From assembly GCA_035084275.1 (NCBI GenBank), contig CM068742.1, positions 154,132,001 through 154,196,000 on the forward strand: a stretch of DNA of 64,000 bases, in the 5' to 3' direction. Source of the stretch: Hydrolagus colliei. Its lineage: Eukaryota. The notes below the pieces were generated by a model, which was given only the letters and a program-made list of their open reading frames with translations, did not search any database and was not told the origin of the DNA. Position numbers and translations under genes: made by a program. Shown in pieces: positions 1 to 64,000 of the stretch. Positions within the stretch are counted from its first letter, which is position 1; the number at the start of each line of letters is the position of its first letter.

Positions 1-316
1 ATGTCCAAGACTCATTGACTTGTCTTTCTTCAGGAAAGTTGAACTTTATTTATATATCACTCTCTGTCTCTCCCTCTATCTCTCTCTGTCTCTGTCTTTC
101 AGAATCTCTCCCTCTTACCTCAATCTCTGACAATCTCTATGTATCTCTCACTTTCTTTCTCTGTCTCTCCCCTCACCCCTGCCAGAGACTCTCTCTGTCG
201 CTCTCTCTCACTCTGTCTCTCTCTCTCTCACTCTGTCTCTCTCTCTCTCACTCTGTCTCTCTCTCTCTCACTCTGTCTCTCTCCCTCTGTGGTAACTGTG
301 CCTTTTCCTCTTTCAG

Positions 317-400
317 GCTGTGGAGTCAATGATTTCTGCACCACCCAGGGAGGGGATGTGTTGATAGACCAAGTCAACCAGGCCAAGGATTTGGACAAAA
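317..400 (+). pseudogene. Truncated exon-like island (GCGVNDFCTTQGGDVLIDQVNQAKDLDK), gene unidentified
   Basis: Strong acceptor ttttcctctttcag at 303-316; only the phase-1 frame is open; homologous to the inverted copy at 7731-7913. Confidence 0.4.
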
Positions 401-572
401 CTCTCTGTCTCTCTAAGTATCTCTCACTTTCTTTCTCTCTACATCTCAGTCTCTCACTCTGTATCTCTCAGTCTCTGTCTCTCACTCTCTCTCTCTGTCA
501 GCCAGTCAGGCAGCATCTATGGAGAAAGGAGAGTCTACAACCCTTTGTCAGTTTGTTGGCCCAAACAAGCCC

Positions 573-610
573 CAGTTCTGATGAAGGTTTGTAGACCTGA
601 AACGTTGGCT
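573..610 (+). ncRNA. Minimal type-I hammerhead-ribozyme-like motif in a Penelope-like repeat end
   Basis: CTGATGA (578-584), stem II AGGT/ACCT with TTGTAG loop, GAAAC-GTT (599-606), weak stem I AGTT/GGCT. Matches the minimal hammerhead layout described for Penelope-like elements. Confidence 0.55.
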
Positions 611-3600
611 ATTTTTCCTTTCTCCCCGGATGCTCAGCGAGGCCGTGGAGGGATTTTGACCAACAACAAATTCTTTAGTTCATTGATATTTATTGATGCA
701 AATGAGCAACAATAAATCCTAATGATGACGGGTTGATTGTATTATCTCTCTCTTTCTCTCTCTCTCTCCTCCAGGTTGGTTGTGTGGGAGCTGATCACTT
801 CTCTCTTCTCCTGTACCACCCCAATAGTCTGTGGGTCTGCATCTAGAGAGAGACAGAGAGTGAGAGAGAGAGATCGAGACAGAGAGTGAGTGACAGAGAG
901 AGATAGAGAGACAGAGATAGAGAGTGAGAGAGACAGAGAGTGAGAGACAGACATAGACAGAGATAGAGACGAAGAGTGAGAGAGAGAGATAACGACAGCG
1001 AGTGAGAGAGAAAGACAGACAGTTAGTGATGGAGACAGAGATAGAGACGGAGAGTGAGAGAGAGAGATCACGACAGCGAGTGAGAGAGAAAGACAGAAAG
1101 TTAGAGATGGAGACAGAGAGTGAGAGTGACACGTACAGACAGAGAGTGAGAGATATAGAGGGAGAGACAGAGAGTGACACATACAGAGAGAGAGATGTAG
1201 AGATACGGCGAGTGATATATAAATAAAGTTCAACTTTCCTGAAGTCCATGAATCTTGGCCGTTTCTCTTTGCACAATTCAAGCCCATCCCAGAATGCTGG
1301 GTACAGATAGTGGGAGAGAGAGAGAGAGAGAGAGGGAGAGAAGGTGAGAGAGTGAGCAAGAGAGAGAGGAAGGAGAGTGAGAGAGTAGGGGGAGAGTGAA
1401 CGAGAGAGAGAAAGAGAGAGCGAGAGAGAGACAGTGAGGGCGGAATCCTCGTGATCCCCAATCCACCATCAATGGCCGCCAATTCAGCCATTACATCCCC
1501 AAACTCTGGAACTCTCTCCCCCCAAACCTTGTCCCCTCCTACAAACAAAAACAGAATTCACTGGGAACCGTCAGCAGGTCAGGCAGCATCTATGGAGAGA
1601 GAAAAATGAGTCAATTTGATCAGAAGTGAGAGTTACTGAGGGAGAGAGAGAAAGAGATAGAGAAACAGACAGAGACAGAGTGTGAGAAAGAGAGAAATAG
1701 AGAGACAGAGAAAGAAAATGGGAACTAAGTATGGAGAGAAAGAAGGTGAAAGTGAGAGACATATAGAGAGACAGAGACTGAGAGATACAGAGAGAGAGAG
1801 AGAGATATATAGATTCACACACACACACACAAAGACATACTCACACAGACACATCTGTTACCAGGTTACACAACTACTGGAATCTGTCTCTCACGATCTC
1901 TAAGATGTCGGTGTCTTAATCCAATCAGCCCAATGCCCTCCTCGCTGGTCTCCCCTCCACCACCATTGAGAGTGAGAGATAGAGACACATAGAGACAGAG
2001 AGGGAGTGATAGAGAGAGACAGAGAGACAGATAGACATAGTGAGATACAGAGAGAGACAGAGAGTGAGATACCCAAGAGAAAGAGACAGAGAGCTAGAGA
2101 GAGAGAGAGAGAGATTCAGAATGTAAGAGTGACAGAGACACATAGAGAGATATAGAGATACAGAGAGTGATTGAAACCCTCAGCAGGTCAGGCAGCATCT
2201 ATGGAGATAGGAAATTGAATCAATGTTTCATCAGAACTCTGACGGCAGTGAGAGACACTGGGAGAGGGACAGAGAGGGGGAGAGAGAGAGAGAGAGACAC
2301 TGAGAGACAGGGAGAGAGACAGAATGATGTAGAGAGACAGAGAGTGAGGGTTACAGAGGAAGAGATAGAGAATGAGAGGTAGAAAGAGAGAGAGAGAGAG
2401 AGACAGAGTACGAGATGTAGAGAAAGAACATGGGAGATACTTAGAGACGTATAGAGAGACAGAGACCGAGAGATACAGAGAGAGAGACCGAGAGATACAG
2501 AGAGAGAGAGACCGAGAGAGACAGAGAGTGGGATACAGAGGGAGAGAGACAGAGATATATAGATACACACACACACAAAGACATACTTACATAGACACAT
2601 CTGTTACAAGGTTAAACAGCTACTGGAATCTGTCTCTCACGATCTCTAAGATGTCGGTGTCTTAATCCAAACAGCCCAATGCCCTCCTCGCTGGTCTCCC
2701 CTCCACCACCATTGAGAGTGAGAGATAGAGACACATAGAGACAGAGAGGGAGAGAGAGAGAGAGACAGAGAGTGGGATCGACAGAGAAAGAGACAGAGGG
2801 ATAGAGATAGGGAGAGAGAGATTCAGAGTGACAGAGATAGAGTGACACATGCCGAGAGAGATAGAGAGATATAGCGATACAGAGAGTGATTGAAACACTC
2901 AGCAGGTCAGGCAGCATCTACGGAGAGAGGAAAGTGAGTCAATATTTCATCAGAACTCTGATGGCAGCGAGAGACAGAGAGGGAGAGAGACACAGAAAGA
3001 GAGGGACAGAGAGGGAGAGACACTGGGAGACAAAGTGAGAGAGAGAGAGAGACAGAGAGATTTAGGGAGACAGAGAGTGAGGGTTGCAGATAAAGAATGA
3101 GAGATAAATAGAGAGATAGAGAGAGACAGAGAGTGAAATACAAAAGGGGAGACAGGGTTAGAGCTAGAGGGACTCACAGAGAGATACATAGAGAGAAAGA
3201 GACAGAGAGTGAGAGATATACAGAGAGAGAGAGAGTGAGATAAAGAGGGATAGACAGAGGGTGAGATACAGAGGGAGAGACAGAGTGTGAGAGATAGAGA
3301 GAGAGACAGAGATAGATAGATACACACAAAGACATACTCACACAGACACATCTGTTACCAGGTTAAACAGCTACTGGAATCTGTCTCTCACAATCTCTAA
3401 GATGTCGGTGTCTTAATCCAATCAGCCCAATGCCCTCCTCGCTGGTCTCCCCTCCACCACCATTGAGAGTGAGAGATAGAGACACATAGAGACAGAGAGG
3501 GAGTGATAGAGAGAGACAGAGAGAGAGACAGATAGACAGAGGGAGACAGAGAGTGAGATAGTCGGAGAAAGAGAGATAAGAGATATTGAGAAAGAGATTC

Positions 3601-3766
3601 AGAGTGCAAGAGTGACAAATAGAGACAGAGAGTGACACACACAGAGATAGAGAGAGATAGAGATACATAGAGTGATTGAAATACTCAGCAGGTCAGGCAG
3701 CATCTATGGAGAGAGAAGAAAGTGAGTCAATGTTTCATCAGAACACTGATGGCAGCGAGAGACACT

Positions 3767-3800
<34 letters not shown>

Positions 3801-4184
3801 GACAAAGGGAGAGAGAGAGAGAGAGATACTGAGAGACAGGTAGACAGAGTGAGATATAGAGGGAGACCGAGAGTGAAAATCAGAGAGAAAGAGTCAGAGA
3901 GATAGAGATATATCTCTACAGAGAGAGAGATTCAGAGTGACAGTGGGTGACACAGAGAGAGAGAGAGAGACAGAGAGAGGTATAGAGATACAGAGAGTGG
4001 TTGAAACCTTCACCAGGTCAGGCAGCATCTATGGAGAGAGGAGAGTGAGACAATTTTTTATCAGAACTATGATGGCAGCGAGAGACAGAGAGGGAGAGAG
4101 ACATTGAGAGGCAGAGAGAGAGAGAGAGAGAGAGAGATGTATGGAGACAGTAAGTGAGGGATACAGAGTAAGAGACAGAGGATG

Positions 4185-5893
4185 TTCGCCTCTGTCTTCA
4201 CAAAAGAAAAGGATACAGCCAATGCCATGGTATTAGAGGAGAGGGTAGGAGAAATGGATAGAATAATTATAACCAGAGAGGAAGTTCTAAAAAGGTTGAC
4301 GTCGCTCAAGGTGGATAAGTCACCTGGTCCGGATGGGATGCACCCTAGGTTACTAAGTGAGGCACGGGAGCAAATAGCAGGGACTCTGGCCACGATCTTT
4401 CAATCTTCCTTGGACACAGGGGTCGTGCCAGAGGACTGGAGGATAGCTAATGTTACTCCCTTGTATAAAAAGGGGCAGAAGGACAAGCCTGGTAACTACA
4501 GACCAGTCAGTCTAACGTCGGTAGTGGGCAAACTTCTAGAGTCCATAATCAGGGACAAGGTAGATCTTCACTTTGAAAGATAGAGGCTAATAAAGGACAG
4601 TCAACATGGATTTGTTAAAGGCAAATCTTGCCTTACAAATCTGATAGAATTTTTTGATGAGGTAACGGAATGAGTGGATAATGGTAGCGCAGTTGATGTA
4701 GTTTACATGGACTTTCAAAAGGCATTTGACAAAGTGCCACATGAGAGACTTATTATGAAATTAAAGGCCCATGGCGTAAAAGGGACAGTGGCAGCGTGGA
4801 TCCACAACTGGCTGCGAGACAGAAAGCAGAGAGTTGTAGTGAGCGGCTGTTTTTCAGACTGGAGGGAAGTGAGCAGTGGTGTGCCACAGGGATCGGTTTT
4901 GGGACCATTGCTGTTTGTAATCTACATCAATGATCTGGACTTGGGTGTAGGGAGTACAGTTTCCAAGTTTGCAGATGACACTAAGTTAGGGAGAATAGTA
5001 AATAGTGAGGATAGTAGCCATCTGCAAGAGGATATAGACAAATTGGTAAAGTGGGCAGACACATGGCAGATGAAGTTTAATGCAGAGAAGTGTGAGGTGA
5101 TGCATTTTGGGAGAAGAAATGAAGGGAGGCAATATAGGCTAGATAGTACAATTTTAAATGGTGTGAAGGAACAGAGAGACCTGGGGATTTGTGTTAGTGA
5201 CTCGTTGAAGGTGGCAGGACAGGTAGACAAGGCTGTTAAGAAGGCATATGGGATACTAGGCTTTATAAATAGGGGTATAGAGTACAAAAGTCAGGAAGTG
5301 CTGACTAACCTCTATAAGACTTTGGTGAGGCCTCAGCTGGAATACTGTGTTCAATTCTGGTCACCACACTACAGAAAGGATGTGAAGACATTGGAAAGGG
5401 TACAACGAAGATTTACTAGGATGGTGCCAGGATTGAGGGACTTCAGCTATGAGGAGAGGCTAGATAGGCTAGGGTTATTCTCTCTGGAGCAGAGAAGATT
5501 GAGGGGAGACCTAATAGAGATTTATAAGATCATGAGGGGTTTCGACAGGGCAAATAGAGAAAAACTATTTCCACTCGTGGGTTAATCTCTGACTCGTGGT
5601 CACAGATTTAAAATAGTTTCAAGGCGAAGTAGAGGGGAGCTGAGGAGAAATGTTTTCACTCAGCGAGTTGTTGGAATCTGGAATGCATTGCCTGAAAAGG
5701 TGGTGGAGGCTGATTCGATAACAACTTTTAAAAGGGAATTAGATCTTTATTTAGGGAGAACAGGTCTATTAGGCTATGGGGAGCGGGCAGGGCAGTGGGA
5801 TTGAATCGCTCTTTTCAAAGAGCCGGCACAGACTAGATGGGCCGAATGGCCTCCTTTTGTGCCGTAAAATTCTATGAATCTATGAATCTATGA
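4185..5893 (+). mobile_element. CR1-type LINE, 5'-truncated, RT domain plus 3' end
   Basis: ORF2 motifs [32 protein letters not shown]; 3' (ATTCTATG/ATCTATGA)n tail; in-frame stops at ~4581 and ~4671. Confidence 0.95.
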
Positions 5894-6336
5894 GAGACAG
5901 GTAGAGAGACAGATAGAGAGACAGAGACCAAGAGATACAGAGAGAGAGAAAGAGAGAGAGAGACAGATGTTGAGAGACATAGATACTGTATATAGATACA
6001 CACACACACACACACAAAGACATACTTACACAGACACATCTGTTACCAGGTTAAACAGCTACTGGAGTCTGTCTCTCACGATCTCTAAGATGTCGGTGTC
6101 TTAATCCAATCAGCCCAATGCCCTCCTCGCTGGTCTCCAGATAGAGATAGAGAGGGAGAGATAGAGAGAAACAGAGAGAGAGAGAGAGAGACAGAGACAG
6201 AGTGAGAGATAGAGAGAAACAGGCAGAGAGAGAGAGAGATACAGATAGACAGAGTGAGAGACAGAGGGAGACAGAGAGTGAGAATCACAGAGGTAGAGAT
6301 ACAGAGAGAGATTTAGAGTGACAGAGATAGTAGATA

Positions 6337-7198
6337 CATAGAATTTTACGGCACAAAAGGAGGCCATTCGGCCCATCTAGTCTGTGCCGGCTCTTTGAAA
6401 AGAGCGATTCAATCCCACTTCCCTACCCGCTCCCCATAGCCTAATAGACCTGTTCTCCCTAAATAAAGATCTAATTCCCTTTTAAAAGTTGTTATCGAAT
6501 CAGCCTCCACTACCTTTTCAGGCAATGCATTCCAGATTCCAACAACTCGCTGAGTGAAAAAAATTCTCCTCAGCTCCCCTCTACTGCGCCTTGAAACTAT
6601 TTTAAATCTGTGACCACCAGTCACAGATTCGCCCACGAGTGGAAATAGTTTTTATCTATTTGCCCTGTCGAAACCCCTCATGACCTTATAAACCTCTATG
6701 AGGTCTCCCCTCAATCTTCTCTGCTCCAGAGAGAATAACCCTAGCCTATCTAGCCTCTCCTCATAGCTGAAGTCCCTCAATCCTGGCACCATCCTAGTAA
6801 ATCTTCTTTGTACCCTTTCCAATGTCTTCACATCCTTTCTGTAGTGTGGTGACCAGAATTGAACTGAGGCCTCAGTATTCCAGCTGAGGCCTCACCAAAG
6901 TTTTATAGAGGTTAGTCAGCACTTCCTGACTTTTGTATTCTATACCCCTATTTATAAAGCCTCGTATCCCATATGCCTTCTTAACAGCCTTGTCTACCCG
7001 TCCTGCCATGTTCAACAAATCACTAACACAAATCCCCAGGTCTCTCTGTTCCTTCACACCATTTAAAATTGTACTATCTAGCCTATATTGCCTCCCTTCA
7101 TTTCTTCTTCCAAAATGCATCACCTCACATTCCTCTGCATTAAACTTCATCTGCCATGTGTCTGCCCACTTTACAAATTTGTCTATATCCTCTTGCAG
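6337..7198 (-). mobile_element. CR1-type LINE 3' fragment
   Basis: Reverse-strand ORF2 C-terminus (WADTWQMKFN...WNALP); catagaat tail at the left end; duplicated at 19556-20418. Confidence 0.93.
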
Positions 7199-7730
7199 TG
7201 ATAGAGAATGACACATAGAGAGACAGAGAGAGAGATATAGAGATACAGAGGGTGGTTGAAACACTCAGAAGCTCAAGCAGCATCTATGGAGAGAGGAAAG
7301 TTTGCCAATGTTTCATCAGAACTCTCATGGCAGCAAGAGACACTGAGACAGAGAGGGAGAGAGACACAGAGAGAGGGAGAGACACTAAGAGGCAAAGTGA
7401 GAGAGAGAGATGCAGGGAAACAGGAAGTGAGGGTAACAGATAATGAGACAGAGAATGGGAGATAGACAGAGAGATAGAGAGTGAAATACAAATGGGAGAC
7501 AGGGTTAGAGATAGAGAGTGACATATATATATATATACATATAGATACACAAATACAAGGGGACACACACCACAGACATCCACACATAGAGAACTTTCAC
7601 ACACACACAAACACAAACAGAAACACTCACCCACTGTCCATGACCTGGTTAAACAGCTGCTGGAGTCTGTCTCTCATGATCTCTAAGATGTTGGTGTCTC
7701 TCTGTCTCTGAGGCTGAATCTGTCCCTTAC

Positions 7731-7913
7731 CCACCAGAGTTAAGGCATTCCACGTCTTGTCCAAATCCTTGGCCTGCCCAGGTAGCAAACCCATATGGGA
7801 CAAATTGGGTTGATGCCAACATGGGCCCCACATGGGTTTGCTACCTGGGTAGTTGACCACGTCTATTAACACATCCCCTCCCTGGGTGGTGTAGCAATCA
7901 TTGTCTGCACAGC
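7731..7913 (-). pseudogene. Phase 1-1 exon-like segment (108 bp plus in-frame MITE), gene unidentified
   Basis: Acceptor tttcctctttcag, donor GG|gtaagg; peptide without the MITE is GCADNDCYTTQGGDVLIDVVNQAKDLDKTWNALTLVG; second copy at 20964-21146. Confidence 0.5.
7777..7849. mobile_element. 73-bp foldback MITE (CCCAGGTAGCA TIR, 2-bp TSD, CMC/EnSpm-like)
   Basis: ~23-bp TIR cccaggtagcaaacccat(a/g)tggg; empty site visible at ~375-385 on the opposite strand; flanks tg/ta; second copy 21010-21082. Confidence 0.75.
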
Positions 7914-8038
7914 CTGAAAGAGGAAAAGGCACAGTTACCACACAAGACATCACAGGAGAGATTCGGGAGGAAAGCCCATTTGATTTCCAACTTCAGTCAG
8001 CCCATCACAGCTTCTCAATTGGTTTGGAGCAATTTATA

Positions 8039-8218
8039 CTGGTTACCAAACAATGGGAACATTACCTGGCAAGTTAGCCAACATGTGGGTTACCAAATAA
8101 GGACATAACCTAGTCACGGTGACTGCTGGTGGGGAGATGGGGGCAGGATTATGGCCTTATTTGGTAATCAACCTGGTTGCTAACTTGCCAGGTAATGTTG
8201 CCATTGTTTGGTAACCAA
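8039..8218. mobile_element. 180-bp TA-flanked foldback MITE (Tc1/mariner-like)
   Basis: ~65-bp imperfect TIR (tggttaccaaacaatgg...ttaccaaataagg), TA on both sides; copies at 14514-14693, 21276-21455 and 23369-23548. Confidence 0.75.
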
Positions 8219-8264
8219 TACAGTTGCTCGTCAACCAGTTTGTTGCTTGTGCTGCTGACATAAT

Positions 8265-8460
8265 AACAATAATAATAATCCTTGCATTTGATGTAGCGCT
8301 TTTCACGCCTTCTAGACTGTGTCTCAAAGTGCTTCACACAATATACTGTAAAGTGAAGTGACTGTATATTTGTGGGTGAAGCGCGGCAGCCGATTGCGCA
8401 CAGCAGCGTCCCCACAAACAGCTGTGGGTGAAATGACCAACTTATTATTGGTTTAGAGAC
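8265..8460 (-). mobile_element. SINE 3' half with L2-type tail
   Basis: Reverse of gtgggac..gctgtgcgcaatcggctgccgcg...gaagcactttgagac...gtgaaaagcgctacatcaaatgcaagg(att)n; copies at ~14745, ~21500 and ~23590. Confidence 0.7.
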
Positions 8461-8876
8461 TAAAGTGCAACCAACTCAGCCAGGCTGATGATAACAATGC
8501 TGTGTTTGATAGAGAGCCTTATGATAAGAACATGAGAATAAGGAACAGGAGTAGGCCTTTCAGCCCCTCAAGCCTGCCCCGCCATTCAATATGATACTAA
8601 AAAATCTATCAATCTTAGTCATGAATATGTTCAAGGACTGAGCATCGACAAACTTTTGGGTAGAGAATCAATTCACTACCCTCTGAGTGAAGAAGCGTTT
8701 CCTCAACTCTGTGTAAAAAGGCTGACACTTAATCTTAAGACTCTGACCCCTAGTTATAGTTTCTTCAGCCAGGGGAAACAGTCTCCCAATGTCTACTCTG
8801 TCATGGCCCTTAATAATCTTCTAGGTTTGATAAGATCATCTCTAATTCTTCTATATTGTAGAGAATAGAGTCCTAG

Positions 8877-9344
8877 TCAAATCTTGCCTTACAAATCTGA
8901 TAGAATTTTTCAACAATGTAACAGAATGTGTGGACGAGGGCAGCACAGTTGATGTAGTTTACATGGACTTTCAAAAGGCATTTGACAAAGTGCCGCATGA
9001 GAGGCTTATTAGGAAAATAGAGGCCCACGGCTTTAAAGGGACAGTGATAGTGTGGATCCACAACTGGCTGTGAGACAGAAAGCAGAGGGTTGTGGTGAGT
9101 GGCTGCTTTTCGGAGTGGAGGGAAGTGTGCAGTGGCGCCCCCCAGGGATCAGTTTTGGGACCACTGCTCTTTTTAATATACACTAATGATTTGGATTCAA
9201 GGAGTACGGTTTCCAAATTTGCAGATGATAATAAGTTAGGGAGAATATTAAATAGTGAGGAGGATAGTAGCCATCTGCAAGAGGATATAGAGGAAATGGT
9301 AAAGTGGGCAGACACATGGCAGAAGAAGTTTAATACAGAGAAGT
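8877..9344 (+). mobile_element. Older CR1 copy, 5' part (continues at 13711-14506)
   Basis: RT fragment; the contiguous version is at 22103-23361 in the duplicated block. Confidence 0.85.
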
Positions 9345-12300
9345 AAAAAAAGAGGCTTATGATAAGTGTCAGGCTCAAAATTCAGAAGGGAACCAAGCAG
9401 AATATAGGAAGTGTAGGATAGAACTAAAAAAGGAAGTTAGAGGGGCAAAGAGACTGCATGAGAAACAATTAGCGAGTAAGATTAAGGGGAACCCTAAGGT
9501 TTTTTACCAACATATTAAGAGTAAAAGGTTGGTCAAGGATAGGGTGGGGCCAATTAGGGACCTAGGAGGAAATCTCATTGTGGAGGCAGAGGGCATGGCT
9601 GATGTACTGAATGAGTACTTCGCCTCTGTCTTCACAAAAGAAAAGGATACAGCCAATGCCATGGTATTGGAGGAGAGGGTAGGAGAAATGGATAGAATAA
9701 TTATAACCAGAGAGGAAGTGCTAAAAAGGTTGACGTCGCTCAAGGTGGATAAGTCACCTGGTCCGGATGGGATGCACCCTAGGTTACTAAGGGAGGCACG
9801 GGAGCAAATAGCAGGGATTCTGGCCACGACCTTTCAATCTTCCTTGGACACAGGGGTCGTGCCAGAGGACTGGAGGATAGCTAATGTTACTCCCTTGTAT
9901 AAAAAGGGGCAGAAGGACAAGCCTGGTAACTACAGACCAGTCAGTCTAACGTCGGTAGTGGGCAAACTTCTAGAATCCATAATCAGGGACAAGGTAGATC
10001 TTCACTTAGAAAGATATAGGCTAATAAAGGACAGTCAACATGGATTTGTTAAAGGCAATTCTTGCCTTACAAATCTGATAGAATTTTTTGATGAGGTAAC
10101 GGAATGGGTGGATAATGGTAGTGCAGTTGATGTAGTTTACATGGACTTCCAAAAGGCATTTGACAAAGTGCCACATGAGAGACTTATTAGGAAATTAAAG
10201 GCCCACGGCGTAAAAAGGACAGTGGCAGAGTGGATCCACAACTGGCTGCGAGACAGAAAGCAGAGAGTTGTAGTGAGCGGCTGTTTTTCAGACTGGAGGG
10301 AAGTGAGCAGTGGTGTGCCACAGGGATCGGTTTTGGGACCATTGCTGTTTGTAATCTACATCAATGATCTGGACTTGGGTGTACGGAGTACAGTTTCCAT
10401 GTTTGCAGATGACACTAAGTTAGGGAGAATAGTAAACAGTGAGGAGGATAGTACCCATCTGCAAGAGGATATAGACAAATTGGTAAAGTGGGCAGACACA
10501 TGGCAGATGAAGTTTAATGCAGAGAAGTGTGAGGTGATGCATTTTGGGAGAAGAAATGAAGGGAGGCAATATAACAACAACAAATTACATTTATAGAGCG
10601 CCTTTCACGTCGGGAGGACGTCCCAAGGCGCTGCACAGGATGCGTGTGACCCGAGCTGAGAGGGGAGTGTTTGGGAAGGGGTGAAACACGAAGGGGAGGT
10701 AAAAGAGTTCGAGGTGGAACAAAAGGCACGATCGAAGAGGAAAGTCTTCAAACCGGCCTTGAAAGAGGAAAGGGAAGAAACGAGATGGAGGGATTGAGGG
10801 ATAGCATTCCATAGGGTGGGAGCGGAGAAACTGTAGGCCCGGCCTCCGATGGTGCGGCGGTTCGGGCGGGGGGCTTGGAGCAGGCCAAGTCCTGTTGAAC
10901 GGAGGATCCGGGTGGGCTTGTAGGGGGAGAGTAGGTCAGTTAAATAGGGCGGGGCAAGGCCGTGTAAGGCCTTGTAGGTGAGGACGAGGATCTTGAACTC
11001 GATCCTCTGGAGGATGGGGAGCCAGTGGAGACGGGCGAGGGTGGGGGTTATGTGGTCACGGAGGCGGGTGCGGTATAGTACACGGACTGCAGAGTTTTGG
11101 ATGGCCTGCAGCCTGTGAATGGAGGAACTGGGGAGGCCGACGAGGAGAGAGTTTCCATAGTCCAGCTGTGAGGTGATGTATGCGTGCACGAGTGTTTCGG
11201 CAGCGCCGGGGGTGAGATAGTTGTGGAGCCTGGCAATGTTGCTCAGGTGGAAATAAGCGGTGCCGGTCAAGGTGCGGATGTGGGGGAGGAAGGAAAGTTT
11301 TTGATCGAACATGATGCCGAGGTTCCTGATTGGCTTTGTGAGGTGGAGAGTGCAGCCTTGGATGTTGAGGCTGGCAGCGCCCGATGTGCGGAGGCGCTGG
11401 CTTGAGCCAATCAGGAGGGCCTCGGTCTTACTCGTGTTCAATTGCAAAAAGTTGTCCCTCGTCCAGGACTCGATGTCGGACAGACAAGCTGTCAGAACAT
11501 TGATGGTTTGGGGGTTGAGTGATGAGGCAGAAAGGTACAACTGGGTGTCGTCTGCATACATGTGGAAATTTACCCCATGTCTGCGGATGACGTCGCCCAG
11601 GGGGAGCGTGTAAAGGGTGAAAAGGAGGGGGCCTAAAACAGAGCACTGAGGAACACCGTGAGTAACTGTGCGGGGGTTTGAAGAAAAAACATTGGAAGAA
11701 ACAAAATGTAAACGGTGGGTCAAATAAGAATGGAACCAGTCAAGGACTGTGCCTTGAAGGTTGAGGTGGGAGGAAAGATATTGAAGGAGGATGGTGTGAT
11801 CGACTGTGTCGAACTCAGCAGACAGGTCAAGGAGGACGAGGAGGCAGAGGGAGCCCTGGTCACAGGCGGTTAGGATGTCATTTGTAACCTTAACCGGGGC
11901 AGTTTCTGTGCTGTGGATAGGGCGGAAACCTGATTGGAGGGGTTCAAAAAGTGAATGAGTTGAAAGGAAAGAGTGGAGCTGGGAGGCAACCACTCTTTCA
12001 AGGACCTTGGATAAAAACGGGAGGTTGGAGATGGGTCGATAACTTGATAGTTGCGATGCATCAAGGGAGGGTCTCTTCAGGATAGGGGTGATGGTGGCTG
12101 TCTTAAGGGAGGTAGGGACGGTGCCTGAGGAGAGGGAAAGGTTAATGGTGTCAGAATTGAGCGGGGCTATCAAATGGAGCTGGGTGCGGAGGAGGGGGGT
12201 GGGGATGGGGTCCAATGAGCACGTTGTGGGTTTCATGGAGGTAATTGTTTTTGTGACTGAAAGCGGGGTGGTGGGGTTGAAAGTGTGAAATGGGGGGTGA

Positions 12301-13710
12301 GTAGGAGTTGAGGTAGCTGATGAGGGCGCGGAGATGGAGGAGTGGTGGGGGGAGGAAACCGCACAGCGGATTTTCTCAATTTTGGACTCGAGGAAGTCCA
12401 GCATCTCCTCGCAGCAATCGTTTGAGGAGAGGATCTGCGAGGTGAGGCGGGGGGTGCTGGACTTCCTCGAGTCCATAATTGAGAAAATCCGCTCTGCTTT
12501 TTCCTCCCCCCTTGTCTGTGATGGTGACGCCAGAGACATTGAGGCCTCGGGTGATCACCAGATCAAGAGGATGGCCGTGGGTGTGGGTGGCAGTGTTGAT
12601 ATGAAGGGAAAAGTTGAAAGACGAAAGTAAAGAGGAAAATTCAGAGGAAATGGGGCAGGAGGAACTGAAATGGAGGTTGAAGTCGCCAAGAATAATAAGG
12701 CGATCAGAGGAGGCACAAAGGGAAGTTAAAAGTGAAGAAAAATCTGAAATGAAAGTGGGGGAGGGTTTGGGGGGCGATAAACTAGTAGGATTTTGAAAGA
12801 ATTGTGGGAGGAGTGAGAAAGGGTGAGATGTTCAAAAGAGGGGAAGGAACCGGAGGAGTAGGGGGATAGGGCGAGGGATGACTTTGAAATGAGGGCCACA
12901 CCACCGCAACGATGGTTGGGTCGAGGGGCATGGTGGAATGTGTTGTTGGGTAGTTAGGCTAGATAGTACAATTTTAAATGGTGTGAAGGAACAGAGAGAC
13001 CTGTGGATTTGTGTTAGTGACTCGTTGAAGGTGGCAGGACAGGTAGACAAGGCTGTTAAGAAGGCATATGGGATACTAGGCTTTATAAATAGGGGTATAG
13101 AGTACAAAAGTCAGGAAGTGCTGACTAACCTCTATAGGACTTTGGTGAGGCCTCAGCTGGAATACTGTGTTCAATTCTGGTCACCACACTACAGGAAGGA
13201 TGTGAAGGCATTGGAAAGGGTACAAAGAAGATTTACTAGGATGGTGCCAGGATTGAGGGACTTCAGCTATGAGGAGAGGCTATATAGGCTACGGTTATTC
13301 TCTCTGGAGCAGAGATGATTGAGGGGAGACCTTATAGAGGTTTATAAGATCATGAGGGGTTTCGACAGGGCAAATAGAGAAAAACTATTTCCACTCGTGG
13401 GCGAATCTGTGACTCGTGGTCACATATTTAAAATAGTTTCAAGGCGAAGTAGAGGGGAGCTGAGGAAAACTTTTTTCACTCAGCGAGTTGTTCGAATCTG
13501 GAATGCATTGCCTGAAAATGTGGTGGAGGCTGATTCGATAACAACTTTTAAAAGGGAATTAGATCTTTATTTAGGGAGAACAGGTCTATTAGGCTATGGG
13601 GAGCGGGCAGGGCAGTGGGATTAAATCGCTCTTTTCAAAGAGCCGGCACAGACTAGATGGGCCGAATAACCTCCTTTTGTGCCGTAATATTCTATGAATC
13701 TATGAATCTA
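9345..13710 (+). mobile_element. Young CR1 LINE nested in the older CR1 and split by an L2 (CR1 parts 9345-10573 and 12955-13710)
   Basis: ORF 9529-10596 (RT) resumes at ~12955; ATTCTATG-type tail at ~13690-13710; short (A)AGT target duplication at both ends. Confidence 0.93.
10574..12954 (-). mobile_element. L2-clade LINE, 5'-truncated, with a largely open RT ORF
   Basis: 644-aa ORF 10605-12539 ([51 protein letters not shown]); 3' stem-loop agcgcctt...aaggcgct and (TTG)n tail. Confidence 0.95.
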
Positions 13711-14506
13711 AGTGTGAGGTAATACACTTTGGGAGAAGAAATGAGGGGAGGCAATATAGGCTAGATAGTACAATTTTAAAGGGTGTGAAGGAACAGAGAG
13801 ACCTGGGGATTTGTGTTAGTGTCTCTTTGAAAGTGGCAGGACAGGTAGACAAAGCCGTTAACAAGGCATATGGGATACCAGGCTTTATAAATTGGGGTAT
13901 AGAATACAAAAGTCAGGAAGTGCTGATTAACCTCTATAAGACTTTGTTAGGCCTCAGCTGGAGTACTGTGTACAATTCTGGTCACCACACTTTAGGAAGT
14001 ATATTAAGGCATTGGAAAGGATGCAGACGAGATTTACTAAGATGGTACCAAGAATGAGGGACTTCAGCTACAAGGAAAGGCTAGATAGGCTAAGCTAATT
14101 CTCTCTAGAACAATGAAGATTGAGAGGAGACCTTATAGAGGTTTATAAGATTATGAGAGGTTTCGACAGAGTGAATAGGGAAAGACTGTTTCCACTGGTG
14201 GGCGAATCAGTGACTCGTGGTCACAGATTTAAAATAGTTTCAAAACGAAGCAGAGGGGAGCTGAGGAGAAAGGTTTTCACTCAGCGGGTTGCTGGAATCT
14301 GGAATGCATTGCCTGGAAAGGTGGTGGAGGTAGATTCCATAACAGCTTTTAAAAGGGAACTCGAGTGTTGTTTAGGAAGAGCAGGTCTGTTAGGTTATGG
14401 TGAGAGAGCTGGGCAGTGGGATTGAGTTGCTCTGTTTAAAGACCCGGCACAGACTAGATGGGCTGAATGGCCTCCTTTTGTGCCGTATAATTCTATGATT
14501 CTATGA
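13711..14506 (+). mobile_element. Older CR1 copy, 3' part
   Basis: Degenerate ORF2 C-terminus and ttctatgattctatga tail. Confidence 0.88.
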
Positions 14507-16059
14507 ATTTATACTGGTTACCAAACAATGAGAACATTACCTGGCAAGTTAGCCAACAGGTGGGTTACCAAATAAGGACATAACCTAGTCACGGTGACTG
14601 CTGGTGGGGAGATGGTGGCAGGATTATGGCCTTATTTGGTAATCAACCTGGTTGCTAACTTGCCAGGTAATGTTGCCATTGTTTGGTAACCAATACAGTT
14701 GCTCGTCAACCAGTTTGTTGCTTGTGTTGCTGACATAATAATAATAATCATGACAATAATCCTTGCATTTGATATCGCGCTTTTCACGCCTTCTAGACTG
14801 TGTCTCAAAGCGCTTCACAGAATATACTGTAAAGTGAATTGACTGTATATTTGAGGGTGAAGCACGGCAGCCAATTGTGCACAGCAGCGTCCCCACAAAC
14901 AGCCGTGGGTTGAAATGACCAATTTATTATTGGTTTAGATACTAAAGTGCAACCAACTCAGCCAGACTGATGATAACAATGCTGTGTTTGATAGAGAGCC
15001 TTATGATAAGAACATGAGAATAGGGGGAAGTAGTAAGCCTTTCAGCCCCTCAAGCCTGCCCCGCCATTCAATATGATCCTAAAAAATCTATCAATCTTAG
15101 TCTTGAATACGTTCAAGGGCTGAGCATCGACAACCTTTTGGGGTAGAGAACCAATTCACTAAGTGAAAACTCTGTGTTAAAAGGCTGACCCTTAATGTTA
15201 AGACTATGAGCCCTAGTTATAGTATCTTCAACCAGGGGAAACATTCTCCCACTGTCTGCTCTGTCATGCCCCTTAATAATCTTATAGGTTTCTCTAGAAT
15301 CACCTCTAATTCTTCTATATTCTAGAGAATAGAGTCCTAGATTACTCAACCTCAAGCTCCTGGTGAAGATTACCATATTATTTCTCCTGGATTTAATGAG
15401 AATTATTTTACTCACAGATTTCACATCCGTTACATCAATTTAATGAAGCCGTGTCTGCAGCATTGTCTTCTTCAACAGCAACAACAAGAACTTTGATTGA
15501 TATAGCGCCCTCCAAGCTGGATGGCATCTCAGACGCTTCACAATGGGAAGAAGGGACAGCCGGCCATGAAAGACAATAGCGTAGACACAGTCATGAGGAA
15601 GTGCAGAACCATTGATATGGAGGACAAGGCTGTGATGGGGGTGAGGGACAAAGGGTTGATGGAGACCTAAGGAACAATAACTAAGAAAGACACATTCCTT
15701 TGAACTTGATCAAAGAGTTTGGCAGTTAGTTGGATAAATGTCAATTAACGGATTCTTAGGGTGTCCATGGCCAGATCCAGCTGCAAACACTGCATAGAAA
15801 TAGGGAGGTTGAGGGGTAAAGAGATGAGACACAAGCCACAGAGAACAGAAGCGACACAGGAAAGACTCAGAGAAGTGACAGGCTAGCAGGAGGACAGGAC
15901 ACAGTGAGCCAACGGTCAGAAGAGGATAGGTCTGGTTGTTTGGGGGTCGTGTGGTTAGCCCACATCAAAAGCCAGAGTATCAAAGACTTGCGCTGCTGAG
16001 AAAGGTACTGTAGCCTGGACTATACAAGTGAAGGACTCTGGATTGTGGTGGAGGGGAGA

Positions 16060-16810
16060 CTGGTGAGGAGGACATTGGAATAATTCAGCTGAGACGTGAC
16101 ATGGACCAGGGTTTCAGTGGCTTTTGGGGGTTAGGTATTGCTGAAGATGGGAGATCCGTCTGAGGTGGTAGAAGCCAATGCTGGTGAGGGACCGGATGTG
16201 GGGGAGGAAGGACAGTTGGGGGTCGAGCCTGATGCCCATGTTGTGCACAGGTTGAGAGAGTTTTAGGGGCCAGGCCGGGAAGGTGAGAGCCGTGTGAATG
16301 GAGACGTTGACGAGAGCCAAGGAGTATGGCCTCCGTCTTGTCAACATGCAGCTGCAAGAAATTTGCGCTCATCCAGCCCCTGATGTGTGACAGGCGGCTG
16401 ACAGGACATCAGGGGACTGGGGGTCACAAAGTGAGGTGGGGAAATAGAGTTGGGTGTCATCCGCGTACATGTGGAAGTGTGCCCCATGTCTGCGGATGAC
16501 ATCCCCAAGAGGGAGCGTGTAGATGAGGAAGAGGAGGGGGCCAAGGATGGATCCCTGGGGTACCCCACAGGTAACTGGGTGAGAGCGGGAGGACAAGCCG
16601 TTTGTGGAGATGTGCTGCTGGCGGTTTTTGAGGTAGGGACTCGACACTGGCGAGTGCGGCCTCAGTGAGGTGGGTGACGGAGGACTGGGGGTGGAGGAGG
16701 GTTGCGTGGTCGACTGTGTCAAACGCAGCGGACAGGTCCAGGAGGATAAGGAGGCAGAGGAAGCCCTGGTCACAGACAGTCAAGGGAAAGGAAAATGGGG
16801 CAGAGCAGAG
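16060..16810 (-). mobile_element. Degenerate L2 RT fragment
   Basis: [21 protein letters not shown]...YADDTQLY and [13 protein letters not shown] across frameshifted ORFs. Confidence 0.88.
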
Positions 16811-17663
16811 AGTAGGGAGAGCGATCAGCAGAGAGTAACTGGACCTTGAGGAGGTGCTTTGTGACAGACACCCAGAACCCAATAGCTCCCTCCCTCACTC
16901 CCTCCCTCCAGCATCCTACAAAACAGTTGTGGACTGAAGTGACGAAAAAAACATTTTTGAGGGATTATTATCAGGGCGTGTGTGTTTGTGGAGGAAGGAA
17001 CCTTGCCCAAGATTTGGACCTGACCTGACGGGAATCGAACACTGGTCTCTCACTTACGAGGCTCTCGCTCGCTCCCTCCTCTATCGCTCTCCTTCCTTTC
17101 TCCCACTCACTCTCTCACACCATCCCACTCTCTCTCTCAATCTCTCTCACTAACTGTTCCCAGCATTCTGGGATGGACTTGAGTTGACCAAAGAGAAATG
17201 GCCAAGACTCATTGACTTGTCTTTCTTCGGGACTCTTTCAGAATCTCTCCCTCTTACCTCAATCTCTGTCAATCTCTATGTATCTCTATGTATCTCTCAC
17301 TTTCTTTCTCTGTCTCTCCCCTCCTCCCTGCCAGAGACTCTCTATGTCTCTCTCTCTCTCACTCTATCTCTCTCCCTCTGTGGTAACTGTGCCTTTTCCT
17401 CTTTCACGCTGTGGAGACAATGATTTCTGCACCACCCAGAGAGGGGATGTGTTAATAGACCAAGTCAACCAGGCCAAGGATTTGGACAAAACTCTCTGTC
17501 TCTCTAAGTATCTCTCACTTTCTTTCTCTCTACATCTCAGTCTCTCACTCTGTATCTCTCAGTCTCTGTCTCTCACTCTCTCTCTCTGTCAGCCAGTCAG
17601 GCAGCATCCATGGAGAAAGGAGAGTCTACAACCCTTTGTCAGTTTGTTGGCCCAAACAAGCCC

Positions 17664-17701
17664 CAGTTCTGATGAAGGGTTGTAGACCTGAAACGTTGGC
17701 T
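17664..17701 (+). ncRNA. Second hammerhead-like motif (stem II weakened)
   Basis: CTGATGA-AGGG-TTGTAG-ACCT-GAAACGTT; one stem-II pair is lost relative to 573-610. Confidence 0.4.
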
Positions 17702-18786
17702 ATTTTTCCTTTCTCCCCGGATGCTCAGCGAGGCCGTGGAGGGATTTTGACCAACAACAAATTCTTTAGTTCATTGATATTTATTGATGCAAATGAGCAA
17801 CAATAAATCCTAATGATGACGGGTTGATTGTATTATCTCTCTCTTTCTCTCTCTCTCCTCCAGGTTGGTTGTGTGGGAGCTGATCACTTCTCTCTTCTCC
17901 TGTACCACCCCCAATAGTCTGTGGGTCTGCATCTAGAGAGAGACAGAGAGTGAGAGAGAGAGATCGAGACAGAGAGTGAGTGACAGAGAGAGATAGAGAG
18001 ACAGAGAGAGATAGAGAGACAGAGATAGAGAGTGAGAGAGACAGAGAGTGAGAGACAGACATAGACAGAGCTAGAGACGAAGAGTGAGAGAGAGAGATAA
18101 CGACAGCGAGTGAGAGAGAAAGACAGAAAGTTAGAGATAGAGACGGAGAGTGAGAGAGAGAGATCACGACAGCGAGTGAGAGAGAAAGACAGAAAGTTAG
18201 AGATAGAGACGGAGAGTGAGAGAGAGAGATCACGACAGCGAGTGAGAGAGAAAGACAGAAAGTTAGAGATAGAGACAGAGAGTAAGAGAGAGAGAAAGAG
18301 AGAGAGTGACACGTACAGACAGAGAGTGAGAGATATAGAGGGAGAGACAGAGAGTGACACATACAGAGAGAGATATGGCGAGTGATATATAAATAAAGTT
18401 CAACTTAACTGAAGTCCATGAATCTTGGCCGTTTCTCTTTGCACAATGTAAGCCCATCCAAGAATGCTGGGTACAGATAGTGGGAGAGAGAGAGAGGGAG
18501 GGAGGGGGAGAGAAGGTGAGAGAGTGAGCAAGAGAGAGAGGAAGGAGAGTGAGAGAGTAGGGGGAGAGTGAACGACAGAGAGACAGAGAGAGCGGAATCC
18601 TCGTGACCCCCAATCCACCATCAATGGCCGCCAATTCAGCCATTACATCCCCAAACTCTGGAACTCTCTCCCCCCAAACCTTGTCCCCTCCTACAAACAA
18701 AAACAGAATTCACTGGGAACCGTCAGCAGGTCAGGCAGCATCTATGGAGAGAGAAAAATGAGTCAATTTGATCAGAAGTGAGAGTT

Positions 18787-18823
<37 letters not shown>

Positions 18824-19555
18824 CAGAGAAACAGACAGAGTGTGAGAAAGAGAGAAATAGAGAGACAGAGAAAGAAAATGGGAACTAAGTGTAGAGAGAA
18901 AGAAAGTGAAAGTGAGAGACATATAGAGAGACAGAGACTGAGAGATACAGAGAGAGAGATATATAGATTCACACACACACAAAGACATACTCACACAGAC
19001 ACATCTGTTACCAGGTTAAACAGCTACTGGATTCTGTCTCTCACGATCTCTAAGGTGTTTGTGTCTTAATCCAATCAGCCCAATGCCCTCCTCGCTGGTC
19101 TCCCCTCCACCACCATTGAGAGTGAGAGATAGAGACAGAGAGAGGGAGAGATAGAGAGAAACAGAGAGAGAGAGAGACAGAGTGAGAGATAGAGGTAGAC
19201 AGAGAGTGAGATTGACAGAGAAAGAGACAGAGAACTAGATTCAGAGAGATTCAGAGTGCGAGAGTGACAGAGACAGAGTGACATATACGGAGAGAGAGAG
19301 ATGTAGAGATACAGACAATGATAGAAACACTCAGCAGGTCAGGCAGCATCAATGAAGAAAGGAAAGTGAGTCAATGTTTCTGATGGCAGCAAGAGACACT
19401 GAGACAGAGAGGGAGAGACACACAGAGAGCGGAACAGAGAGGGAGAGATACTAAGAGACAAAATGAGAGAGAGAGACAGAGAGATGTAGGGAGACAGAGA
19501 GTGAGGGTTACAGATAAAGAGACAGAGAATGAGAGATAGAGAGAGATACAGAGAT

Positions 19556-20418
19556 ATAGAATTTTACGGCACAAAAGGAGGCCATTCGGCCCATCTAGTC
19601 TGTGCCGGCTCTTTGAAAAGAGCGATTCAATCCCACTTCCCTGCCCGCTCCCCATAGCCTAATAGGCCTGTTCTCCCTAAATAAAGATCTAATTCCCTTT
19701 TAAAAGTTGTTATCGAATCAGCCTCCACTACCTTTTCAGGCAATGCATTCCAGATTCCAACAACTCGCTGAGTGAAAAAAATTCTCCTCAGCTCCCCTCT
19801 ACTTCGCCTTGAAACTATTTTAAATCTGTGACCACCAGTCACAGATTCGCCCACGAGTGGAAATAGTATTTATCTATTTGCCCTATCGAAACCCCTCATG
19901 ATCTTATAAACCTCAATGAGGTCTCCCCTCAATCTTCTCTGCTCCAGAGAGAATAACCCTAGCCTATCTAGCCTCTCTTCATAGCTGAAGTCCCTCAATC
20001 CTGGCACCATCCTAGTAAATCTTCTTTGTACCCTTTCCAATGTCTTCACATCCTTTCTGTAGTGTGTTGACCAGAATTGAACTGAGGCCTCAGTATTCCA
20101 GCTGAGGCCTCACCAAAGTTTTATAGAGGTTAGTCAGCACTTCCTGACTTTTGTATTCTATACCCCTATTTATAAAGCCTAGTATCCCATATGCCTTCTT
20201 AACAGCTTTGTCTACCTGTCCTGCCATGTTCAACAAATCACTAACACAAATCCCCAGGTCTCTCTGTTCCTTCACACCATTTAAAATTGTACTATCTAGC
20301 CTATATTGCCTCCCTTCATTTCTTCTCCCAAAATGCATCACCTCACATTCCTCTGCATTAAACTTCATCTGCCATGTGTCTGCCCACTTTACCAATTTGT
20401 CTATATCCTCTTGCAGTG
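19556..20418 (-). mobile_element. CR1 3' fragment (duplicate of 6337-7198)
   Basis: Same breakpoints and the same tgaggcctca insertion. Confidence 0.92.
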
Positions 20419-22102
20419 ATAGAGAATGACACATAGAGAGACAGAGAGAGAGAGATATAGAGATACAGAGGGTGGTTGAAACACTCAGAAGCTCAGGCAG
20501 CATCTATGGAGAGAGGAAAGTTTGCCAATGTTTCATCAGAACTCTAATGGCAGCAAGAGACACTGAGACAGAGAGGGAGAGAGACACAGAGAGAGGGAGA
20601 GACACTGAGAGGCAAAGTGAGAGAGAGAGAGATGTAGGGAAACAGGAAGTGAGGGTTACAGATAATGAGACAGAGAATGGGAGATAGACAGAGAGATAGA
20701 GAGTGAAATACAAATGGGAGACAGGGTTAGAGATAGAGAGAGAGTGACATATATATATATATATATATATACATATAGATACACAAATACAAGGGGACAC
20801 ACACCACAGACATCCACACATAGAGAACTTTCACACACACACACACAGAAACAGAAACACTCACCACTGTCCATGACCTGGTTAAACAGCTGCTGGAGTC
20901 TGTCTCTCATGATCTCTAAGATGTTGGTGTCTCTCTGTCTCTGAGGCTGAATCTGTCCCTTACCCACCAGAGTTAAGGCATTCCACGTCTTGTCCAAATC
21001 CTTGGCCTGCCCAGGTAGCAAACCCATATGGGACAAATTGGGTTGATGCCAACATGGGCCCCACATGGGTTTGCTACCTGGGTAGTTGACCACGTCTATT
21101 AACACATCCCCTCCCTGGGTGGTGTAGCAATCATTGTCTGCACAGCCTGAAAGAGGAAAAGGCACAGTTACCACACAAGACATCACAGGAGAGATTCGGG
21201 AGGAAAGCCCATTTGATTTCCAACTTCAGTCAGTCAGCCCATCACAGCTTCTCAATTGGTTTGGAGCAATTTATACTGGTTACCAAACAATGGGAACATT
21301 ACCTGGCAAGTTAGCCAACAGGTGGGTTACCAAATAAGGACATAACCTAGTCACGGTGACTGCTGGTGGGGAGATGGGGGCAGGATTATGGCCTTATTTG
21401 GTAATCAACCTGGTTGCTAACTTGCCAGGTAATGTTGCCATTGTTTGGTAACCAATACAGTTGCTCGTCAACCAGTTTGTTGCTTGTGCTGCTGACATAA
21501 TAACAATAATAATAATCCTTGCATTTGATGTAGCGCTTTTCACGCCTTCTAGACTGTGTCTCACAGCGCTTCACAGAATATACTGTAAAGTGAAGTGACT
21601 GTATATTTGTGGGTGAAGCGCAGCAGCCGATTGCGCACAGAAGCGTCCCCACAAACAGCCGTGGGTGAAATGACCAACGTATTATTGGTTTAGAGACTAA
21701 AGTGCAACCAACTCAGCCAGGCTGATGATAACAATGCTGTGTTTGATAGAGAGCCTTATGATAAGAACATGAGAATAAGGAGCAGGAGTAGGCCTTTCAG
21801 CCCCTCAAGTCTGCCCCACCATTCAATACGATCCTAAAATATCTATAAATCTTAGTCTTGAATACGTTCACGACAGTCTGTTGGGGGTAGAGAATCAATT
21901 CACTACCTTCTGAGTGAAGAAGTGTTGACTCAACTCTGTGTGAAAAGGCTGACACTTAATTTCAAGACTCTGACCCCCAGTTATAGTTTCTTCAACCAGG
22001 GGAAACAGTCTCCCACTGTCTACTCTGTCATGGCCTTTAATAATCTTATAGGTTTGATAAGATCATCTCTAATTCTTCAATATTCTAGAGAATAGAGTCC
22101 CA

Positions 22103-23361
22103 GAGTAAAATCTTGCCTTACAAATCTGATAGAATTTTTCAACGATCTAACAGAATGGGTGTACGAGGGCAGCGCAGTTGATGTAGTTTACATGGACTTT
22201 CAAAAGGCATTTGACAAAGTGCCGCATGAGAAGCTTATTAGGAAAATAGAGGCCCACGGCTTTAAAGGGACAGTGGTAGTGTGGATCCACAACTGGCTGT
22301 GAGACAGAAAGCAGAGAGTTGTGGTGAGTGGCAGCTTTTTAGACTAGAGGGAAGTGAGCAGTGGTATGCCACAGGGATCAGTTTTGGGACCACTGCTCTT
22401 TTTAATATACATTAATGATTTGGGTTTAGGGAGCACGGTTTCCAAATTTGCAGATGATACTAAGTTAGGGAGAATAGTAAATAGTGAGGAAGATAGTAGT
22501 CATCTGTAAGAGGATATAGAGGAAATGGTAAAGTGGGCAGACACATGGCAGATAAAGTTTAATACAGAGAAGTGTGAGGTGATGCACCTTGGGAGAAGAA
22601 ATGAGGGGAGGCAATATAGGTTAGATAGTACAATTTTAAATGGTGTGAAGTAACAGAGAGGCCTGGGGATTTGTGTTAGTGAATCTTTGAATGTGGCAGG
22701 ATAGGTAGACAAAGCCGTTAACAAGGCATATGGGATACGAGGCTTTATAAATAGGGGTATAGAATACAAAAGTCAGGAAGTGCTGATTAACCTCTACAAG
22801 ACTTTGCTAGGCCTCAGCTGGAGTATTGTGTACAATTCGGGTCACCACACTTTAGGAAGTATATTAAGGCATTGGAAAGGGTGCAGAGATTTACTAGGAT
22901 AGTACCAGGATTGAGGGAATTCAGCTACGAGGAAAGGCTAGATAGGCTAGACTTATTCCCTCTAGAACAAAGAAGATTGAGAGGAGACCTGATAGAGATT
23001 ATAAGATTATGAGAGGTTTCGATAGGGTGAATAGGGAACGATTGTTTCCAATGATGGATGAATCAGTGACTCGTGGTCACAGATTTAAAACAGTTTCAAA
23101 ACGAAGCAGAGGGGAGCTGAGGAGAAATGTTTTCACTCAGCGGGTTGCTGGAATCTGGAATGCATTGCCTGAAAAGGTGGTGGAGGCCGATTCCATAACA
23201 GCTTTTAAAAGGAACTAGAGCTTTATTTAGGAAGAGCAGGTCTGTTAGGTTATGGGAAGAGAGCTGGGCAGTGGGATTGAGTTGCTCTGTTTAAAGAGCC
23301 GGCACAGACTAGATGGGCTGAATGGCCTCCTTTTGTGCTGTAATATTCTATGATTCTATGA
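22103..23361 (+). mobile_element. Older CR1, uninterrupted version
   Basis: Degenerate RT plus C-terminus and ATTCTATG tail. Confidence 0.9.
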
Positions 23362-23984
23362 ATTTATACTGGTTACCAAACAATGGGAACATTACCTGGC
23401 AAGTTAGCCAACAGGTGGGTTACCAAATAAGGACATAACCTAGTCACGGTGACTGCTGTTGGGGAGATGGGGGCAGGATTATGGCCTTATTTGGTAATCG
23501 ACCTGGTTGCTATCTTGCCAGGTAATGTTGCCATTGTTTGGTAACCAATACAGTTGCTCGTCAACCAGTTTGTTGCTTGTGCTGCTGACATAATAATAAT
23601 AATAATAATACTTGCATTTGATAAGGTACTTTTCACGTCTTCTAGACTGTGTCTCAAAGCGCTTCACAGAATATACTGTAAAGTGAAGTGACTGTATATT
23701 TGTGGGTGAAGCGCGGCAGCCAATTGTGCACAGCAGCGTCCCCACAAACAGCCATGGGTTGAAATGACCAATATATTATTGGTTTAGAGACTAAAGTGCA
23801 ACCAACTCAGCCAGGCTGATGATAACAATGCTATGTTTGATAGAGAGCCTCATGATCAGAACATGAGAATAAGGAGCAGGAGTAGGCCTTTCAGCCCCTC
23901 AAGCCTGCCCCGCCATTCAATATGATCCTAAGAAATCTATCAATCTTAGTCTTGAATATGTTCATCGACAGCCTTTTGGGGGCA

Positions 23985-25690
23985 GTGCAAGAGGGAACTG
24001 AAAAGGGAAATTAGAGGGGCAAAAACATTGTATGCAAAATGATTATCAGGTAACACTAAAGGGATCCCTAAGGTATTTTATAAGCATATCAAGAATATAA
24101 GGTTAGTTAAAGGTAGGGTGGGGCCAATTAGGGATCAAGGAAGAAATCTTATTGTGGAGGCAGAGGGCATGGCAGATATACTATATGAGTATTTTGTTGA
24201 TGTAGTTTACATTGACTTTCAAAAGGCATTTGACAAAATGCCACTTGAAAGGCTTATAAAGAAAATTGTGGACCACGGCGTAAAAGGGACAGTGGCAGCA
24301 TGGATCCAGAACTGGCTGCGAGACAGAAAGCAGAGAGTTATGGTGAACGGCTGCTTTTCTGACTGGAGGGAAGTGTAATGTGGCGTCCCCCGGGGATCGG
24401 TATTGGAACCACTGCTCTTTTTAATTTATATTAATGATCTGGACTTGGCGATAGGGAGTACCGTTTCGAAATTTGCAGATGACACAAAGTTAGGAAAAAT
24501 AATAAACCGTGAGGAGGATAGTAGCCATCTGCAAGACGATATAGACCGAATGGTAAAATGGGCAGATACATGGCGGCTGAAGTCTAATGTAGAGAAATGC
24601 TCGACTACGGCAACTCCCTCCTTGTCGGCCTCCCCAACTCTTCCCTCCACAGGCTACAGATAATCCCAAACTTTGCAGCTCGTGTCCTCTCCCACACCAG
24701 GCTCTGTCACCCCATCAACCCCACCCTCGGCCGGCTCCACTGGCTCCCCGTCCCTCAGAGAATCAAATTAAAGATTCGTATTCACCTTCAAGACCTTCCA
24801 CCCTCCTGCCTCTCTGACCTGCTGATCCCATATCAACCAATCTGTTCCCTCCGTTCAGCAGCCACCAGCCTTCTCCAAGTCTCCTGCCCCTCTCACCCTT
24901 CCATCTTTGGCAGGCTTTCAGGCTCTCTGCTACCACGCTTTGGAACTCTATCACACAATCCCTTTGCATCGCTTCCTCCCTTGCCTCTTCAACACCATCC
25001 TTTTTGAGTGTCCCTTTAGTCGCCTTCCTACCTCTCTGCCCGCCCTCATCCCAACCCTGGCCGCCCACCCCATCTCCCCCATGCTTGGGTCCTGACCCTG
25101 ACTGTTCTCTTTATCCATAAGAAATTTGTCAATCTCACTTTTGAATATATTCAAGGATTGAGCATCTACAGCCTTTTGGGGTAGCAAATTCCATAAATTC
25201 ACTACCCTCTGAGTGAAGAAGTTTTGCCTCAACTCAGTTTGAAGAAGTGTTTCCTTTATTCTGTTTAAAAAAAGGCTGACCTTTTCAATCTTAAAACTAT
25301 GACCCCCTAGTTATAGTTTCTCCAACCAAGGAAAACAGTCTCCCTCTGTCTACTCTATCATGCCCCTTAATAATCTGATAGATTTCTATATGATCACCTC
25401 TAATTCTTCTATATTCTAGAGAATACAGTCCTAGATTACTCAACCTATCCTCAAAGCTCAAATCCCTTTTCCCAGGAACCATCCTAGTGAATCTACACGG
25501 CAACCACTCTGAGGTGAGTATTACCTTTCTTAAATGAGAACAAAACTGCTCATTATATTCTATTTGCCATCTCACTAAGGCCCTACACAGTTTCAGCAAG
25601 TCTTATATCGCTACTCTTATATTCTAACCCTTGGTAATAAATGCCAACATACCGTTAGCCTTCCAAGTTGCTACGTTCTCCTGATGTGAA
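23985..25690. mobile_element. Mosaic of CR1 (+, 23985-24597), L2 (+, 24597-25095) and CR1 (-, 25095-25670) fragments
   Basis: DFQKAFDK/FADDTK fragments, DYGNSLLVGLP...LHWLP fragment, reverse LYSLEYRRIRGD fragment. Confidence 0.85.
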
Positions 25691-27054
25691 AGGCGCTATA
25701 CAAATGTAATTTTGTTGTTGTTGTTGCATGTTGTACCTGCAAACTAACTTTTTGTGACTGGTGTACAAAGACACCCAAGTCCCTCTGTTCAGTGCCTTGG
25801 GACGTCCACCCGACATGAAAGGCGCTCTACACATATAGTTGTTGTTGTTTATCTTTTAGAGGCATGATTACAGAGTCGGGTGACATTTGGAAATAAGATT
25901 CTTGTCTTTGGTTTAGCCATGGCATTTGATTTCCCCAACCTCTCTGTCTTGTCTGTGCTGCTTTTCGCTCCTCACTGGAATTCTTTACTCTAATCTGATA
26001 CCCAAGGGTTAGTAGTAGTTAAACTGTGTCAGTTACCCCCAACCACATTCTGGGGTCCTCAATACTTTTGTTTCTTCTTCCATCAGACACTTGGGTGACA
26101 ACAAATGATGGTATTTTTATAATACACACAAGAGCGTTTTTCTTTCCACAAGCCACCCATTCTAGCCCCTCTTTCCCATCACTCCCCTTCCCCACACCCA
26201 TAATATTCCTCCTCTTCAAACATCTATCCAATTCTCTTTGATAGACTTGACGTACGATGCCTTGAATCCAGTTTGTGGCAGATAATTCCACAATTCCACC
26301 CATTCTGTGTAAAGACAGGAAAACCAAAGTGTTTGCTTGTTAACTCTCTGCCTCTACTTTATATATTTCAAGCTCTTCATAGTTCCATTTTTGTGATGGT
26401 ATTAGATGTGTTCCTCTTGTGACTGTCTGGCTGGTCTATTGTCAGATCAGCTAAAATGTATTGCTTTTTCCCCTGTTGTGACTCGTTGTGACATCTATCT
26501 GGTCGCCCCAAGCCTTCTTGGTTTTTGAGGCACCAATCTCCCAGAAATCTCTTCGGATCTCAAACTTCTCATCTTTGGGGTTTGCCAATAATCTGGGATA
26601 ACAACAACAACCTGGATCTCTATAGCCTCGCTCAGAGCGCTTCCCAATAATGATTCCTGGGCCAGACTCCTCATCTCTGGGGACTTGCCAATGCACTAGA
26701 GTCATAGAATCTTACGGCATAAAAGGAGGGCATTAAGCCCATCGAGTCTGTGCCGGCTCTTTAAAAAGAGCAATTGAATCCCACTCCCCAGCTCTCTCCC
26801 CATAACCTCGCAAACCCGTCCTCCCCAAATAAATGTCTACCTCTCTTTTAAAATTTGCTATGGAATCGGCCTCACCACCATTCAGGCACTAGGATGCACT
26901 TTGTCATTGTATTTGTAATGTTCTTGCAGGGGATCCCCAAACTGTCCACATTACTCCCAGCTGTGACCTCACCAAACTCTTGTCCTAGCTCAGTGTTGCC
27001 TGTTTGCTTTTATATTGTGTTCTGGTTCACATTACACCATGTGTGACCTCACAG

Positions 27055-27444
27055 GGCTCAGTGAGAATGGCTGGACAATGGAGACCCTGATACAGTGACC
27101 GGCAGGTTAGGGTCACCAGTCATCATGTACTGCAAGTTCACTCACCCTCACCCCAGATACACAGGCAACATCACCATCATGTGGAAGGGAGGCTGGGCTG
27201 GTCCTGTGTATTTTAAATATACAAACTATAGGCCGGATTCACAGGGAAAGTATCAAAATATCATTGATGTAAACGAGGGAGATCGACACCGAGTGATTGG
27301 GAAACTGAGGAGGAACGACGCTACAATACAGATAAACCAGCTGAGGGGAGAGGACAATGATAAGCTGTTCTCCTGTCGTGTGGAGCTCCAGGGTGAGGGC
27401 AGACAGTTTGAAACTGGCCCCAGATACATGTCTGTATGTTACAG
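27055..27444 (+). pseudogene. SIGLEC15: SIGLEC15-like copy 1, V-set exon 1 (frameshifted)
   Basis: cacag|...cag|gtgagg boundaries, 390 bp. YCKFTHPHPRYTGNITIMWKGGWAGPVYF...RNDATIQINQL...FSCRVE resembles the recalled Siglec-15 V-set (CTFTHPHRHYDGPLTAIW, GNPRRND, YFCRVE). A 1-bp loss at 27085-27087 gives TGA at 27096 in the phase-1 frame. The leader exon is absent upstream. Confidence 0.85.
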
Positions 27445-27736
27445 GTGAGGAACGATGGGAAGTGGGAATGAGACGTGATGATCCTCACTGGTGCCGGAGT
27501 CAGTGGGAAGTGTCTCGCCCAGGACGGACAATAGGGAGCGAGTGTTCCCAGTGAAGGAAGGTGTGTAACAGGGGCTGGCAGGGACAGTGAGTGAACGGCT
27601 GATGGGAGGGAGGGCTGTGCTGTACACTGACCTGTCACTGTGGGAATGTCTATTTGCCAAGGCTCCTCACATGTGTGTAACATGTACTGTGTCACACTGA
27701 CTGCTCTGCACTATTCCAATCCTGTTCCTGTCTCAG

Positions 27737-28120
27737 GTCATGAAGAGAAGCTCCCATCAGTGACTGGTACCAAGGGAGGTGATGCCACACTGCCCTGCTC
27801 CTTCACCAGGCCCAACACACACCAGAATTGTGCCACAGTCACAGTGATTTGGAGGAGAGGGAGGCCACAAGGGCAGGTGGTTTCTAATGACTCTCTTGAC
27901 CTCACCGCCCGCAGCAAACCCGGTGAATCAGAGATAGTGAATGAAGGAAATCGCTATAACCTGGTCGGGAATGTGAGGGATGGAGACGCTTCCCTGAGGA
28001 TCAGGGACCTGGAGTTAAACAACACCAACCAGTATTTCTGTCACGTACACGTCATGTTTACCAATGGTGGACAACAACAGGGACAGGTGACGCAGGACAT
28101 GTCATGGCTGTGGGTTGTTG
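27737..28120 (+). CDS. SIGLEC15: SIGLEC15-like copy 1, V-set exon 2 (open, phase 1-1); no downstream C2/TM exon in this copy
   Basis: tctcag|gt cat...gtt g|gtaaga, 384 bp; GGDATLPCSF...VIWRRG...DASLRIRDL...QYFCHV. Homology to the copy-2 intron breaks off at ~29465, before the C2 exon. Confidence 0.8.
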
Positions 28121-28859
28121 GTAAGAAATCTCTTGTCTCTGTGGGACATGGAAAGGGATAAATAATCAGGTTAATCTTCACTGGAGCATCATTACAGATA
28201 CGGTTTGTCTCATTCCTTACCCTGTGCCTCAACAACAACAACAAAATTACACTTGAATATCGCCTCTCAAGTCAGGAGGACGTCCCAAGGCTCTGGACAG
28301 CCACTGTGTCAAACCTGAGCTCGGGTCGGCATGGGGAGGGAAGGAGGGAATTAGGAGTGGTCAATGGGACCATCGAAGAGGAGAGTCTTGAGTAGAGGAT
28401 CTGGGGAGGGGAAAAGGTGGAGAGGCTACAGGATGGATTTTCCAGAGGTTGGGGACAGAGTGGCCAAAGGCCTCGCTTCACATGGTAATTATCTCAACAA
28501 ACATGATGTGAAACAGCAGAGCCTGTTACTGGGGGCAGGGATTCTTCTCACTTGCCTCCAGTTAACGCTGCAGCCAAAGTTAGGGTGATCCTAGCTGGAC
28601 AAGCAGCCGGTATCTTGCCAATGACATGTGACGTAGTTGTCACAAAATCACAGGATTGATCTGAATGAAGAAACCACATCTAATCTTATCCTTACTGAAT
28701 GCCCCAATCACCCCCTAATCCCTACCAACCCCTCGCCCCCCAAAACATTGGTATCAAGCGGAGTCTAACAGTCTGTAATTGCTCTGTCTGAAGGGAAATT
28801 GGATAGATATGTAAAAAGGAAACATTTTCAGGGCTCTGGGGTAAGAGCGAGACAGTGGG

Positions 28860-29240
28860 ACTAGTTCGTAGCTCAGTACATCCTGTAGCTTGGGGCACTT
28901 GCCTTGCAAGCCAGAGGACCTGGGTTTGATTTTTGGGCAGGAAAAACATTGGGCAAACTTCCTTACACCACACGCCTCTGTTTACCCAGCAATGGGTACA
29001 AACCCATTTGTTAGTCGATTGTCAGATAATTTTCTGGGGGCAATAAACCCTATTTTTTAAAAAACTTATTCTTAAAATTTTGGTCAATCACTATTTATGG
29101 GACACTGCTGAGCACGATTAGCTGCTTGTTTGTGCCCGCAAAAATATCAAGTCAATTCACTTCACAGTATATTCTGTGAAACGCTTTTACACATCTAGAA
29201 TATGTGAAAAGCACTATATTAAATGAACTTATTAGTAGTA
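28860..29240 (+). mobile_element. tRNA-derived SINE with L2-type tail
   Basis: Head gtagctcag...ttgcaagccagaggacctgggtttgat and tail gtgaaaagcactatattaaatg; paralogous copies at ~43310-43590 and ~63090-63365 (-). Confidence 0.65.
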
Positions 29241-29516
29241 AATACAAGGATATTTAGGTATTATAGCTGTTTCAAAGAGCCAGTGCAGAGACAATGTGTG
29301 GAATGGCCTTCTTCCTGCTATAGGATTCTGTGATATTAAAATGGAATTATTAAGTATTTGAAGAGGAACATTATAAACAAAATGAAAATGAACAAGAAAA
29401 AGCAGAGATCAGAGTAGAAAACAACAACAACAAAATTACGTTTGTATCGTGCCTTTCATGTTGGTGCCTTTCATCAATGGTGCTGTTCTCTGAAGATCCA
29501 GATAAAACATATTGAT

Positions 29517-29762
29517 TCACAAACTAAATGTTCTCCTCATTCTCAATGGCTTAATTGGGCCAGAGCTGACTTCAAAGGATCTCATCTGACAGTGGAGTAT
29601 TAGATTAGAGACAATCTCCTGTGACTGGCTTGGGAGCTGGTTCCTCAGCCAGGCAGGTTTGCAGTCCTCCAAGACACTGTTGCTGGTGGACAATCTGGTC
29701 TGGCTGACTGGCAGGGCTTGGAGGAACAAACCAATCAAAAGGATAGAGATTGAAAAGTCCAT
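29517..29762 (-). other. 81-aa ORF beginning with a signal-peptide-like segment
   Basis: MDFSISILLIGLFLQALPVSQT...; lies in non-repetitive sequence present once in the window. Confidence 0.3.
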
Positions 29763-31554
29763 TAGGTTGGGTGAAATTAGTTGGATAAGATGTGAGATTT
29801 TAGACAGTGTTGCTTCAGTTACAGAAGATACATGGGCCCCAATGGTCTAATGTGGAGGGTTGAAGCCCCACAGTAGGCCATAGAGCCATATAATCTATAA
29901 TGACATTCCAGTGCAGTGCTGGTGTGGGTCCAAGTCTTGTTGGCTTTTGCCAATGTCCCATCTGCCTGCCCAGATTAAGTTCCCATCATTTTAGGAAACA
30001 GTGGCAAATTTCTGCATCTATGTCCAAGCCAACAATCCCCCAAATCAAATTGGTCACTCACGCATGACTGTGCAAATCCATGACTGTCTAGCACCTTGGA
30101 ATGTCCTTCTGATGTGAAAGGCATTTTACAAATATAATTTGGTATTGTGTTGTTCAATTGACTAGTGCGTTTGCTGACAAATTGCATTTTAAAATGTTAG
30201 ATGAAATTAAATTCATAATTTAATAATAAATAATTATTTCTATGAAAGTTATATAACAAGTTAACAATTTTCTCTTTTACCCAAACAGACAAAGTGAAGA
30301 TTGTCCAACTCTGGTCTCCTGCTCCATTCTTGTGGCTCAGCGACTGTTCACTGAATTCACTGTGATCTTGTTCTCCACTTCAGTACAGACAGTTTCTTCT
30401 TCAAGCTGCTGGATAGAGGTGTCACTGCTATTATCAGAGTAGAGAGAATCTGATCTCCGATATCAGGCTATATAGAGGTGTCACTGCTTATTACAGGCCA
30501 TATAATCATAATAATTCTTGCATTTGATAACGCACTTTTCATGTCTTCTCGACCTCATTTCACAGAACAATCTCTAAAGTGAATTGAATGTATATTTGTG
30601 GGCGAAATGTGGCAGCCAATTGTGTTCAGCCGTCGCCAATTGAGTGACCAAGTATTGTTATTCTCCTGAGGGATTATTATCAGGCCTGTGGAGTATGGAA
30701 ACATGCCCAAGACTGACAGGAATCAAACCCAGTTCTCTCGCGTGAGGTGTGAATGCTCTAACCACTGAGCTACAGAACTTCACCATGTAGAGGTGTCATT
30801 GCTAATAACAGACTATATTAGAGGTGTTAGTATTGAGGCCATATATACGTCACTGATAATATCAGGCTATTTTCAATGTGTTTACTGCTAATATCAACTT
30901 TGAGCTGTCACGTAAATATCAGACTCGAGATGATCCAATGTCTCAAGGTGATTTGGGGGCTTTTGAAGCTGATGTTTTGATCTGATGGTTAAGCTTTACT
31001 CTGTATATTTTTTTACAATGAAGCTTATTTGCCTCAATAAACTGTGTCTGTGATTCCAAGTGAACCTCTCGAGGGGAGGAGTGACCGAGGTTAATAACAA
31101 GCCTTGAGTTAATCCAGCGTTAGTAACTCCACTTACAAACTTGCTTTACAGACAGTGTGGGAGACGGTTGGGAGATTGGGGCATGATTGAGGAGGCACAG
31201 TTAAAGACAACAATCAATTCAAATCTACATTTATACAGCATCTTTCACGTCGAGAGGACATAGATGTGGTTTGGTGGGGGATGTGGGTGGGGGGGGGAGG
31301 GGGGATGGAATGGGGTGATGAGATGAAAACTATCTTACATTTATACAGTGCCCTTCACATACGATTCTGTCTCTGAGCGCCACACAGTGGTGGAGTTGGA
31401 CACTGAGCTGGGAGCAGATGGATGAGGAGTGGATGGTGCTGTCTGCACTTGCAGTTGAACAGTTGGGAATTTACAATAAATAATAATAATCCTGGTGTTT
31501 AATACAGGCAGCACTTGTCAAGTTGTCAACGCTGGTGATCACCGTAAAGGGCAG

Positions 31555-32065
31555 TGACTGGAATGGACTGGAACAGGATGCAATGTGACAGCCAGTTTGC
31601 AGGCCAGAGCCCACTGAACGGAGGGGACGGGGGAGGCTGATAAAAAGACAGTGGGTCAGAGAGATAGGCGGGGGCAAGGCTGTGAATGGCCTTGAAAGTG
31701 AGGACGAGGATCTTGAATCCAATCCTCTGGGGGACGGGGAGTCAGTGGAGACGGGCGAGGGGGGGAGTGATATGGTCGTGGAGCCAAGTGTGGGAGAGGA
31801 CATGAGCTGCTGAATTCCGAATAATCTGTGGCTTGTGAAGGGAGGAGCTGGGAAGGCCGACGAGGAGAGAATTCCCGTAGTCGAGCCCAGATGTAATGAA
31901 CGCATGGATGAGTGTTTCGGCAGCTTGGGGGGGGGGGGGGGGGGGGGGGGGGGAGGTAGTGGTAGAATCTGGCAATCTTGCGGAGGTGGTGGAAGCCTGT
32001 ATTGATCTTGGTGTGGATTTGGGGTCGAACAAGATGCCCACATTCCTGACTGCCTTAGAGAGAAA
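31555..32065 (-). mobile_element. L2 3' ORF fragment containing a ~27-nt G run
   Basis: LDYGNSLLVGLPSSSLH...LARLH; poly-G at ~31927-31953. Confidence 0.85.
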
Positions 32066-32658
32066 TAATCATATGTACAGGGCACTGTATAAATATAAAG
32101 ATAGTTTTCATCTCATCATCCAATTCCCCTCCCTCCCCCCACTCACCAAACCACATCTGCTTTTGCGGTTTGCATTTCCGTGGTAAATAAATCTAAGAAA
32201 GGACATACTCGCCTTAAAGGGGACGCAGTGTATATTCAATAGGGTGGTTTCTGGGATGAGAGGGTTGAGCTATGGATAGGTTTAGTAACCTAGGCCTATG
32301 TGCTTGAGAATATAGAAGAATTAGAGGTGATCGTATAGAAACCTATAAGATTATTAAGGGGCATGACAGAGAAGACATTGGGAGACTATTTCCCCTGGTT
32401 GGAGAAACTATAACTAAGGGTCACAGTCTTAAGATTAAGGGGTCAGCTTTTTCACACTAAGTTGAAGAAATGCTTCTTCAGTCATGAATTTGTGTAATTT
32501 TCTTCCCCAAAAGACTGTAGATGCTCAGTCCTTGAAGATATTCAAGACCGAAATTGATAGATTTCTTATGGATAAAGGGATTAAGGGATATGAATATAAG
32601 TGCGTGTCAGTGCGAGGCAGGCGTGCGAGGGGAAGGAGTGTGTCCTGAGTGAGGGAAG

Positions 32659-32710
32659 ATGATGCTGTGCGCTGTGCTCTGTGCCCTAGTCCTGTCAGCC
32701 TCTGCCTTAC
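32659..32710 (+). CDS. SIGLEC15: Signal-peptide (leader) exon, extra copy
   Basis: MMLCAVLCALVLSASAL + c|gtaagt consensus phase-1 donor. Confidence 0.7.
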
Positions 32711-33974
32711 GTAAGTACTTTCCAATCAGTAACTATCCCTTCTGGAATTCCATCCCACAATCCCCTCCCTGACCTCCTTCAAGTCTCACCTCAAGACTCT
32801 CCTCTTCGATGGTCCCATTGGCAACTCCCTGTCCTCAGCTCGGGTCTGATACAGTGACTGTCCAGTGCCTTGGGATGACCTCCTGATGTAAAGTCACTGC
32901 AGAAGTGTAATTCCGTGGTTGTTGTTGTTCATGTCACAAGAGAGAGACCTGGGTTCAATTCCCAGCAGGGCAAAATGTTGGCCAAGTTTCCTTACTCCAC
33001 AAGCCAATGATTACCTGGCAGTAAGTAGGAACCCAGTTGTTAGTCGATTGGAGAATCACTTTTCATAATTAGTTATAAAAATTATAATTAATTGATCAAA
33101 TCGATCCATGGCTGTTTGTAGGACACGGCTGTGTTGAATTCTCTGCTGTGATTCACTCACAAAATATAATCAAGTCACTTTACAGATTATTCCGTGAAGA
33201 TCTTTGAGACGACAAATGCAACGATTGTTAGTGATGACCTGGAGTTGCAGACCCAGTGTAAAATAGTTAAGAGAATGGGACGGTGGAAGGATTAGTGTTG
33301 GGAAGAACAGTACAGAGGCTCAGAACAAAGCAGACGTGGGGGGTGGAACTCAGACAGTGACCACAGAACGAGGGGAGGATGGAAATAGAAGGGTGAACAG
33401 TTGTGTCAGTGTGAAGCAGGCATGTGAGGGGAAGTGGTGAAGAGATGATGCTGGGAGCTGTGCTCTGTCCCTGGTCCCGGAATTTAGTGTTGACCTAATA
33501 GAGGATGAATAGGGGAACTAGGAATAGATTATTTCTGCTGATCAGCCAGATAGTTTCAACAGGGACTTATCTGAAACCACAACAAAAATAGCAACCAAGG
33601 GGAGGGCGTGGAAACTCTGTCCTTACACAGCAGGGTTGCAGTTGTGGAACCAACTACAATCACGGCAAAATCCATCAAGTCTATAAAGGGATTTGAATAG
33701 ATGTTCCAGAGGATGTACATTAAAAGGTGTGGGGGGTGGGGGAGTGACCCAACTCCCACATCGGGTCCAAATCCCTAATTGTCCAGGGCCTTGGGACATC
33801 CTCCCAACATGAAAGTGCTGTAGAATGTCATGTATTTGGGATATAAAGCTGTGGGCAATGTAAACGAGTATTAAACTTCACCCAGTGAGTGTAACATGGG
33901 GCGGGGGCAGAGTTAGTGTTAAAACATTGCAGAGGATCAGACAAGGGTGATGTGGGGGATGGAGCTCTGGTGGT

Positions 33975-34074
33975 GACAAGGGAAGTGAGGGGAGGAAGGA
34001 AAGAGAAGTGTGACCAGCTGTGTCAGTGCGAGGCAGGCGTGCGAGGGGAAGGAGTGTGTCCTGAGTGAGGGAAG
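33975..34074 (+). promoter_or_regulatory. Putative TATA-less proximal promoter with ETS/PU.1-like and E-box motifs
   Basis: GGAAGTG (33981), GAGGAAG (33992) and CAGCTG (34015) upstream of the leader ATG; motif match only. Confidence 0.3.
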
Positions 34075-34126
34075 ATGATGCTGGGAGCTGTGCTCTGCGC
34101 CCTGGTCCTGTCAGCCTCTGCCTTAC
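34075..34126 (+). CDS. SIGLEC15: SIGLEC15-like copy 2, leader exon
   Basis: MMLGAVLCALVLSASAL + c|gtacgt phase-1 donor; hydrophobic signal peptide. Confidence 0.8.
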
Positions 34127-34159
34127 GTACGTACTTTCCAATCGGTAACTATAATAACT

Positions 34160-34740
34160 GCTCACACGCGATTGTCACCTCAATGCTCGACTCCGGCAAC
34201 TCCCTCCTTGTCGGCCTCCCCAACTCTTCCCTCCACAAGCTGCAGATAATCCCAAACTTTGTTGCTCGTGCCCTCTTCCACACCAGGCTCTGCAACCCTA
34301 TCACCCCCACCCTCGCCCAGCTCCACTGGCTCCTCGTCCCTCAGAGGAATGAATTCAAGATTCTCGTACTCACATTCAAGACTCTGCACCCTCCTACCTC
34401 TCTGACCTGCTGATCCCCTATCACCTATCTGCTCCCTGTGTTCAGCAGGTTCCAGCCTTCTCCATGTCTCCCACCCGACCCATCCTTCCATTTTTGGCGC
34501 ACTCTCAGCCTCTCTGCTCCCACACTTTGGAACAATATTATACAATCTCTTCACCTCGCTTCCTCACTTGCCTCCTTGAAATCCTGTCTGAAGACTCTCC
34601 TTTTTGACCCAACCTCTCTCCCCGCTGTCATCCCAACCCTTTCCCTGAACCCCACCTCTCCCAGGCTTGGTTCCTAATCTCTGATTTGGGACATCCTCCT
34701 GACATGAAAGGTGCTCTACAAGTATAGTTGTTGTTGTTGT
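34160..34740 (+). mobile_element. L2 3' fragment in intron 1
   Basis: LDSGNSLLVGLP...LHW; ends in gacatgaaaggtgctctac...(gtt)n. Confidence 0.85.
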
Positions 34741-34936
34741 TTATCTTTCAGTGGAATGATTACAGAGTCAGGTGACATTTGGAAATAAGATTCTTGTCTT
34801 TAATGTTGACAGACCAGTCGCTGAGTGAGTTACTCCCTGAGCCTCACAGGGCAAGTGTGTGTTTGTTAACTCTGCCTCCGTTTGATTTCCCCAACCTCTC
34901 TGTCTTGTCTGTGCTGCTTTTCGCTCCCCACTGGAG

Positions 34937-34963
34937 CTCTTTACTCTAATCTGATACCCAAGG
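34937..34963 (+). CDS. SIGLEC15: Putative 27-bp mini-exon 2 (P-LYSNLIPK-G)
   Basis: Long pyrimidine tract + ggag| and |gttagt donor, phase 1-1; the paralogous site at ~25980 has lost the AG. Confidence 0.5.
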
Positions 34964-36158
34964 GTTAGTACGAGTTAAACTGTATCAGTTCCCCCAAAGC
35001 ACATTCTGGGGTCCACAATACTTTAGTTTCCTCTTCCATCAGACATCTGGGTGACAACAAACGATGGTATTTTTATGGTACAGCGTACTCTACAACAGCG
35101 TTTTTCTTTCCACAAGCCACCCATTCTAACCCCTCTGTCCTGTCACTCCCCATTACCCACAGCCTTAATATTCCTCCTCTTCAAACATCTATCCAATTCC
35201 CTTTGATAGACTTGGCAGACGATGCCTTGAATCCAGTTTGTGGCAGATAATTCCACAATTGCACCCATTCTGTATAAAGACCAAAGTGTTTGCTTGTTAA
35301 CTTTCTGCTTCTACTTTATCTGTTTTAAGCTCCTCAGACTTCCTTTTTTGGGATGATATTACATGTTATTCTCTTGTGAGTGTCTGACTATTGCCAGATC
35401 AGCTAAAATGTATTGCTATTTCCCCTGTTGTGACTCATTGTGACCATTATCTGGTTGCCCCGAACCTTCTCAGTTCTTGAGGCACCAATCTCTGAAATCT
35501 CTCTTCGGATCTGAAACTCCTCATCTTTGGGGACTTGCCAATGAATCAGGATAACAACAACAACAACAACAACTTGGATTGATATAACGCCCTCACTCCT
35601 CGCTGGACGGCATCTCAGAGGGCTTCCCAATAACAACTCCCGGGCCCCAACCAGGGGGAGGGGGAGCAAGCTGAAAAGAAAGGTCTTTAGCCAAGACCTG
35701 GAAATAGGATGAGAGGGGAAGAGGTGAAGGGAGTGAGCAAGGGAGTTCCAGAGCCTTGGAGCGTACTGCGTACTGCCTGAATGCACAGCCACCGATGGGC
35801 GGAGGATTCGGGGGACAAGGAGGAGGCCAGACCTGGTGGAGCGCAGGAAGCGGGTACTGTTGTGAGGAGAAAGGAGGTCAGAGGAGTGGGGGGATTTGAA
35901 AACAAGAATGAGAATCTTGAAATTGATCCACTCTGAGACATGGAGCCAGTGAAGTCTGGCAAGGACTGGGGTAATAGGGGAGCGGAGTTTGTTTCAGATG
36001 CATCTTTTCTATTGATTTTATATCGTTCTTACTGGGATCCCCAAACTGTCCACGTTACTCCCAGCTGTGACCTCACCAGGATCTTGTCCAAGCTCAGTGT
36101 TGCCTGTTTGCTTTTATATTGTGTTCTGTTTCACATTACACCATGTGTGTCCTCACAG

Positions 36159-36548
36159 GGATCAGTGTGAATGGCTGGACAATGGAGACCCTGATACAGT
36201 GACCGGCAGGTTAGGGTCACCAGTCATCATGTATTGCAAGTTCACTCACCCTCACCCCAGATACACAGGCAACATCACCATCAGGTGGAAGGGAGGCTGG
36301 GCTGGTCCTGTGTATTTTAAATATACAAACTATAGGCCAGATTCACAGGGAAAGTATCAAAATGTCATTGATGTAAACGAGGGAGATGGACACTGAGTGA
36401 TTGGGAACCCGAGGAGGAACGACGCTACAATACAGATAAACCAGCTGAGGGGAGAGGACAATAATAAGAAGTTCAACTGTCGTGTGGAGCTCCAGGGTGA
36501 GGGCAGACAGTTTGAAACTGGCCCCAGATACATGTCTGTATGTTACAG
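36159..36548 (+). pseudogene. SIGLEC15: SIGLEC15-like copy 2, V-set exon 1 (frameshifted, extra stop)
   Basis: 390 bp; same -1 (36189-36191) and +1 C-run changes; TGA at 36394; GNPRRND and CRVE (Arg 36481-36483) retained. Confidence 0.85.
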
Positions 36549-37395
36549 GTGAGGAACGATGGGAAGTGGGAATGAGACGTGATGATCCTCACTGGTGCCG
36601 GAGTCAGTGGGAAGTATCTCGCCCAGGACGGGCAATAGGGAGCGAGTGTTCCCAGTGAAGGAAGGTGTGGAACAGGGGCTGGCAGGGACAGTGAGTGAGC
36701 GGCTGATGGGAGGGAGGGCTGTGCTGTAGACTGTAAGGTTTTCGCACCTTGGAAGGGGGATAAATTGAAGCGTTTGTCAGAAACCTCACCAAATATATAT
36801 TGTTAAGAGTTTGGTTGTTAATTGCATAAAAACATTTGTAAGGCTTGTATACCATCATTGGTGCGTTATATATCACAGTTACCCATTGCATCATCAATAC
36901 TCGTCGTATTTAAATGACAACTAAGGCATTATATTAACAAGATTCACTCAAAAATCCTAATTCAAAACAACTAGAATACAGTACTATCTTAACAAGATTA
37001 ATTCAAAATCATAATTCTAAACATAAAAGAAACCTTATGTAGTATAAGAGATATGCCTCAGCAAGTCTGACTGCCCTTGCATGTTGGGAGCATGTTTTAG
37101 TAAGTAGGAACGATACTACCGAGTATTCAAGAGGTTGCCCAAAGGACTTGTAGATGTCGTTCTGTGGCAGGCCGAAGTAAACACAGTCTCTGGCTTGCTT
37201 CTGGCTGCAAACATCTTCGGCTTCTTTCTCTCTGCTGCAGTGTTCTTTGCCGTCCTAGAACTACACCTGCTCCCTTCTGTGGTCTTCTCTGGCGAGAGCT
37301 AGACTAGGATCTCTACCTCCCTTCAGAGGTCTGTTCGTTCATGACTTCTAAAGTTTTGCTACCAAGTGTTATACCTCTAGACGAATCAACGCGCT

Positions 37396-39620
37396 ACATA
37401 AGAACATAAGAAATAGGAGCAGGAGTAGGCCATTCGGCCTATCGAGCCTGCCCCACCATTCAATCATGGCTTATATTCTACTCTAACTCCAGCTACCTGC
37501 CTTATCCCCACACTCCTTAATCCTTTTATAAATGAGAAATCTATTTAACTTAGTCTTGAATATGTTCAAGGACTGAGCATCAACAGCCCTTGGGGGGTAA
37601 AGATTCCATAATTCACTACCCTCTGAGTGAAGAAGTTTTTTCTCAACTCAGTGTGAAAGGGCTGACCCCTAACTTTAAGACTGTGACCTCTGGTTTTAGA
37701 TTCTCCAACCAGGGAAAACAATCTCCCACTATCTACTCCAGATCCATCACTCCTCCCCCCCTAAACTCCTTGCCCTCTTCCTCTCCCACTGGTTCAATAT
37801 CAGATTCTGCCATTGTCCATTGCTCCGTTCACACTCCACGGTGGAATTTGGAATCACATCGAATCATAGAGTCTTACAGCACAAAAGGAGGCCTTTCTGC
37901 CCATCGAGTGTGTGCCGGCACTTTAAAAAGAGCAATTTAATCCCACTCCCCAGCTCTCTCCCCATAACCTCACAAACCCATCCTCCCCAAATAAATGTCT
38001 ACTTCTCTTTTAAAAGTTGTTATCGAATCAGCCTCCACCACCTTTTCAGGCAATGCATTCTAGATTCCAACAATTTGCTGAGTGAGAAATTTCTCCTCAG
38101 CTTCCCTCTGCTTCAGTTTGAATTCTGTGACCACGAATCACTGACACACCTAGCAGTGGAAACAGTTTTTCCCTGTTTACCCTATTGAATCCCCTCATGA
38201 TCTTGAAAACCTCTATTAGGTCCCTTGTAACATTCTCTGCTCCAATGAGCATAAACCTAACCTCTCTAGTCTTTCCTCATACCCTCATTCCTGGTACCAT
38301 CCTGATAAATCTCCTCTGCACCTTTTCCAATGCCTTAATATCCTTCCTAAAGTGTGGTGACCAGAATTTAACACAGTACTCTAGCTGAGGCCTAACCAAA
38401 GTTTTATAGAGTTTAGTCAGAACTTCCTGACTTTTGTACTTTATTCCCCTTATTCTTAAAGCCTAGTATCCCATATGCTTTGTTAACAGCCTTGTCTACC
38501 TGTCCAGCCACCTTCAAAGAATCACTTATACAAATCCCCAGGTCTCTCTGATCCTTCACACCACTTTAATTGTACTATCAGCCTCTAATGCCTCTCCTCA
38601 TTTCTCCTCTCAGAATGCATCACCTCACATTTATCCACATTAAATTTCATCTGCCATGTGTCTGCCCATTTTACCATTCTGTCTATATCTTCTTGCAGAT
38701 GACTACTATTCTCCTCACTATTTACTACTTTTCCTAACTTTGTGTCATCTGCAAATTTGGAAATGGTACTCTCTATACCCAAGTCCAGATGATTAATATA
38801 AATTAAAAAGTGCAGTGGTCCCAATACCGATCCCTGGGGGATGCCATTGTACACTTCCCTCCAGTCAGAACACCAACTGTTCACCACAACTCTCTGCTTT
38901 CTGTCTCCCAGCCAGTTCAGATTCATTAGGTTAGTTCCTGGGATGTAGATTCACTAGGTTAGTTCCTGGGATGAGGGGACAGACCTACGACGATAGGATG
39001 AATAAACTAGGGCTGTATTCTCTAGAGTACAGAAAAATAAGGGGGATCTTATTGAAACATATAAGATTCTTAAAGGGCTGGATAAAGTAGGCACTGAGGG
39101 ACTGTTTCCCCTGGTAGGAGGGACTGTTTCCCCTGGTAATTCACTACCCCAGAAGGCTGTAGATGCTCAGTCCATGAACATTATCAAGGCTGAGACTGAT
39201 AGATTTTTGAAAAATACAGGGATCAGGGGATATGGGGATAGGGCAGGTCATTAGTTAGGTGAGAAGATCAGCCATGATCTTGTTGAATGGCGAGACAGGC
39301 TCGAAGGGCCGAATGGCCTACTCCTGCTCCTAATTCTTATGTTCTTCAGGATCCATGCTGCCACTGTCCCATTAATACAGCCATGAGCTTCCATTTTCCT
39401 TATAAGTCTTTTATGTGGCACTTTGTCAAATGCCTTTTGAAAGTCCATATAAACCACATCAACTGCACTACCCTCATCTACCCATTCTGTTACCTCATCA
39501 AAAAACTTTATCAGATTTGTCAGGCAAGATTTTCCTTTAACAAATCAGTGCTGATTGTCTTGTATTAACCTGTATCTTTCTAAGTGAAGATCTATCTTGT
39601 CCCTGATTATAGTCTTTAGA
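37396..39620 (-). mobile_element. Cluster of rearranged CR1 fragments, mostly minus strand
   Basis: ataagaacataaga and catagagtc tails; [16 protein letters not shown] and DFQKAFDK fragments. Confidence 0.85.
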
Positions 39621-40028
39621 AGTTTCCCCACTACTGATGTTAGATGTTAGATATTTGCTAACCTTTTCTTGGCATTCTTCCCTACCTTCGCTTGAGTCAC
39701 TTTTGTATTGCTTAGAGGTTACAGTACTCTCGCCTTTTTTTTTTACACACAAGATTTGCTCCTTTTCATCTTATCTAACCCGACCAGACCTCCTGACTTA
39801 CTTGTCCTTGATGGTCTGAACATTTTCAATAATTCATTGTCCTGTCTTTGGATCTCTCTATGTGACTTACTCATCTGAAGCTTTCGCAGCCCTTTCAGTG
39901 CTCATTTTTGGGATAATACAGTAACTGCTACTTCAATGGACTGTCATCCATTCTCCTGATTCTTATCTAGTCACATTCCAGTGCAAGCCCATCTCAATGT
40001 TTCTATCTTGAACTGAATGTGTGTGTGT

Positions 40029-41049
40029 CTGATGTAACTAGTGGAGTGCCACAAGGATCAGTGCTTGGGCCTCAGCTATTTACTATTTATATCAATGATC
40101 TAGATGAGAACATTTAATATAACGTGTCTAAATTCGCGGATGACACTAAACTAGGTAGCAGAGTGAGCTCTGAGGATGATGCAAAAAGATTGCAACAAGT
40201 TATAGATAGACTAGGGGAGTGGGCAAGTAGGTGGCAGATGGAATTCAATGTTAGCAAGTGTGAAATTATTCACCTAGGTAGCAAGACTAAAAGAATAGAT
40301 TATTTTCTAGAGGGGGAAACGTTAGATAGGGATTTAGGTGTCCTTGTACACAAGTCCCAAAAAGTTAGTTTGCAGGTGCAGCAAGCAACTAAGAAGGGGA
40401 ACGGCATGCTAGCGTTCATTTCAAAAGGTTTATAGTATAAGAGTAGGCAAGTCTTTCTGCAACTGTATAGGGCCCTGGTGAGACTGCACCTAGAGTATTG
40501 TGTGCAGGTATGGTCTCTTTATTTAAAAAAGGACATACTTGCCTTAGAGGGGGGGCAGCGTAGATTCACTAGGTTAGTTCCTGGGATGAGGGGACTGACC
40601 TAGGAGGATAGGTTGAATAAACTAGGGCTGTACTCTCTAGAGTACAGAAGAATTAGGGGGGATCTTATTGAAACATATATGATTCTTAAAGGGCTAGATA
40701 AAGTAGAAACTGTGGGACTGTTTCCCCAGGTAGGAGAATCTATAACCAGGGGTCACAGTCTTAAAATTAAGGGTCAGCCTTTTAGAACAGAGTTGAGGAA
40801 ACATTTCTTCACTCAGAGGGTAGTGAATTTATGGAATTCACTACCCCAGAAGGCTGTAGATGCTCAGTCCTTGAACATTTTCAAGGCTGAGACTGATAGA
40901 TTTTTGAAAAATAGAGGGATTAGGGGATATGGGGATAGGGCAAGTAATCAGAGTTAGGTGAGAAGATCAGCCATGATCTTGTTGATTGGTGGAGCAGGCT
41001 CGAAGGGCTGAATGGCCTACTCCTGCTCCTAATGCTTATGTTCTTATGT
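40029..41049 (+). mobile_element. CR1 (second subfamily) with 12-bp TSD
   Basis: [10 protein letters not shown]...WNSLPQK; (TTCTTATG)-type tail; TSD atgtgtgtgtgt at 40017-40028 and 41050-41061. Confidence 0.92.
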
Positions 41050-41282
41050 ATGTGTGTGTGTTCCAAACCACATGGCATCTTTTTGTTTAAAACATTCTAA
41101 TTGATTCAATTATTCACTACATGATCAATAATCCTTATTCTATACTATACTATCATTTCAACTATGACAACACTGACCTTTCACTGTGGGAATGTCTATT
41201 TGCCAAGGCTCCTCACATGTGTGTAACATGTACTGTGTCACACTGACTGCTCTGCACTATTCCAATCCTGTTCCTGTCTCAG

Positions 41283-41666
41283 GTCATGAAGAGAAGCTCC
41301 CGTCAGTGACTGGTACCAAGGGAGGTGATGCCACACTGCCCTGCTCCTTCACCAGGCCCAACACACACCAGAATCCTGCCACAGTCACAGTGATTTGGAG
41401 GAGAGGGAGGCCACAAGGGCAGCCAGTTACTAATGACACTCTTGACCTCGCCGCCCGCTCCAACCCCAGGGAGTCAGAGACAGTGAATGAAGGAAATCGC
41501 TATAACCTGGTCGGGAATGTGAGGGATGGAGACGCTTCCCTGAGGATCAGGGACCTGGAGTTAAATGACGCCGACCGGTATTTCTGTCACATACACGTCA
41601 TGTTTACCATTGGCGGACACCAAGAGGACCAGGTGACACAGGACATGTCACAGCTGCAGGTTTTTG
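41283..41666 (+). CDS. SIGLEC15: SIGLEC15-like copy 2, V-set exon 2 (intact)
   Basis: 384 bp, phase 1-1, open frame, canonical C/W/C, DADRYFCHIH (no Arg). Confidence 0.85.
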
Positions 41667-41771
41667 GTAAGAAATTAGGAGTTGTCAATGGGACCATTGA
41701 AGAGGGACACGGAAAGGAGTAAATGAACAGGTTAATTTTCACCGGTGGATTGTTACAGACAAGATTTGTCT

Positions 41772-42628
41772 AGACAGAGGCTCTCCTGATTGGCTCACGT
41801 CAGTGCCTCCGCACCTCAGGCGCTGACAACATCAGCGTTCTAGGCTGCTCTCTCCACCTCTTGAAGCCAATCAGGAATCTGGGCATTTTGTTTGACCCCG
41901 AATTGTCCTTCTTCCCTCATATCCACGCCATGACCGGCACAGCCTTCCACCATCTCCATAACATTGCCAGACTCCACCAATGCCTCACCTCGCCCCATGC
42001 AGCCGAAACACTCCGACACACCGTCATTTCATCTAGGATGGATTACGGGAAATCTCTCCTCGTCAGCCTTCCCAGCTCCTCCCTTCACATGCCACTCTGC
42101 AGCTCATGTCCTCTCCCGCACTAGGCTACACGATCACATCACTCCCACCCTCGCCCGTCTCCACTGGCTCCCGTCCCCCAGAGGATTGAATTCAAAATCC
42201 TCATCCTCACCTTCAAGGCCATTCACGGCCTTGCCACCGACTATCACTCTGACCTGCTGTCTCCCTACCAGCCTCCCCTGTCCCCTCCGCACAGCAGCCT
42301 CAGGCCTGCTCTGCATCCACCGCCCTAACACCCCAACCATCGGGGGCCGGGCTCTCAGCCTCTCTGCTCCCACACTGTGGAACTCCATCCCGCAGCCCCT
42401 CCCCCTCGCTTCCTCCCTTTCCTCCTTCAAGGCCGGTCTCAAGACCTTTTTCTTTGACCGCGCCTCTGGCTCCATTCCTAACTCTTCACCCTCTCCTACT
42501 CGCCTTCCCTCCCCTCTACCCCAACCCTTCCCCGCCTGCTCGGGTCCCGACCTGATTGTTCAGCCCCTTCGGACGTCCTCCAGATGTAAAAGCCGCTCGA
42601 TAAATGTAACTTGATTGTTGTTGTTGTT
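41772..42628 (+). mobile_element. L2 3' fragment inserted in the V2-C2 intron
   Basis: IRNLGILFDPELSF...LHWLP...LWNSIP; (ttg)n tail; absent from copies 1 and 3; tgtct duplicated at the ends. Confidence 0.88.
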
Positions 42629-43929
42629 GTCTCGTTCTTTACCCTGTGCCTCAACAGCAGCAAAAACAGTAACAAAATTAAACTTGTATAGCGCCTTTCA
42701 AGTCGGAGGATGTCCCAAGGCTCTGGAGAGTGTCAGACTTGAGCTGGGGCTGGGCCCCCCCCAGCCCCAGGGGGGGGTGGGGGAGGGGAGGAAAGGGATT
42801 AGGAATGGTCAATGGGACCATTGAAGAGGAGAGTCTTGAGGCGGGACTTGAAGGAGGCCAGGGAGGGAGCCAGGTGGAGGGATTGCGGAATCGAGTCCCA
42901 GAGGTTGGGGGCAGAGTGACTAAAGCTTCGCCTCACGTGATAATTAGCACAAGAAACTTGATATGAAACAGTGGAACTTTTTCCCTGGGGCCACGGATTA
43001 TTCTCACTTGCCTCCAGTTAACGCTAGAGCCAAAGTTAGGGTGATCCTAGCTGGACAAGCAGCCGGTATCTTGCCAAAATGTGTTTTTCACAAGATCACA
43101 GGATTGGTCTGAATGAAGAATTCCCATCTAATCTTATCCTTACTGAACCCCCCAATCACCCCCTAATCCCTACCAACCCCTCACGCCCCAATACATTGGT
43201 ATCAAGCGGAGTCTAAAAGTCTGTAATTGCTCTGCCTGAAGGGAAATTGGATAGATACGTAAAAAGGAAACATTTTCAGGGCTCTGGGGTAAGAGCGGGA
43301 CAGTGGGACTAGTTGGTAGCTCAGTACATCCTGTAGCTTGGGGCACTTGCCTTGTCTTAAACCCAGTTGTTAGTCGATTATCAGGTAATTTTCTAGGGGC
43401 AGTAAACAATATTTTTTTAAAAATTTACTAAAAAAAGTTTTGTCATTCACTATTTGTGGGACACTGCTGTGCGAAATTAGCTGCTGGTTTAAAATATAAA
43501 GTCAATTCACTTGCCAGTATATTCTGTGAAACGCTTTGAGACATCTAGAAGACGTGAAAAGCACTATATTAAATGCAATTATTATTATTAGTAGCAGTAA
43601 ATACAGAGATGATTATGTATTACAGCTCTTTGAAAGAGACAGTGCAAAGATGAGGGCCACAGTAGATTTCTTCCTGCTTTAAGATTCTGTGATTTTAAAA
43701 TAGAATTATTAATTATTTGAAGAGGAACATTGCAAACAAAGCGAAAATGTTCAAGAGAAAAGTATGCAATGGGATTAGAGCAGAAAACAACAACAACAAA
43801 ATTACATTTGTATTGTGTCTTTTATGTTGGGGGGCCATCTGAAGAACACCAGTGAGTAAGCGAGTACCAGCGGGTATGATGTTGAAAGTAATTTAATTGG
43901 AATAACTCTGTGTTTCTTTATACCCAAAG

Positions 43930-46900
43930 CCCCGGCCGTCATCCTGACTATGTCCCTCATGGCCGGTGATGGAGCCGGAGGTGGCATCGTGTGCACGGCT
44001 GAAGGGGAACCACCAGCCACCATCACATGGATCGACCCCCAGAATAACACGCTGCCCATCAACACCAGCCTCACACCAGTCACACATGTACCAGACACAC
44101 ATCTAACAGTGGGGGAGATCTGGGGCCTGAAGCTGAGGGGAACTTACCGCTGTGTAGCTGAGAACACACAGGGTAGTGACACTCAAGACATCTTCGTGCT
44201 TGGACCAGTGAGTGAATGGGTCAGGGAGAGCTATGAGGACTTGGTGAATAGTGGGGACAGGGACAGTGATAAGGACAGGGAGATTAGTGGGGACTGGGAG
44301 AGTAGTGGAGACTGGGAGAGTAGTGGGGAAAGGGAGAGTGATGGGGACAGGGAGAGTAGTGGGGACAGGGAGAGTGATGGGGACAGGGAGAGTAGTGGGG
44401 ACAGGGAGAGTAGTTGGGACAGGGAGAGTGATGGGGACAGGGAGAGTAGTGGGGACAGGGAGAGTAGTGGGGACAGGGAGAGTGATGGGGACAGGGAGAG
44501 TAGTGGGGACTGGGAGAGTAGTGGGGACAGGGAGAGTGATGACGACAGGGAGCGTGATGAGGAAAGGGAGAGAAGTGGGGACAGGGATAGTAGTGGGGAA
44601 AGGAAGAGTAGTGGGGACAGGGAGAGTGATGAGAAAAGAGAGAGTAGTGGGGCCATGGAGAGGTATGAAGAAAGGGAGAGTAGTGGGAACAAGGAGAGTA
44701 GTGGGGATAGGGAGAGTAGTGGGGACAGGGAGAGTAGTGTGGACAGGGAGAGTGATGGAGACAGGGAGAGTAGTGTGGACAGGGAGAGTGATGGAGACAG
44801 GGAGAGTAGTGGGGACAGGGAGAGTGATGAGGCAAGAGAGAATAGTGGGGACAGGGAGAGTAGTGGGGACAGGGAGAGTGATGAAGAAAGGGAGAGTAGT
44901 GGGGACAGGGAGAGTAGTGGGGACAGGGAGAGTGATGAAGAAAGGGAGAGTAGTGGGGACAGGGAGAGTAGTGGGGACAGGGAGAGTGATGGAGACAGGG
45001 AGAGTAATGTGGAAAGGGAGAGTGATGAGGCAAGAGAGAATAGTGGAGATTGGGAGAGTAGTGGGGACAGGGAGAGTGATGAAGAAAGGGAGAGTAGTGG
45101 GGATAGGGAGAGTAGTGTGGACAGGGAGAGTAGTGGGGACAGGGAGAGTGATGAAGAAAGGGAGAGTAGTGGGGACAGGGAGAGTAGTGGGGACAGGGAG
45201 AGTAGTGGGGACAGGGAGAGTAGTGGGGACAGGGAGAGTAGTGGGGACAGGGAGAGTAGTGGGGACAGGGAGAGTAGTGGGGACAGGGAGAGTGATGAAG
45301 AAAGGGAGAGTAGTGGGGACAGGGAGAGTGATGGGGACAGGGAGAGTGATGAGAAAAGAGAGAGTAGCGGGGCCATGGAGAGTTATGAAGAAAGGGAGAG
45401 TAGTGGGAACAAGGAGAGTAGTGGGGATAGGGAGAGTAGTGGGGACAGGGAGATTAGTGGGAACAGGGAGAGTAGTGGGGACAGGGAGAGTAGTGGGGAC
45501 AGGGAGAGTAGTGGGGACAGGGAGAGTAGTAGGGACAGGGAGAGTGATGGGGAGAGGGAGAGTGATGGGGACAGGGGGAGTAGTGGGGACAGGGAGAGTA
45601 GTGGGGACAGGGAGAGTAGTGGGGACAGGGAGAGTAGTGGGGACAGGGAGAGCAGTAGGGACAGGGAGAGTGATGGGGAGAGGGAGAGTGATGGGGACAG
45701 GGGGAGTAGTGGGGACAGGGAGAGTAGTGGGGACGGGGAGAGTGATGGGGAGAGGGAGAGTGATGGGGAGAGGGAGAGTGATGGGGATAGGGAGAGTAGT
45801 GGGGACAGAGAGAGTAGTGGGGACACGGAGATTGATGAAGAAAGGGAGAGAAGTGGGAACAGGGAGAGTAGTGGGGAAAGGGAGAGTAGTGGGGACAGGG
45901 AGAGTGATGGAGACAGGGAGAGTAGTGGGGCCAGGGAGAGTGATGGAGAAAGGGAGAGAAGTGGGGACGGGGAGAGTAGTGGGGACACGGAGAGCAGTGG
46001 GGACAGGGAGAGTGATGGGGAAAGGGAGAGTAGTGGGGAAAGGGAGAGTAGTGGGGACAGGGAGAGTAGTGGGGACAGGGAGAGTAGTGGGGACAGGGAG
46101 AGTAGTGGGGACAGGGAGAGTAGTGGGGACGGGGAGAGTAGTGGGGACAGGGAGAGTGATGGGGACAGGGAGAGTGATGGGGACAGGGAGAGTAGTGGGG
46201 ACACAGAGAGTAGTGGGGAAATGGAGAGTGATGGAGAAAGGGAGAGTAGTGTGCACAGGGAGAGTAGTGGGGACGGGGAGAGTAGTGGGCACATGGAGAG
46301 TGATGGAGACAGGGAGCATGATGAGAAAAAGGAGAGAAGTGGAGACAGGGAGAGTGATGGAGAAAGGGAGAGTAGTGGGGACAGGGAGAGTAGTGTGGAC
46401 AGGGAGAGTAATGTGGAAAGGGAGAGTAATGTGGAAAGGGAGAGTGATGAGGCAAGAGAGAATAGTGGAGACTGGGAGAGTAGTGGGGAGAGGGAGAGTG
46501 ATGGGGACAGGGAGAGTAGTGGGGACAGGGAGAGTAGTGGGGACAGGGAGAGTGATGGGGAGAGGGAGAGTGATGGGGAGAGGGAGAGTGATGGGGACAG
46601 GGGGAGTAGTGTGGACAGGGGGAGTAGTGGGGACAGTGAGAGTAGTGGGGACAGGGAGAGTGATGGGGAGAGGGAGAGTGATGGGGAGAGGGAGAGTGAT
46701 GGGGACAGGGAGAGTAGTGGGGACAGGGAGAGTAGTGGGGACAGGGAGAGAAGTGGGAACAGGGAGCGTAGTGGGGAAAGGGAGAGTAGTGGGGACAGGG
46801 AGAGTGATGGAGACAGGGAGAGTAGTGGGGCCAGGGAGATTAGTGGGGACAGGGAGAGTAGTGGGGACAGGGAGAGTAGTGTGGACAGGGAGAGTAGTGG

Positions 46901-48581
46901 GGACAGGGAGAGTAGTGGGGACGGGAAGAGTAGTGGGGACAGGGAGAGTGATGGGGAGAGGGAGAGTGATGAGAAAAGAGAGAGTAGCGGGGCCATGGAG
47001 AGTTATGAAGAAAGGGAGAGTAGTGGGAACAAGGAGAGTAGTGGGGATAGGGAGATTAGTGGGGACAGGGAGAGTAGTGGGGACAGGGAGAGTAGTGGGG
47101 ACAGGGAGAGTAGTGGGGACAGGGAGAGTAGTGGGGACAGGGAGAGTAGTAGGGACAGGGAGAGTGATGGGGAGAGGGAGAGTGAAGGGGACAGGGGGAG
47201 TAGTGGGGACAGGGAGAGTAGTGGGGACAGGGAGAGTGATGGGGATAGGGAGAGTAGTGGGGACAGAGAGAGTAGTGGGGACACGGAGATTGATGAAGAA
47301 AGGGAGAGAAGTGGGAACAGGGAGAGTAGTGGGGAAATTGAGAGTAGTGGGGACAGGGAGAGTGATGGAGACAGGGAGAGTAGTGGGGCCAGGGAGAGTG
47401 ATGGAGAAAGGGAGAGAAGTGGGGACGGGGAGAGTAGTGGGGACACGGAGAGCAGTGGGGACAGGGAGAGTGATGGAGAAAGGGAGAGTAGTGGGGAAAG
47501 GGAGAGTAGTGGGGAAAGGGAGAGTAGTGGGGACAGGGAGAGTAGTGGGGACAGGGAGAGTAGTGGGGACAGGGAGAGTAGTGGGGACAGGGAGAGTAGT
47601 GGGGACAGGGAGAGTAGTGGGGACAGGGAGAGTAGTGGGGACGGGGAGAGTAGTGGGGACAGGGAGAGTGATGGGGACAGGGAGAGTATTGGGGACAGGG
47701 AGAGTGATGGGGACAGGGAGAGTAGTGGGGACACAGAGAGTAGTGGGGAAATGGGGAGTGATGGAGAAAAGGAGAGTAGTGTGCCCAGGGAGAGTAGTGT
47801 GGACAGGGAGAGTAGTGGGGACGGGGAGAGTAGTGGGCACATGGAGAGTGATGGAGACAGGGAGCGTGATGAGAAAAAGGAGAGAAGTGGAGACAGGGAG
47901 AGTGATGGAGAAAGGGAGAGTAGTGGGGACAGGGAGAGTAGTGTGGACAGGGAGAGTAATGTGGAAAGGGAGAGTGATGAGGCAAGAGAGAATAGTGGAG
48001 ACTGGGAGAGTAGTGGGGAGAGGGAGAGTGATGGGGACAGGGAGAGTAGTGGGGACAGGGAGAGTAGTGGGGACAGGGAGAGTGATGGGGAGAGGGAGAG
48101 TGATGGGGAGAGGGAGAGTGATGGGGACAGGGGGAGTAGTGTGGACAGGGGGAGTAGTGGGGACAGTGAGAGTAGTGGGGACAGGGAGAGTGATGGGGAG
48201 AGGGAGAGTGATGGGGAGAGGGAGAGTGATGGGGACAGGGAGAGTAGTGGGGACAGGGAGAGTAGTGGGGACAGGGAGAGAAGTGGGAACAGGGAGCGTA
48301 GTGGGGAAAGGGAGAGTAGTGGGGACAGGGAGAGTAGTGGGGACAGGGAGAGTAGTGTGGACAGGGAGAGTAGTGGGGACAGGGAGAGTAGTGGGGACGG
48401 GAAGAGTAGTGGGGACACGGAGAGTGATGGAGACAGGGAGAGTAGTGGGGACAGGGAGAGTAGTGGGGACATGGAGAGTGATGGAGAAAGGGAGAGTAGT
48501 GTGGACAGGGAGAGTAGTGGGGATGGGGAGAGTAGTGGGCACATGGAGAGTGATGGAGAGCAGTGGAGACAGGGAGAGTGA
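43930..48581 (+). CDS. SIGLEC15: SIGLEC15-like copy 2, C2-set domain reading into a giant (GDRESS/GDRESD)n stalk; stops before the TM
   Basis: Acceptor tttctttatacccaaag|cc, phase 1; CTAEGEPP...W...GTYRCVAENTQG matches the recalled Siglec-15 C2 motif; frame open for ~1550 codons. Confidence 0.7.
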
Positions 48582-48850
48582 TGGAGAAAGGGAGAGTAGT
48601 GTGGACAGGGAGAGTAATGGGGACAGGGAGAGCAGTGGGGATAGAGAGAGTAGTGGGGACAGGGAGAGTGATGGCGACAGGGAGCGTGATGAGAAAAAGG
48701 AGAGAAGTGGAGACAGGGAGAGTGATGGAGAAAGGGAGAGTAGTGGGAACAGGGAGAGTAGTGGGGACAGGGAGAGTAGTGTGGACAGGGAGAGTAATGT
48801 GGAAAGGGAGAGTGATGAGGCAAGAGAGAATAGTGGAGACTGGGAGAGTA

Positions 48851-49894
48851 GAATCATAGAATCATAGAATCATAGAATTTTACGGCACAAAAGGAGGCCA
48901 TTCGGCCCATCTAGTCTGTGCCGGCTCTTTGAAAAGAGCGATTCAATCCCACTGCCCTGCCCGCTCCCCATAGCCTAATAGACCTGTTCTCCCTAAATAA
49001 AGATCTAATTCCCTTTTAAAAGTTCTTATCGAATCAGCCTCCACCACCTTTTCAGGCAATGCATTCCAGATTCGAACAACTCGCTGAGTGAAAAAATTTC
49101 TCCTCAGCTCCCCTCTACTTCGCCTTGAAACTATTTTAAATCTGTGACCACCAGTCACAGATTCGCCCACGAGTGGAAATAGTTTTTATCTATTTGCCCT
49201 GTCGAAACCCCTCATGATCTTATAAACCTCTATGAGGTCTCCCCTCAATCTTCTCTGCTCCAGAGAGAATAACCCTAGCCTATCTAGCCTCTCCTCATAG
49301 CTGAAGTCCCTCAATCCTGGCACCATCCTAGTAAATCTTCGTTGTACCCTTTCCAATGCCTTCACATCCTTTCTGTAGTGTGGTGACCAGAATTGAACAC
49401 AGTATTCCAGCTGAGGCATCACCAAAGTCCTATAGAGGTTAGTCAGCACTTCCTGACTTTTGTACTCTATACCCCTATTTATAAAGCCTAGTATCCCATA
49501 TGCCTTCTTAACAGCCTTGTCTACCTGTCCTGCCACCTTCAACGAGTCACTAACACAAATCCCCAGGTCTCTCTGTTCCTTTACACCATTTAAAATTGTA
49601 CTATCTAGCCTATATTGCCTCCCTTCATTTCTTCTCCCAAAATGCATCACCTCACACTTCTCTGCATTAAACTTCATCTGCCATGTGTCTGCCCACTTTA
49701 CCAATTTGGCTATATCCTCTTGCAGATGGCTACTATCCTCCTCACTGTTTACTATTCTCCCTAACTTAGTGTCATCTGCAAACTTGGAAACTGTACTCCG
49801 TACACCCAAGTCCAGATCATTGATGTAGATTACAAACAGCAATGGTCCCAAAACCGATCCGTGTGGCACACCACTGCTCACTTCCCTCCAATCT
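48851..49894 (-). mobile_element. Young 5'-truncated CR1 inserted in the minisatellite
   Basis: (gaatcata)n tail at 48851; nearly intact ORF2 C-terminus from DWREVSSGVP; TSD not resolvable inside the repeat. Confidence 0.95.
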
Positions 49895-52425
49895 GGGGAC
49901 AGGGAGAGTACTGTGGACAGGGAGAGTAGTGGGGACAGGGAGAGTAGTGGGCACATGGAGAGTGATGGAGACAGGGAGCGTGATGAGAAAAAGGAGAGCA
50001 GTGGAGACAGGGAGAGTGATGGAGAAAGGGAGAGTAGTGGGAACAGGGAGAGTAGTGGGGACAGGGAGAGTAGTGGGAACAGGGAGAGTAGTGGGGACAG
50101 GGAGAGTAGTGGGGACAGGGAGAGTAGTGGGGACAGGGAGAGTACTGGGGACAGGGAGAGTAGTGGGGATAGGGAGAGTAGTGGGGACAGGGAGAGTAGT
50201 GGGGACAGGGAGAGTGATGGAGAAAGGGAGAGTAGTGGGAATAGGGAGAGTAGTGGGGACAGGGAGAGTAGTGGGGACAGGGAGAGTAGTGGGGACAGGG
50301 AGAGTACTGGGGACAGGGTGAGTAGTGGGGACAGGGAGAGCAGTGGGGGAAGGGAGAGTGATGGGGACAGGGAGAGTGATGGGGACAGGGAGAGTAGTGG
50401 GGACAGGGAGAGTGATGGCGACAGGGAGAGTGATGGGGACAGGGAGAGTAGTGGGGACAGGGAGTGTAGTGGGGACAGGGAGAGTGATGGAGAAAGGGAG
50501 AGTAGTGGAAATAGGGAGAGTAGTGGGGACATGGAGAGTAGTGGGGACAGGGAGAGTAGTGGAGACAGGGAGAGTAATGGGGACAGGGAGAGTGGTGGGG
50601 ACAGGGAGAGTGATGGAGACAGGGAGAGTAGTGGGGCCAGGGAGAGTAGTGGGGCCAGGGAGAGTAGTGGGGAAAGGGAGAGTAGTGGGGACAGGGAGAG
50701 TGATGGCAACAGGGAGAATAGTGGGGCTAGGGAGAGCAGTGGTGACAGTGAGAGTAGTGGGGACATGGAGAGTGATGGGGACAGGGAGAGCAGTGGGGAC
50801 AGTGAGAGTAGTGGGGACATGGAGAGTGATGGAGAAAGGGAGAGTAGTGGGGACAGGGAGAGTGATGAGGACAGGGAGAGTAGTGGCGCCAGGGAGAGTA
50901 GTGGGGAAAGGGAGAGTAGTGGGGAAAGGGATAGTAGTGGGGACAGGGAGAGTGATGGAGACAGGGAGAGTAGTGGGGACAGGGAGAGTAGTGGGGACAG
51001 TGAGAGTAGTGGGGACATGGAGAGTGATGGAGAAAGGGAGAGTAGTGTGGACAGGGAGAGTAGTGGGGACAGGGAGAGCAGTGGGGATAGAGAGAGTAGT
51101 GGGCACATGGAGAGTGATGGAGACAGGGAGCGTGATGAGAAAAAGGAGAGCAGTGGAGACAGGGAGAGTGATGGAGAAAGGGAGAGTAGTGTGGACAGGG
51201 AGAGTAGTGGGGACAGGGAGAGTAGTGGGGACAGGGAGAGAAGTGGGGACGGGGAGAGTAGTGGGCACATGGAGAGTGAAGGAGACAGGGAGAGTAATGG
51301 GACAGGGAGAGCAATGGGGATAGAGAGAGTAGTGGGGACAGGGAGAGTGATGGCGACAGGGAGCGTGATGAGAAAAAGGAGAGAAGTGGAGACAGGGAGA
51401 GTAGTGGGGACAGGGAGAGTAGTGTGGACAGGGAGAGTAGTGGGGACAGGGAGAGTAGTGGGGACAGGGAGAGCAGTGGGGACAGGGAGAGTAGTGGGGA
51501 CAGGGAGAGTAGTGGGGACAGGGGGAGTAGTGGGGACAGGGGGAGTAGTGGGGACAGGGAGAGTTATGAGAAAAGGAGAGTAGTGGGGACAGGGAGAGTG
51601 ATGCGGAGAGGGAGAGTAGTGGGGACAAGGAGAGTGCTGGGAACCGGGAGAGTAGTGGGGACAGGGAGAGTGATGGGATGAGGGAGAGTAGTGGGGACAG
51701 GGAGATTAGTGGGACGAGGGAGAGTAGTGGGGACAGGGAGAGTAGTGGGGACAGGGAGAGTAGTGGGGACAGGGAGAGTGATGGGGACAGGGAGAGTAGT
51801 GGGGACAGGGAGAGTAGTGGGGACAGGGAGAGTGATGGGGACAGGGAGAGTAGTGGGGACAGGGAGAGTAGTGGTGACAGGGAGAGTGATGGGGAGAGGG
51901 AGAGTAGTGGGGACAGGGAGAGTAGTGGGGACAGGGAGGGTGATGGGGATGGGGAGAGTAGTGGGGACAGGGAGAGTAGTGGGGACAGGGAGAGTGGTGG
52001 GGACAGGGAGAGTAGTGGGAATCAGGGAGAGTGATGGGGAGAGGGAGAGTAGTGGGGACAGGGAGAGTAGTGGGGACAGGGAGGGTGATGGGGACGGGGA
52101 GAGTAGTGGGGACAGGGAGAGTAGTGGGGACAGAGAGAGTAGTGGGGACAGGGAGAGTAGTCGGGACAGTGAGAGTGATAGGGACAGGGAGAGTGATGGG
52201 GACAGTGAGAGTTGTGGGGACAGGGAGAGTAGTGGGGACAGGGAGAGTAGTGGGGACAGGGAGAGTAGTCGGGACAGTGAGAGTGATAGGGACAGGGAGA
52301 GTGATGGGGACAGTGAGAGTTGTGGGGACAGGGAGAGTGATGAAGAAAGGGATAATAGTGGGGACAGGGAGAGTAGTGTGGACAGAGAGTGTAGTGGGGA
52401 CAATGAGAGTGATGAGAAAAAGGAG

Positions 52426-52506
52426 AAAAGCGCCTTGGGACGTCCTCTCGACATGAAAGGCGCTATATAAATGTAAGTTTTGTTTCTTTGTTTGTATGTT
52501 TGTTTG
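52426..52506 (+). mobile_element. ~80-bp L2/SINE 3' tail inserted in the minisatellite
   Basis: agcgccttgggacgtcctctcgacatgaaaggcgctatataaatgtaag + T-rich tail. Confidence 0.8.
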
Positions 52507-52914
52507 AGTAGTGGGGACAGGGAGAGTAGTGGGGACAGGGAGAGTAGTGGGGACAGGGAGAGTAGTGGGGACATGGAGAGTAGTGGGGACAGGGAGAGTA
52601 GTGGGGTCAGAGAGAGTAGTGGGGACAGGGAGAGTAGTGGGGACAGGGAGAGTTGTGGGGACATGGAGAGTTATGAAGAAACAGAGAGTAGTGGTGACTG
52701 GGAGAATAGTGGGGACAGAGTGAGTGATGGGGACAGGGAGAGTGATGGGGACAGAGAGAGTGATGGGGACAGGGAGAGTGATGGCAGTTTCATTATCACG
52801 ATGCTGTGTCTGATGCCCGCAGCTAAATGTCTCTTTCTGCTGGTGATGGGGATCATTCTCATGAGGAAACAAAAGGTTTGCTCATTACCAGAAACGAGCC
52901 CAGAGCTGGGATAG
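52507..52914 (+). pseudogene. SIGLEC15: SIGLEC15-like copy 2, end of stalk + TM (Lys) + short tail, disconnected from C2
   Basis: ...ESDGSFIITMLCLMPAAKCLFLLVMGIILMRKQKVCSLPETSPELG*; Lys codon 52825-52827. Confidence 0.8.
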
Positions 52915-53148
52915 GTTCAGGCTGAGGTGATACATTCTGTTACAGTAGAGCGGGGGTTACGTAAAATCACTTTGGGTAAGCTTAATAAGTAATGGGCAAA
53001 AGGGGGTTTAGGGGAATCCAGCCACAGACTATCCAACCTCAAGCCTCCACACCCGACCAATGCAAGGTACGTACTGAGGCAGGCTACAGCCGGCTGGCCC
53101 GCTCTCCCCGCTCTTCACTCTCATCGCTCTCACTGACTCACTAGAGAC

Positions 53149-53154
53149 AATAAA
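53149..53154 (+). terminator. Candidate polyadenylation signal AATAAA
   Basis: ~235 bp after the TM-exon stop; conserved in the inverted copy at 60830-60835. Confidence 0.35.
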
Positions 53155-53399
53155 ACAGCACCTTACACTACCATAGCTCGGCTCAATCATTTTACCTTTG
53201 GACCTGGAAGGGTTAGGTTTTATGGATACATTAAATATGAATGAAACAACCTGGATTGTACGTTATCAATGAATGATAATGATGAGGATGGTCAACTCGG
53301 AGAGGGGTTGACAATCCGAGGCCGAGAAAACATCGGACTGAGGCGGGAGCTGGCGGCGTCCTCCCAAGTGAGCATGTGGGAGCTCCTGTGGCTCTTGGA

Positions 53400-53850
53400 G
53401 CTCCTGTGGCTCAATGGTGATGGCACGTGTCTTGCAAGCTGGGGAGACCAAGCTGGGGAGACCTGTGTTCGAATCCAGGCAGCTCAGGGTGAAACCTCCA
53501 AAAAAAACCCACAATACTAAAATTGGTCATTTCAATCTACGTCAGTGTGTGGGACACTGCTGTGCGCAATTGGCTGCCGCAATTCGCCGACAAATATATA
53601 CTTATCAACGTCCCAAAGCGCTTCACAGGATATACTGTAAAGTGAATTGACTGTATATTTGTGGGCGAATCGCGGCAGCCAATTGCGCTCAGCAGTGTCC
53701 CACACACAGTCGAGGATTGAAATGACCAATTTTATTATTGTGTTTTTTTGGAGGGATTATTATTAGGCGTGTGGAGTAAGGAAACTTGCCCAAGGTTTCG
53801 CCCTGATCTGCCTGGATTCGAACAAAGGTCTCCCCAGCTTGGTACTACAT
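53400..53850. mobile_element. Tail-to-tail fused pair of tRNA-SINEs forming a long inverted repeat
   Basis: Arm 53448-53600 is the reverse complement of most of 53650-53842; mirrored at ~60135-60590. Confidence 0.8.
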
Positions 53851-54025
53851 GTATTATACCAGGTTCATTGTGAAGCTTGCAATGTTGGTTCACAGTTACT
53901 CTTAACTGTGATACTATTTAATGAGTACAAAATTGTAAATCCTTGAAGTATTTCCCAGCAATGTCTCAGGATGGTTAACAGAAGCCAGTTCCCCTGGTTC
54001 AGTTGGTAACACTAGGACTAGTTGT

Positions 54026-54330
54026 GGAGTCCTGTAGCTCAGTGGTCAGAGCTATTGCCTTACCAGAGAGAGGCCTGGGTTCAATTCCCTGCAGGGAGAA
54101 ACCTTGTACAGGTCTCCATTCGCCACAGGCCTGATAGCAATCCCTCACAAATCAGTAAAGAATTGGTCATTTCAATCCATGACTGTTTGTGGGACACTGC
54201 TGTACGCAATTCGCTGCCTTGTTTTGTTCACAAATATAGTCTTTACAGTATATTCTGTGAAGCGCTTTGAGACAGTCTACAAGACATGAAATGCGCTATA
54301 TTAAATGCTGGGATTATTATTATTATTATT
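54026..54330 (+). mobile_element. Full-length tRNA-derived SINE with L2-type tail
   Basis: A box gtagctcagtgg, B box gggttcaattcc, L2-type tail, (tat)n; near-identical copy at 59654-59958 (-). Confidence 0.8.
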
Positions 54331-54874
54331 GAAGCACACTCAACTCTGGGCCAGAAACAACAACAACAACTTTGATTTATATAACGCCCTCCACGCCGGA
54401 CGGCGTCTCAGCTCTCAGAGGTTTACAACAGCGGATCCCGGGACAGAGCCAGGGGGAGGGGCAGAAAGCACGGAGACCAAAAGCAAGGTCACCTTTCAGT
54501 TGTGACCTGAAACTGGGAAGAGAGGGGGCGATGCAAAGCGAGTGAGGAAGGGAGTTCCAGAGTCTCGGGGAGTAGTGGCTGAAGGCCTGGCCGCCGAGGG
54601 TGGAGAGGAGGATGGAGCGGAGTAAGCTCTTGGTACCTGCTAATCCTATATTACCCTGCCCTTGCTACATCCATTGCCTACTTCAAGTCACGTCTACTCA
54701 TTGATCACACCTTCGATCACCCCCCGAACCCTCCCTGATCTGAACCCTCTACAGCTTGGGAGGAAATCCATGACTGTCTAGTGTCTTGGGATGTCCTTCT
54801 GATGTGAAAGGCATTTTACAAATATAATTTGGTATTGTGTTGTTCAATTGACTACTGCGTTTGCTGACAAATTG

Positions 54875-55690
54875 AAGTTTAATACAGAGAAGTGTGAGGT
54901 GATGCATTTTGGGAGAAGAAATGAAGGGAGGCAATATAGGCTAGATAGTACAATTTTAAATGGTGTGAAGGAACAGAGAGACCTGGGGATTTGTGTTAGT
55001 GACTCGTTGAAGTGGCAGGACAGGTAGACAAGGCTGTTAAGAAGGCATATGGGATACTAGGCTTTATAAATAGGGGTATAGAGTACAAACGTCAGGAAGT
55101 GCTGACTAACCTCTATAAGAGTTTGGTGAGGCCTCAGCTGGAATACTGTGTTCAATTCTGGTCACCACACTACAGAAAGGATGTGAAGACATTGGAAAGG
55201 GTACACGGAAGATTTACTAGGATGGTGCCAGGATTGAGGGCCTTCAGCTATGAGGAGAGGCTAGATAGGCTAGGGTTATTCTCTCTGGAGCAGAGAAGAT
55301 TGAGGGGAGACCTCATAGAGGTTTATAAGATCATGAGGGGTTTCGACAGGGCAAATAAAGAAAAACTATTTCCACTCGTGGGCGAATCTGTGAATCGTGG
55401 TCACAGATTTAAAATAGATTCAAGGCGAAGTAGAGGGGAGCTGAGGAGAATTTTTTTCACTCAGCGAGTTGTTCGAATCTGGAATGCATTGCCTGAAAAG
55501 GTGGTGGAGGCTGATTCGATAACAACTTTTAAAAGGGAATTAGATCTTTATTTATGGAGAACAGGTCTATTAGGCTATGGGGAGCGGGCAGGGCAGTGGG
55601 ATTGAATCGCTCTTTTCAAAGAGCCGGCACAGACTAGATGGGCCGAATGGCCTCCTTTTGTGCCGTAAAATTCTATGAATCTATGAATCT
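54875..55690 (+). mobile_element. Young CR1 3' fragment with 6-bp TSD
   Basis: TSD aaattg at 54869-54874 and 55691-55696; empty site at ~30178. Confidence 0.95.
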
Positions 55691-56846
55691 AAATTGCATT
55701 TTAAAATGTTAGATGAAATTCAATTCATAATTTAATAATAAATAATGATTTCTATGAAAGTTATGTAACAAGTTAACAATTTTCTCTTTTACCCAAACAG
55801 ACAAAGTGAAGATTGTCCAACTCTGGTCTCCTGCTCCATTCTTGTGGCTGAGCGACTGTTCACTGAATTCACTGTGATCTTGTTCTCCACTTCAGTACAG
55901 ACAGTTTCTTCTTCAAGCTGCTGGATAGAGGTGTCACTGCTATTATCAGAGTACAGAGAATCTGATCTCCGATATCAGGCTATATAGAGGTGTCACTGCT
56001 TATTACAGGCCATATAATCATAATAATTCTTGCATTTGGTAATGCACTTTTCATGTCTTCTAGACCTCTCAAAGCATTTCACAGAACAATCTCTAAAGTG
56101 AATTGAATGTATATTTGTGGGCGAAATGTGGCAGCCAATTGGGCTCAGCCATTGTGGATTCAGTGACCAAATATTGTTTGTCTCTTGAGGGATTATCATC
56201 AGGCCTGTGGAGTATGGAAACATGCCCAAGGCTTCACCCTGCTGGGAATCTTGTTTGAGGGGTGAGTGCTCTAACCACTGAACTACAGAACTTCACCATA
56301 TAGAGGTGTCATTGCTAATAACCATTGCTAATAGCTGATGGTTAAGCTTTGCTCTGTATATTTTTTACTGATCCACAATAAAGGTTATTTGCCTGAATAA
56401 AATGTGTCTGTGATTCCAAGTGAACCTCACGAGGGGAAGAGTGGCCGAGGTTAATAACAAGCCTTGAGTTAATCCAGGGCTACTAACTCCACTTACAACT
56501 TGCTTTACAGACAGAGTGGGAGTCATTTGGGAGATTGGGGTGCGATTGAGGAGGCACAGTTAATTAAATAGATGTGGTTTGGAGGGCATGGGGGGTTGGG
56601 GAATGGGGAGGGGATGGAATGGGGTGATGAGATGAAAACTATCTTGCATTTATACAGTGCCCTACACATATAATTACGTCTCTGAGCGCCACACAGTGGT
56701 GGAGGTGGACACTGAGCTGGGAGTAGATGGATGAGGAGTGGATGTTGCTGGCTGTATTTGTGGTGGAACGGTTGGGATTTATAATAAATAATAAGTGAAC
56801 AGTTGTGTCAGTGTGAAGCAGGCACATGAGGGGAAGGGGTGCAGAG

Positions 56847-56903
56847 ATGATGCTGGGAGGTGTGGTCTGTACCCTGGTCCCATCAGCCTCTGCCATGGTT
56901 TAG
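56847..56903 (+). pseudogene. SIGLEC15: Degenerate leader exon of the next tandem copy
   Basis: MMLGGVVCTLVPSASAMV*; phase-1 donor lost; followed by the inversion junction at ~57.1 kb. Confidence 0.6.
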
Positions 56904-58014
56904 CAGTGACCTAATAGAGGATAAGAATAGGGGACATAGCAATAGATTCTTTCTGCTGATCAGCCAGTTAGTTACAAGAGGAACATATCTAAACCTATGA
57001 CAAAAAAAGGAACTAAGGGGAGAGGTTGTAACCCTGTCTTTACACAGAAGGGCTGCATTTATGGAATTTTCTTAATAGGGATGACTAACCGCAGAAAATG
57101 GTACCAAACAATCGACTAACAACTGGGTTCGTACCCATTGCTGGGTAAACAGAGGCGTGTGGAGTAAGGTAGTTTGCCCAATGTTTTTCCTGCCCAAATA
57201 TCAAACCCAGGTCCTCTGGAATGCAAGGCAAGTTCCCCAAGCTACAGGATGTACTAAGCTACCAACTAGTCCCACTGTCTCGCTCTTACCCCAGAGCCCT
57301 GAAAATGTTTCCTTTTTACGTATCTATTCAATTTCCCTTCAGGCAGAGCAATTACAGACTTTTAGACTCCGCTTGATACCAATGTATTGGGGGGCGAGGG
57401 GTTGGTAGGGATTAGGGGGTGATTGGGGGGTTCAGTAAGGATAAGATTAGATGGGAATTCTTCATTCAGACCAATCCTGTGATTTTGTGAAAACCACATT
57501 ACATGTCAATGGCAAGATACCGGCTGCTTGTCCAGCTAGGATCACCCTAACTTTGGCTGAAGCTTTAACGGGAGGCAAGTGAGAAGAATCCGTGGCCCCA
57601 GTAACAGCTTCCACTGTTTCATATCAAGTTTCTTGTGCTAATTATCACGTGAGGCGAAGCTTTAGCAACTCTGCCCCCAACCTCTGGAACTCGATTCCGC
57701 AATCCCTCCGCCTGGCTCCCTCCCTGGCCTCCTTCAAGTCTTGCCTCAAGTCTCTCCTCTTCGATGGTCCCATTGACCACTCCTAATTCCTCCCGTCCCT
57801 CCCACTTGTCCCCAGCTCAGGTCTGACATACTGACTGTCCAGAGCTTTGGGATGTCTTCCTGACTTGCGAGGCACTATTCAAGTGTAATTTTGTTGTTGT
57901 TGTTGAGGCACAGGGTAAGGAATGAGACAAACCTTGTCTGTAATGAATCTCCAGTGAAGATTAACCTGATTATTTACCCCTTTCCATGTCCCACAGAGAC
58001 AAGAGATTTCTTAC

Positions 58015-58397
58015 CAACAACCAGCAGCTGTGACGTGTCCTGTGTCACCTGTTCCTGTTGTTCTCCGCCATAGATAAACATGACGTGTACGTTACAGAAA
58101 TACCGGTCGGTGTCGTTTAACTCCAGGTCCCTGATCCTCAGGGAAGCGTCTCCATCCCTCACATTCCTGACCAGGTTATAGCGATTTCCTTCATTCACTG
58201 TCTCTGAGTCCGTGGGGTTGGAGCGGGAGGTGAGGTCAACAGTGTCATTAGTAACTGGCTGCCCTTGTGCCTCCCTCTCCTCCAAATCACTGTGACTGTG
58301 GCAGGATTCTGGTGTGTGTTGGGCCTGGTGAAGGAGCAGGGCAGTGTGGCATCACCTCCCTTGGTACCAGTCACTGACGGGAGCTTCTCTTCATGAC
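58015..58397 (-). pseudogene. SIGLEC15: SIGLEC15-like copy 3, V-set exon 2 (1-bp deletion)
   Basis: 383 bp against 384; frameshift near 58269 splits ORFs 58195-58494 and 57974-58285. Confidence 0.85.
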
Positions 58398-58689
58398 CTG
58401 AGGCAGGAACAGGATTGGAATAGTGCAGAGCAGTCAGTGAGACACAGTACATGTTACACACATGTGAGGAGCCTTGGCAAATAGACATTCCCACAGTGAC
58501 AGGTCAGTGTACAGCACAGCCCTCCCTCCCATCAGCCGCTCACTCACTGTCCCTGCCAGCCCCTGTTACACACCTTCCTTCACTGGGAACACTCGCTCCC
58601 TATTGCCCGTCCTGGGCGAGACACTTCCCACTGACTCCGGCACCAGTGAGGATCATCACGTCTCATTCCCACTTCCCATCGTTCCTCAC

Positions 58690-59110
58690 CTGTAACATAC
58701 AGACATGTATCTGGGGTCAGTTTCAAACTGTCTGCCCTCACCCTGGAGCTCCACATGACAGTTGAACTTTTGAACAGTTGACAATTGAACAGGAGAAAGT
58801 CTTATTATTGTCCTCTCCCCTCAGCTGGTTTATCTGTATTGTAGCGTCGTTCCTCCTCGGGTTCCCAACCACTCGGTGTCGATCTCTCTCGTTTACATCA
58901 ATGACATTTTGATACTTTCCCTGTGAATCTGGCCTATAGTTTGTATATTTAAAATACACAGGACCAGCCCAGCCTCCCTTCCACATGATGGTGATGTTGC
59001 CTGTGTATCTGGAGTGAGGGTGAGTGAACTTGCAGTACATGATGACTGGTGACCCTAACCTGCCAGTCACTGTATCAGGGTCTCCATTGTCCAGCCATTC
59101 ACACTGATCC
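58690..59110 (-). pseudogene. SIGLEC15: SIGLEC15-like copy 3, V-set exon 1 (shared frameshifts, 31-bp insertion, Arg to His)
   Basis: 421 bp; GNPRRND present; tgtcatgtggag (CHVE); no leader upstream. Confidence 0.85.
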
Positions 59111-61069
59111 CTGTGAGGACACACATGGTGTAATGTGAACCAGAACACAATATAAAAGCAAACAGGCAACACTGAGCTAGGACAAGAGTTTGGTTAGGTC
59201 ACAGCTTGGAGTAATGTGGACAGTTTGGACATCCCCTGATAGAATGATATAAAAGTAATGGAAAAGATGCACCTGAACCAGTTAACTTCGCTCCCCCGTT
59301 ACCCAGTCCTTGGATGTAGCAAGGGCAGGGTAATATAGGATTAGCAGATACCAAGAGCTTACTCCGCTCCATCCTCCTCTCCACCCTCGGCGGCCGTGCC
59401 TTCAGCCACTACTCCCCGAGACTCTGGAACTCCCTTCCTCACTCCCTTTGCATCGCCCCCTCTCTTCCCAGTTTCAGGTCACAACTGAAAGGTGACCTTG
59501 CTTTTGGTCTCCGTGCTTTCTGCCCCTCCCCCTGGCTCTGTCCCGGGATCCGCTGTTGTAAACCTCTGAGAGCTGAGACGCCGTCCGGCGTGGAGGGCGT
59601 TATATAAATCAAAGTTGTTGTTGTTGTTTCTGGCCCAGAGTTGAGTGTGCTTCAATAATAATAATAATAATCCCAGCATTTAATATAGCGCATTTCATGT
59701 CTTCTAGACTGTCTCAAAGCGCTTCACAGAATATACTGTAAAGACTATACTTGTGAACAAAACAAGGCAGCGAATTGCGTACAGCAGTGTCCCACAAACA
59801 GTCATGGATTGAAATGACCAATTTTTTACTGATTTGTGAGGGATTGCTATCAGGCCTGTGGCGAATGGAGACCTGTACAAGGTTTCTCCCTGCCGGGAAT
59901 TGAACCCAGGCCTCTCTCTGGTAAGGCAATAGCTCTGACCACTGAGCTACAGGACTCCACAACTAGTCCTAGTGTTACCAACTGAACCAGGGGAACTGGC
60001 TTCTGTTAACCATCCTGAGACATTGCTGGGAAATACTTCAAGGATTTACAATTTTGTACTCATTAAATAGTATCACAGTTAAGAGTAACTGTGAACCAAC
60101 ATTGCAAGCTTCACAATGAACCTGGTATAATACATGTAGTACCAAGCTGGGGAGACCTTTGTTCGAATCCAGGCATATCAGGGCGAAACCTTGGGCAAGT
60201 TTCCTTACTCCACACGCCTAATAATAATCCCTCCAAAAAAACACGATGATAAAATTGGTCATTTCAATCCTCGACTGTGTGTGGGACACTGCTGTGCGCA
60301 ATTGGCTGCCGCGATTCGCCCACAAATATACAGTCAATTCACTTTACAGTATATTCTGTGAAGCGCATTGGGACGTTGATAAGTATATAATTGTCGGCGA
60401 ATTGCGGCAGCCAATTGCGCACATCAGTGTCCCACACACTGACGTAGATTGAAATGACCAATTTTAGTATTGTGTTTTTTTTGGGGAGGTTTCGCCCTGA
60501 GCTGCCTGGATTCGAACACAGGTCTCCACAGCTTGGTCTCCCCAGCTTGCAAGACACGTGCTCTCACCATTGAGCCACAGGAGCTCCAAGAGCCACAGGA
60601 GCTCCCACATGCTCACTTGGGAGGACGCCACCAACTCCCGCCTAAGTCCGATGTTTCCTCGGCCTCGGATTGTCAACCCCTCTCCGAGTTGACCATCCTC
60701 ATCATTATCATTCATTGATAAAGTACAATCCAGATTGTTTCGTTCATATTTACTGTATCCATAAAACCTAACCCTTCCAGGACCAAAGGTAAAATGATTG
60801 AGCCGAGCTATGGTAGTGTAAGGTGCTGTTTTATTGTCTCTAGTGAGTCAGTGAGAGCGATGAGAGTGAAGAGCGGGGAGAGCGGTCCAGCCGGCTGTAG
60901 CCTGCCTCAGTACGTACCTTGCATTGGTCGGGTGTGGAGGCTTGAGGTTGGATAGTCTGTGGCTGGATTCCCCTAAACCCCCTTTTGCCCATTACTTATT
61001 AAGCTTACCCAAAGTGATTTTACGTAACCCCCGCTCTACTGTAACAGAATGTATCACCTCAGCCTGAAC

Positions 61070-61650
61070 CTATCCCAGCTCTGGGCTCATTTCTGGTAAT
61101 GAGCAAACCTTTTGTTTTCTCATGAGAACGATCCCCATCACCAGCAGAAAGAGACATTTAGCTGCGGGCATCAGACACAGCATCGTGATAATGAAACTGC
61201 CATCACTCTCCCTGTCCCCATCACTCTCTCTGTCCCCACTACTCTCCCAGTCCCCACTACTCTCCCAGTCCCGACCACTCTCCCAGTCCCCACTACTCTC
61301 CCTGTCCCCATCACTCTCCCAGTCCCCACTACTCTCCAAGTTCTCATAGCTCTCCCTGACCCATTCACTCAGTGGTCCAAGCGCGAGGATGTCTTGAGTG
61401 TCACTGCCCTGTGTGTTCTCAGCTACACAGCGATATGTTCCCCTCAGCTTCAGGCCCCAGATCTCCCCCACGGTTAGATGCGTGTCTGGTATGTGTGTGA
61501 CTGTTGTGTGTTCAGTGTTGATGGGCAGCGTGTTATTCTGGGGGTCGATCCATGTGATGGTGGCTGGTGGTTCCCCCTCAGCCGTGCACACGATGCCACC
61601 TCCGGCTCCATCACCGGCCACGATGGACAGAGTCAGGATGACGGCCGGAG
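61070..61650 (-). CDS. SIGLEC15: SIGLEC15-like copy 4, intact C2 + 8-unit stalk + Lys-TM + short tail exon; upstream exons lie beyond the window
   Basis: Acceptor ttctttatacccaaag|ct; 581 bp open (2+193x3); CTAEGEPP...YRCVAEN...(ESSGDW/ESDGDR)x8...FIITMLCLMPAAKCLFLLVMGIVLMRKQK...ELG*. Confidence 0.85.
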
Positions 61651-61765
61651 CTTTGGGTATAAAGAAACACAGAGTTATTCTGATTAAATAACTTTCACCG
61701 TCATATCCGCTGGTACTCACTTACTCACTGGTGCTCCTTGGATGGCCCCCCAACATGAAAGACAC

Positions 61766-62865
61766 TAGTGTCCGGCGATATATCGATATATCGCTAAAAC
61801 CCGATATAATTTTCATATCGATACGCCAATATAGACATTTTAAATATATCGAAAAAACTATATATCTAGGTAAAAAATCGGGATGTGAGCACACTGAACT
61901 ACAAGACCCAGAATGCTCATCTCTATACACAATGCACAGACCGAGGTGCAAAGCCGCCATATTGTATTCACAGTCCTCGAATACAATATACGGGTATGCA
62001 AGGGGTGGGGGGTGAGAGAGACGGCTGGACGGGGGGGTGGGGTTAGGGGGAGCGAGACTGCTGGGGGGGGCTGAGGGGGAGAGAGACGGCTGGAGGGAGG
62101 GGGAGAGAGACGGCTGGGGGGGAGGGGGAGATAGACTGCTGGGGAGGAGAGGGGGAGAGAGACGGCTGGGGGGAGGGGGAGAGAGACGTTTGGGGGAAGG
62201 GGGAGAGAGACGGCTGGGGGGAGGGGTGAGAGACGTCTGGGGGGAGGTGGAGAGAGACATCTGTGGGAGGGGGAGAGAGACGGCTGGGGGGGGAGAGATG
62301 GCTGTGGGGAGAGAGATGGCTGGGGGGGGGAGGAGAGGGGGAGAGAGACAGCTGGGGGGAGGGGGAGAGAGACGGCTGGGGAGAGGGCGGTGAGACAGCT
62401 GGGGGGAGAAAGACGGCTGTGGGGGGGAGAGAGACGGCTGGGGGGGGAGGGAAAGAGAGACGGCGGGGGGTGGGTGGGAGAAAGAGACGGCTGGGGGGTT
62501 GGTGGGGGAGAGAAACGACGGTGGTGGGGGGTGCGAGAGAGAGACAGCAGGGTGGGGGGGGGGGGGAAGTGACGGGGTGCATGTGATAATATACAGATAG
62601 ATAGAGATGGGGGGGATGTGAGAGAGGGAGAGAGACATAGAGACACACAGACAGAAATACACAGAGATGGAGAGAGTGAGAGACACAGAGAGAGAAAGAT
62701 ATTTACATCCTGAGAAGATAGGCCCTGCACGCGCGCGCACTCCGAATGCGCATGCCGCGCGCGCCTGCGCAGTACAAAAAACCCGAAAATATCGATATTT
62801 CGGTATATCTCGATATGAGCCCATCGATACATTTAATCAGAAGATTTCCATATTGACGGACCCTA
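61766..62865. mobile_element. Non-autonomous hAT-type DNA transposon with internal G-rich minisatellite
   Basis: Imperfect 16-bp TIR TAG(G/T)GTCCG(G/T)C(G/A)ATAT; 8-bp TSD aaagacac/aaagacat; empty site at ~43815 on the other strand; ATATCGAT-rich subtermini. Confidence 0.85.
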
Positions 62866-63608
62866 AAAGACATTATACAAATGTAATTTTGTTGTTGTTT
62901 TCTGCACTAATCCCATTGCATACTTTTCTCTTGTACATTTTCGCTTTGTTTGTAATGTTCTTCTTCAAATACTTAATAATTCCATTTTAACATCACAGAA
63001 TCTTATAGCAGGAAGAAGGCCACTCTGGCCATCATCTTTGCACTGGCTTTTTCAAAGAGCTATAATACATAATCATCCCTGTATTTACTGCTACTAATAA
63101 TGATAATTGCATTTAATATAGTGCTTTTCATGTCTTCTAGATGTCTCAAAGCGTTTCACAGAATATACTGGCAAGTGAATTGATTTTATATTTTAAACCA
63201 GTAGCTAATTTCACACAGCAGTGTCCCACAAATATTGAATGACCAAATTTTAATTTTTTTAAAAAAAAAACAGTGTTTATTGCCCCCAGAAAATTACCTG
63301 ATAATCGACTAACAACTGGGTTCAAGGCAAGTGCTCCAAGCTACAGGATGTACTGAGCTACCAACTAGTCCCACTCTTACCCAAGAGCCCTGAAAATGTT
63401 TCCTTTTTACTTATCTATCCAATTTCCCTTCAGGCAGAGCAATTACAGACTTTTAGACTCCGCTTGATACCAATGTATTGGGGGGCGAGGGGTTGGTAGG
63501 GATTAGGGGGTGATTGGGGGGGTTCAGTAAGGATAAGATTAGATCGGGTTTCTTCATTCAGACCAATCCTGTGATCTTGTGAAAACCACATTACATGTCA
63601 ATGGCAAG

Positions 63609-64000
63609 TAGGGTCCGTCGATATGGAAATTTTCCAATTTAGATATGTCGACGGGCTCATATCGAGATATACCGAAATATCGATATTTTGGGGTTTTACG
63701 TACTGCGCTTGCGCGCGCGCACATTCGGGGCCTATCTCCTCAGGAGGTAAATATCTTTCCATCACTGTGTCTCTCACGTTCACTCTCTCCATCTCTGTAT
63801 CTTTCTGTCTGTGTCTCTGTGTCGCTCTCCTCTCTCACATCTCCCCCATCTCTATCTATCTGTATATTATCACATGCACCCCATCTCTCCCCCCACCCCA
63901 CCCCCCCTGCCACCGTTCCTCTCTCCCTCCACCCCCCAGCCATCTCTCTCCCCCTACCCCCCCCAGCCGTCTCTCTCCCCCTCGCCCCCCCAGCCGTCTC
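63609..64000. mobile_element. Second copy of the hAT element, opposite orientation, cut by the window end
   Basis: Begins TAGGGTCCGTCGATAT and is the reverse complement of ~62400-62865. Confidence 0.85.

Follow-up and report, generated by a model that had tools for sequence, protein, structure and literature searches.

A duplicated and inverted array of Siglec-15-related exons

Repeated Ig exons were found on both strands from 24.6 to 64 kb of the window, the 64,000-nucleotide stretch of Hydrolagus colliei DNA that was analysed. A six-frame scan recovered every motif quoted in an earlier sequence-only reading of this DNA: FTHPH at 27137 and 36241 (+) and 59028 (-), GNPRR/RRND at 36403 and 27308 (+) and 58866 (-), CRVE at 27374 and 36478 (+), and CTAEGEPP at 43992 (+) and 61588 (-). 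The TM segment with Lys (MPAAKCLF) lies at 52774-52875 (+) and 61190-61110 (-). The exons fall into five units (A, B, E, D and C), where that reading had counted at least four, and these are duplicated copies or fragments of a Siglec-15-related immune-receptor gene:

Unit A, + strand: V1 and V2
27055..27444, +, V1 pseudo-exon, 390 bp, Siglec-15-type V with the CRVE Arg kept
27737..28120, +, V2 exon with intact ORF, 384 bp, phase 1-1; strand F reads CHVH and has no Arg
28333..29464, +, V2-C2 intron remnant; self-BLAST matches to B 42780-43830 and C 63608-62866
Unit B, + strand: leaders, V1, V2 and C2-stalk-TM
30074..33649, +, upstream block X, broken up by TE pieces, ~88-94% identity to 54764-57066
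32659..32710, +, leader exon copy 1, MMLCAVLCALVLSASAL, intact, phase-1 donor GTAAGT
33445-33468, +, degenerate leader inside block X
34075..34126, +, leader exon copy 2, MMLGAVLCALVLSASAL, intact, donor GTACGT
36159..36548, +, V1 pseudo-exon; both frameshifts of A and, in addition, an in-frame stop (GH*VIG)
36734..41169, no strand assigned, nested retrotransposon fragments, 4.4 kb, inserted in the V1-V2 intron
41283..41666, +, V2 exon, 384 bp, intact
43930..52875, +, C2-stalk-TM exon swollen by the stalk minisatellite, single reading frame lost
44218..52779, +, 18-bp minisatellite of the stalk, ~8.5 kb, consensus GGGACAGGGAGAGTAGTG, translated as SSGDRE
48855..49893, -, CR1-like LINE 3' fragment with octamer tail ATTCTATG, inside the stalk array
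52622..54673, +, 3' end of the exon (last stalk repeats, TM) and 3' flank, 96.8% identical to 61362-59311
Unit E, + strand: degenerate leader only
54764..57066, +, upstream block X' with a CR1 insert at 54873-55691
56847-56894, +, degenerate leader without donor
Unit D, - strand: V1 and V2
57074..57803, -, V2-C2 intron remnant, at which D is truncated (self-BLAST)
58015..58397, -, V2 pseudo-exon, 383 bp; 1-bp deletion, frame shifted after VIWRRGR
58690..59110, -, V1 pseudo-exon, 421 bp; shared frameshifts and a 31-bp duplication in the F strand
Unit C, - strand: C2-stalk-TM, V exons past the window end
61109..61650, -, C2-stalk-TM exon, 542 bp, intact; phase-1 acceptor, 8 stalk repeats
62073-62498, G-rich 24-bp minisatellite in an extra intron segment (61765-62864)
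62864..63608, -, V2-C2 intron (self-BLAST)

Self-BLAST showed 80-97% DNA identity between copies, and individual exons matched C. milii proteins with E values of 1e-38 to 1e-59 (tblastn), levels of similarity far beyond chance. The inversion breakpoint falls at 56894-57074, after the unit E leader, and the end of C is an inverted duplicate of the 52622..54673 segment of B. Judged from this layout, the units arose through tandem duplication and one inversion, a tandem plus inverted form of the birth-and-death array that had been proposed. As had also been read, the leader/V1/V2/C2 junctions are all in phase 1; the end of the TM exon is in phase 0. In copy C, the TM part of the exon contains Lys (SFIITMLCLMPAAKCLFLLVMGIVLM), the donor is AAG/GTTTGC, and the extra segment separates this exon from the 62864..63608 block. 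Copy A is considered truncated because no C2-stalk-TM follows its V2-C2 intron remnant, downstream of which tblastn detected no C2. Across the window, no C2, TM or tail exons of A or D and no ITIM exon were found, and the Lys TM is the sole TM type. A tRNA-Gly-like SINE head lies at 54028-54099, in the 3' flank of copy B.

Seven C. milii paralogs are the closest proteins (E 1e-85 to 1e-175), among them LOC103174418 (P0001), LOC103188801 (P0002) and XP_007907096 (P0003), which NCBI names Siglec-15 isoform X1. These paralogs are predicted to read leader-V1-V2-C2-stalk-TM. By this comparison, a family gene would consist of a leader exon, a V1 exon, a V2 exon and one C2-stalk-TM exon. V1 would be a Siglec-15-type V with the sialic-acid-binding Arg right after the F-strand Cys, and V2 a second V domain, divergent and of old origin, with His in place of this Arg. 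The final exon would encode C2, a stalk of acidic Ser/Gly hexapeptide repeats and the transmembrane helix.

An 18-bp repeat of variable copy number probably encodes the stalk

The 18-bp unit is present in 8 in-frame copies in C, ~418 in B and 1-4 in the annotated paralogs. For B, TRF counted 474 units over the span, of which ~418 are left once the CR1 insert is subtracted. The unit length is divisible by 3, the unit lies in frame within an exon and its number varies between copies, as in coding VNTRs. In copy C, one ORF runs from C2 to the TM through the stalk repeats, and P0002 has SDGDGH/SDGGRH units between the same two domains. These findings indicate that the stalk repeat is coding in the paralogs, as judged from predicted proteins. 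Mucin and GPIb-alpha/PSGL-1-type stalks likewise place a short in-frame tandem repeat between ectodomain and TM, with copy number varying between copies, but the unit here is an acidic SSGDRE hexapeptide.

We considered whether the 18-bp array could instead be a non-coding minisatellite in an intron that separates the C2 and TM exons, which we regard as unlikely. With five of the unit's six frames open, the 1543-codon ORF would be compositional; a GTGAGT stands right behind the C2 domain in copy B, and a long SSGDRE stalk is found in no annotated protein. However, C2, the 8 repeats and the TM share one frame in copy C, where neither an acceptor nor a polypyrimidine tract precedes the TM, and the candidate cryptic sites have incompatible phases. 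Moreover, 1-4 related units (QSDG in P0001, SDGDGH-SDGGRH in P0002) link C2 and TM without a break in the predicted C. milii proteins.

Within the coding reading, copy B stands apart. Its C2 is in frame 0 and its TM in frame 1, the ORF that starts at C2 ends at 48581, and the frame map showed four frame switches along the array. The CR1 fragment inside the array is 97.7% identical to window positions 4855-5893, with RVT_1 matches on related copies. With its frame lost and a transposable element inside it, the ~418-unit stalk is most likely a by-product of pseudogene decay, not a working giant stalk.

Most copies in the window are decayed

Intact pieces are limited to the C2-stalk-TM exon of copy C, two V2 exons and two leaders. 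Two frameshifts are common to all three V1 exons (A, B and D); these were called against paralog protein sequences rather than aligned paralog DNA. The 5' frameshift is a 1-bp deletion within a run of a few Cs (ACCC[C]T), common to 3/3 copies, and the first 30 nt of the exon (ISVNGWTMET) consequently do not share the frame of the V1 body; the other frameshift is an extra base on the 3' side. A separate "mini" exon, which had been proposed ahead of the V domains, was rejected since it corresponds to these 30 nt, put out of frame by the shared deletion; the rest of the proposed architecture, V-V-C2-stalk-TM with a TM Lys, held. An assembly error at the 5' frameshift is formally conceivable, though the lesion is common to three copies that are 4-7% diverged. 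In copy A, the body frame of V1 is out of step with both phase-1 splice-junction frames: in the junction frame the exon reads LSENGWTMET and then LIQ*, and its 3' TCLYVT is readable in the junction frame only. In copy D, V1 has CHVE in place of CRVE, after the 31-bp insertion. The 4.4-kb retrotransposon block of copy B, with RVT_1 matches in ORFs 38585-38926 and 40124-40435, is missing from copy A, where 27629/27624 joins B 36733/41170 in self-BLAST. Introns are retained alongside frame-disrupting lesions relative to intact paralogs, as in pseudogenes that decay after duplication.

Could the copies nevertheless be working genes of a live lineage-specific expansion, with V1 offsets that reflect assembly errors or unusual splicing? 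The V1 body of copy A is open over ~124 codons, the V2 exons of A and B, the two leaders and the C exon are intact with canonical splice sites, and dN/dS between copies is at least 1, as in diversifying receptors. Neutral decay, however, fits a dN/dS near 1 equally well, and two independent frame offsets are common to three copies. A body-frame V1 would have a phase 2 donor, unable to join the phase-1 V2 acceptor (AG+GTCATGA leads to a stop). Private lesions add to these: the V1 stop, four stalk frame switches and CR1 in B, the 31-bp V1 insertion and 1-bp V2 deletion in D, and the lack of C2 or TM in A and D. We therefore give the working-gene explanation little credence, and the working expansion that had been envisaged gives way to copies that, by their reading frames, are mostly pseudogenes or fragments.

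According to the decay model, the three V1 exons would descend from an already frameshifted ancestor. A and D would have been cut off in the V2-C2 intron, E reduced to a decayed leader, and B broken by retrotransposons and by runaway growth of the stalk-coding minisatellite to ~8.5 kb. Because all Ig exons are in phase 1, leader-V2-C2-stalk-TM stays in frame if the dead V1 is skipped, and expression of gene C, which extends past the window end, and maybe of other genes, is conceivable. The portion of C inside the window is the one piece here that might be part of a functional gene, which would be of the activating type.

The genes probably belong to the Siglec-15 family

To human Siglec-15 (7ZOZ), the top PDB match of both V domains in phmmer, V1 gave an E value of 1.8e-12 (next CD33, 2.4e-4) and V2 one of 6.6e-11 (next TIM-1, 1e-5). 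Pfam assigned V2 (6.7e-14) and, weakly, V1 (0.0048) to V-set and C2 to I-set/Ig_3. The best-supported split of the V tree (95/86) leaves V1 with the Siglec-15 V domains, although its exact sister group is weakly resolved. The Siglec-15-like identity that had been proposed was thus borne out by domain searches and, as to the side of the split, by phylogeny. As in bony-vertebrate Siglec-15 (SIGLEC15/CD33L3), V1 aligns to the human V domain including the B-F disulfide, with Arg right after the F-strand Cys, a G-strand aromatic-Glu pair and the GW(S/T)M motif, followed by a C2 domain and a TM helix with Lys. The V1 of A and B reads FSCRVE and FNCRVE against human YFCRVE; V2 has CHVH or CHIH at this place, so that only V1 carries the Arg. 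In human Siglec-15, R143, after C142 on strand F, binds the carboxylate of sialic acid through a salt bridge, and the TM Lys is used for DAP12/DAP10 pairing (PMC10264397, PMC7226832). The TM of copies B and C (MPAAKCLFLLVMG) has Lys at the position where P0001, P0003, P0013, P0017 and bony-vertebrate Siglec-15 have it, and C2 together with this TM matches Siglec-15 of lungfish, coelacanth, birds and mammals.

Unlike bony-vertebrate Siglec-15, with one V and one C2, the window family adds a V2 without the Arg between V1 and C2, has a hexapeptide-repeat stalk with C2, stalk and TM in one exon, and is multi-copy with ITIM-bearing partners. The C95-C104 disulfide (C'-C'' loop) also differs: aligned to human, the window V1 (FKYTNYRPDSQGKYQN) has no Cys there. 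This disulfide is not universal in the Siglec-15 family, because canonical C. milii Siglec-15 (P0050) is also without it and lungfish has it. Many family members are named Siglec-15 by NCBI, and in five species the contigs that carry family members have exactly the length of the one with canonical SIGLEC15, so that both probably lie on one chromosome. Membership in another V-set family (CD300, TREM, PILR, TIM or pIgR-like), with a superficial Siglec-15 likeness, is very improbable: TIM, PILR and VSIG4 appear among weaker PDB matches of V2, a long-branched frog pIgR-like protein joins near the V2 clade, the second disulfide is missing and a whole-chain fold search returned generic multi-Ig matches only, but Siglec-15 leads the PDB matches by ~5 (V2) to 8 (V1) orders of magnitude, THPH...GNPRRND...YFCRVE with its C-R pair and GW(S/T)M are shared with Siglec-15, and C2, the Lys TM, the NCBI names and the probable shared chromosome point the same way. 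All in all, the genes very probably belong to the Siglec-15 family and form a cluster of largely dead members made by duplication and inversion.

Relatives in cartilaginous fishes

P0001, P0002 and P0003 share with the window copies the exon plan, the domain order, the TM (MPAAKCLFLLV), 72-82% identity per Ig domain and similar intron sequence; introns that are read through in the Ensembl models P0014 and P0015 also fit those of the window. None is identical to the window copies, which make up a sub-branch of their own for V2 and for C2 and, in the C2 tree, are nested within the C. milii clade; relative to these paralogs, the window copies carry disabling lesions and longer stalks (8 and ~418 units against 1-4). 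A single-V Siglec-15 is separately present in C. milii (P0050/P0166). A lineage-specific duplication of the V exon, as had been supposed, does not agree with the prediction of V1-V2-C2 proteins for Heptranchias, Mobula, Narcine and Amblyraja. The V1 and V2 sequences fall into two distinct clades (98/95 and 93/92), that of V2 being chondrichthyan except for the frog protein. Since each clade holds chimaera and elasmobranch sequences, the tree places the V duplication before the chimaera-elasmobranch split. That V-V-C2 might already be the described chondrichthyan state, a possibility raised in the sequence-only reading, held for public annotation; no paper describing a chondrichthyan paired family or V-V-C2 genes was found in the searchable literature, where the paired family seems undescribed. 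Intact relatives are thus already publicly annotated for sharks, rays and chimaeras, and what is new is the window copies, largely dead.

Related ectodomains are found in the family on either a charged TM with a short tail (P0001, P0003, P0013, P0017) or an uncharged TM with an ITIM tail (P0002, P0016, P0012), as in paired receptors. P0001 is 83% identical to P0002 (VIYSEV, VIYAVV), and members of both types (P0001, P0189, P0016) are recorded on contigs of equal size, 139.2 Mb. The short-tail paralogs with a TM Lys would signal through a DAP12-type adaptor, and those with ITIM tails would be their inhibitory partners. Because of these two TM/tail types, intact paralogs would probably work as activating/inhibitory receptor pairs with which leukocytes sense sialoglycans. 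Mammalian CD33-related Siglec, KIR/LILR, PILR and CD300 clusters likewise combine tandem and inverted duplicates with many pseudogenes, join nearly identical ectodomains either to a charged TM (activating) or to ITIMs (inhibitory), and show dN/dS of at least 1 in V domains; in contrast, the founder here is Siglec-15 rather than CD33, the hosts are cartilaginous fish and the plan is V-V-C2. An AlphaFold2 model of P0001 (mean pLDDT 89) showed three Ig domains and a TM helix.

Siglec-15 family assignment of the window copies

The window contains no N and reads as vertebrate-like DNA. A six-frame scan recovered, on both strands, all the motifs quoted in the sequence-only reading at the places where it had put them, and self-comparison showed that the region from 24.6 kb to the window end consists of blocks that are 80-97% mutually identical, broken by transposon fragments and one very large tandem repeat. 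Pfam analysis of the Ig exons identified the second V exon as V-set (6.7e-14), the first V exon, weakly, as V-set (0.0048) and the third Ig exon as I-set/Ig_3. Together these results confirm what had been noticed in the sequence. When the V domains were searched against solved structures, human Siglec-15 (7ZOZ) was the top match for both the first domain, V1 (1.8e-12), and the second, V2 (6.6e-11), with CD33, TIM and PILR at least five orders of magnitude weaker; the initial assignment to the Siglec-15 family was thus right. R143 of Siglec-15 is an essential residue that makes the salt bridge with sialic acid (PMC10264397; PMC7226832). The F-strand C-R-V-E of the window V1 aligns onto the human C-R-V-E, and the same slot in V2 is occupied by His.

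A search of the protein collection found only seven near relatives, all of them from Callorhinchus milii (E 1e-85 to 1e-175, 47-72% identity) and none identical to the window copies. The C. milii predicted protein P0001 (LOC103174418) consists of a leader, V1, V2, C2, a short stalk, a transmembrane (TM) helix with Lys and a short tail. P0002 (LOC103188801) has nearly the same ectodomain, followed by a TM without charge and a tail containing VIYSEV and VIYAVV, and P0003 is named Siglec-15 isoform X1 on its record. In two Ensembl-type models, P0014 and P0015, intron read-through agrees with the window introns at nearly every residue, which points to C. milii or a very close relative as the source. 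The V2 and C2 trees placed the window copies as a third sub-branch inside the C. milii clade, and in the V1 tree they branch beside the annotated C. milii V1 sequences. A confident AlphaFold2 model of P0001 displayed three Ig domains and a TM helix (pLDDT 89). A Foldseek comparison of the whole chain with the PDB returned generic multi-Ig matches only (titin, IgLON, NCAM and MAG among them), a result that confirms the three Ig domains and is uninformative on the family.

Age and spread of the two-V plan

Exhaustive HMMER searching, for which P0001 served as query, and subsequent protein-name look-ups retrieved predicted V1-V2-C2 proteins from Heptranchias (P0012, with an ITIM-rich tail), Mobula (P0013, with a Lys-TM, and P0008, a read-through of two tandem genes) and Amblyraja (P0009, P0011). 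A predicted V1-V2 protein was found in Narcine (P0021), and partial models, mostly V2-C2, in Rhincodon, Scyliorhinus and Rhinoraja. A single-V "canonical" Siglec-15 is present as a separate gene in C. milii (P0050/P0166), Carcharodon, Amblyraja and Mobula. In five species the records put the two-V genes and this canonical gene on contigs of equal length, suggesting a shared chromosome.

In a maximum-likelihood tree of 95 V domains (supports as UFBoot/SH-aLRT), the first domains of the chondrichthyan two-V proteins formed one clade (98/95) and the second domains another (93/92), beside clades of canonical chondrichthyan Siglec-15 V domains (99/98) and of bony-vertebrate Siglec-15 V domains (97/90). 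The main split of the tree was supported at 95/86, with V1 on the Siglec-15 side. Because the V1 and V2 clades each include chimaera and elasmobranch sequences, the V duplication must be older than the holocephalan-elasmobranch split, and the lineage-specific duplicated V exon proposed at the outset was not borne out; V-V-C2 arrays are already the existing chondrichthyan state in public annotation. Two-V Siglec-15-like proteins are also present in lungfish, gar and axolotl. Inside the bony-vertebrate clade, each of these V domains groups either with the other V of its own protein or with its counterpart in a related one; judged by the tree, they arose by separate duplications that have nothing to do with the chondrichthyan V1/V2 split. 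The C2 tree joined every chondrichthyan C2 domain, whether from a V-C2 or a V-V-C2 protein, in a single group (80/91).

Some elasmobranch models (P0008, P0009 and P0011, from Mobula and Amblyraja) read V-V-C-V-V-C, V-V-V-V-C or V-V-C-V. They have the appearance of neighbouring tandem genes read through as one, or of additional V2 duplications, and so indicate tandem arrays of the two-V family in rays and skates too. A literature search on Siglec-15 in cartilaginous fish and Callorhinchus returned no paper describing a two-V family, and the teleost Siglec paper (PMC7226832) does not include chondrichthyans. As a whole, the chondrichthyan two-V family appears to be undescribed in the searchable literature.

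Layout, duplication and decay of the copies

Exons were defined from C. milii protein guidance and splice sites.

Exons, stalk repeats and duplicated blocks of the cluster
27055-27444, + strand, V1 of copy A
27737-28120, + strand, V2 of copy A, intact, 384 bp
30074-31486 and 33393-33649, + strand, block X, upstream of copy B
32659-32710, + strand, leader, intact, phase-1 donor
33445, leader, decayed
34075-34126, + strand, leader, intact, phase-1 donor
36159-36548, + strand, V1 of copy B
41283-41666, + strand, V2 of copy B, intact, 384 bp
44218-52779, + strand, stalk array of copy B, same 18-bp repeat as in the stalk of copy C
54764-57066, + strand, block X', repeat of X downstream of copy B, with its own decayed leader
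56847, leader, decayed
59110-58690, - strand, V1 of copy D
61650-61109, - strand, C2-stalk-TM exon of copy C, intact, 542 bp (C2, eight hexapeptide repeats, Lys-TM)

Self-comparison revealed a tandem and inverted duplicated array; a tandem cluster with copies on both strands had been anticipated. Since block X recurs with a leader as X', the + strand holds tandem units A, B and E. The order is inverted from about 57074 to the window end, with the breakpoint between 56894 and 57074; the end of the copy C exon, together with its 3' flank (61362-59311), shares 96.8% identity with the matching part of copy B (52622-54673) and abuts copy D directly. Copies A and D stop inside the V2-C2 intron, neither being followed by a C2, TM or tail exon, and the V exons of copy C lie past the window end. 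No ITIM, cytoplasmic-tail or canonical single-V Siglec-15 exon was found in the 64-kb window.

The V1 exons are disrupted in all three copies that carry them. The phase-1 acceptor opens a frame reading (R)LSENGWTMET or ISVNGWTMET, as in P0001 and P0002, and then LIQ*; the body (PDTVTG...CRVE...FETGP) lies in the next frame, and the last codons (TCLYVT + G) return to the first, matching TRLIVTG of P0002 and a phase-1 donor. What had been taken for a separate "mini" exon is this out-of-frame 5' end of V1. Against the paralog proteins, one base pair has been lost after MET and one gained ahead of the final six codons; a donor taken in the body frame would be phase 2, with a stop across the V2 junction. 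Both frameshifts are common to A, B and D, which are 4-7% diverged elsewhere, indicating that these V1 exons descend from an already dead ancestor. Private lesions are a stop in B V1 (GH*VIG), a 31-bp duplication and a change of CRVE to CHVE in D V1, and a frameshift in D V2 (383 bp). The expansion envisaged in the sequence-only reading therefore stands as to multiple copies and fails as a working expansion: the window is mainly a graveyard, adding new members, most of them dead, to a kind of system already known.

Phase 1, as expected, holds for all Ig exons, and a leader joined directly to V2 and then to C2-stalk-TM remains in frame, so that exon skipping could still yield a V2-C2 receptor from a gene whose V1 is dead; we raise such a receptor as a possibility. 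Values of dN/dS between window copies, from small counts, were 0.9-1.9 for V1 and 1.2-5.9 for V2, which fits relaxed constraint or earlier diversifying selection alike.

Upstream of copy B, leaders 32659, 33445 and 34075 follow one another in tandem at spacings of about 0.6-0.8 kb; the two intact ones are 95% identical over 133 bp and the third is decayed. They could be alternative first exons or leftovers of further collapsed units. The V2-C2 intron of copy C contains a G-rich 24-bp minisatellite (GAGGGGGAGAGAGACGGCTGGGGG, about 18 copies, 62073-62498), adjoined by an 80% inverted repeat (62457-62865 / 64000-63609) that reaches the window end.

Expansion of the coding stalk repeat

In copy C, eight 18-bp units run in frame from C2 to TM. 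Among the paralogs, P0001 has one unit (QSDG) and P0002 about three to four. The copy B array comprises 474 copies at 75% match over its span (TRF), or about 418 once a CR1 insert is subtracted, with SSGDRE as the commonest peptide unit. Its first 4.3 kb follow the C2 frame, after which there are four frame switches; it is interrupted by a 1039-bp CR1-like insert on the - strand with a typical octamer tail, and by a short TE fragment near 52411-52505. The open reading frame from C2 ends at 48581, out of frame with the TM, so that copy B in its present state cannot produce a membrane protein. The stalk unit is free of stops in five of six frames, and the 1543-codon open reading frame was accordingly rejected as a sign of selection on a giant stalk. 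An intronic reading, in which the array is spliced out between separate C2 and TM exons, was rejected: the phases of the candidate sites are incompatible and a polypyrimidine tract is absent. No long-stalk protein was found among annotated proteins of 275-875 aa in the protein collection.

The array peptide (window 44218-52779) is composed of S (26%), E (21%), D (16%), G (15%) and R (15%), with 143 Ser-Gly dipeptides in 1451 residues, most of them with acidic flanks, resembling glycosaminoglycan attachment motifs. That such a stalk carries glycosaminoglycan or O-glycan chains is speculative. The array also displays a higher-order periodicity of about 1.6-2.3 kb.

A candidate paired-receptor family and the orthology of SIGLEC15

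Siglec-15 is a drug target in bone disease and cancer. From fish to man it is regarded as conserved, single-copy and activating (PMC7226832). In chondrichthyans, a Lys-TM occurs in the two-V proteins P0001, P0003, P0013 and P0017, and the single-V genes annotated as Siglec-15 (P0050, P0022, P0030, P0032) have an uncharged TM; the Carcharodon single-V Siglec-15 has an ITIM-like LDYSEV. Since it is the two-V family, rather than the canonical V-C2 gene, that has the Lys-TM, the orthology to tetrapod SIGLEC15 given in the annotation is uncertain, and the assignment of chondrichthyan genes to mammalian SIGLEC15 may be mistaken and need revising.

The domain plan, the Arg of V1, the Arg-less V2, the TM Lys and the ITIM partners among the paralogs are read directly. 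With a confidence that falls somewhat short of even, we propose a chondrichthyan-wide, undescribed paired-receptor family derived from Siglec-15, with a V1 bearing the sialic-acid Arg, an Arg-less V2 and a C2, in DAP12-type Lys-TM and ITIM versions, the Lys-TM residing here and not in the canonical V-C2 gene. The family would apparently lie on the same chromosome as single-V SIGLEC15, turn over by birth and death, and carry an acidic Ser-Gly coding-minisatellite stalk of one to hundreds of units that might bear glycosaminoglycans or O-glycans. By analogy with Siglec-15 and with paired receptors, intact members would bind sialylated ligands through V1, Lys-TM forms would signal via a DAP12-type adaptor and ITIM forms would recruit phosphatases.

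In cartilaginous fish the Siglec-15 lineage appears multi-gene, with two V domains and with activating and inhibitory forms. If true, this would be an independently arisen parallel to the expansion of the CD33-related Siglecs of mammals, whose birth-and-death turnover is much like that proposed here. It would also put in question which chondrichthyan gene is the true SIGLEC15 ortholog, and the two-V family would be worth a proper comparative study. Functionally the window contributes little, most of its copies being dead. What it documents is how the cluster changes: copies are duplicated in tandem and in inverted orientation, LINEs invade, pseudogenes share an ancestor, and a coding repeat undergoes runaway expansion.

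Mobile elements in the cluster and its flank

Retrotransposon reverse-transcriptase fragments fill the V1-V2 intron of copy B and most of the first 24.5 kb, and no genes and no flanking marker gene were found in window 1-24500. The fragments there are of CR1/L2-type LINEs, several of them mutually 95-98% identical and hence recently active. Long GA/CT-rich simple repeats (845-4000, 6139-6311, 17935-19233) occur in this segment as well, together with an internal segmental duplication pairing 247-2397 with 17338-19554 and 6165-9344 with 19392-22573 (94.6%). tRNA-Gly(ACC)-like sequences at 54028-54099 (+) and 59885-59956 (-), in the duplicated 3' flank, score just above the Rfam tRNA threshold (about 31-32 bits) and probably form the head region of a SINE of tRNA origin. 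Scattered through the window is a related element (peptide DTAVRNWLP...KYTVNSLYSI), which has also been drawn into the N-terminus of the Ensembl C. milii Siglec-15 model P0050.

Follow-up and report, generated by a model that had tools for sequence, protein, structure and literature searches.

In Siglecs the F-strand arginine of the V-set domain is the sialic acid-binding 'essential' arginine, and a lysine in the transmembrane (TM) helix is of the type that pairs with the adaptors DAP12 and DAP10. Variable numbers of tandem repeats (VNTRs) within coding sequence are known from the stalks or necks of other receptors, for example, the 23-residue neck repeat of L-SIGN/CLEC4M, the 13-residue macroglycopeptide repeat of GPIb-alpha and the decamer of PSGL-1. 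Ser-Gly glycosaminoglycan (GAG) attachment regions are found in serglycin and similar proteins. At the level of the genome, hypervariable G-rich minisatellites expand by unequal exchange, and pseudogenes occur in birth-and-death immune receptor clusters. Searching the literature for Siglec-15 in sharks or cartilaginous fish, we found nothing on the Siglec-15-like family treated here. We describe a stalk repeat of this family in a window of 64,000 nucleotides from Hydrolagus colliei (assembly GCA_035084275.1, contig CM068742.1, positions 154,132,001 to 154,196,000), the features of which are listed in the table below.

Among solved structures the best match is human Siglec-15 (7ZOZ, E=6e-23 over V and C2). 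V1 matches 7ZOZ with E=1.9e-12, FSCRVEL being aligned with YFCRVEF and the arginine conserved, while V2 has a histidine at the aligned arginine position. The C2 segment matches Pfam I-set/Ig_3 (E=3e-6) and the alignment with 7ZOZ continues through it. Copies 2 and 4 share with Callorhinchus milii P0001 a lysine-bearing TM segment (...LMPAAKCLFLLV...). The closest proteins form a C. milii cluster, part of which is named 'sialic acid-binding Ig-like lectin 15' by NCBI; the C. milii paralogues show 62-70% identity and include both a Lys-TM form and a form with an ITIM-like tail. The Siglec-15-like identity proposed in the first-pass annotation of this DNA is therefore supported. Instead of a single-copy gene with one V and one C2 domain, we found two V-set exons per gene, C. 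milii isoforms with up to four V-set domains (three V1 and V2), and multiple tandem and inverted copies. Because of the two V-set exons and the multiple copies, we regard the family as a lineage-specific expanded relative rather than as a plain Siglec-15 orthologue. The window would represent a birth-and-death cluster of Siglec-15-like receptor genes of cartilaginous fish, with its closest available relatives in the chimaera C. milii. The putative gene plan consists of a leader, V1, V2 and one exon for C2, a membrane-proximal stalk and a Lys TM helix of the DAP12-adaptor type, in which the stalk contains a coding minisatellite of 18 bp, or six codons, D-R/W-E-S-S/D-G.

Features of the Siglec-15-like locus (positions are those of the window)
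Feature	Position	Strand	Remarks
Copy 2 leader (signal peptide) exon, MMLGAVLCALVLSASALR	34075-34128	+	tblastn of C. milii P0001 against the window
Copy 2 V1 (V-set) exon	36190-36525	+	bounded by the tblastn match rather than by exact splice sites
Copy 2 V2 (V-set) exon, intact	41276-41662	+	limits are those of the tblastn match; V-set E=5e-15
Start of copy 2 C2-stalk-TM exon	43930-44217	+	C2/I-set Ig segment and first stalk residues SEWVRESYEDL
Array part A	44218-48848	+	~257 units of 18 bp
5'-truncated LINE, 1,038 bp	48849-49886	-	antisense, inside one repeat unit
Array part B	49887-52779	+	~161 units
Second interspersed repeat, fragment	52430-52477	+	within degenerate patch ~52427-52505 of the array
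TM segment with Lys (SFIITMLCLMPAAKCLFLLVMGIILM), short tail, TAG	52780-52914	+	frame +1 relative to C2
Inverted duplication arm	59311-61362	-	partner 52622-54673, 96.8% identity
Copy 4 C2-stalk-TM exon, intact 192-codon frame	61073-61648	-	8 hexapeptide units at 61341-61200

The short form of the stalk is seen in copy 4, an inverted paralogue of copy 2 whose V exons lie beyond the window. Tandem Repeats Finder identified 7.9 copies of the complementary unit at 61200-61341, and one unbroken frame runs from C2 through eight hexapeptides and the TM segment SFIITMLCLMPAAKCLFLLVMGIVLM to a stop codon; the unit is a multiple of three and is in frame with both flanking coding segments. These eight units would yield an acidic Ser/Gly spacer of ~50 residues. 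For the exon product of copy 4, prediction places a TM helix at residues 151-181; the single-sequence AlphaFold model of this product is poor (mean pLDDT 48) and was used for the helix only. In C. milii the stalk repeat has ~1 and 3.5 units. The 3.5 homologous 18-bp units (AGTGATGGCGACGGACAC) lie inside a single exon of the NCBI gene model of P0016 (LOC103188801), and C2, stalk and TM are found on one exon in C. milii genomic DNA (L001 12249-12617 and 24832-25209; L002 9864-10304). Another 18-bp repeat, at L001 4251-4292, is unrelated to the stalk repeat. When a comparable stalk was sought with the copy 4 exon product among 1.84 billion representative proteins, the relatives proved to have short non-repetitive stalks, most of the matches being unrelated multi-Ig proteins, and a search of 5.8 billion proteins with 400 repeat residues returned no (DRESSG)n protein and one weak, irrelevant match. 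The ~8 units of copy 4, the single C2-stalk-TM exon and the lack of such a stalk in other relatives thus agree with the first-pass annotation. Its suggestion of a length-variable stalk holds in part: the length does differ among paralogues and species, but the giant array of copy 2 is not the stalk of a working receptor.

In copy 2 this array lies between the C2-set Ig segment and the Lys-bearing TM segment. Tandem Repeats Finder reports it as a single array on the plus strand (44218-52779, period 18, 473.8 nominal copies, 75% matches, score 6751), with the unit GACAGGGAGAGTAGTGGG, read as D-R-E-S-S-G. Wrap-around alignment gives ~418 true units, or 7.5 kb of repeat in two parts, the excess in the nominal count being the 1,038-bp insertion counted as repeat. 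Translation from 43932 gives an Ig C2-type segment followed by 1,454 residues of DRESSG-type repeats, with the first stop at 48579, so that the C2 frame is open to 48578 (1,549 codons). The previous estimates of ~400 units, ~240 of them without a stop, were accordingly close to the mark. Among 405 units there are 112 distinct types, ~10% diverged from the consensus, and their order is non-periodic. A block of ~1.5 kb is duplicated inside part A (45318-46793 and 46938-48323, 98-99.5% identical), the near-identical blocks comprising 16-22 units at 98-99.5% identity and an offset of 81-90 units. When a simple higher-order period was sought in the array, the search yielded no more than a weak peak at 85 units and a handful of long blocks; self-comparison of the array by blastn was uninformative. 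The strand is G-skewed across the array (GC skew 0.74-0.83). We suggest that in copy 2 the same minisatellite as in copy 4 has grown to its present size, likely by slippage and unequal exchange because the 1.5-kb internal block duplication shows their mark, and that a G-rich strand with G-quadruplex-like motifs may have aided the expansion.

The array is interrupted at several points. In part A the DRESSG register stays in the C2 frame to ~48543, after which an 8-bp deletion (~48544-48553) shifts it; in part B single-base indels at 51299, 51568 and 52022 break the register into several frame blocks. Together the deletion and the indels put the TM segment of copy 2 out of frame with C2, on an exon that is preceded by an AG acceptor before 43930 and ends with the TAG at 52912-52914. 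The 3' tail of the LINE inserted between the two parts reads (TAGAATCA)x3.8 on the plus strand. This LINE is 97.4% identical to a second copy at 54873-55691, and a longer relative from the same repeat family (4674-5582) matches RVT_1 (E=3e-24). The second interspersed repeat is also present at 10584-10631 (4 mismatches in 48), 25792, 28246 and 42563. Upstream, the V1 exon is interrupted by a TGA in frame at 36394-36396, the codon being CGA in copies 1 and 3, and a near-identical second leader exon lies at 32659-32712. In both copies 2 and 4, the inverted duplication takes in the final units of the repeat, the TM segment and the 3' flanking sequence. The neighbouring copies 1 and 3 are likewise damaged. 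The LINE and the second repeat fragment, the 8-bp deletion, the 1-bp indels, the V1 nonsense codon and the five open frames described below had gone without mention in the first-pass annotation.

As assembled, the 418-unit copy is unable to encode C2, stalk and TM as one product. With a nonsense codon in V1, an 8-bp deletion, 1-bp indels and two insertions derived from transposons, copy 2 has the lesions of a pseudogene, and it is probably not expressed. This silence we infer from the sequence rather than from transcripts. Because copy 2 is a broken pseudogene, it very probably never yields the giant stalk.

The long open frame has another explanation. Across the repeat five frames are open, namely two sense frames and all of the antisense ones: the GTGRVV frame is open from 44248 to 48864, and the minus-strand frames are open over 389-1,588 codons. 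The composition of the purine-rich unit alone is enough to leave these five of six frames open, and the long open frame is therefore not evidence of coding. Purifying selection was sought in the array from per-position variability and from synonymous and non-synonymous counts, and no signal and no third-position excess were seen. Of 54 single-step unit variants, 11 are synonymous, 43 non-synonymous and none creates a stop (expected 10.6, 42.2 and 1.2). There are no stops in the DRESSG register and one in the GTGRVV register, counts that have no power because few one-step paths to stops exist. The substitutions between units fit neutrality, and the array is evolving neutrally at present. Every event that shifts the frame falls within the 3' 42% of the array, with substitution divergence equal in both halves. 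This clustering (p ~0.006-0.03, post hoc) could hint at former constraint on the 5' part of the array. For copy 2 compared with copy 4, pN/pS over the C2 segment is 0.52, and therefore the inactivation may be recent, or constraint may have acted on the lineage of copy 4 only.

We therefore hold, with good confidence, that the giant array of copy 2 is the relic of a coding repeat in a pseudogene of a birth-and-death Siglec-15-like cluster. The giant stalk would be a genomic relic and not a protein feature because copy 2 is a pseudogene with a neutrally evolving array. The first-pass annotation had considered instead a working receptor in which a stalk of ~400 Ser-Gly/acidic units, possibly carrying GAGs, holds the Ig head well away from the membrane. 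The repeat does follow the C2 frame over 1,454 residues, copy 4 carries it in frame in its short form, and Ser-Gly with acidic neighbours recurs 134-143 times (143 S-G, 134 [ED]-x-S-G), with arginine at +3/-3 and just 10 S-G-x-G; the unit thus matches in part the xylosyltransferase preference, that is, the GAG-attachment consensus. S-x-E, invoked as a FAM20C site, is absent from the consensus unit, and is found 28 times against the 143 S-G. Against a working giant stalk stand the out-of-frame TM segment, the LINE and the second fragment, the deletion and the indels and the V1 nonsense codon, as well as the neutral substitutions between units, an open frame that composition explains, and the lack of such a stalk in any relative among 1.84 billion representative proteins or of a (DRESSG)n protein in 5.8 billion. 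The lesions largely refute it, and we consider it extremely unlikely. A truncated, secreted product has also to be considered, in which leader, V2 (V1 being skipped), C2 and ~1,450 acidic repeat residues, ending at 48579, would form a soluble proteoglycan-like decoy. The C2 frame is open up to the stop, all the frameshifts lie 3' of 48543, and skipping of V1 would probably keep the frame, the Ig exons appearing phase-symmetric. Such a decoy is nevertheless very unlikely, as it requires an unobserved splice form, has no similar protein known, and is made of the same units that show the neutral substitution pattern; the clustering of frameshifts is, moreover, a post hoc statistic.

The repeat of copy 2 might also be removed as an intron, giving a normal short-stalk receptor. 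At 44207 copy 2 has a donor-like cryptic CCA/GTGAGT, whose six intron positions fit the donor consensus, where copy 4 has CTGAGT. However, the only pyrimidine tract before the TM segment is in the patch with the repeat fragment, the most plausible junction, from 44207 to the AGs at 52508/52511, is out of phase and reads CCA/TAG, and the V1 nonsense codon stays, which makes splicing of this kind highly improbable. It is somewhat less improbable, but still unlikely, that the length of the array or the lesions result from mis-assembly of a much shorter repeat. Long near-identical blocks are of the kind that assemblers duplicate, and some of the 1-bp indels fall within runs of G, where assembly errors could account for them. 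This is opposed by the divergence and non-periodic order of the units, by the two different transposon-derived pieces embedded with clean junctions, and by array flanks that match copy 4 on both sides. We give a similarly small chance to the possibility that the short Ser-Gly repeat of the intact members is a true length-polymorphic module, maybe bearing GAGs or phosphate and maybe tuning the reach of the head, with copy 2 as a recently dead long allele or a secreted 1,549-codon product.

As assembled, the locus chiefly teaches caution: where an in-frame repeat is rich in purines, five of the six frames stay open for kilobases, and a giant protein domain should therefore not be deduced from the length of an ORF alone. 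The locus is also a chimaera-type cluster of Siglec-15-like paired receptors with a lineage-specific coding stalk minisatellite, of 1 to 8 units in apparently intact exons. It also appears to illustrate cleanly how a coding repeat can run away, here to 7.5 kb, as its gene dies or after it has died. Like Siglec-15 (7ZOZ and its vertebrate-wide orthologues), the genes described here have a V-set with the arginine at 'FCRVE', a C2-set, a Lys TM helix and a short tail. Unlike Siglec-15, they have two V-set domains, of which V2 has a histidine at the arginine position, they are arranged in tandem as a multigene cluster that includes both activating (Lys-TM) and ITIM-like members, and they have a hexapeptide stalk repeat that is absent in other relatives. 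Like serglycin-type regions, the repeat has recurrent S-G flanked by acidic residues, E being at -2 and D at +2, but it has arginine in every unit, and Gly at -1 and S-G-x-G are mostly absent. The G skew, block duplications, transposon insertions, neutral drift and damaged copies 1 and 3 are all as in G-rich minisatellites and birth-and-death pseudogenes, although here the unit clearly stems from coding sequence and, 8 kb away, a short coding version of it is still intact. As in L-SIGN, GPIb-alpha and PSGL-1, an in-frame minisatellite of variable copy number lies between the ligand-binding head and the membrane. The variation seen here is among paralogues and species (1, 3.5, 8 and 418 units), the unit is of six residues, acidic and Ser/Gly-rich, and not mucin-like or coiled-coil, and the 418-unit form is in a pseudogene. 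If the stalk length of the intact copies is polymorphic and functional, this family would join L-SIGN and GPIb-alpha as receptors whose reach is tuned by a VNTR.

Mapping of the Callorhinchus milii family protein P0001 onto the window, together with alignment of the copies to each other, located four copies or partial copies of a Siglec-15-like receptor gene. Copy 4 carries in its stalk a 7.9-copy array of the complementary unit (Tandem Repeats Finder, 61200-61341). In the V1 of copy 2 there is an in-frame CGA>TGA change at 36394-36396, where copies 1 and 3 have CGA. With most of its local copies damaged, the cluster resembles a birth-and-death family.

Copies of the receptor gene in the window
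Copy	Exons or extent	Strand	State or basis
1	V1 27086-27421; V2 27730-28143	+	both V exons intact; no C2-TM exon before the next leader exons
2	leader 34075; V1 36190-36525; V2 41276-41662; C2-array-TM 43930-52914	+	P0001 mapping and alignment of copies
3	59079-57992	-	31-bp insertion in V1; 1-bp deletion in V2; no C2-TM exon
4	C2-stalk-TM 61648-61073	-	exon intact; V exons outside window

Copies 2 and 4 are paralogues in inverted orientation; C2 and the intron before it are 91% identical between them. Their last units, TM and 3' flank form a 2-kb inverted duplication (52622-54673 versus 61362-59311) with 96.8% identity, and the excess over the C2 side points to gene conversion, or to a later exchange, at this end. 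Between their C2 segments pN/pS is 0.52, so that the inactivation of copy 2 may be recent. Upstream of copy 2 V1, on the plus strand, the leader (signal peptide) exon is present twice in near-identical form, at 32659-32712 and 34075-34128, 1.4 kb apart. Large GA/CT-rich microsatellite fields with LINE fragments at 1-7600 and 17000-20800 are repeated about 17.1 kb apart (420-496, for example, matches 17511-17587), which points to a segmental duplication lying upstream of the receptor genes.

The first-pass annotation had assigned these genes as Siglec-15-like, and the assignment is borne out. V2 and C2 together match human Siglec-15 (structure 7ZOZ) with E=6e-23 over both domains, and some C. 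milii members carry the NCBI name 'sialic acid-binding Ig-like lectin 15'. V1 also matches (E=1.9e-12), FSCRVEL aligning to YFCRVEF with the Arg retained, and the Pfam matches are V-set for both V1 and V2 and I-set/Ig_3 for C2. In copies 1 and 2, V1 has Arg at the conserved Siglec-15 Arg position and V2 has His at the aligned position (YFCHIHV or YFCHVHV). V1 would be the candidate domain for sialic acid binding, should the family bind it. All of the closest proteins come from C. milii (62-70% identity) and have the plan leader-V1-V2-C2-stalk-TM. One set has a Lys-bearing TM and a short tail, and the other a plain TM followed by a tail that carries VIYSVV/VIYAVV motifs; the family is a putative paired activating/inhibitory one. 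That C2, stalk and TM share one exon, as had been proposed, is supported by C. milii genomic DNA, where they are contiguous (locus L001 12249-12617 and 24832-25209; locus L002 9864-10304). In both species G-rich minisatellites lie in the intron that immediately precedes the C2 exon, of period 24-28 bp in the window (62073-62564 and 63881-64000) and 71-73 bp in C. milii (L001 11507-12205, 24454-24791 and 25631-25929).

The array in copy 2 and its C2/TM context had been described correctly, as judged by Tandem Repeats Finder, translation and the terminal TAG. An AG acceptor precedes 43930 and is followed in frame by the Ig segment PAVILTMSLMAGDGAGGGIVCTAEGEPPATITW...YRCVAENTQGSDTQDIFVLGP, by SEWVRESYEDL and by a long run of D-R-E-S-S-G-type hexapeptides; 3' of the array come SFIITMLCLMPAAKCLFLLVMGIILMRKQKVCSLPETSPELG and TAG (52912-52914). 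The array is single and very large (44218-52779, period 18, 473.8 nominal copies, 75% matches, score 6751), its region is strongly G-skewed (GC skew 0.74-0.83), and the window sequence is free of N. By wrap-around alignment to GACAGGGAGAGTAGTGGG it has about 418 units, about 257 in 44218-48848 and about 161 in 49887-52779, separated by a 1,038-bp insertion (48849-49886) that starts with (TAGAATCA)x3.8. This insertion is a 5'-truncated LINE, antisense in the array, because it is 97.4% identical to an element at 54873-55691 and a longer element of that repeat family elsewhere in the window has an RVT_1 reverse-transcriptase domain (E=3e-24). A second foreign piece (52430-52477), within a degenerate patch of the array, recurs at 10584-10631 (4/48 mismatches) and at three other sites in the window.

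From 44220 to about 48543 the frame is unshifted overall. An 8-bp deletion follows at about 48544-48553, and 1-bp indels occur at 51299, 51568 and 52022. The DRESSG register is in frame 0 with C2 only at 44220-48567 and 51570-52038; frame +1 holds for the final array block and for the TM segment. As assembled, the C2-stalk-TM of copy 2 is not a single reading frame. The frameshifting indels all lie within the 3' 42% of the array (post hoc p ~0.006-0.03); substitution divergence is equal in its two halves (5.4% versus 6.6%, not significant). On the plus strand of 44218-48848 there are 71 G-quadruplex-like motifs (loops of 8 or fewer), which we infer to be a plausible cause of array instability.

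The long open frame through the array is not meaningful, because two of the three sense frames of the consensus unit lack a stop (the third reads GQGE*W), the GTGRVV frame of the same unit is open for 1,539 codons (44248-48864), and minus-strand frames over the array are open for 389 to 1,588 codons. No third-codon-position excess was found in per-position variability, which sums to 0.51, 0.68 and 0.57 at codon positions 1, 2 and 3. Among 54 unit types one step from an abundant type, the changes are 11 synonymous, 43 non-synonymous and none stop-creating; the expectation for random substitution, given the transition/transversion mix observed, is 10.6, 42.2 and 1.2. The counts agree, and the array therefore evolves as neutral DNA. 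Its common variants (S/D at codon 5, D/E at codon 1, R/W at codon 2) are already present among the 8 units of copy 4, and were evidently amplified together with the units. Recent unequal exchange of about 1.5 kb is indicated by blocks of 16-22 units that are 98-99.5% identical and offset by 81-90 units (45318-46793 versus 46938-48323).

The conceptual repeat contains 26% Ser, 21% Glu, 16% Asp, 15% Arg and 15% Gly, and its 1,454 residues include 143 S-G, 134 [ED]-x-S-G and 10 S-G-x-G, with no N-x-S/T. S-x-E had been put forward as a feature of the repeat; it occurs only 28 times in these residues, so it does not characterize the consensus unit. Xylosyltransferase has a preference for S-G context, which the repeat fits only partly. 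Structure prediction from the single sequence of the copy 4 exon product gave a poor model (pLDDT 48), in which residues 151-181 are predicted to form a TM helix and the stalk is mostly coil-like.

In C. milii the stalk of activating members is only ...APGPQSDGSF..., while that of the inhibitory LOC103188801 is QCDGNR-QSDGDG-HSDGGR-HSDGG. The DNA that codes for the latter is made of 18-bp units, AGTGATGGCGACGGACAC and variants, which agree with the window unit, rotated to AGTGATGGGGACAGGGAG, at 13/18 positions; there are 3.5 homologous units (S-D-G-x-x-x) in the C2-stalk-TM exon (L002 10150-10215). This may reflect a minisatellite seed common to both species, or a parallel origin from the QSDGSF motif. 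Among 1.84 billion representative proteins no repetitive stalk was found in more distant relatives, whose stalks are short and non-repetitive, and 5.8 billion proteins held no (DRESSG)n-like protein of 220-700 residues. From this comparison the short in-frame stalk repeat is real, though confined to this lineage of the family, and only copy 2 has the giant version.

The proposal of a variable stalk thus holds for the short repeat, as in copy 4 and LOC103188801, but not for a giant, functional, proteoglycan-like stalk: given four independent kinds of lesion and neutral substitution among the units, a functional 400-unit stalk is very unlikely. Copy 2 might instead be rescued by splicing out the repeat, from a phase 0 donor at 44207 (CCA/GTGAGT; CTGAGT at the same place in copy 4). 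This is unlikely, as the sole pyrimidine-rich acceptor context before the TM lies in the degenerate patch that holds the second foreign piece. Neither of the AGs there (52508 and 52511) is in phase, and the spliced product would read CCA/TAG. The account with the best support is that a coding minisatellite ran away in a paralogue, copy 2, that is now a pseudogene. Coding VNTRs in receptor stalks and minisatellite expansion in pseudogenes of birth-and-death immune clusters are both known kinds, to which the present case belongs.
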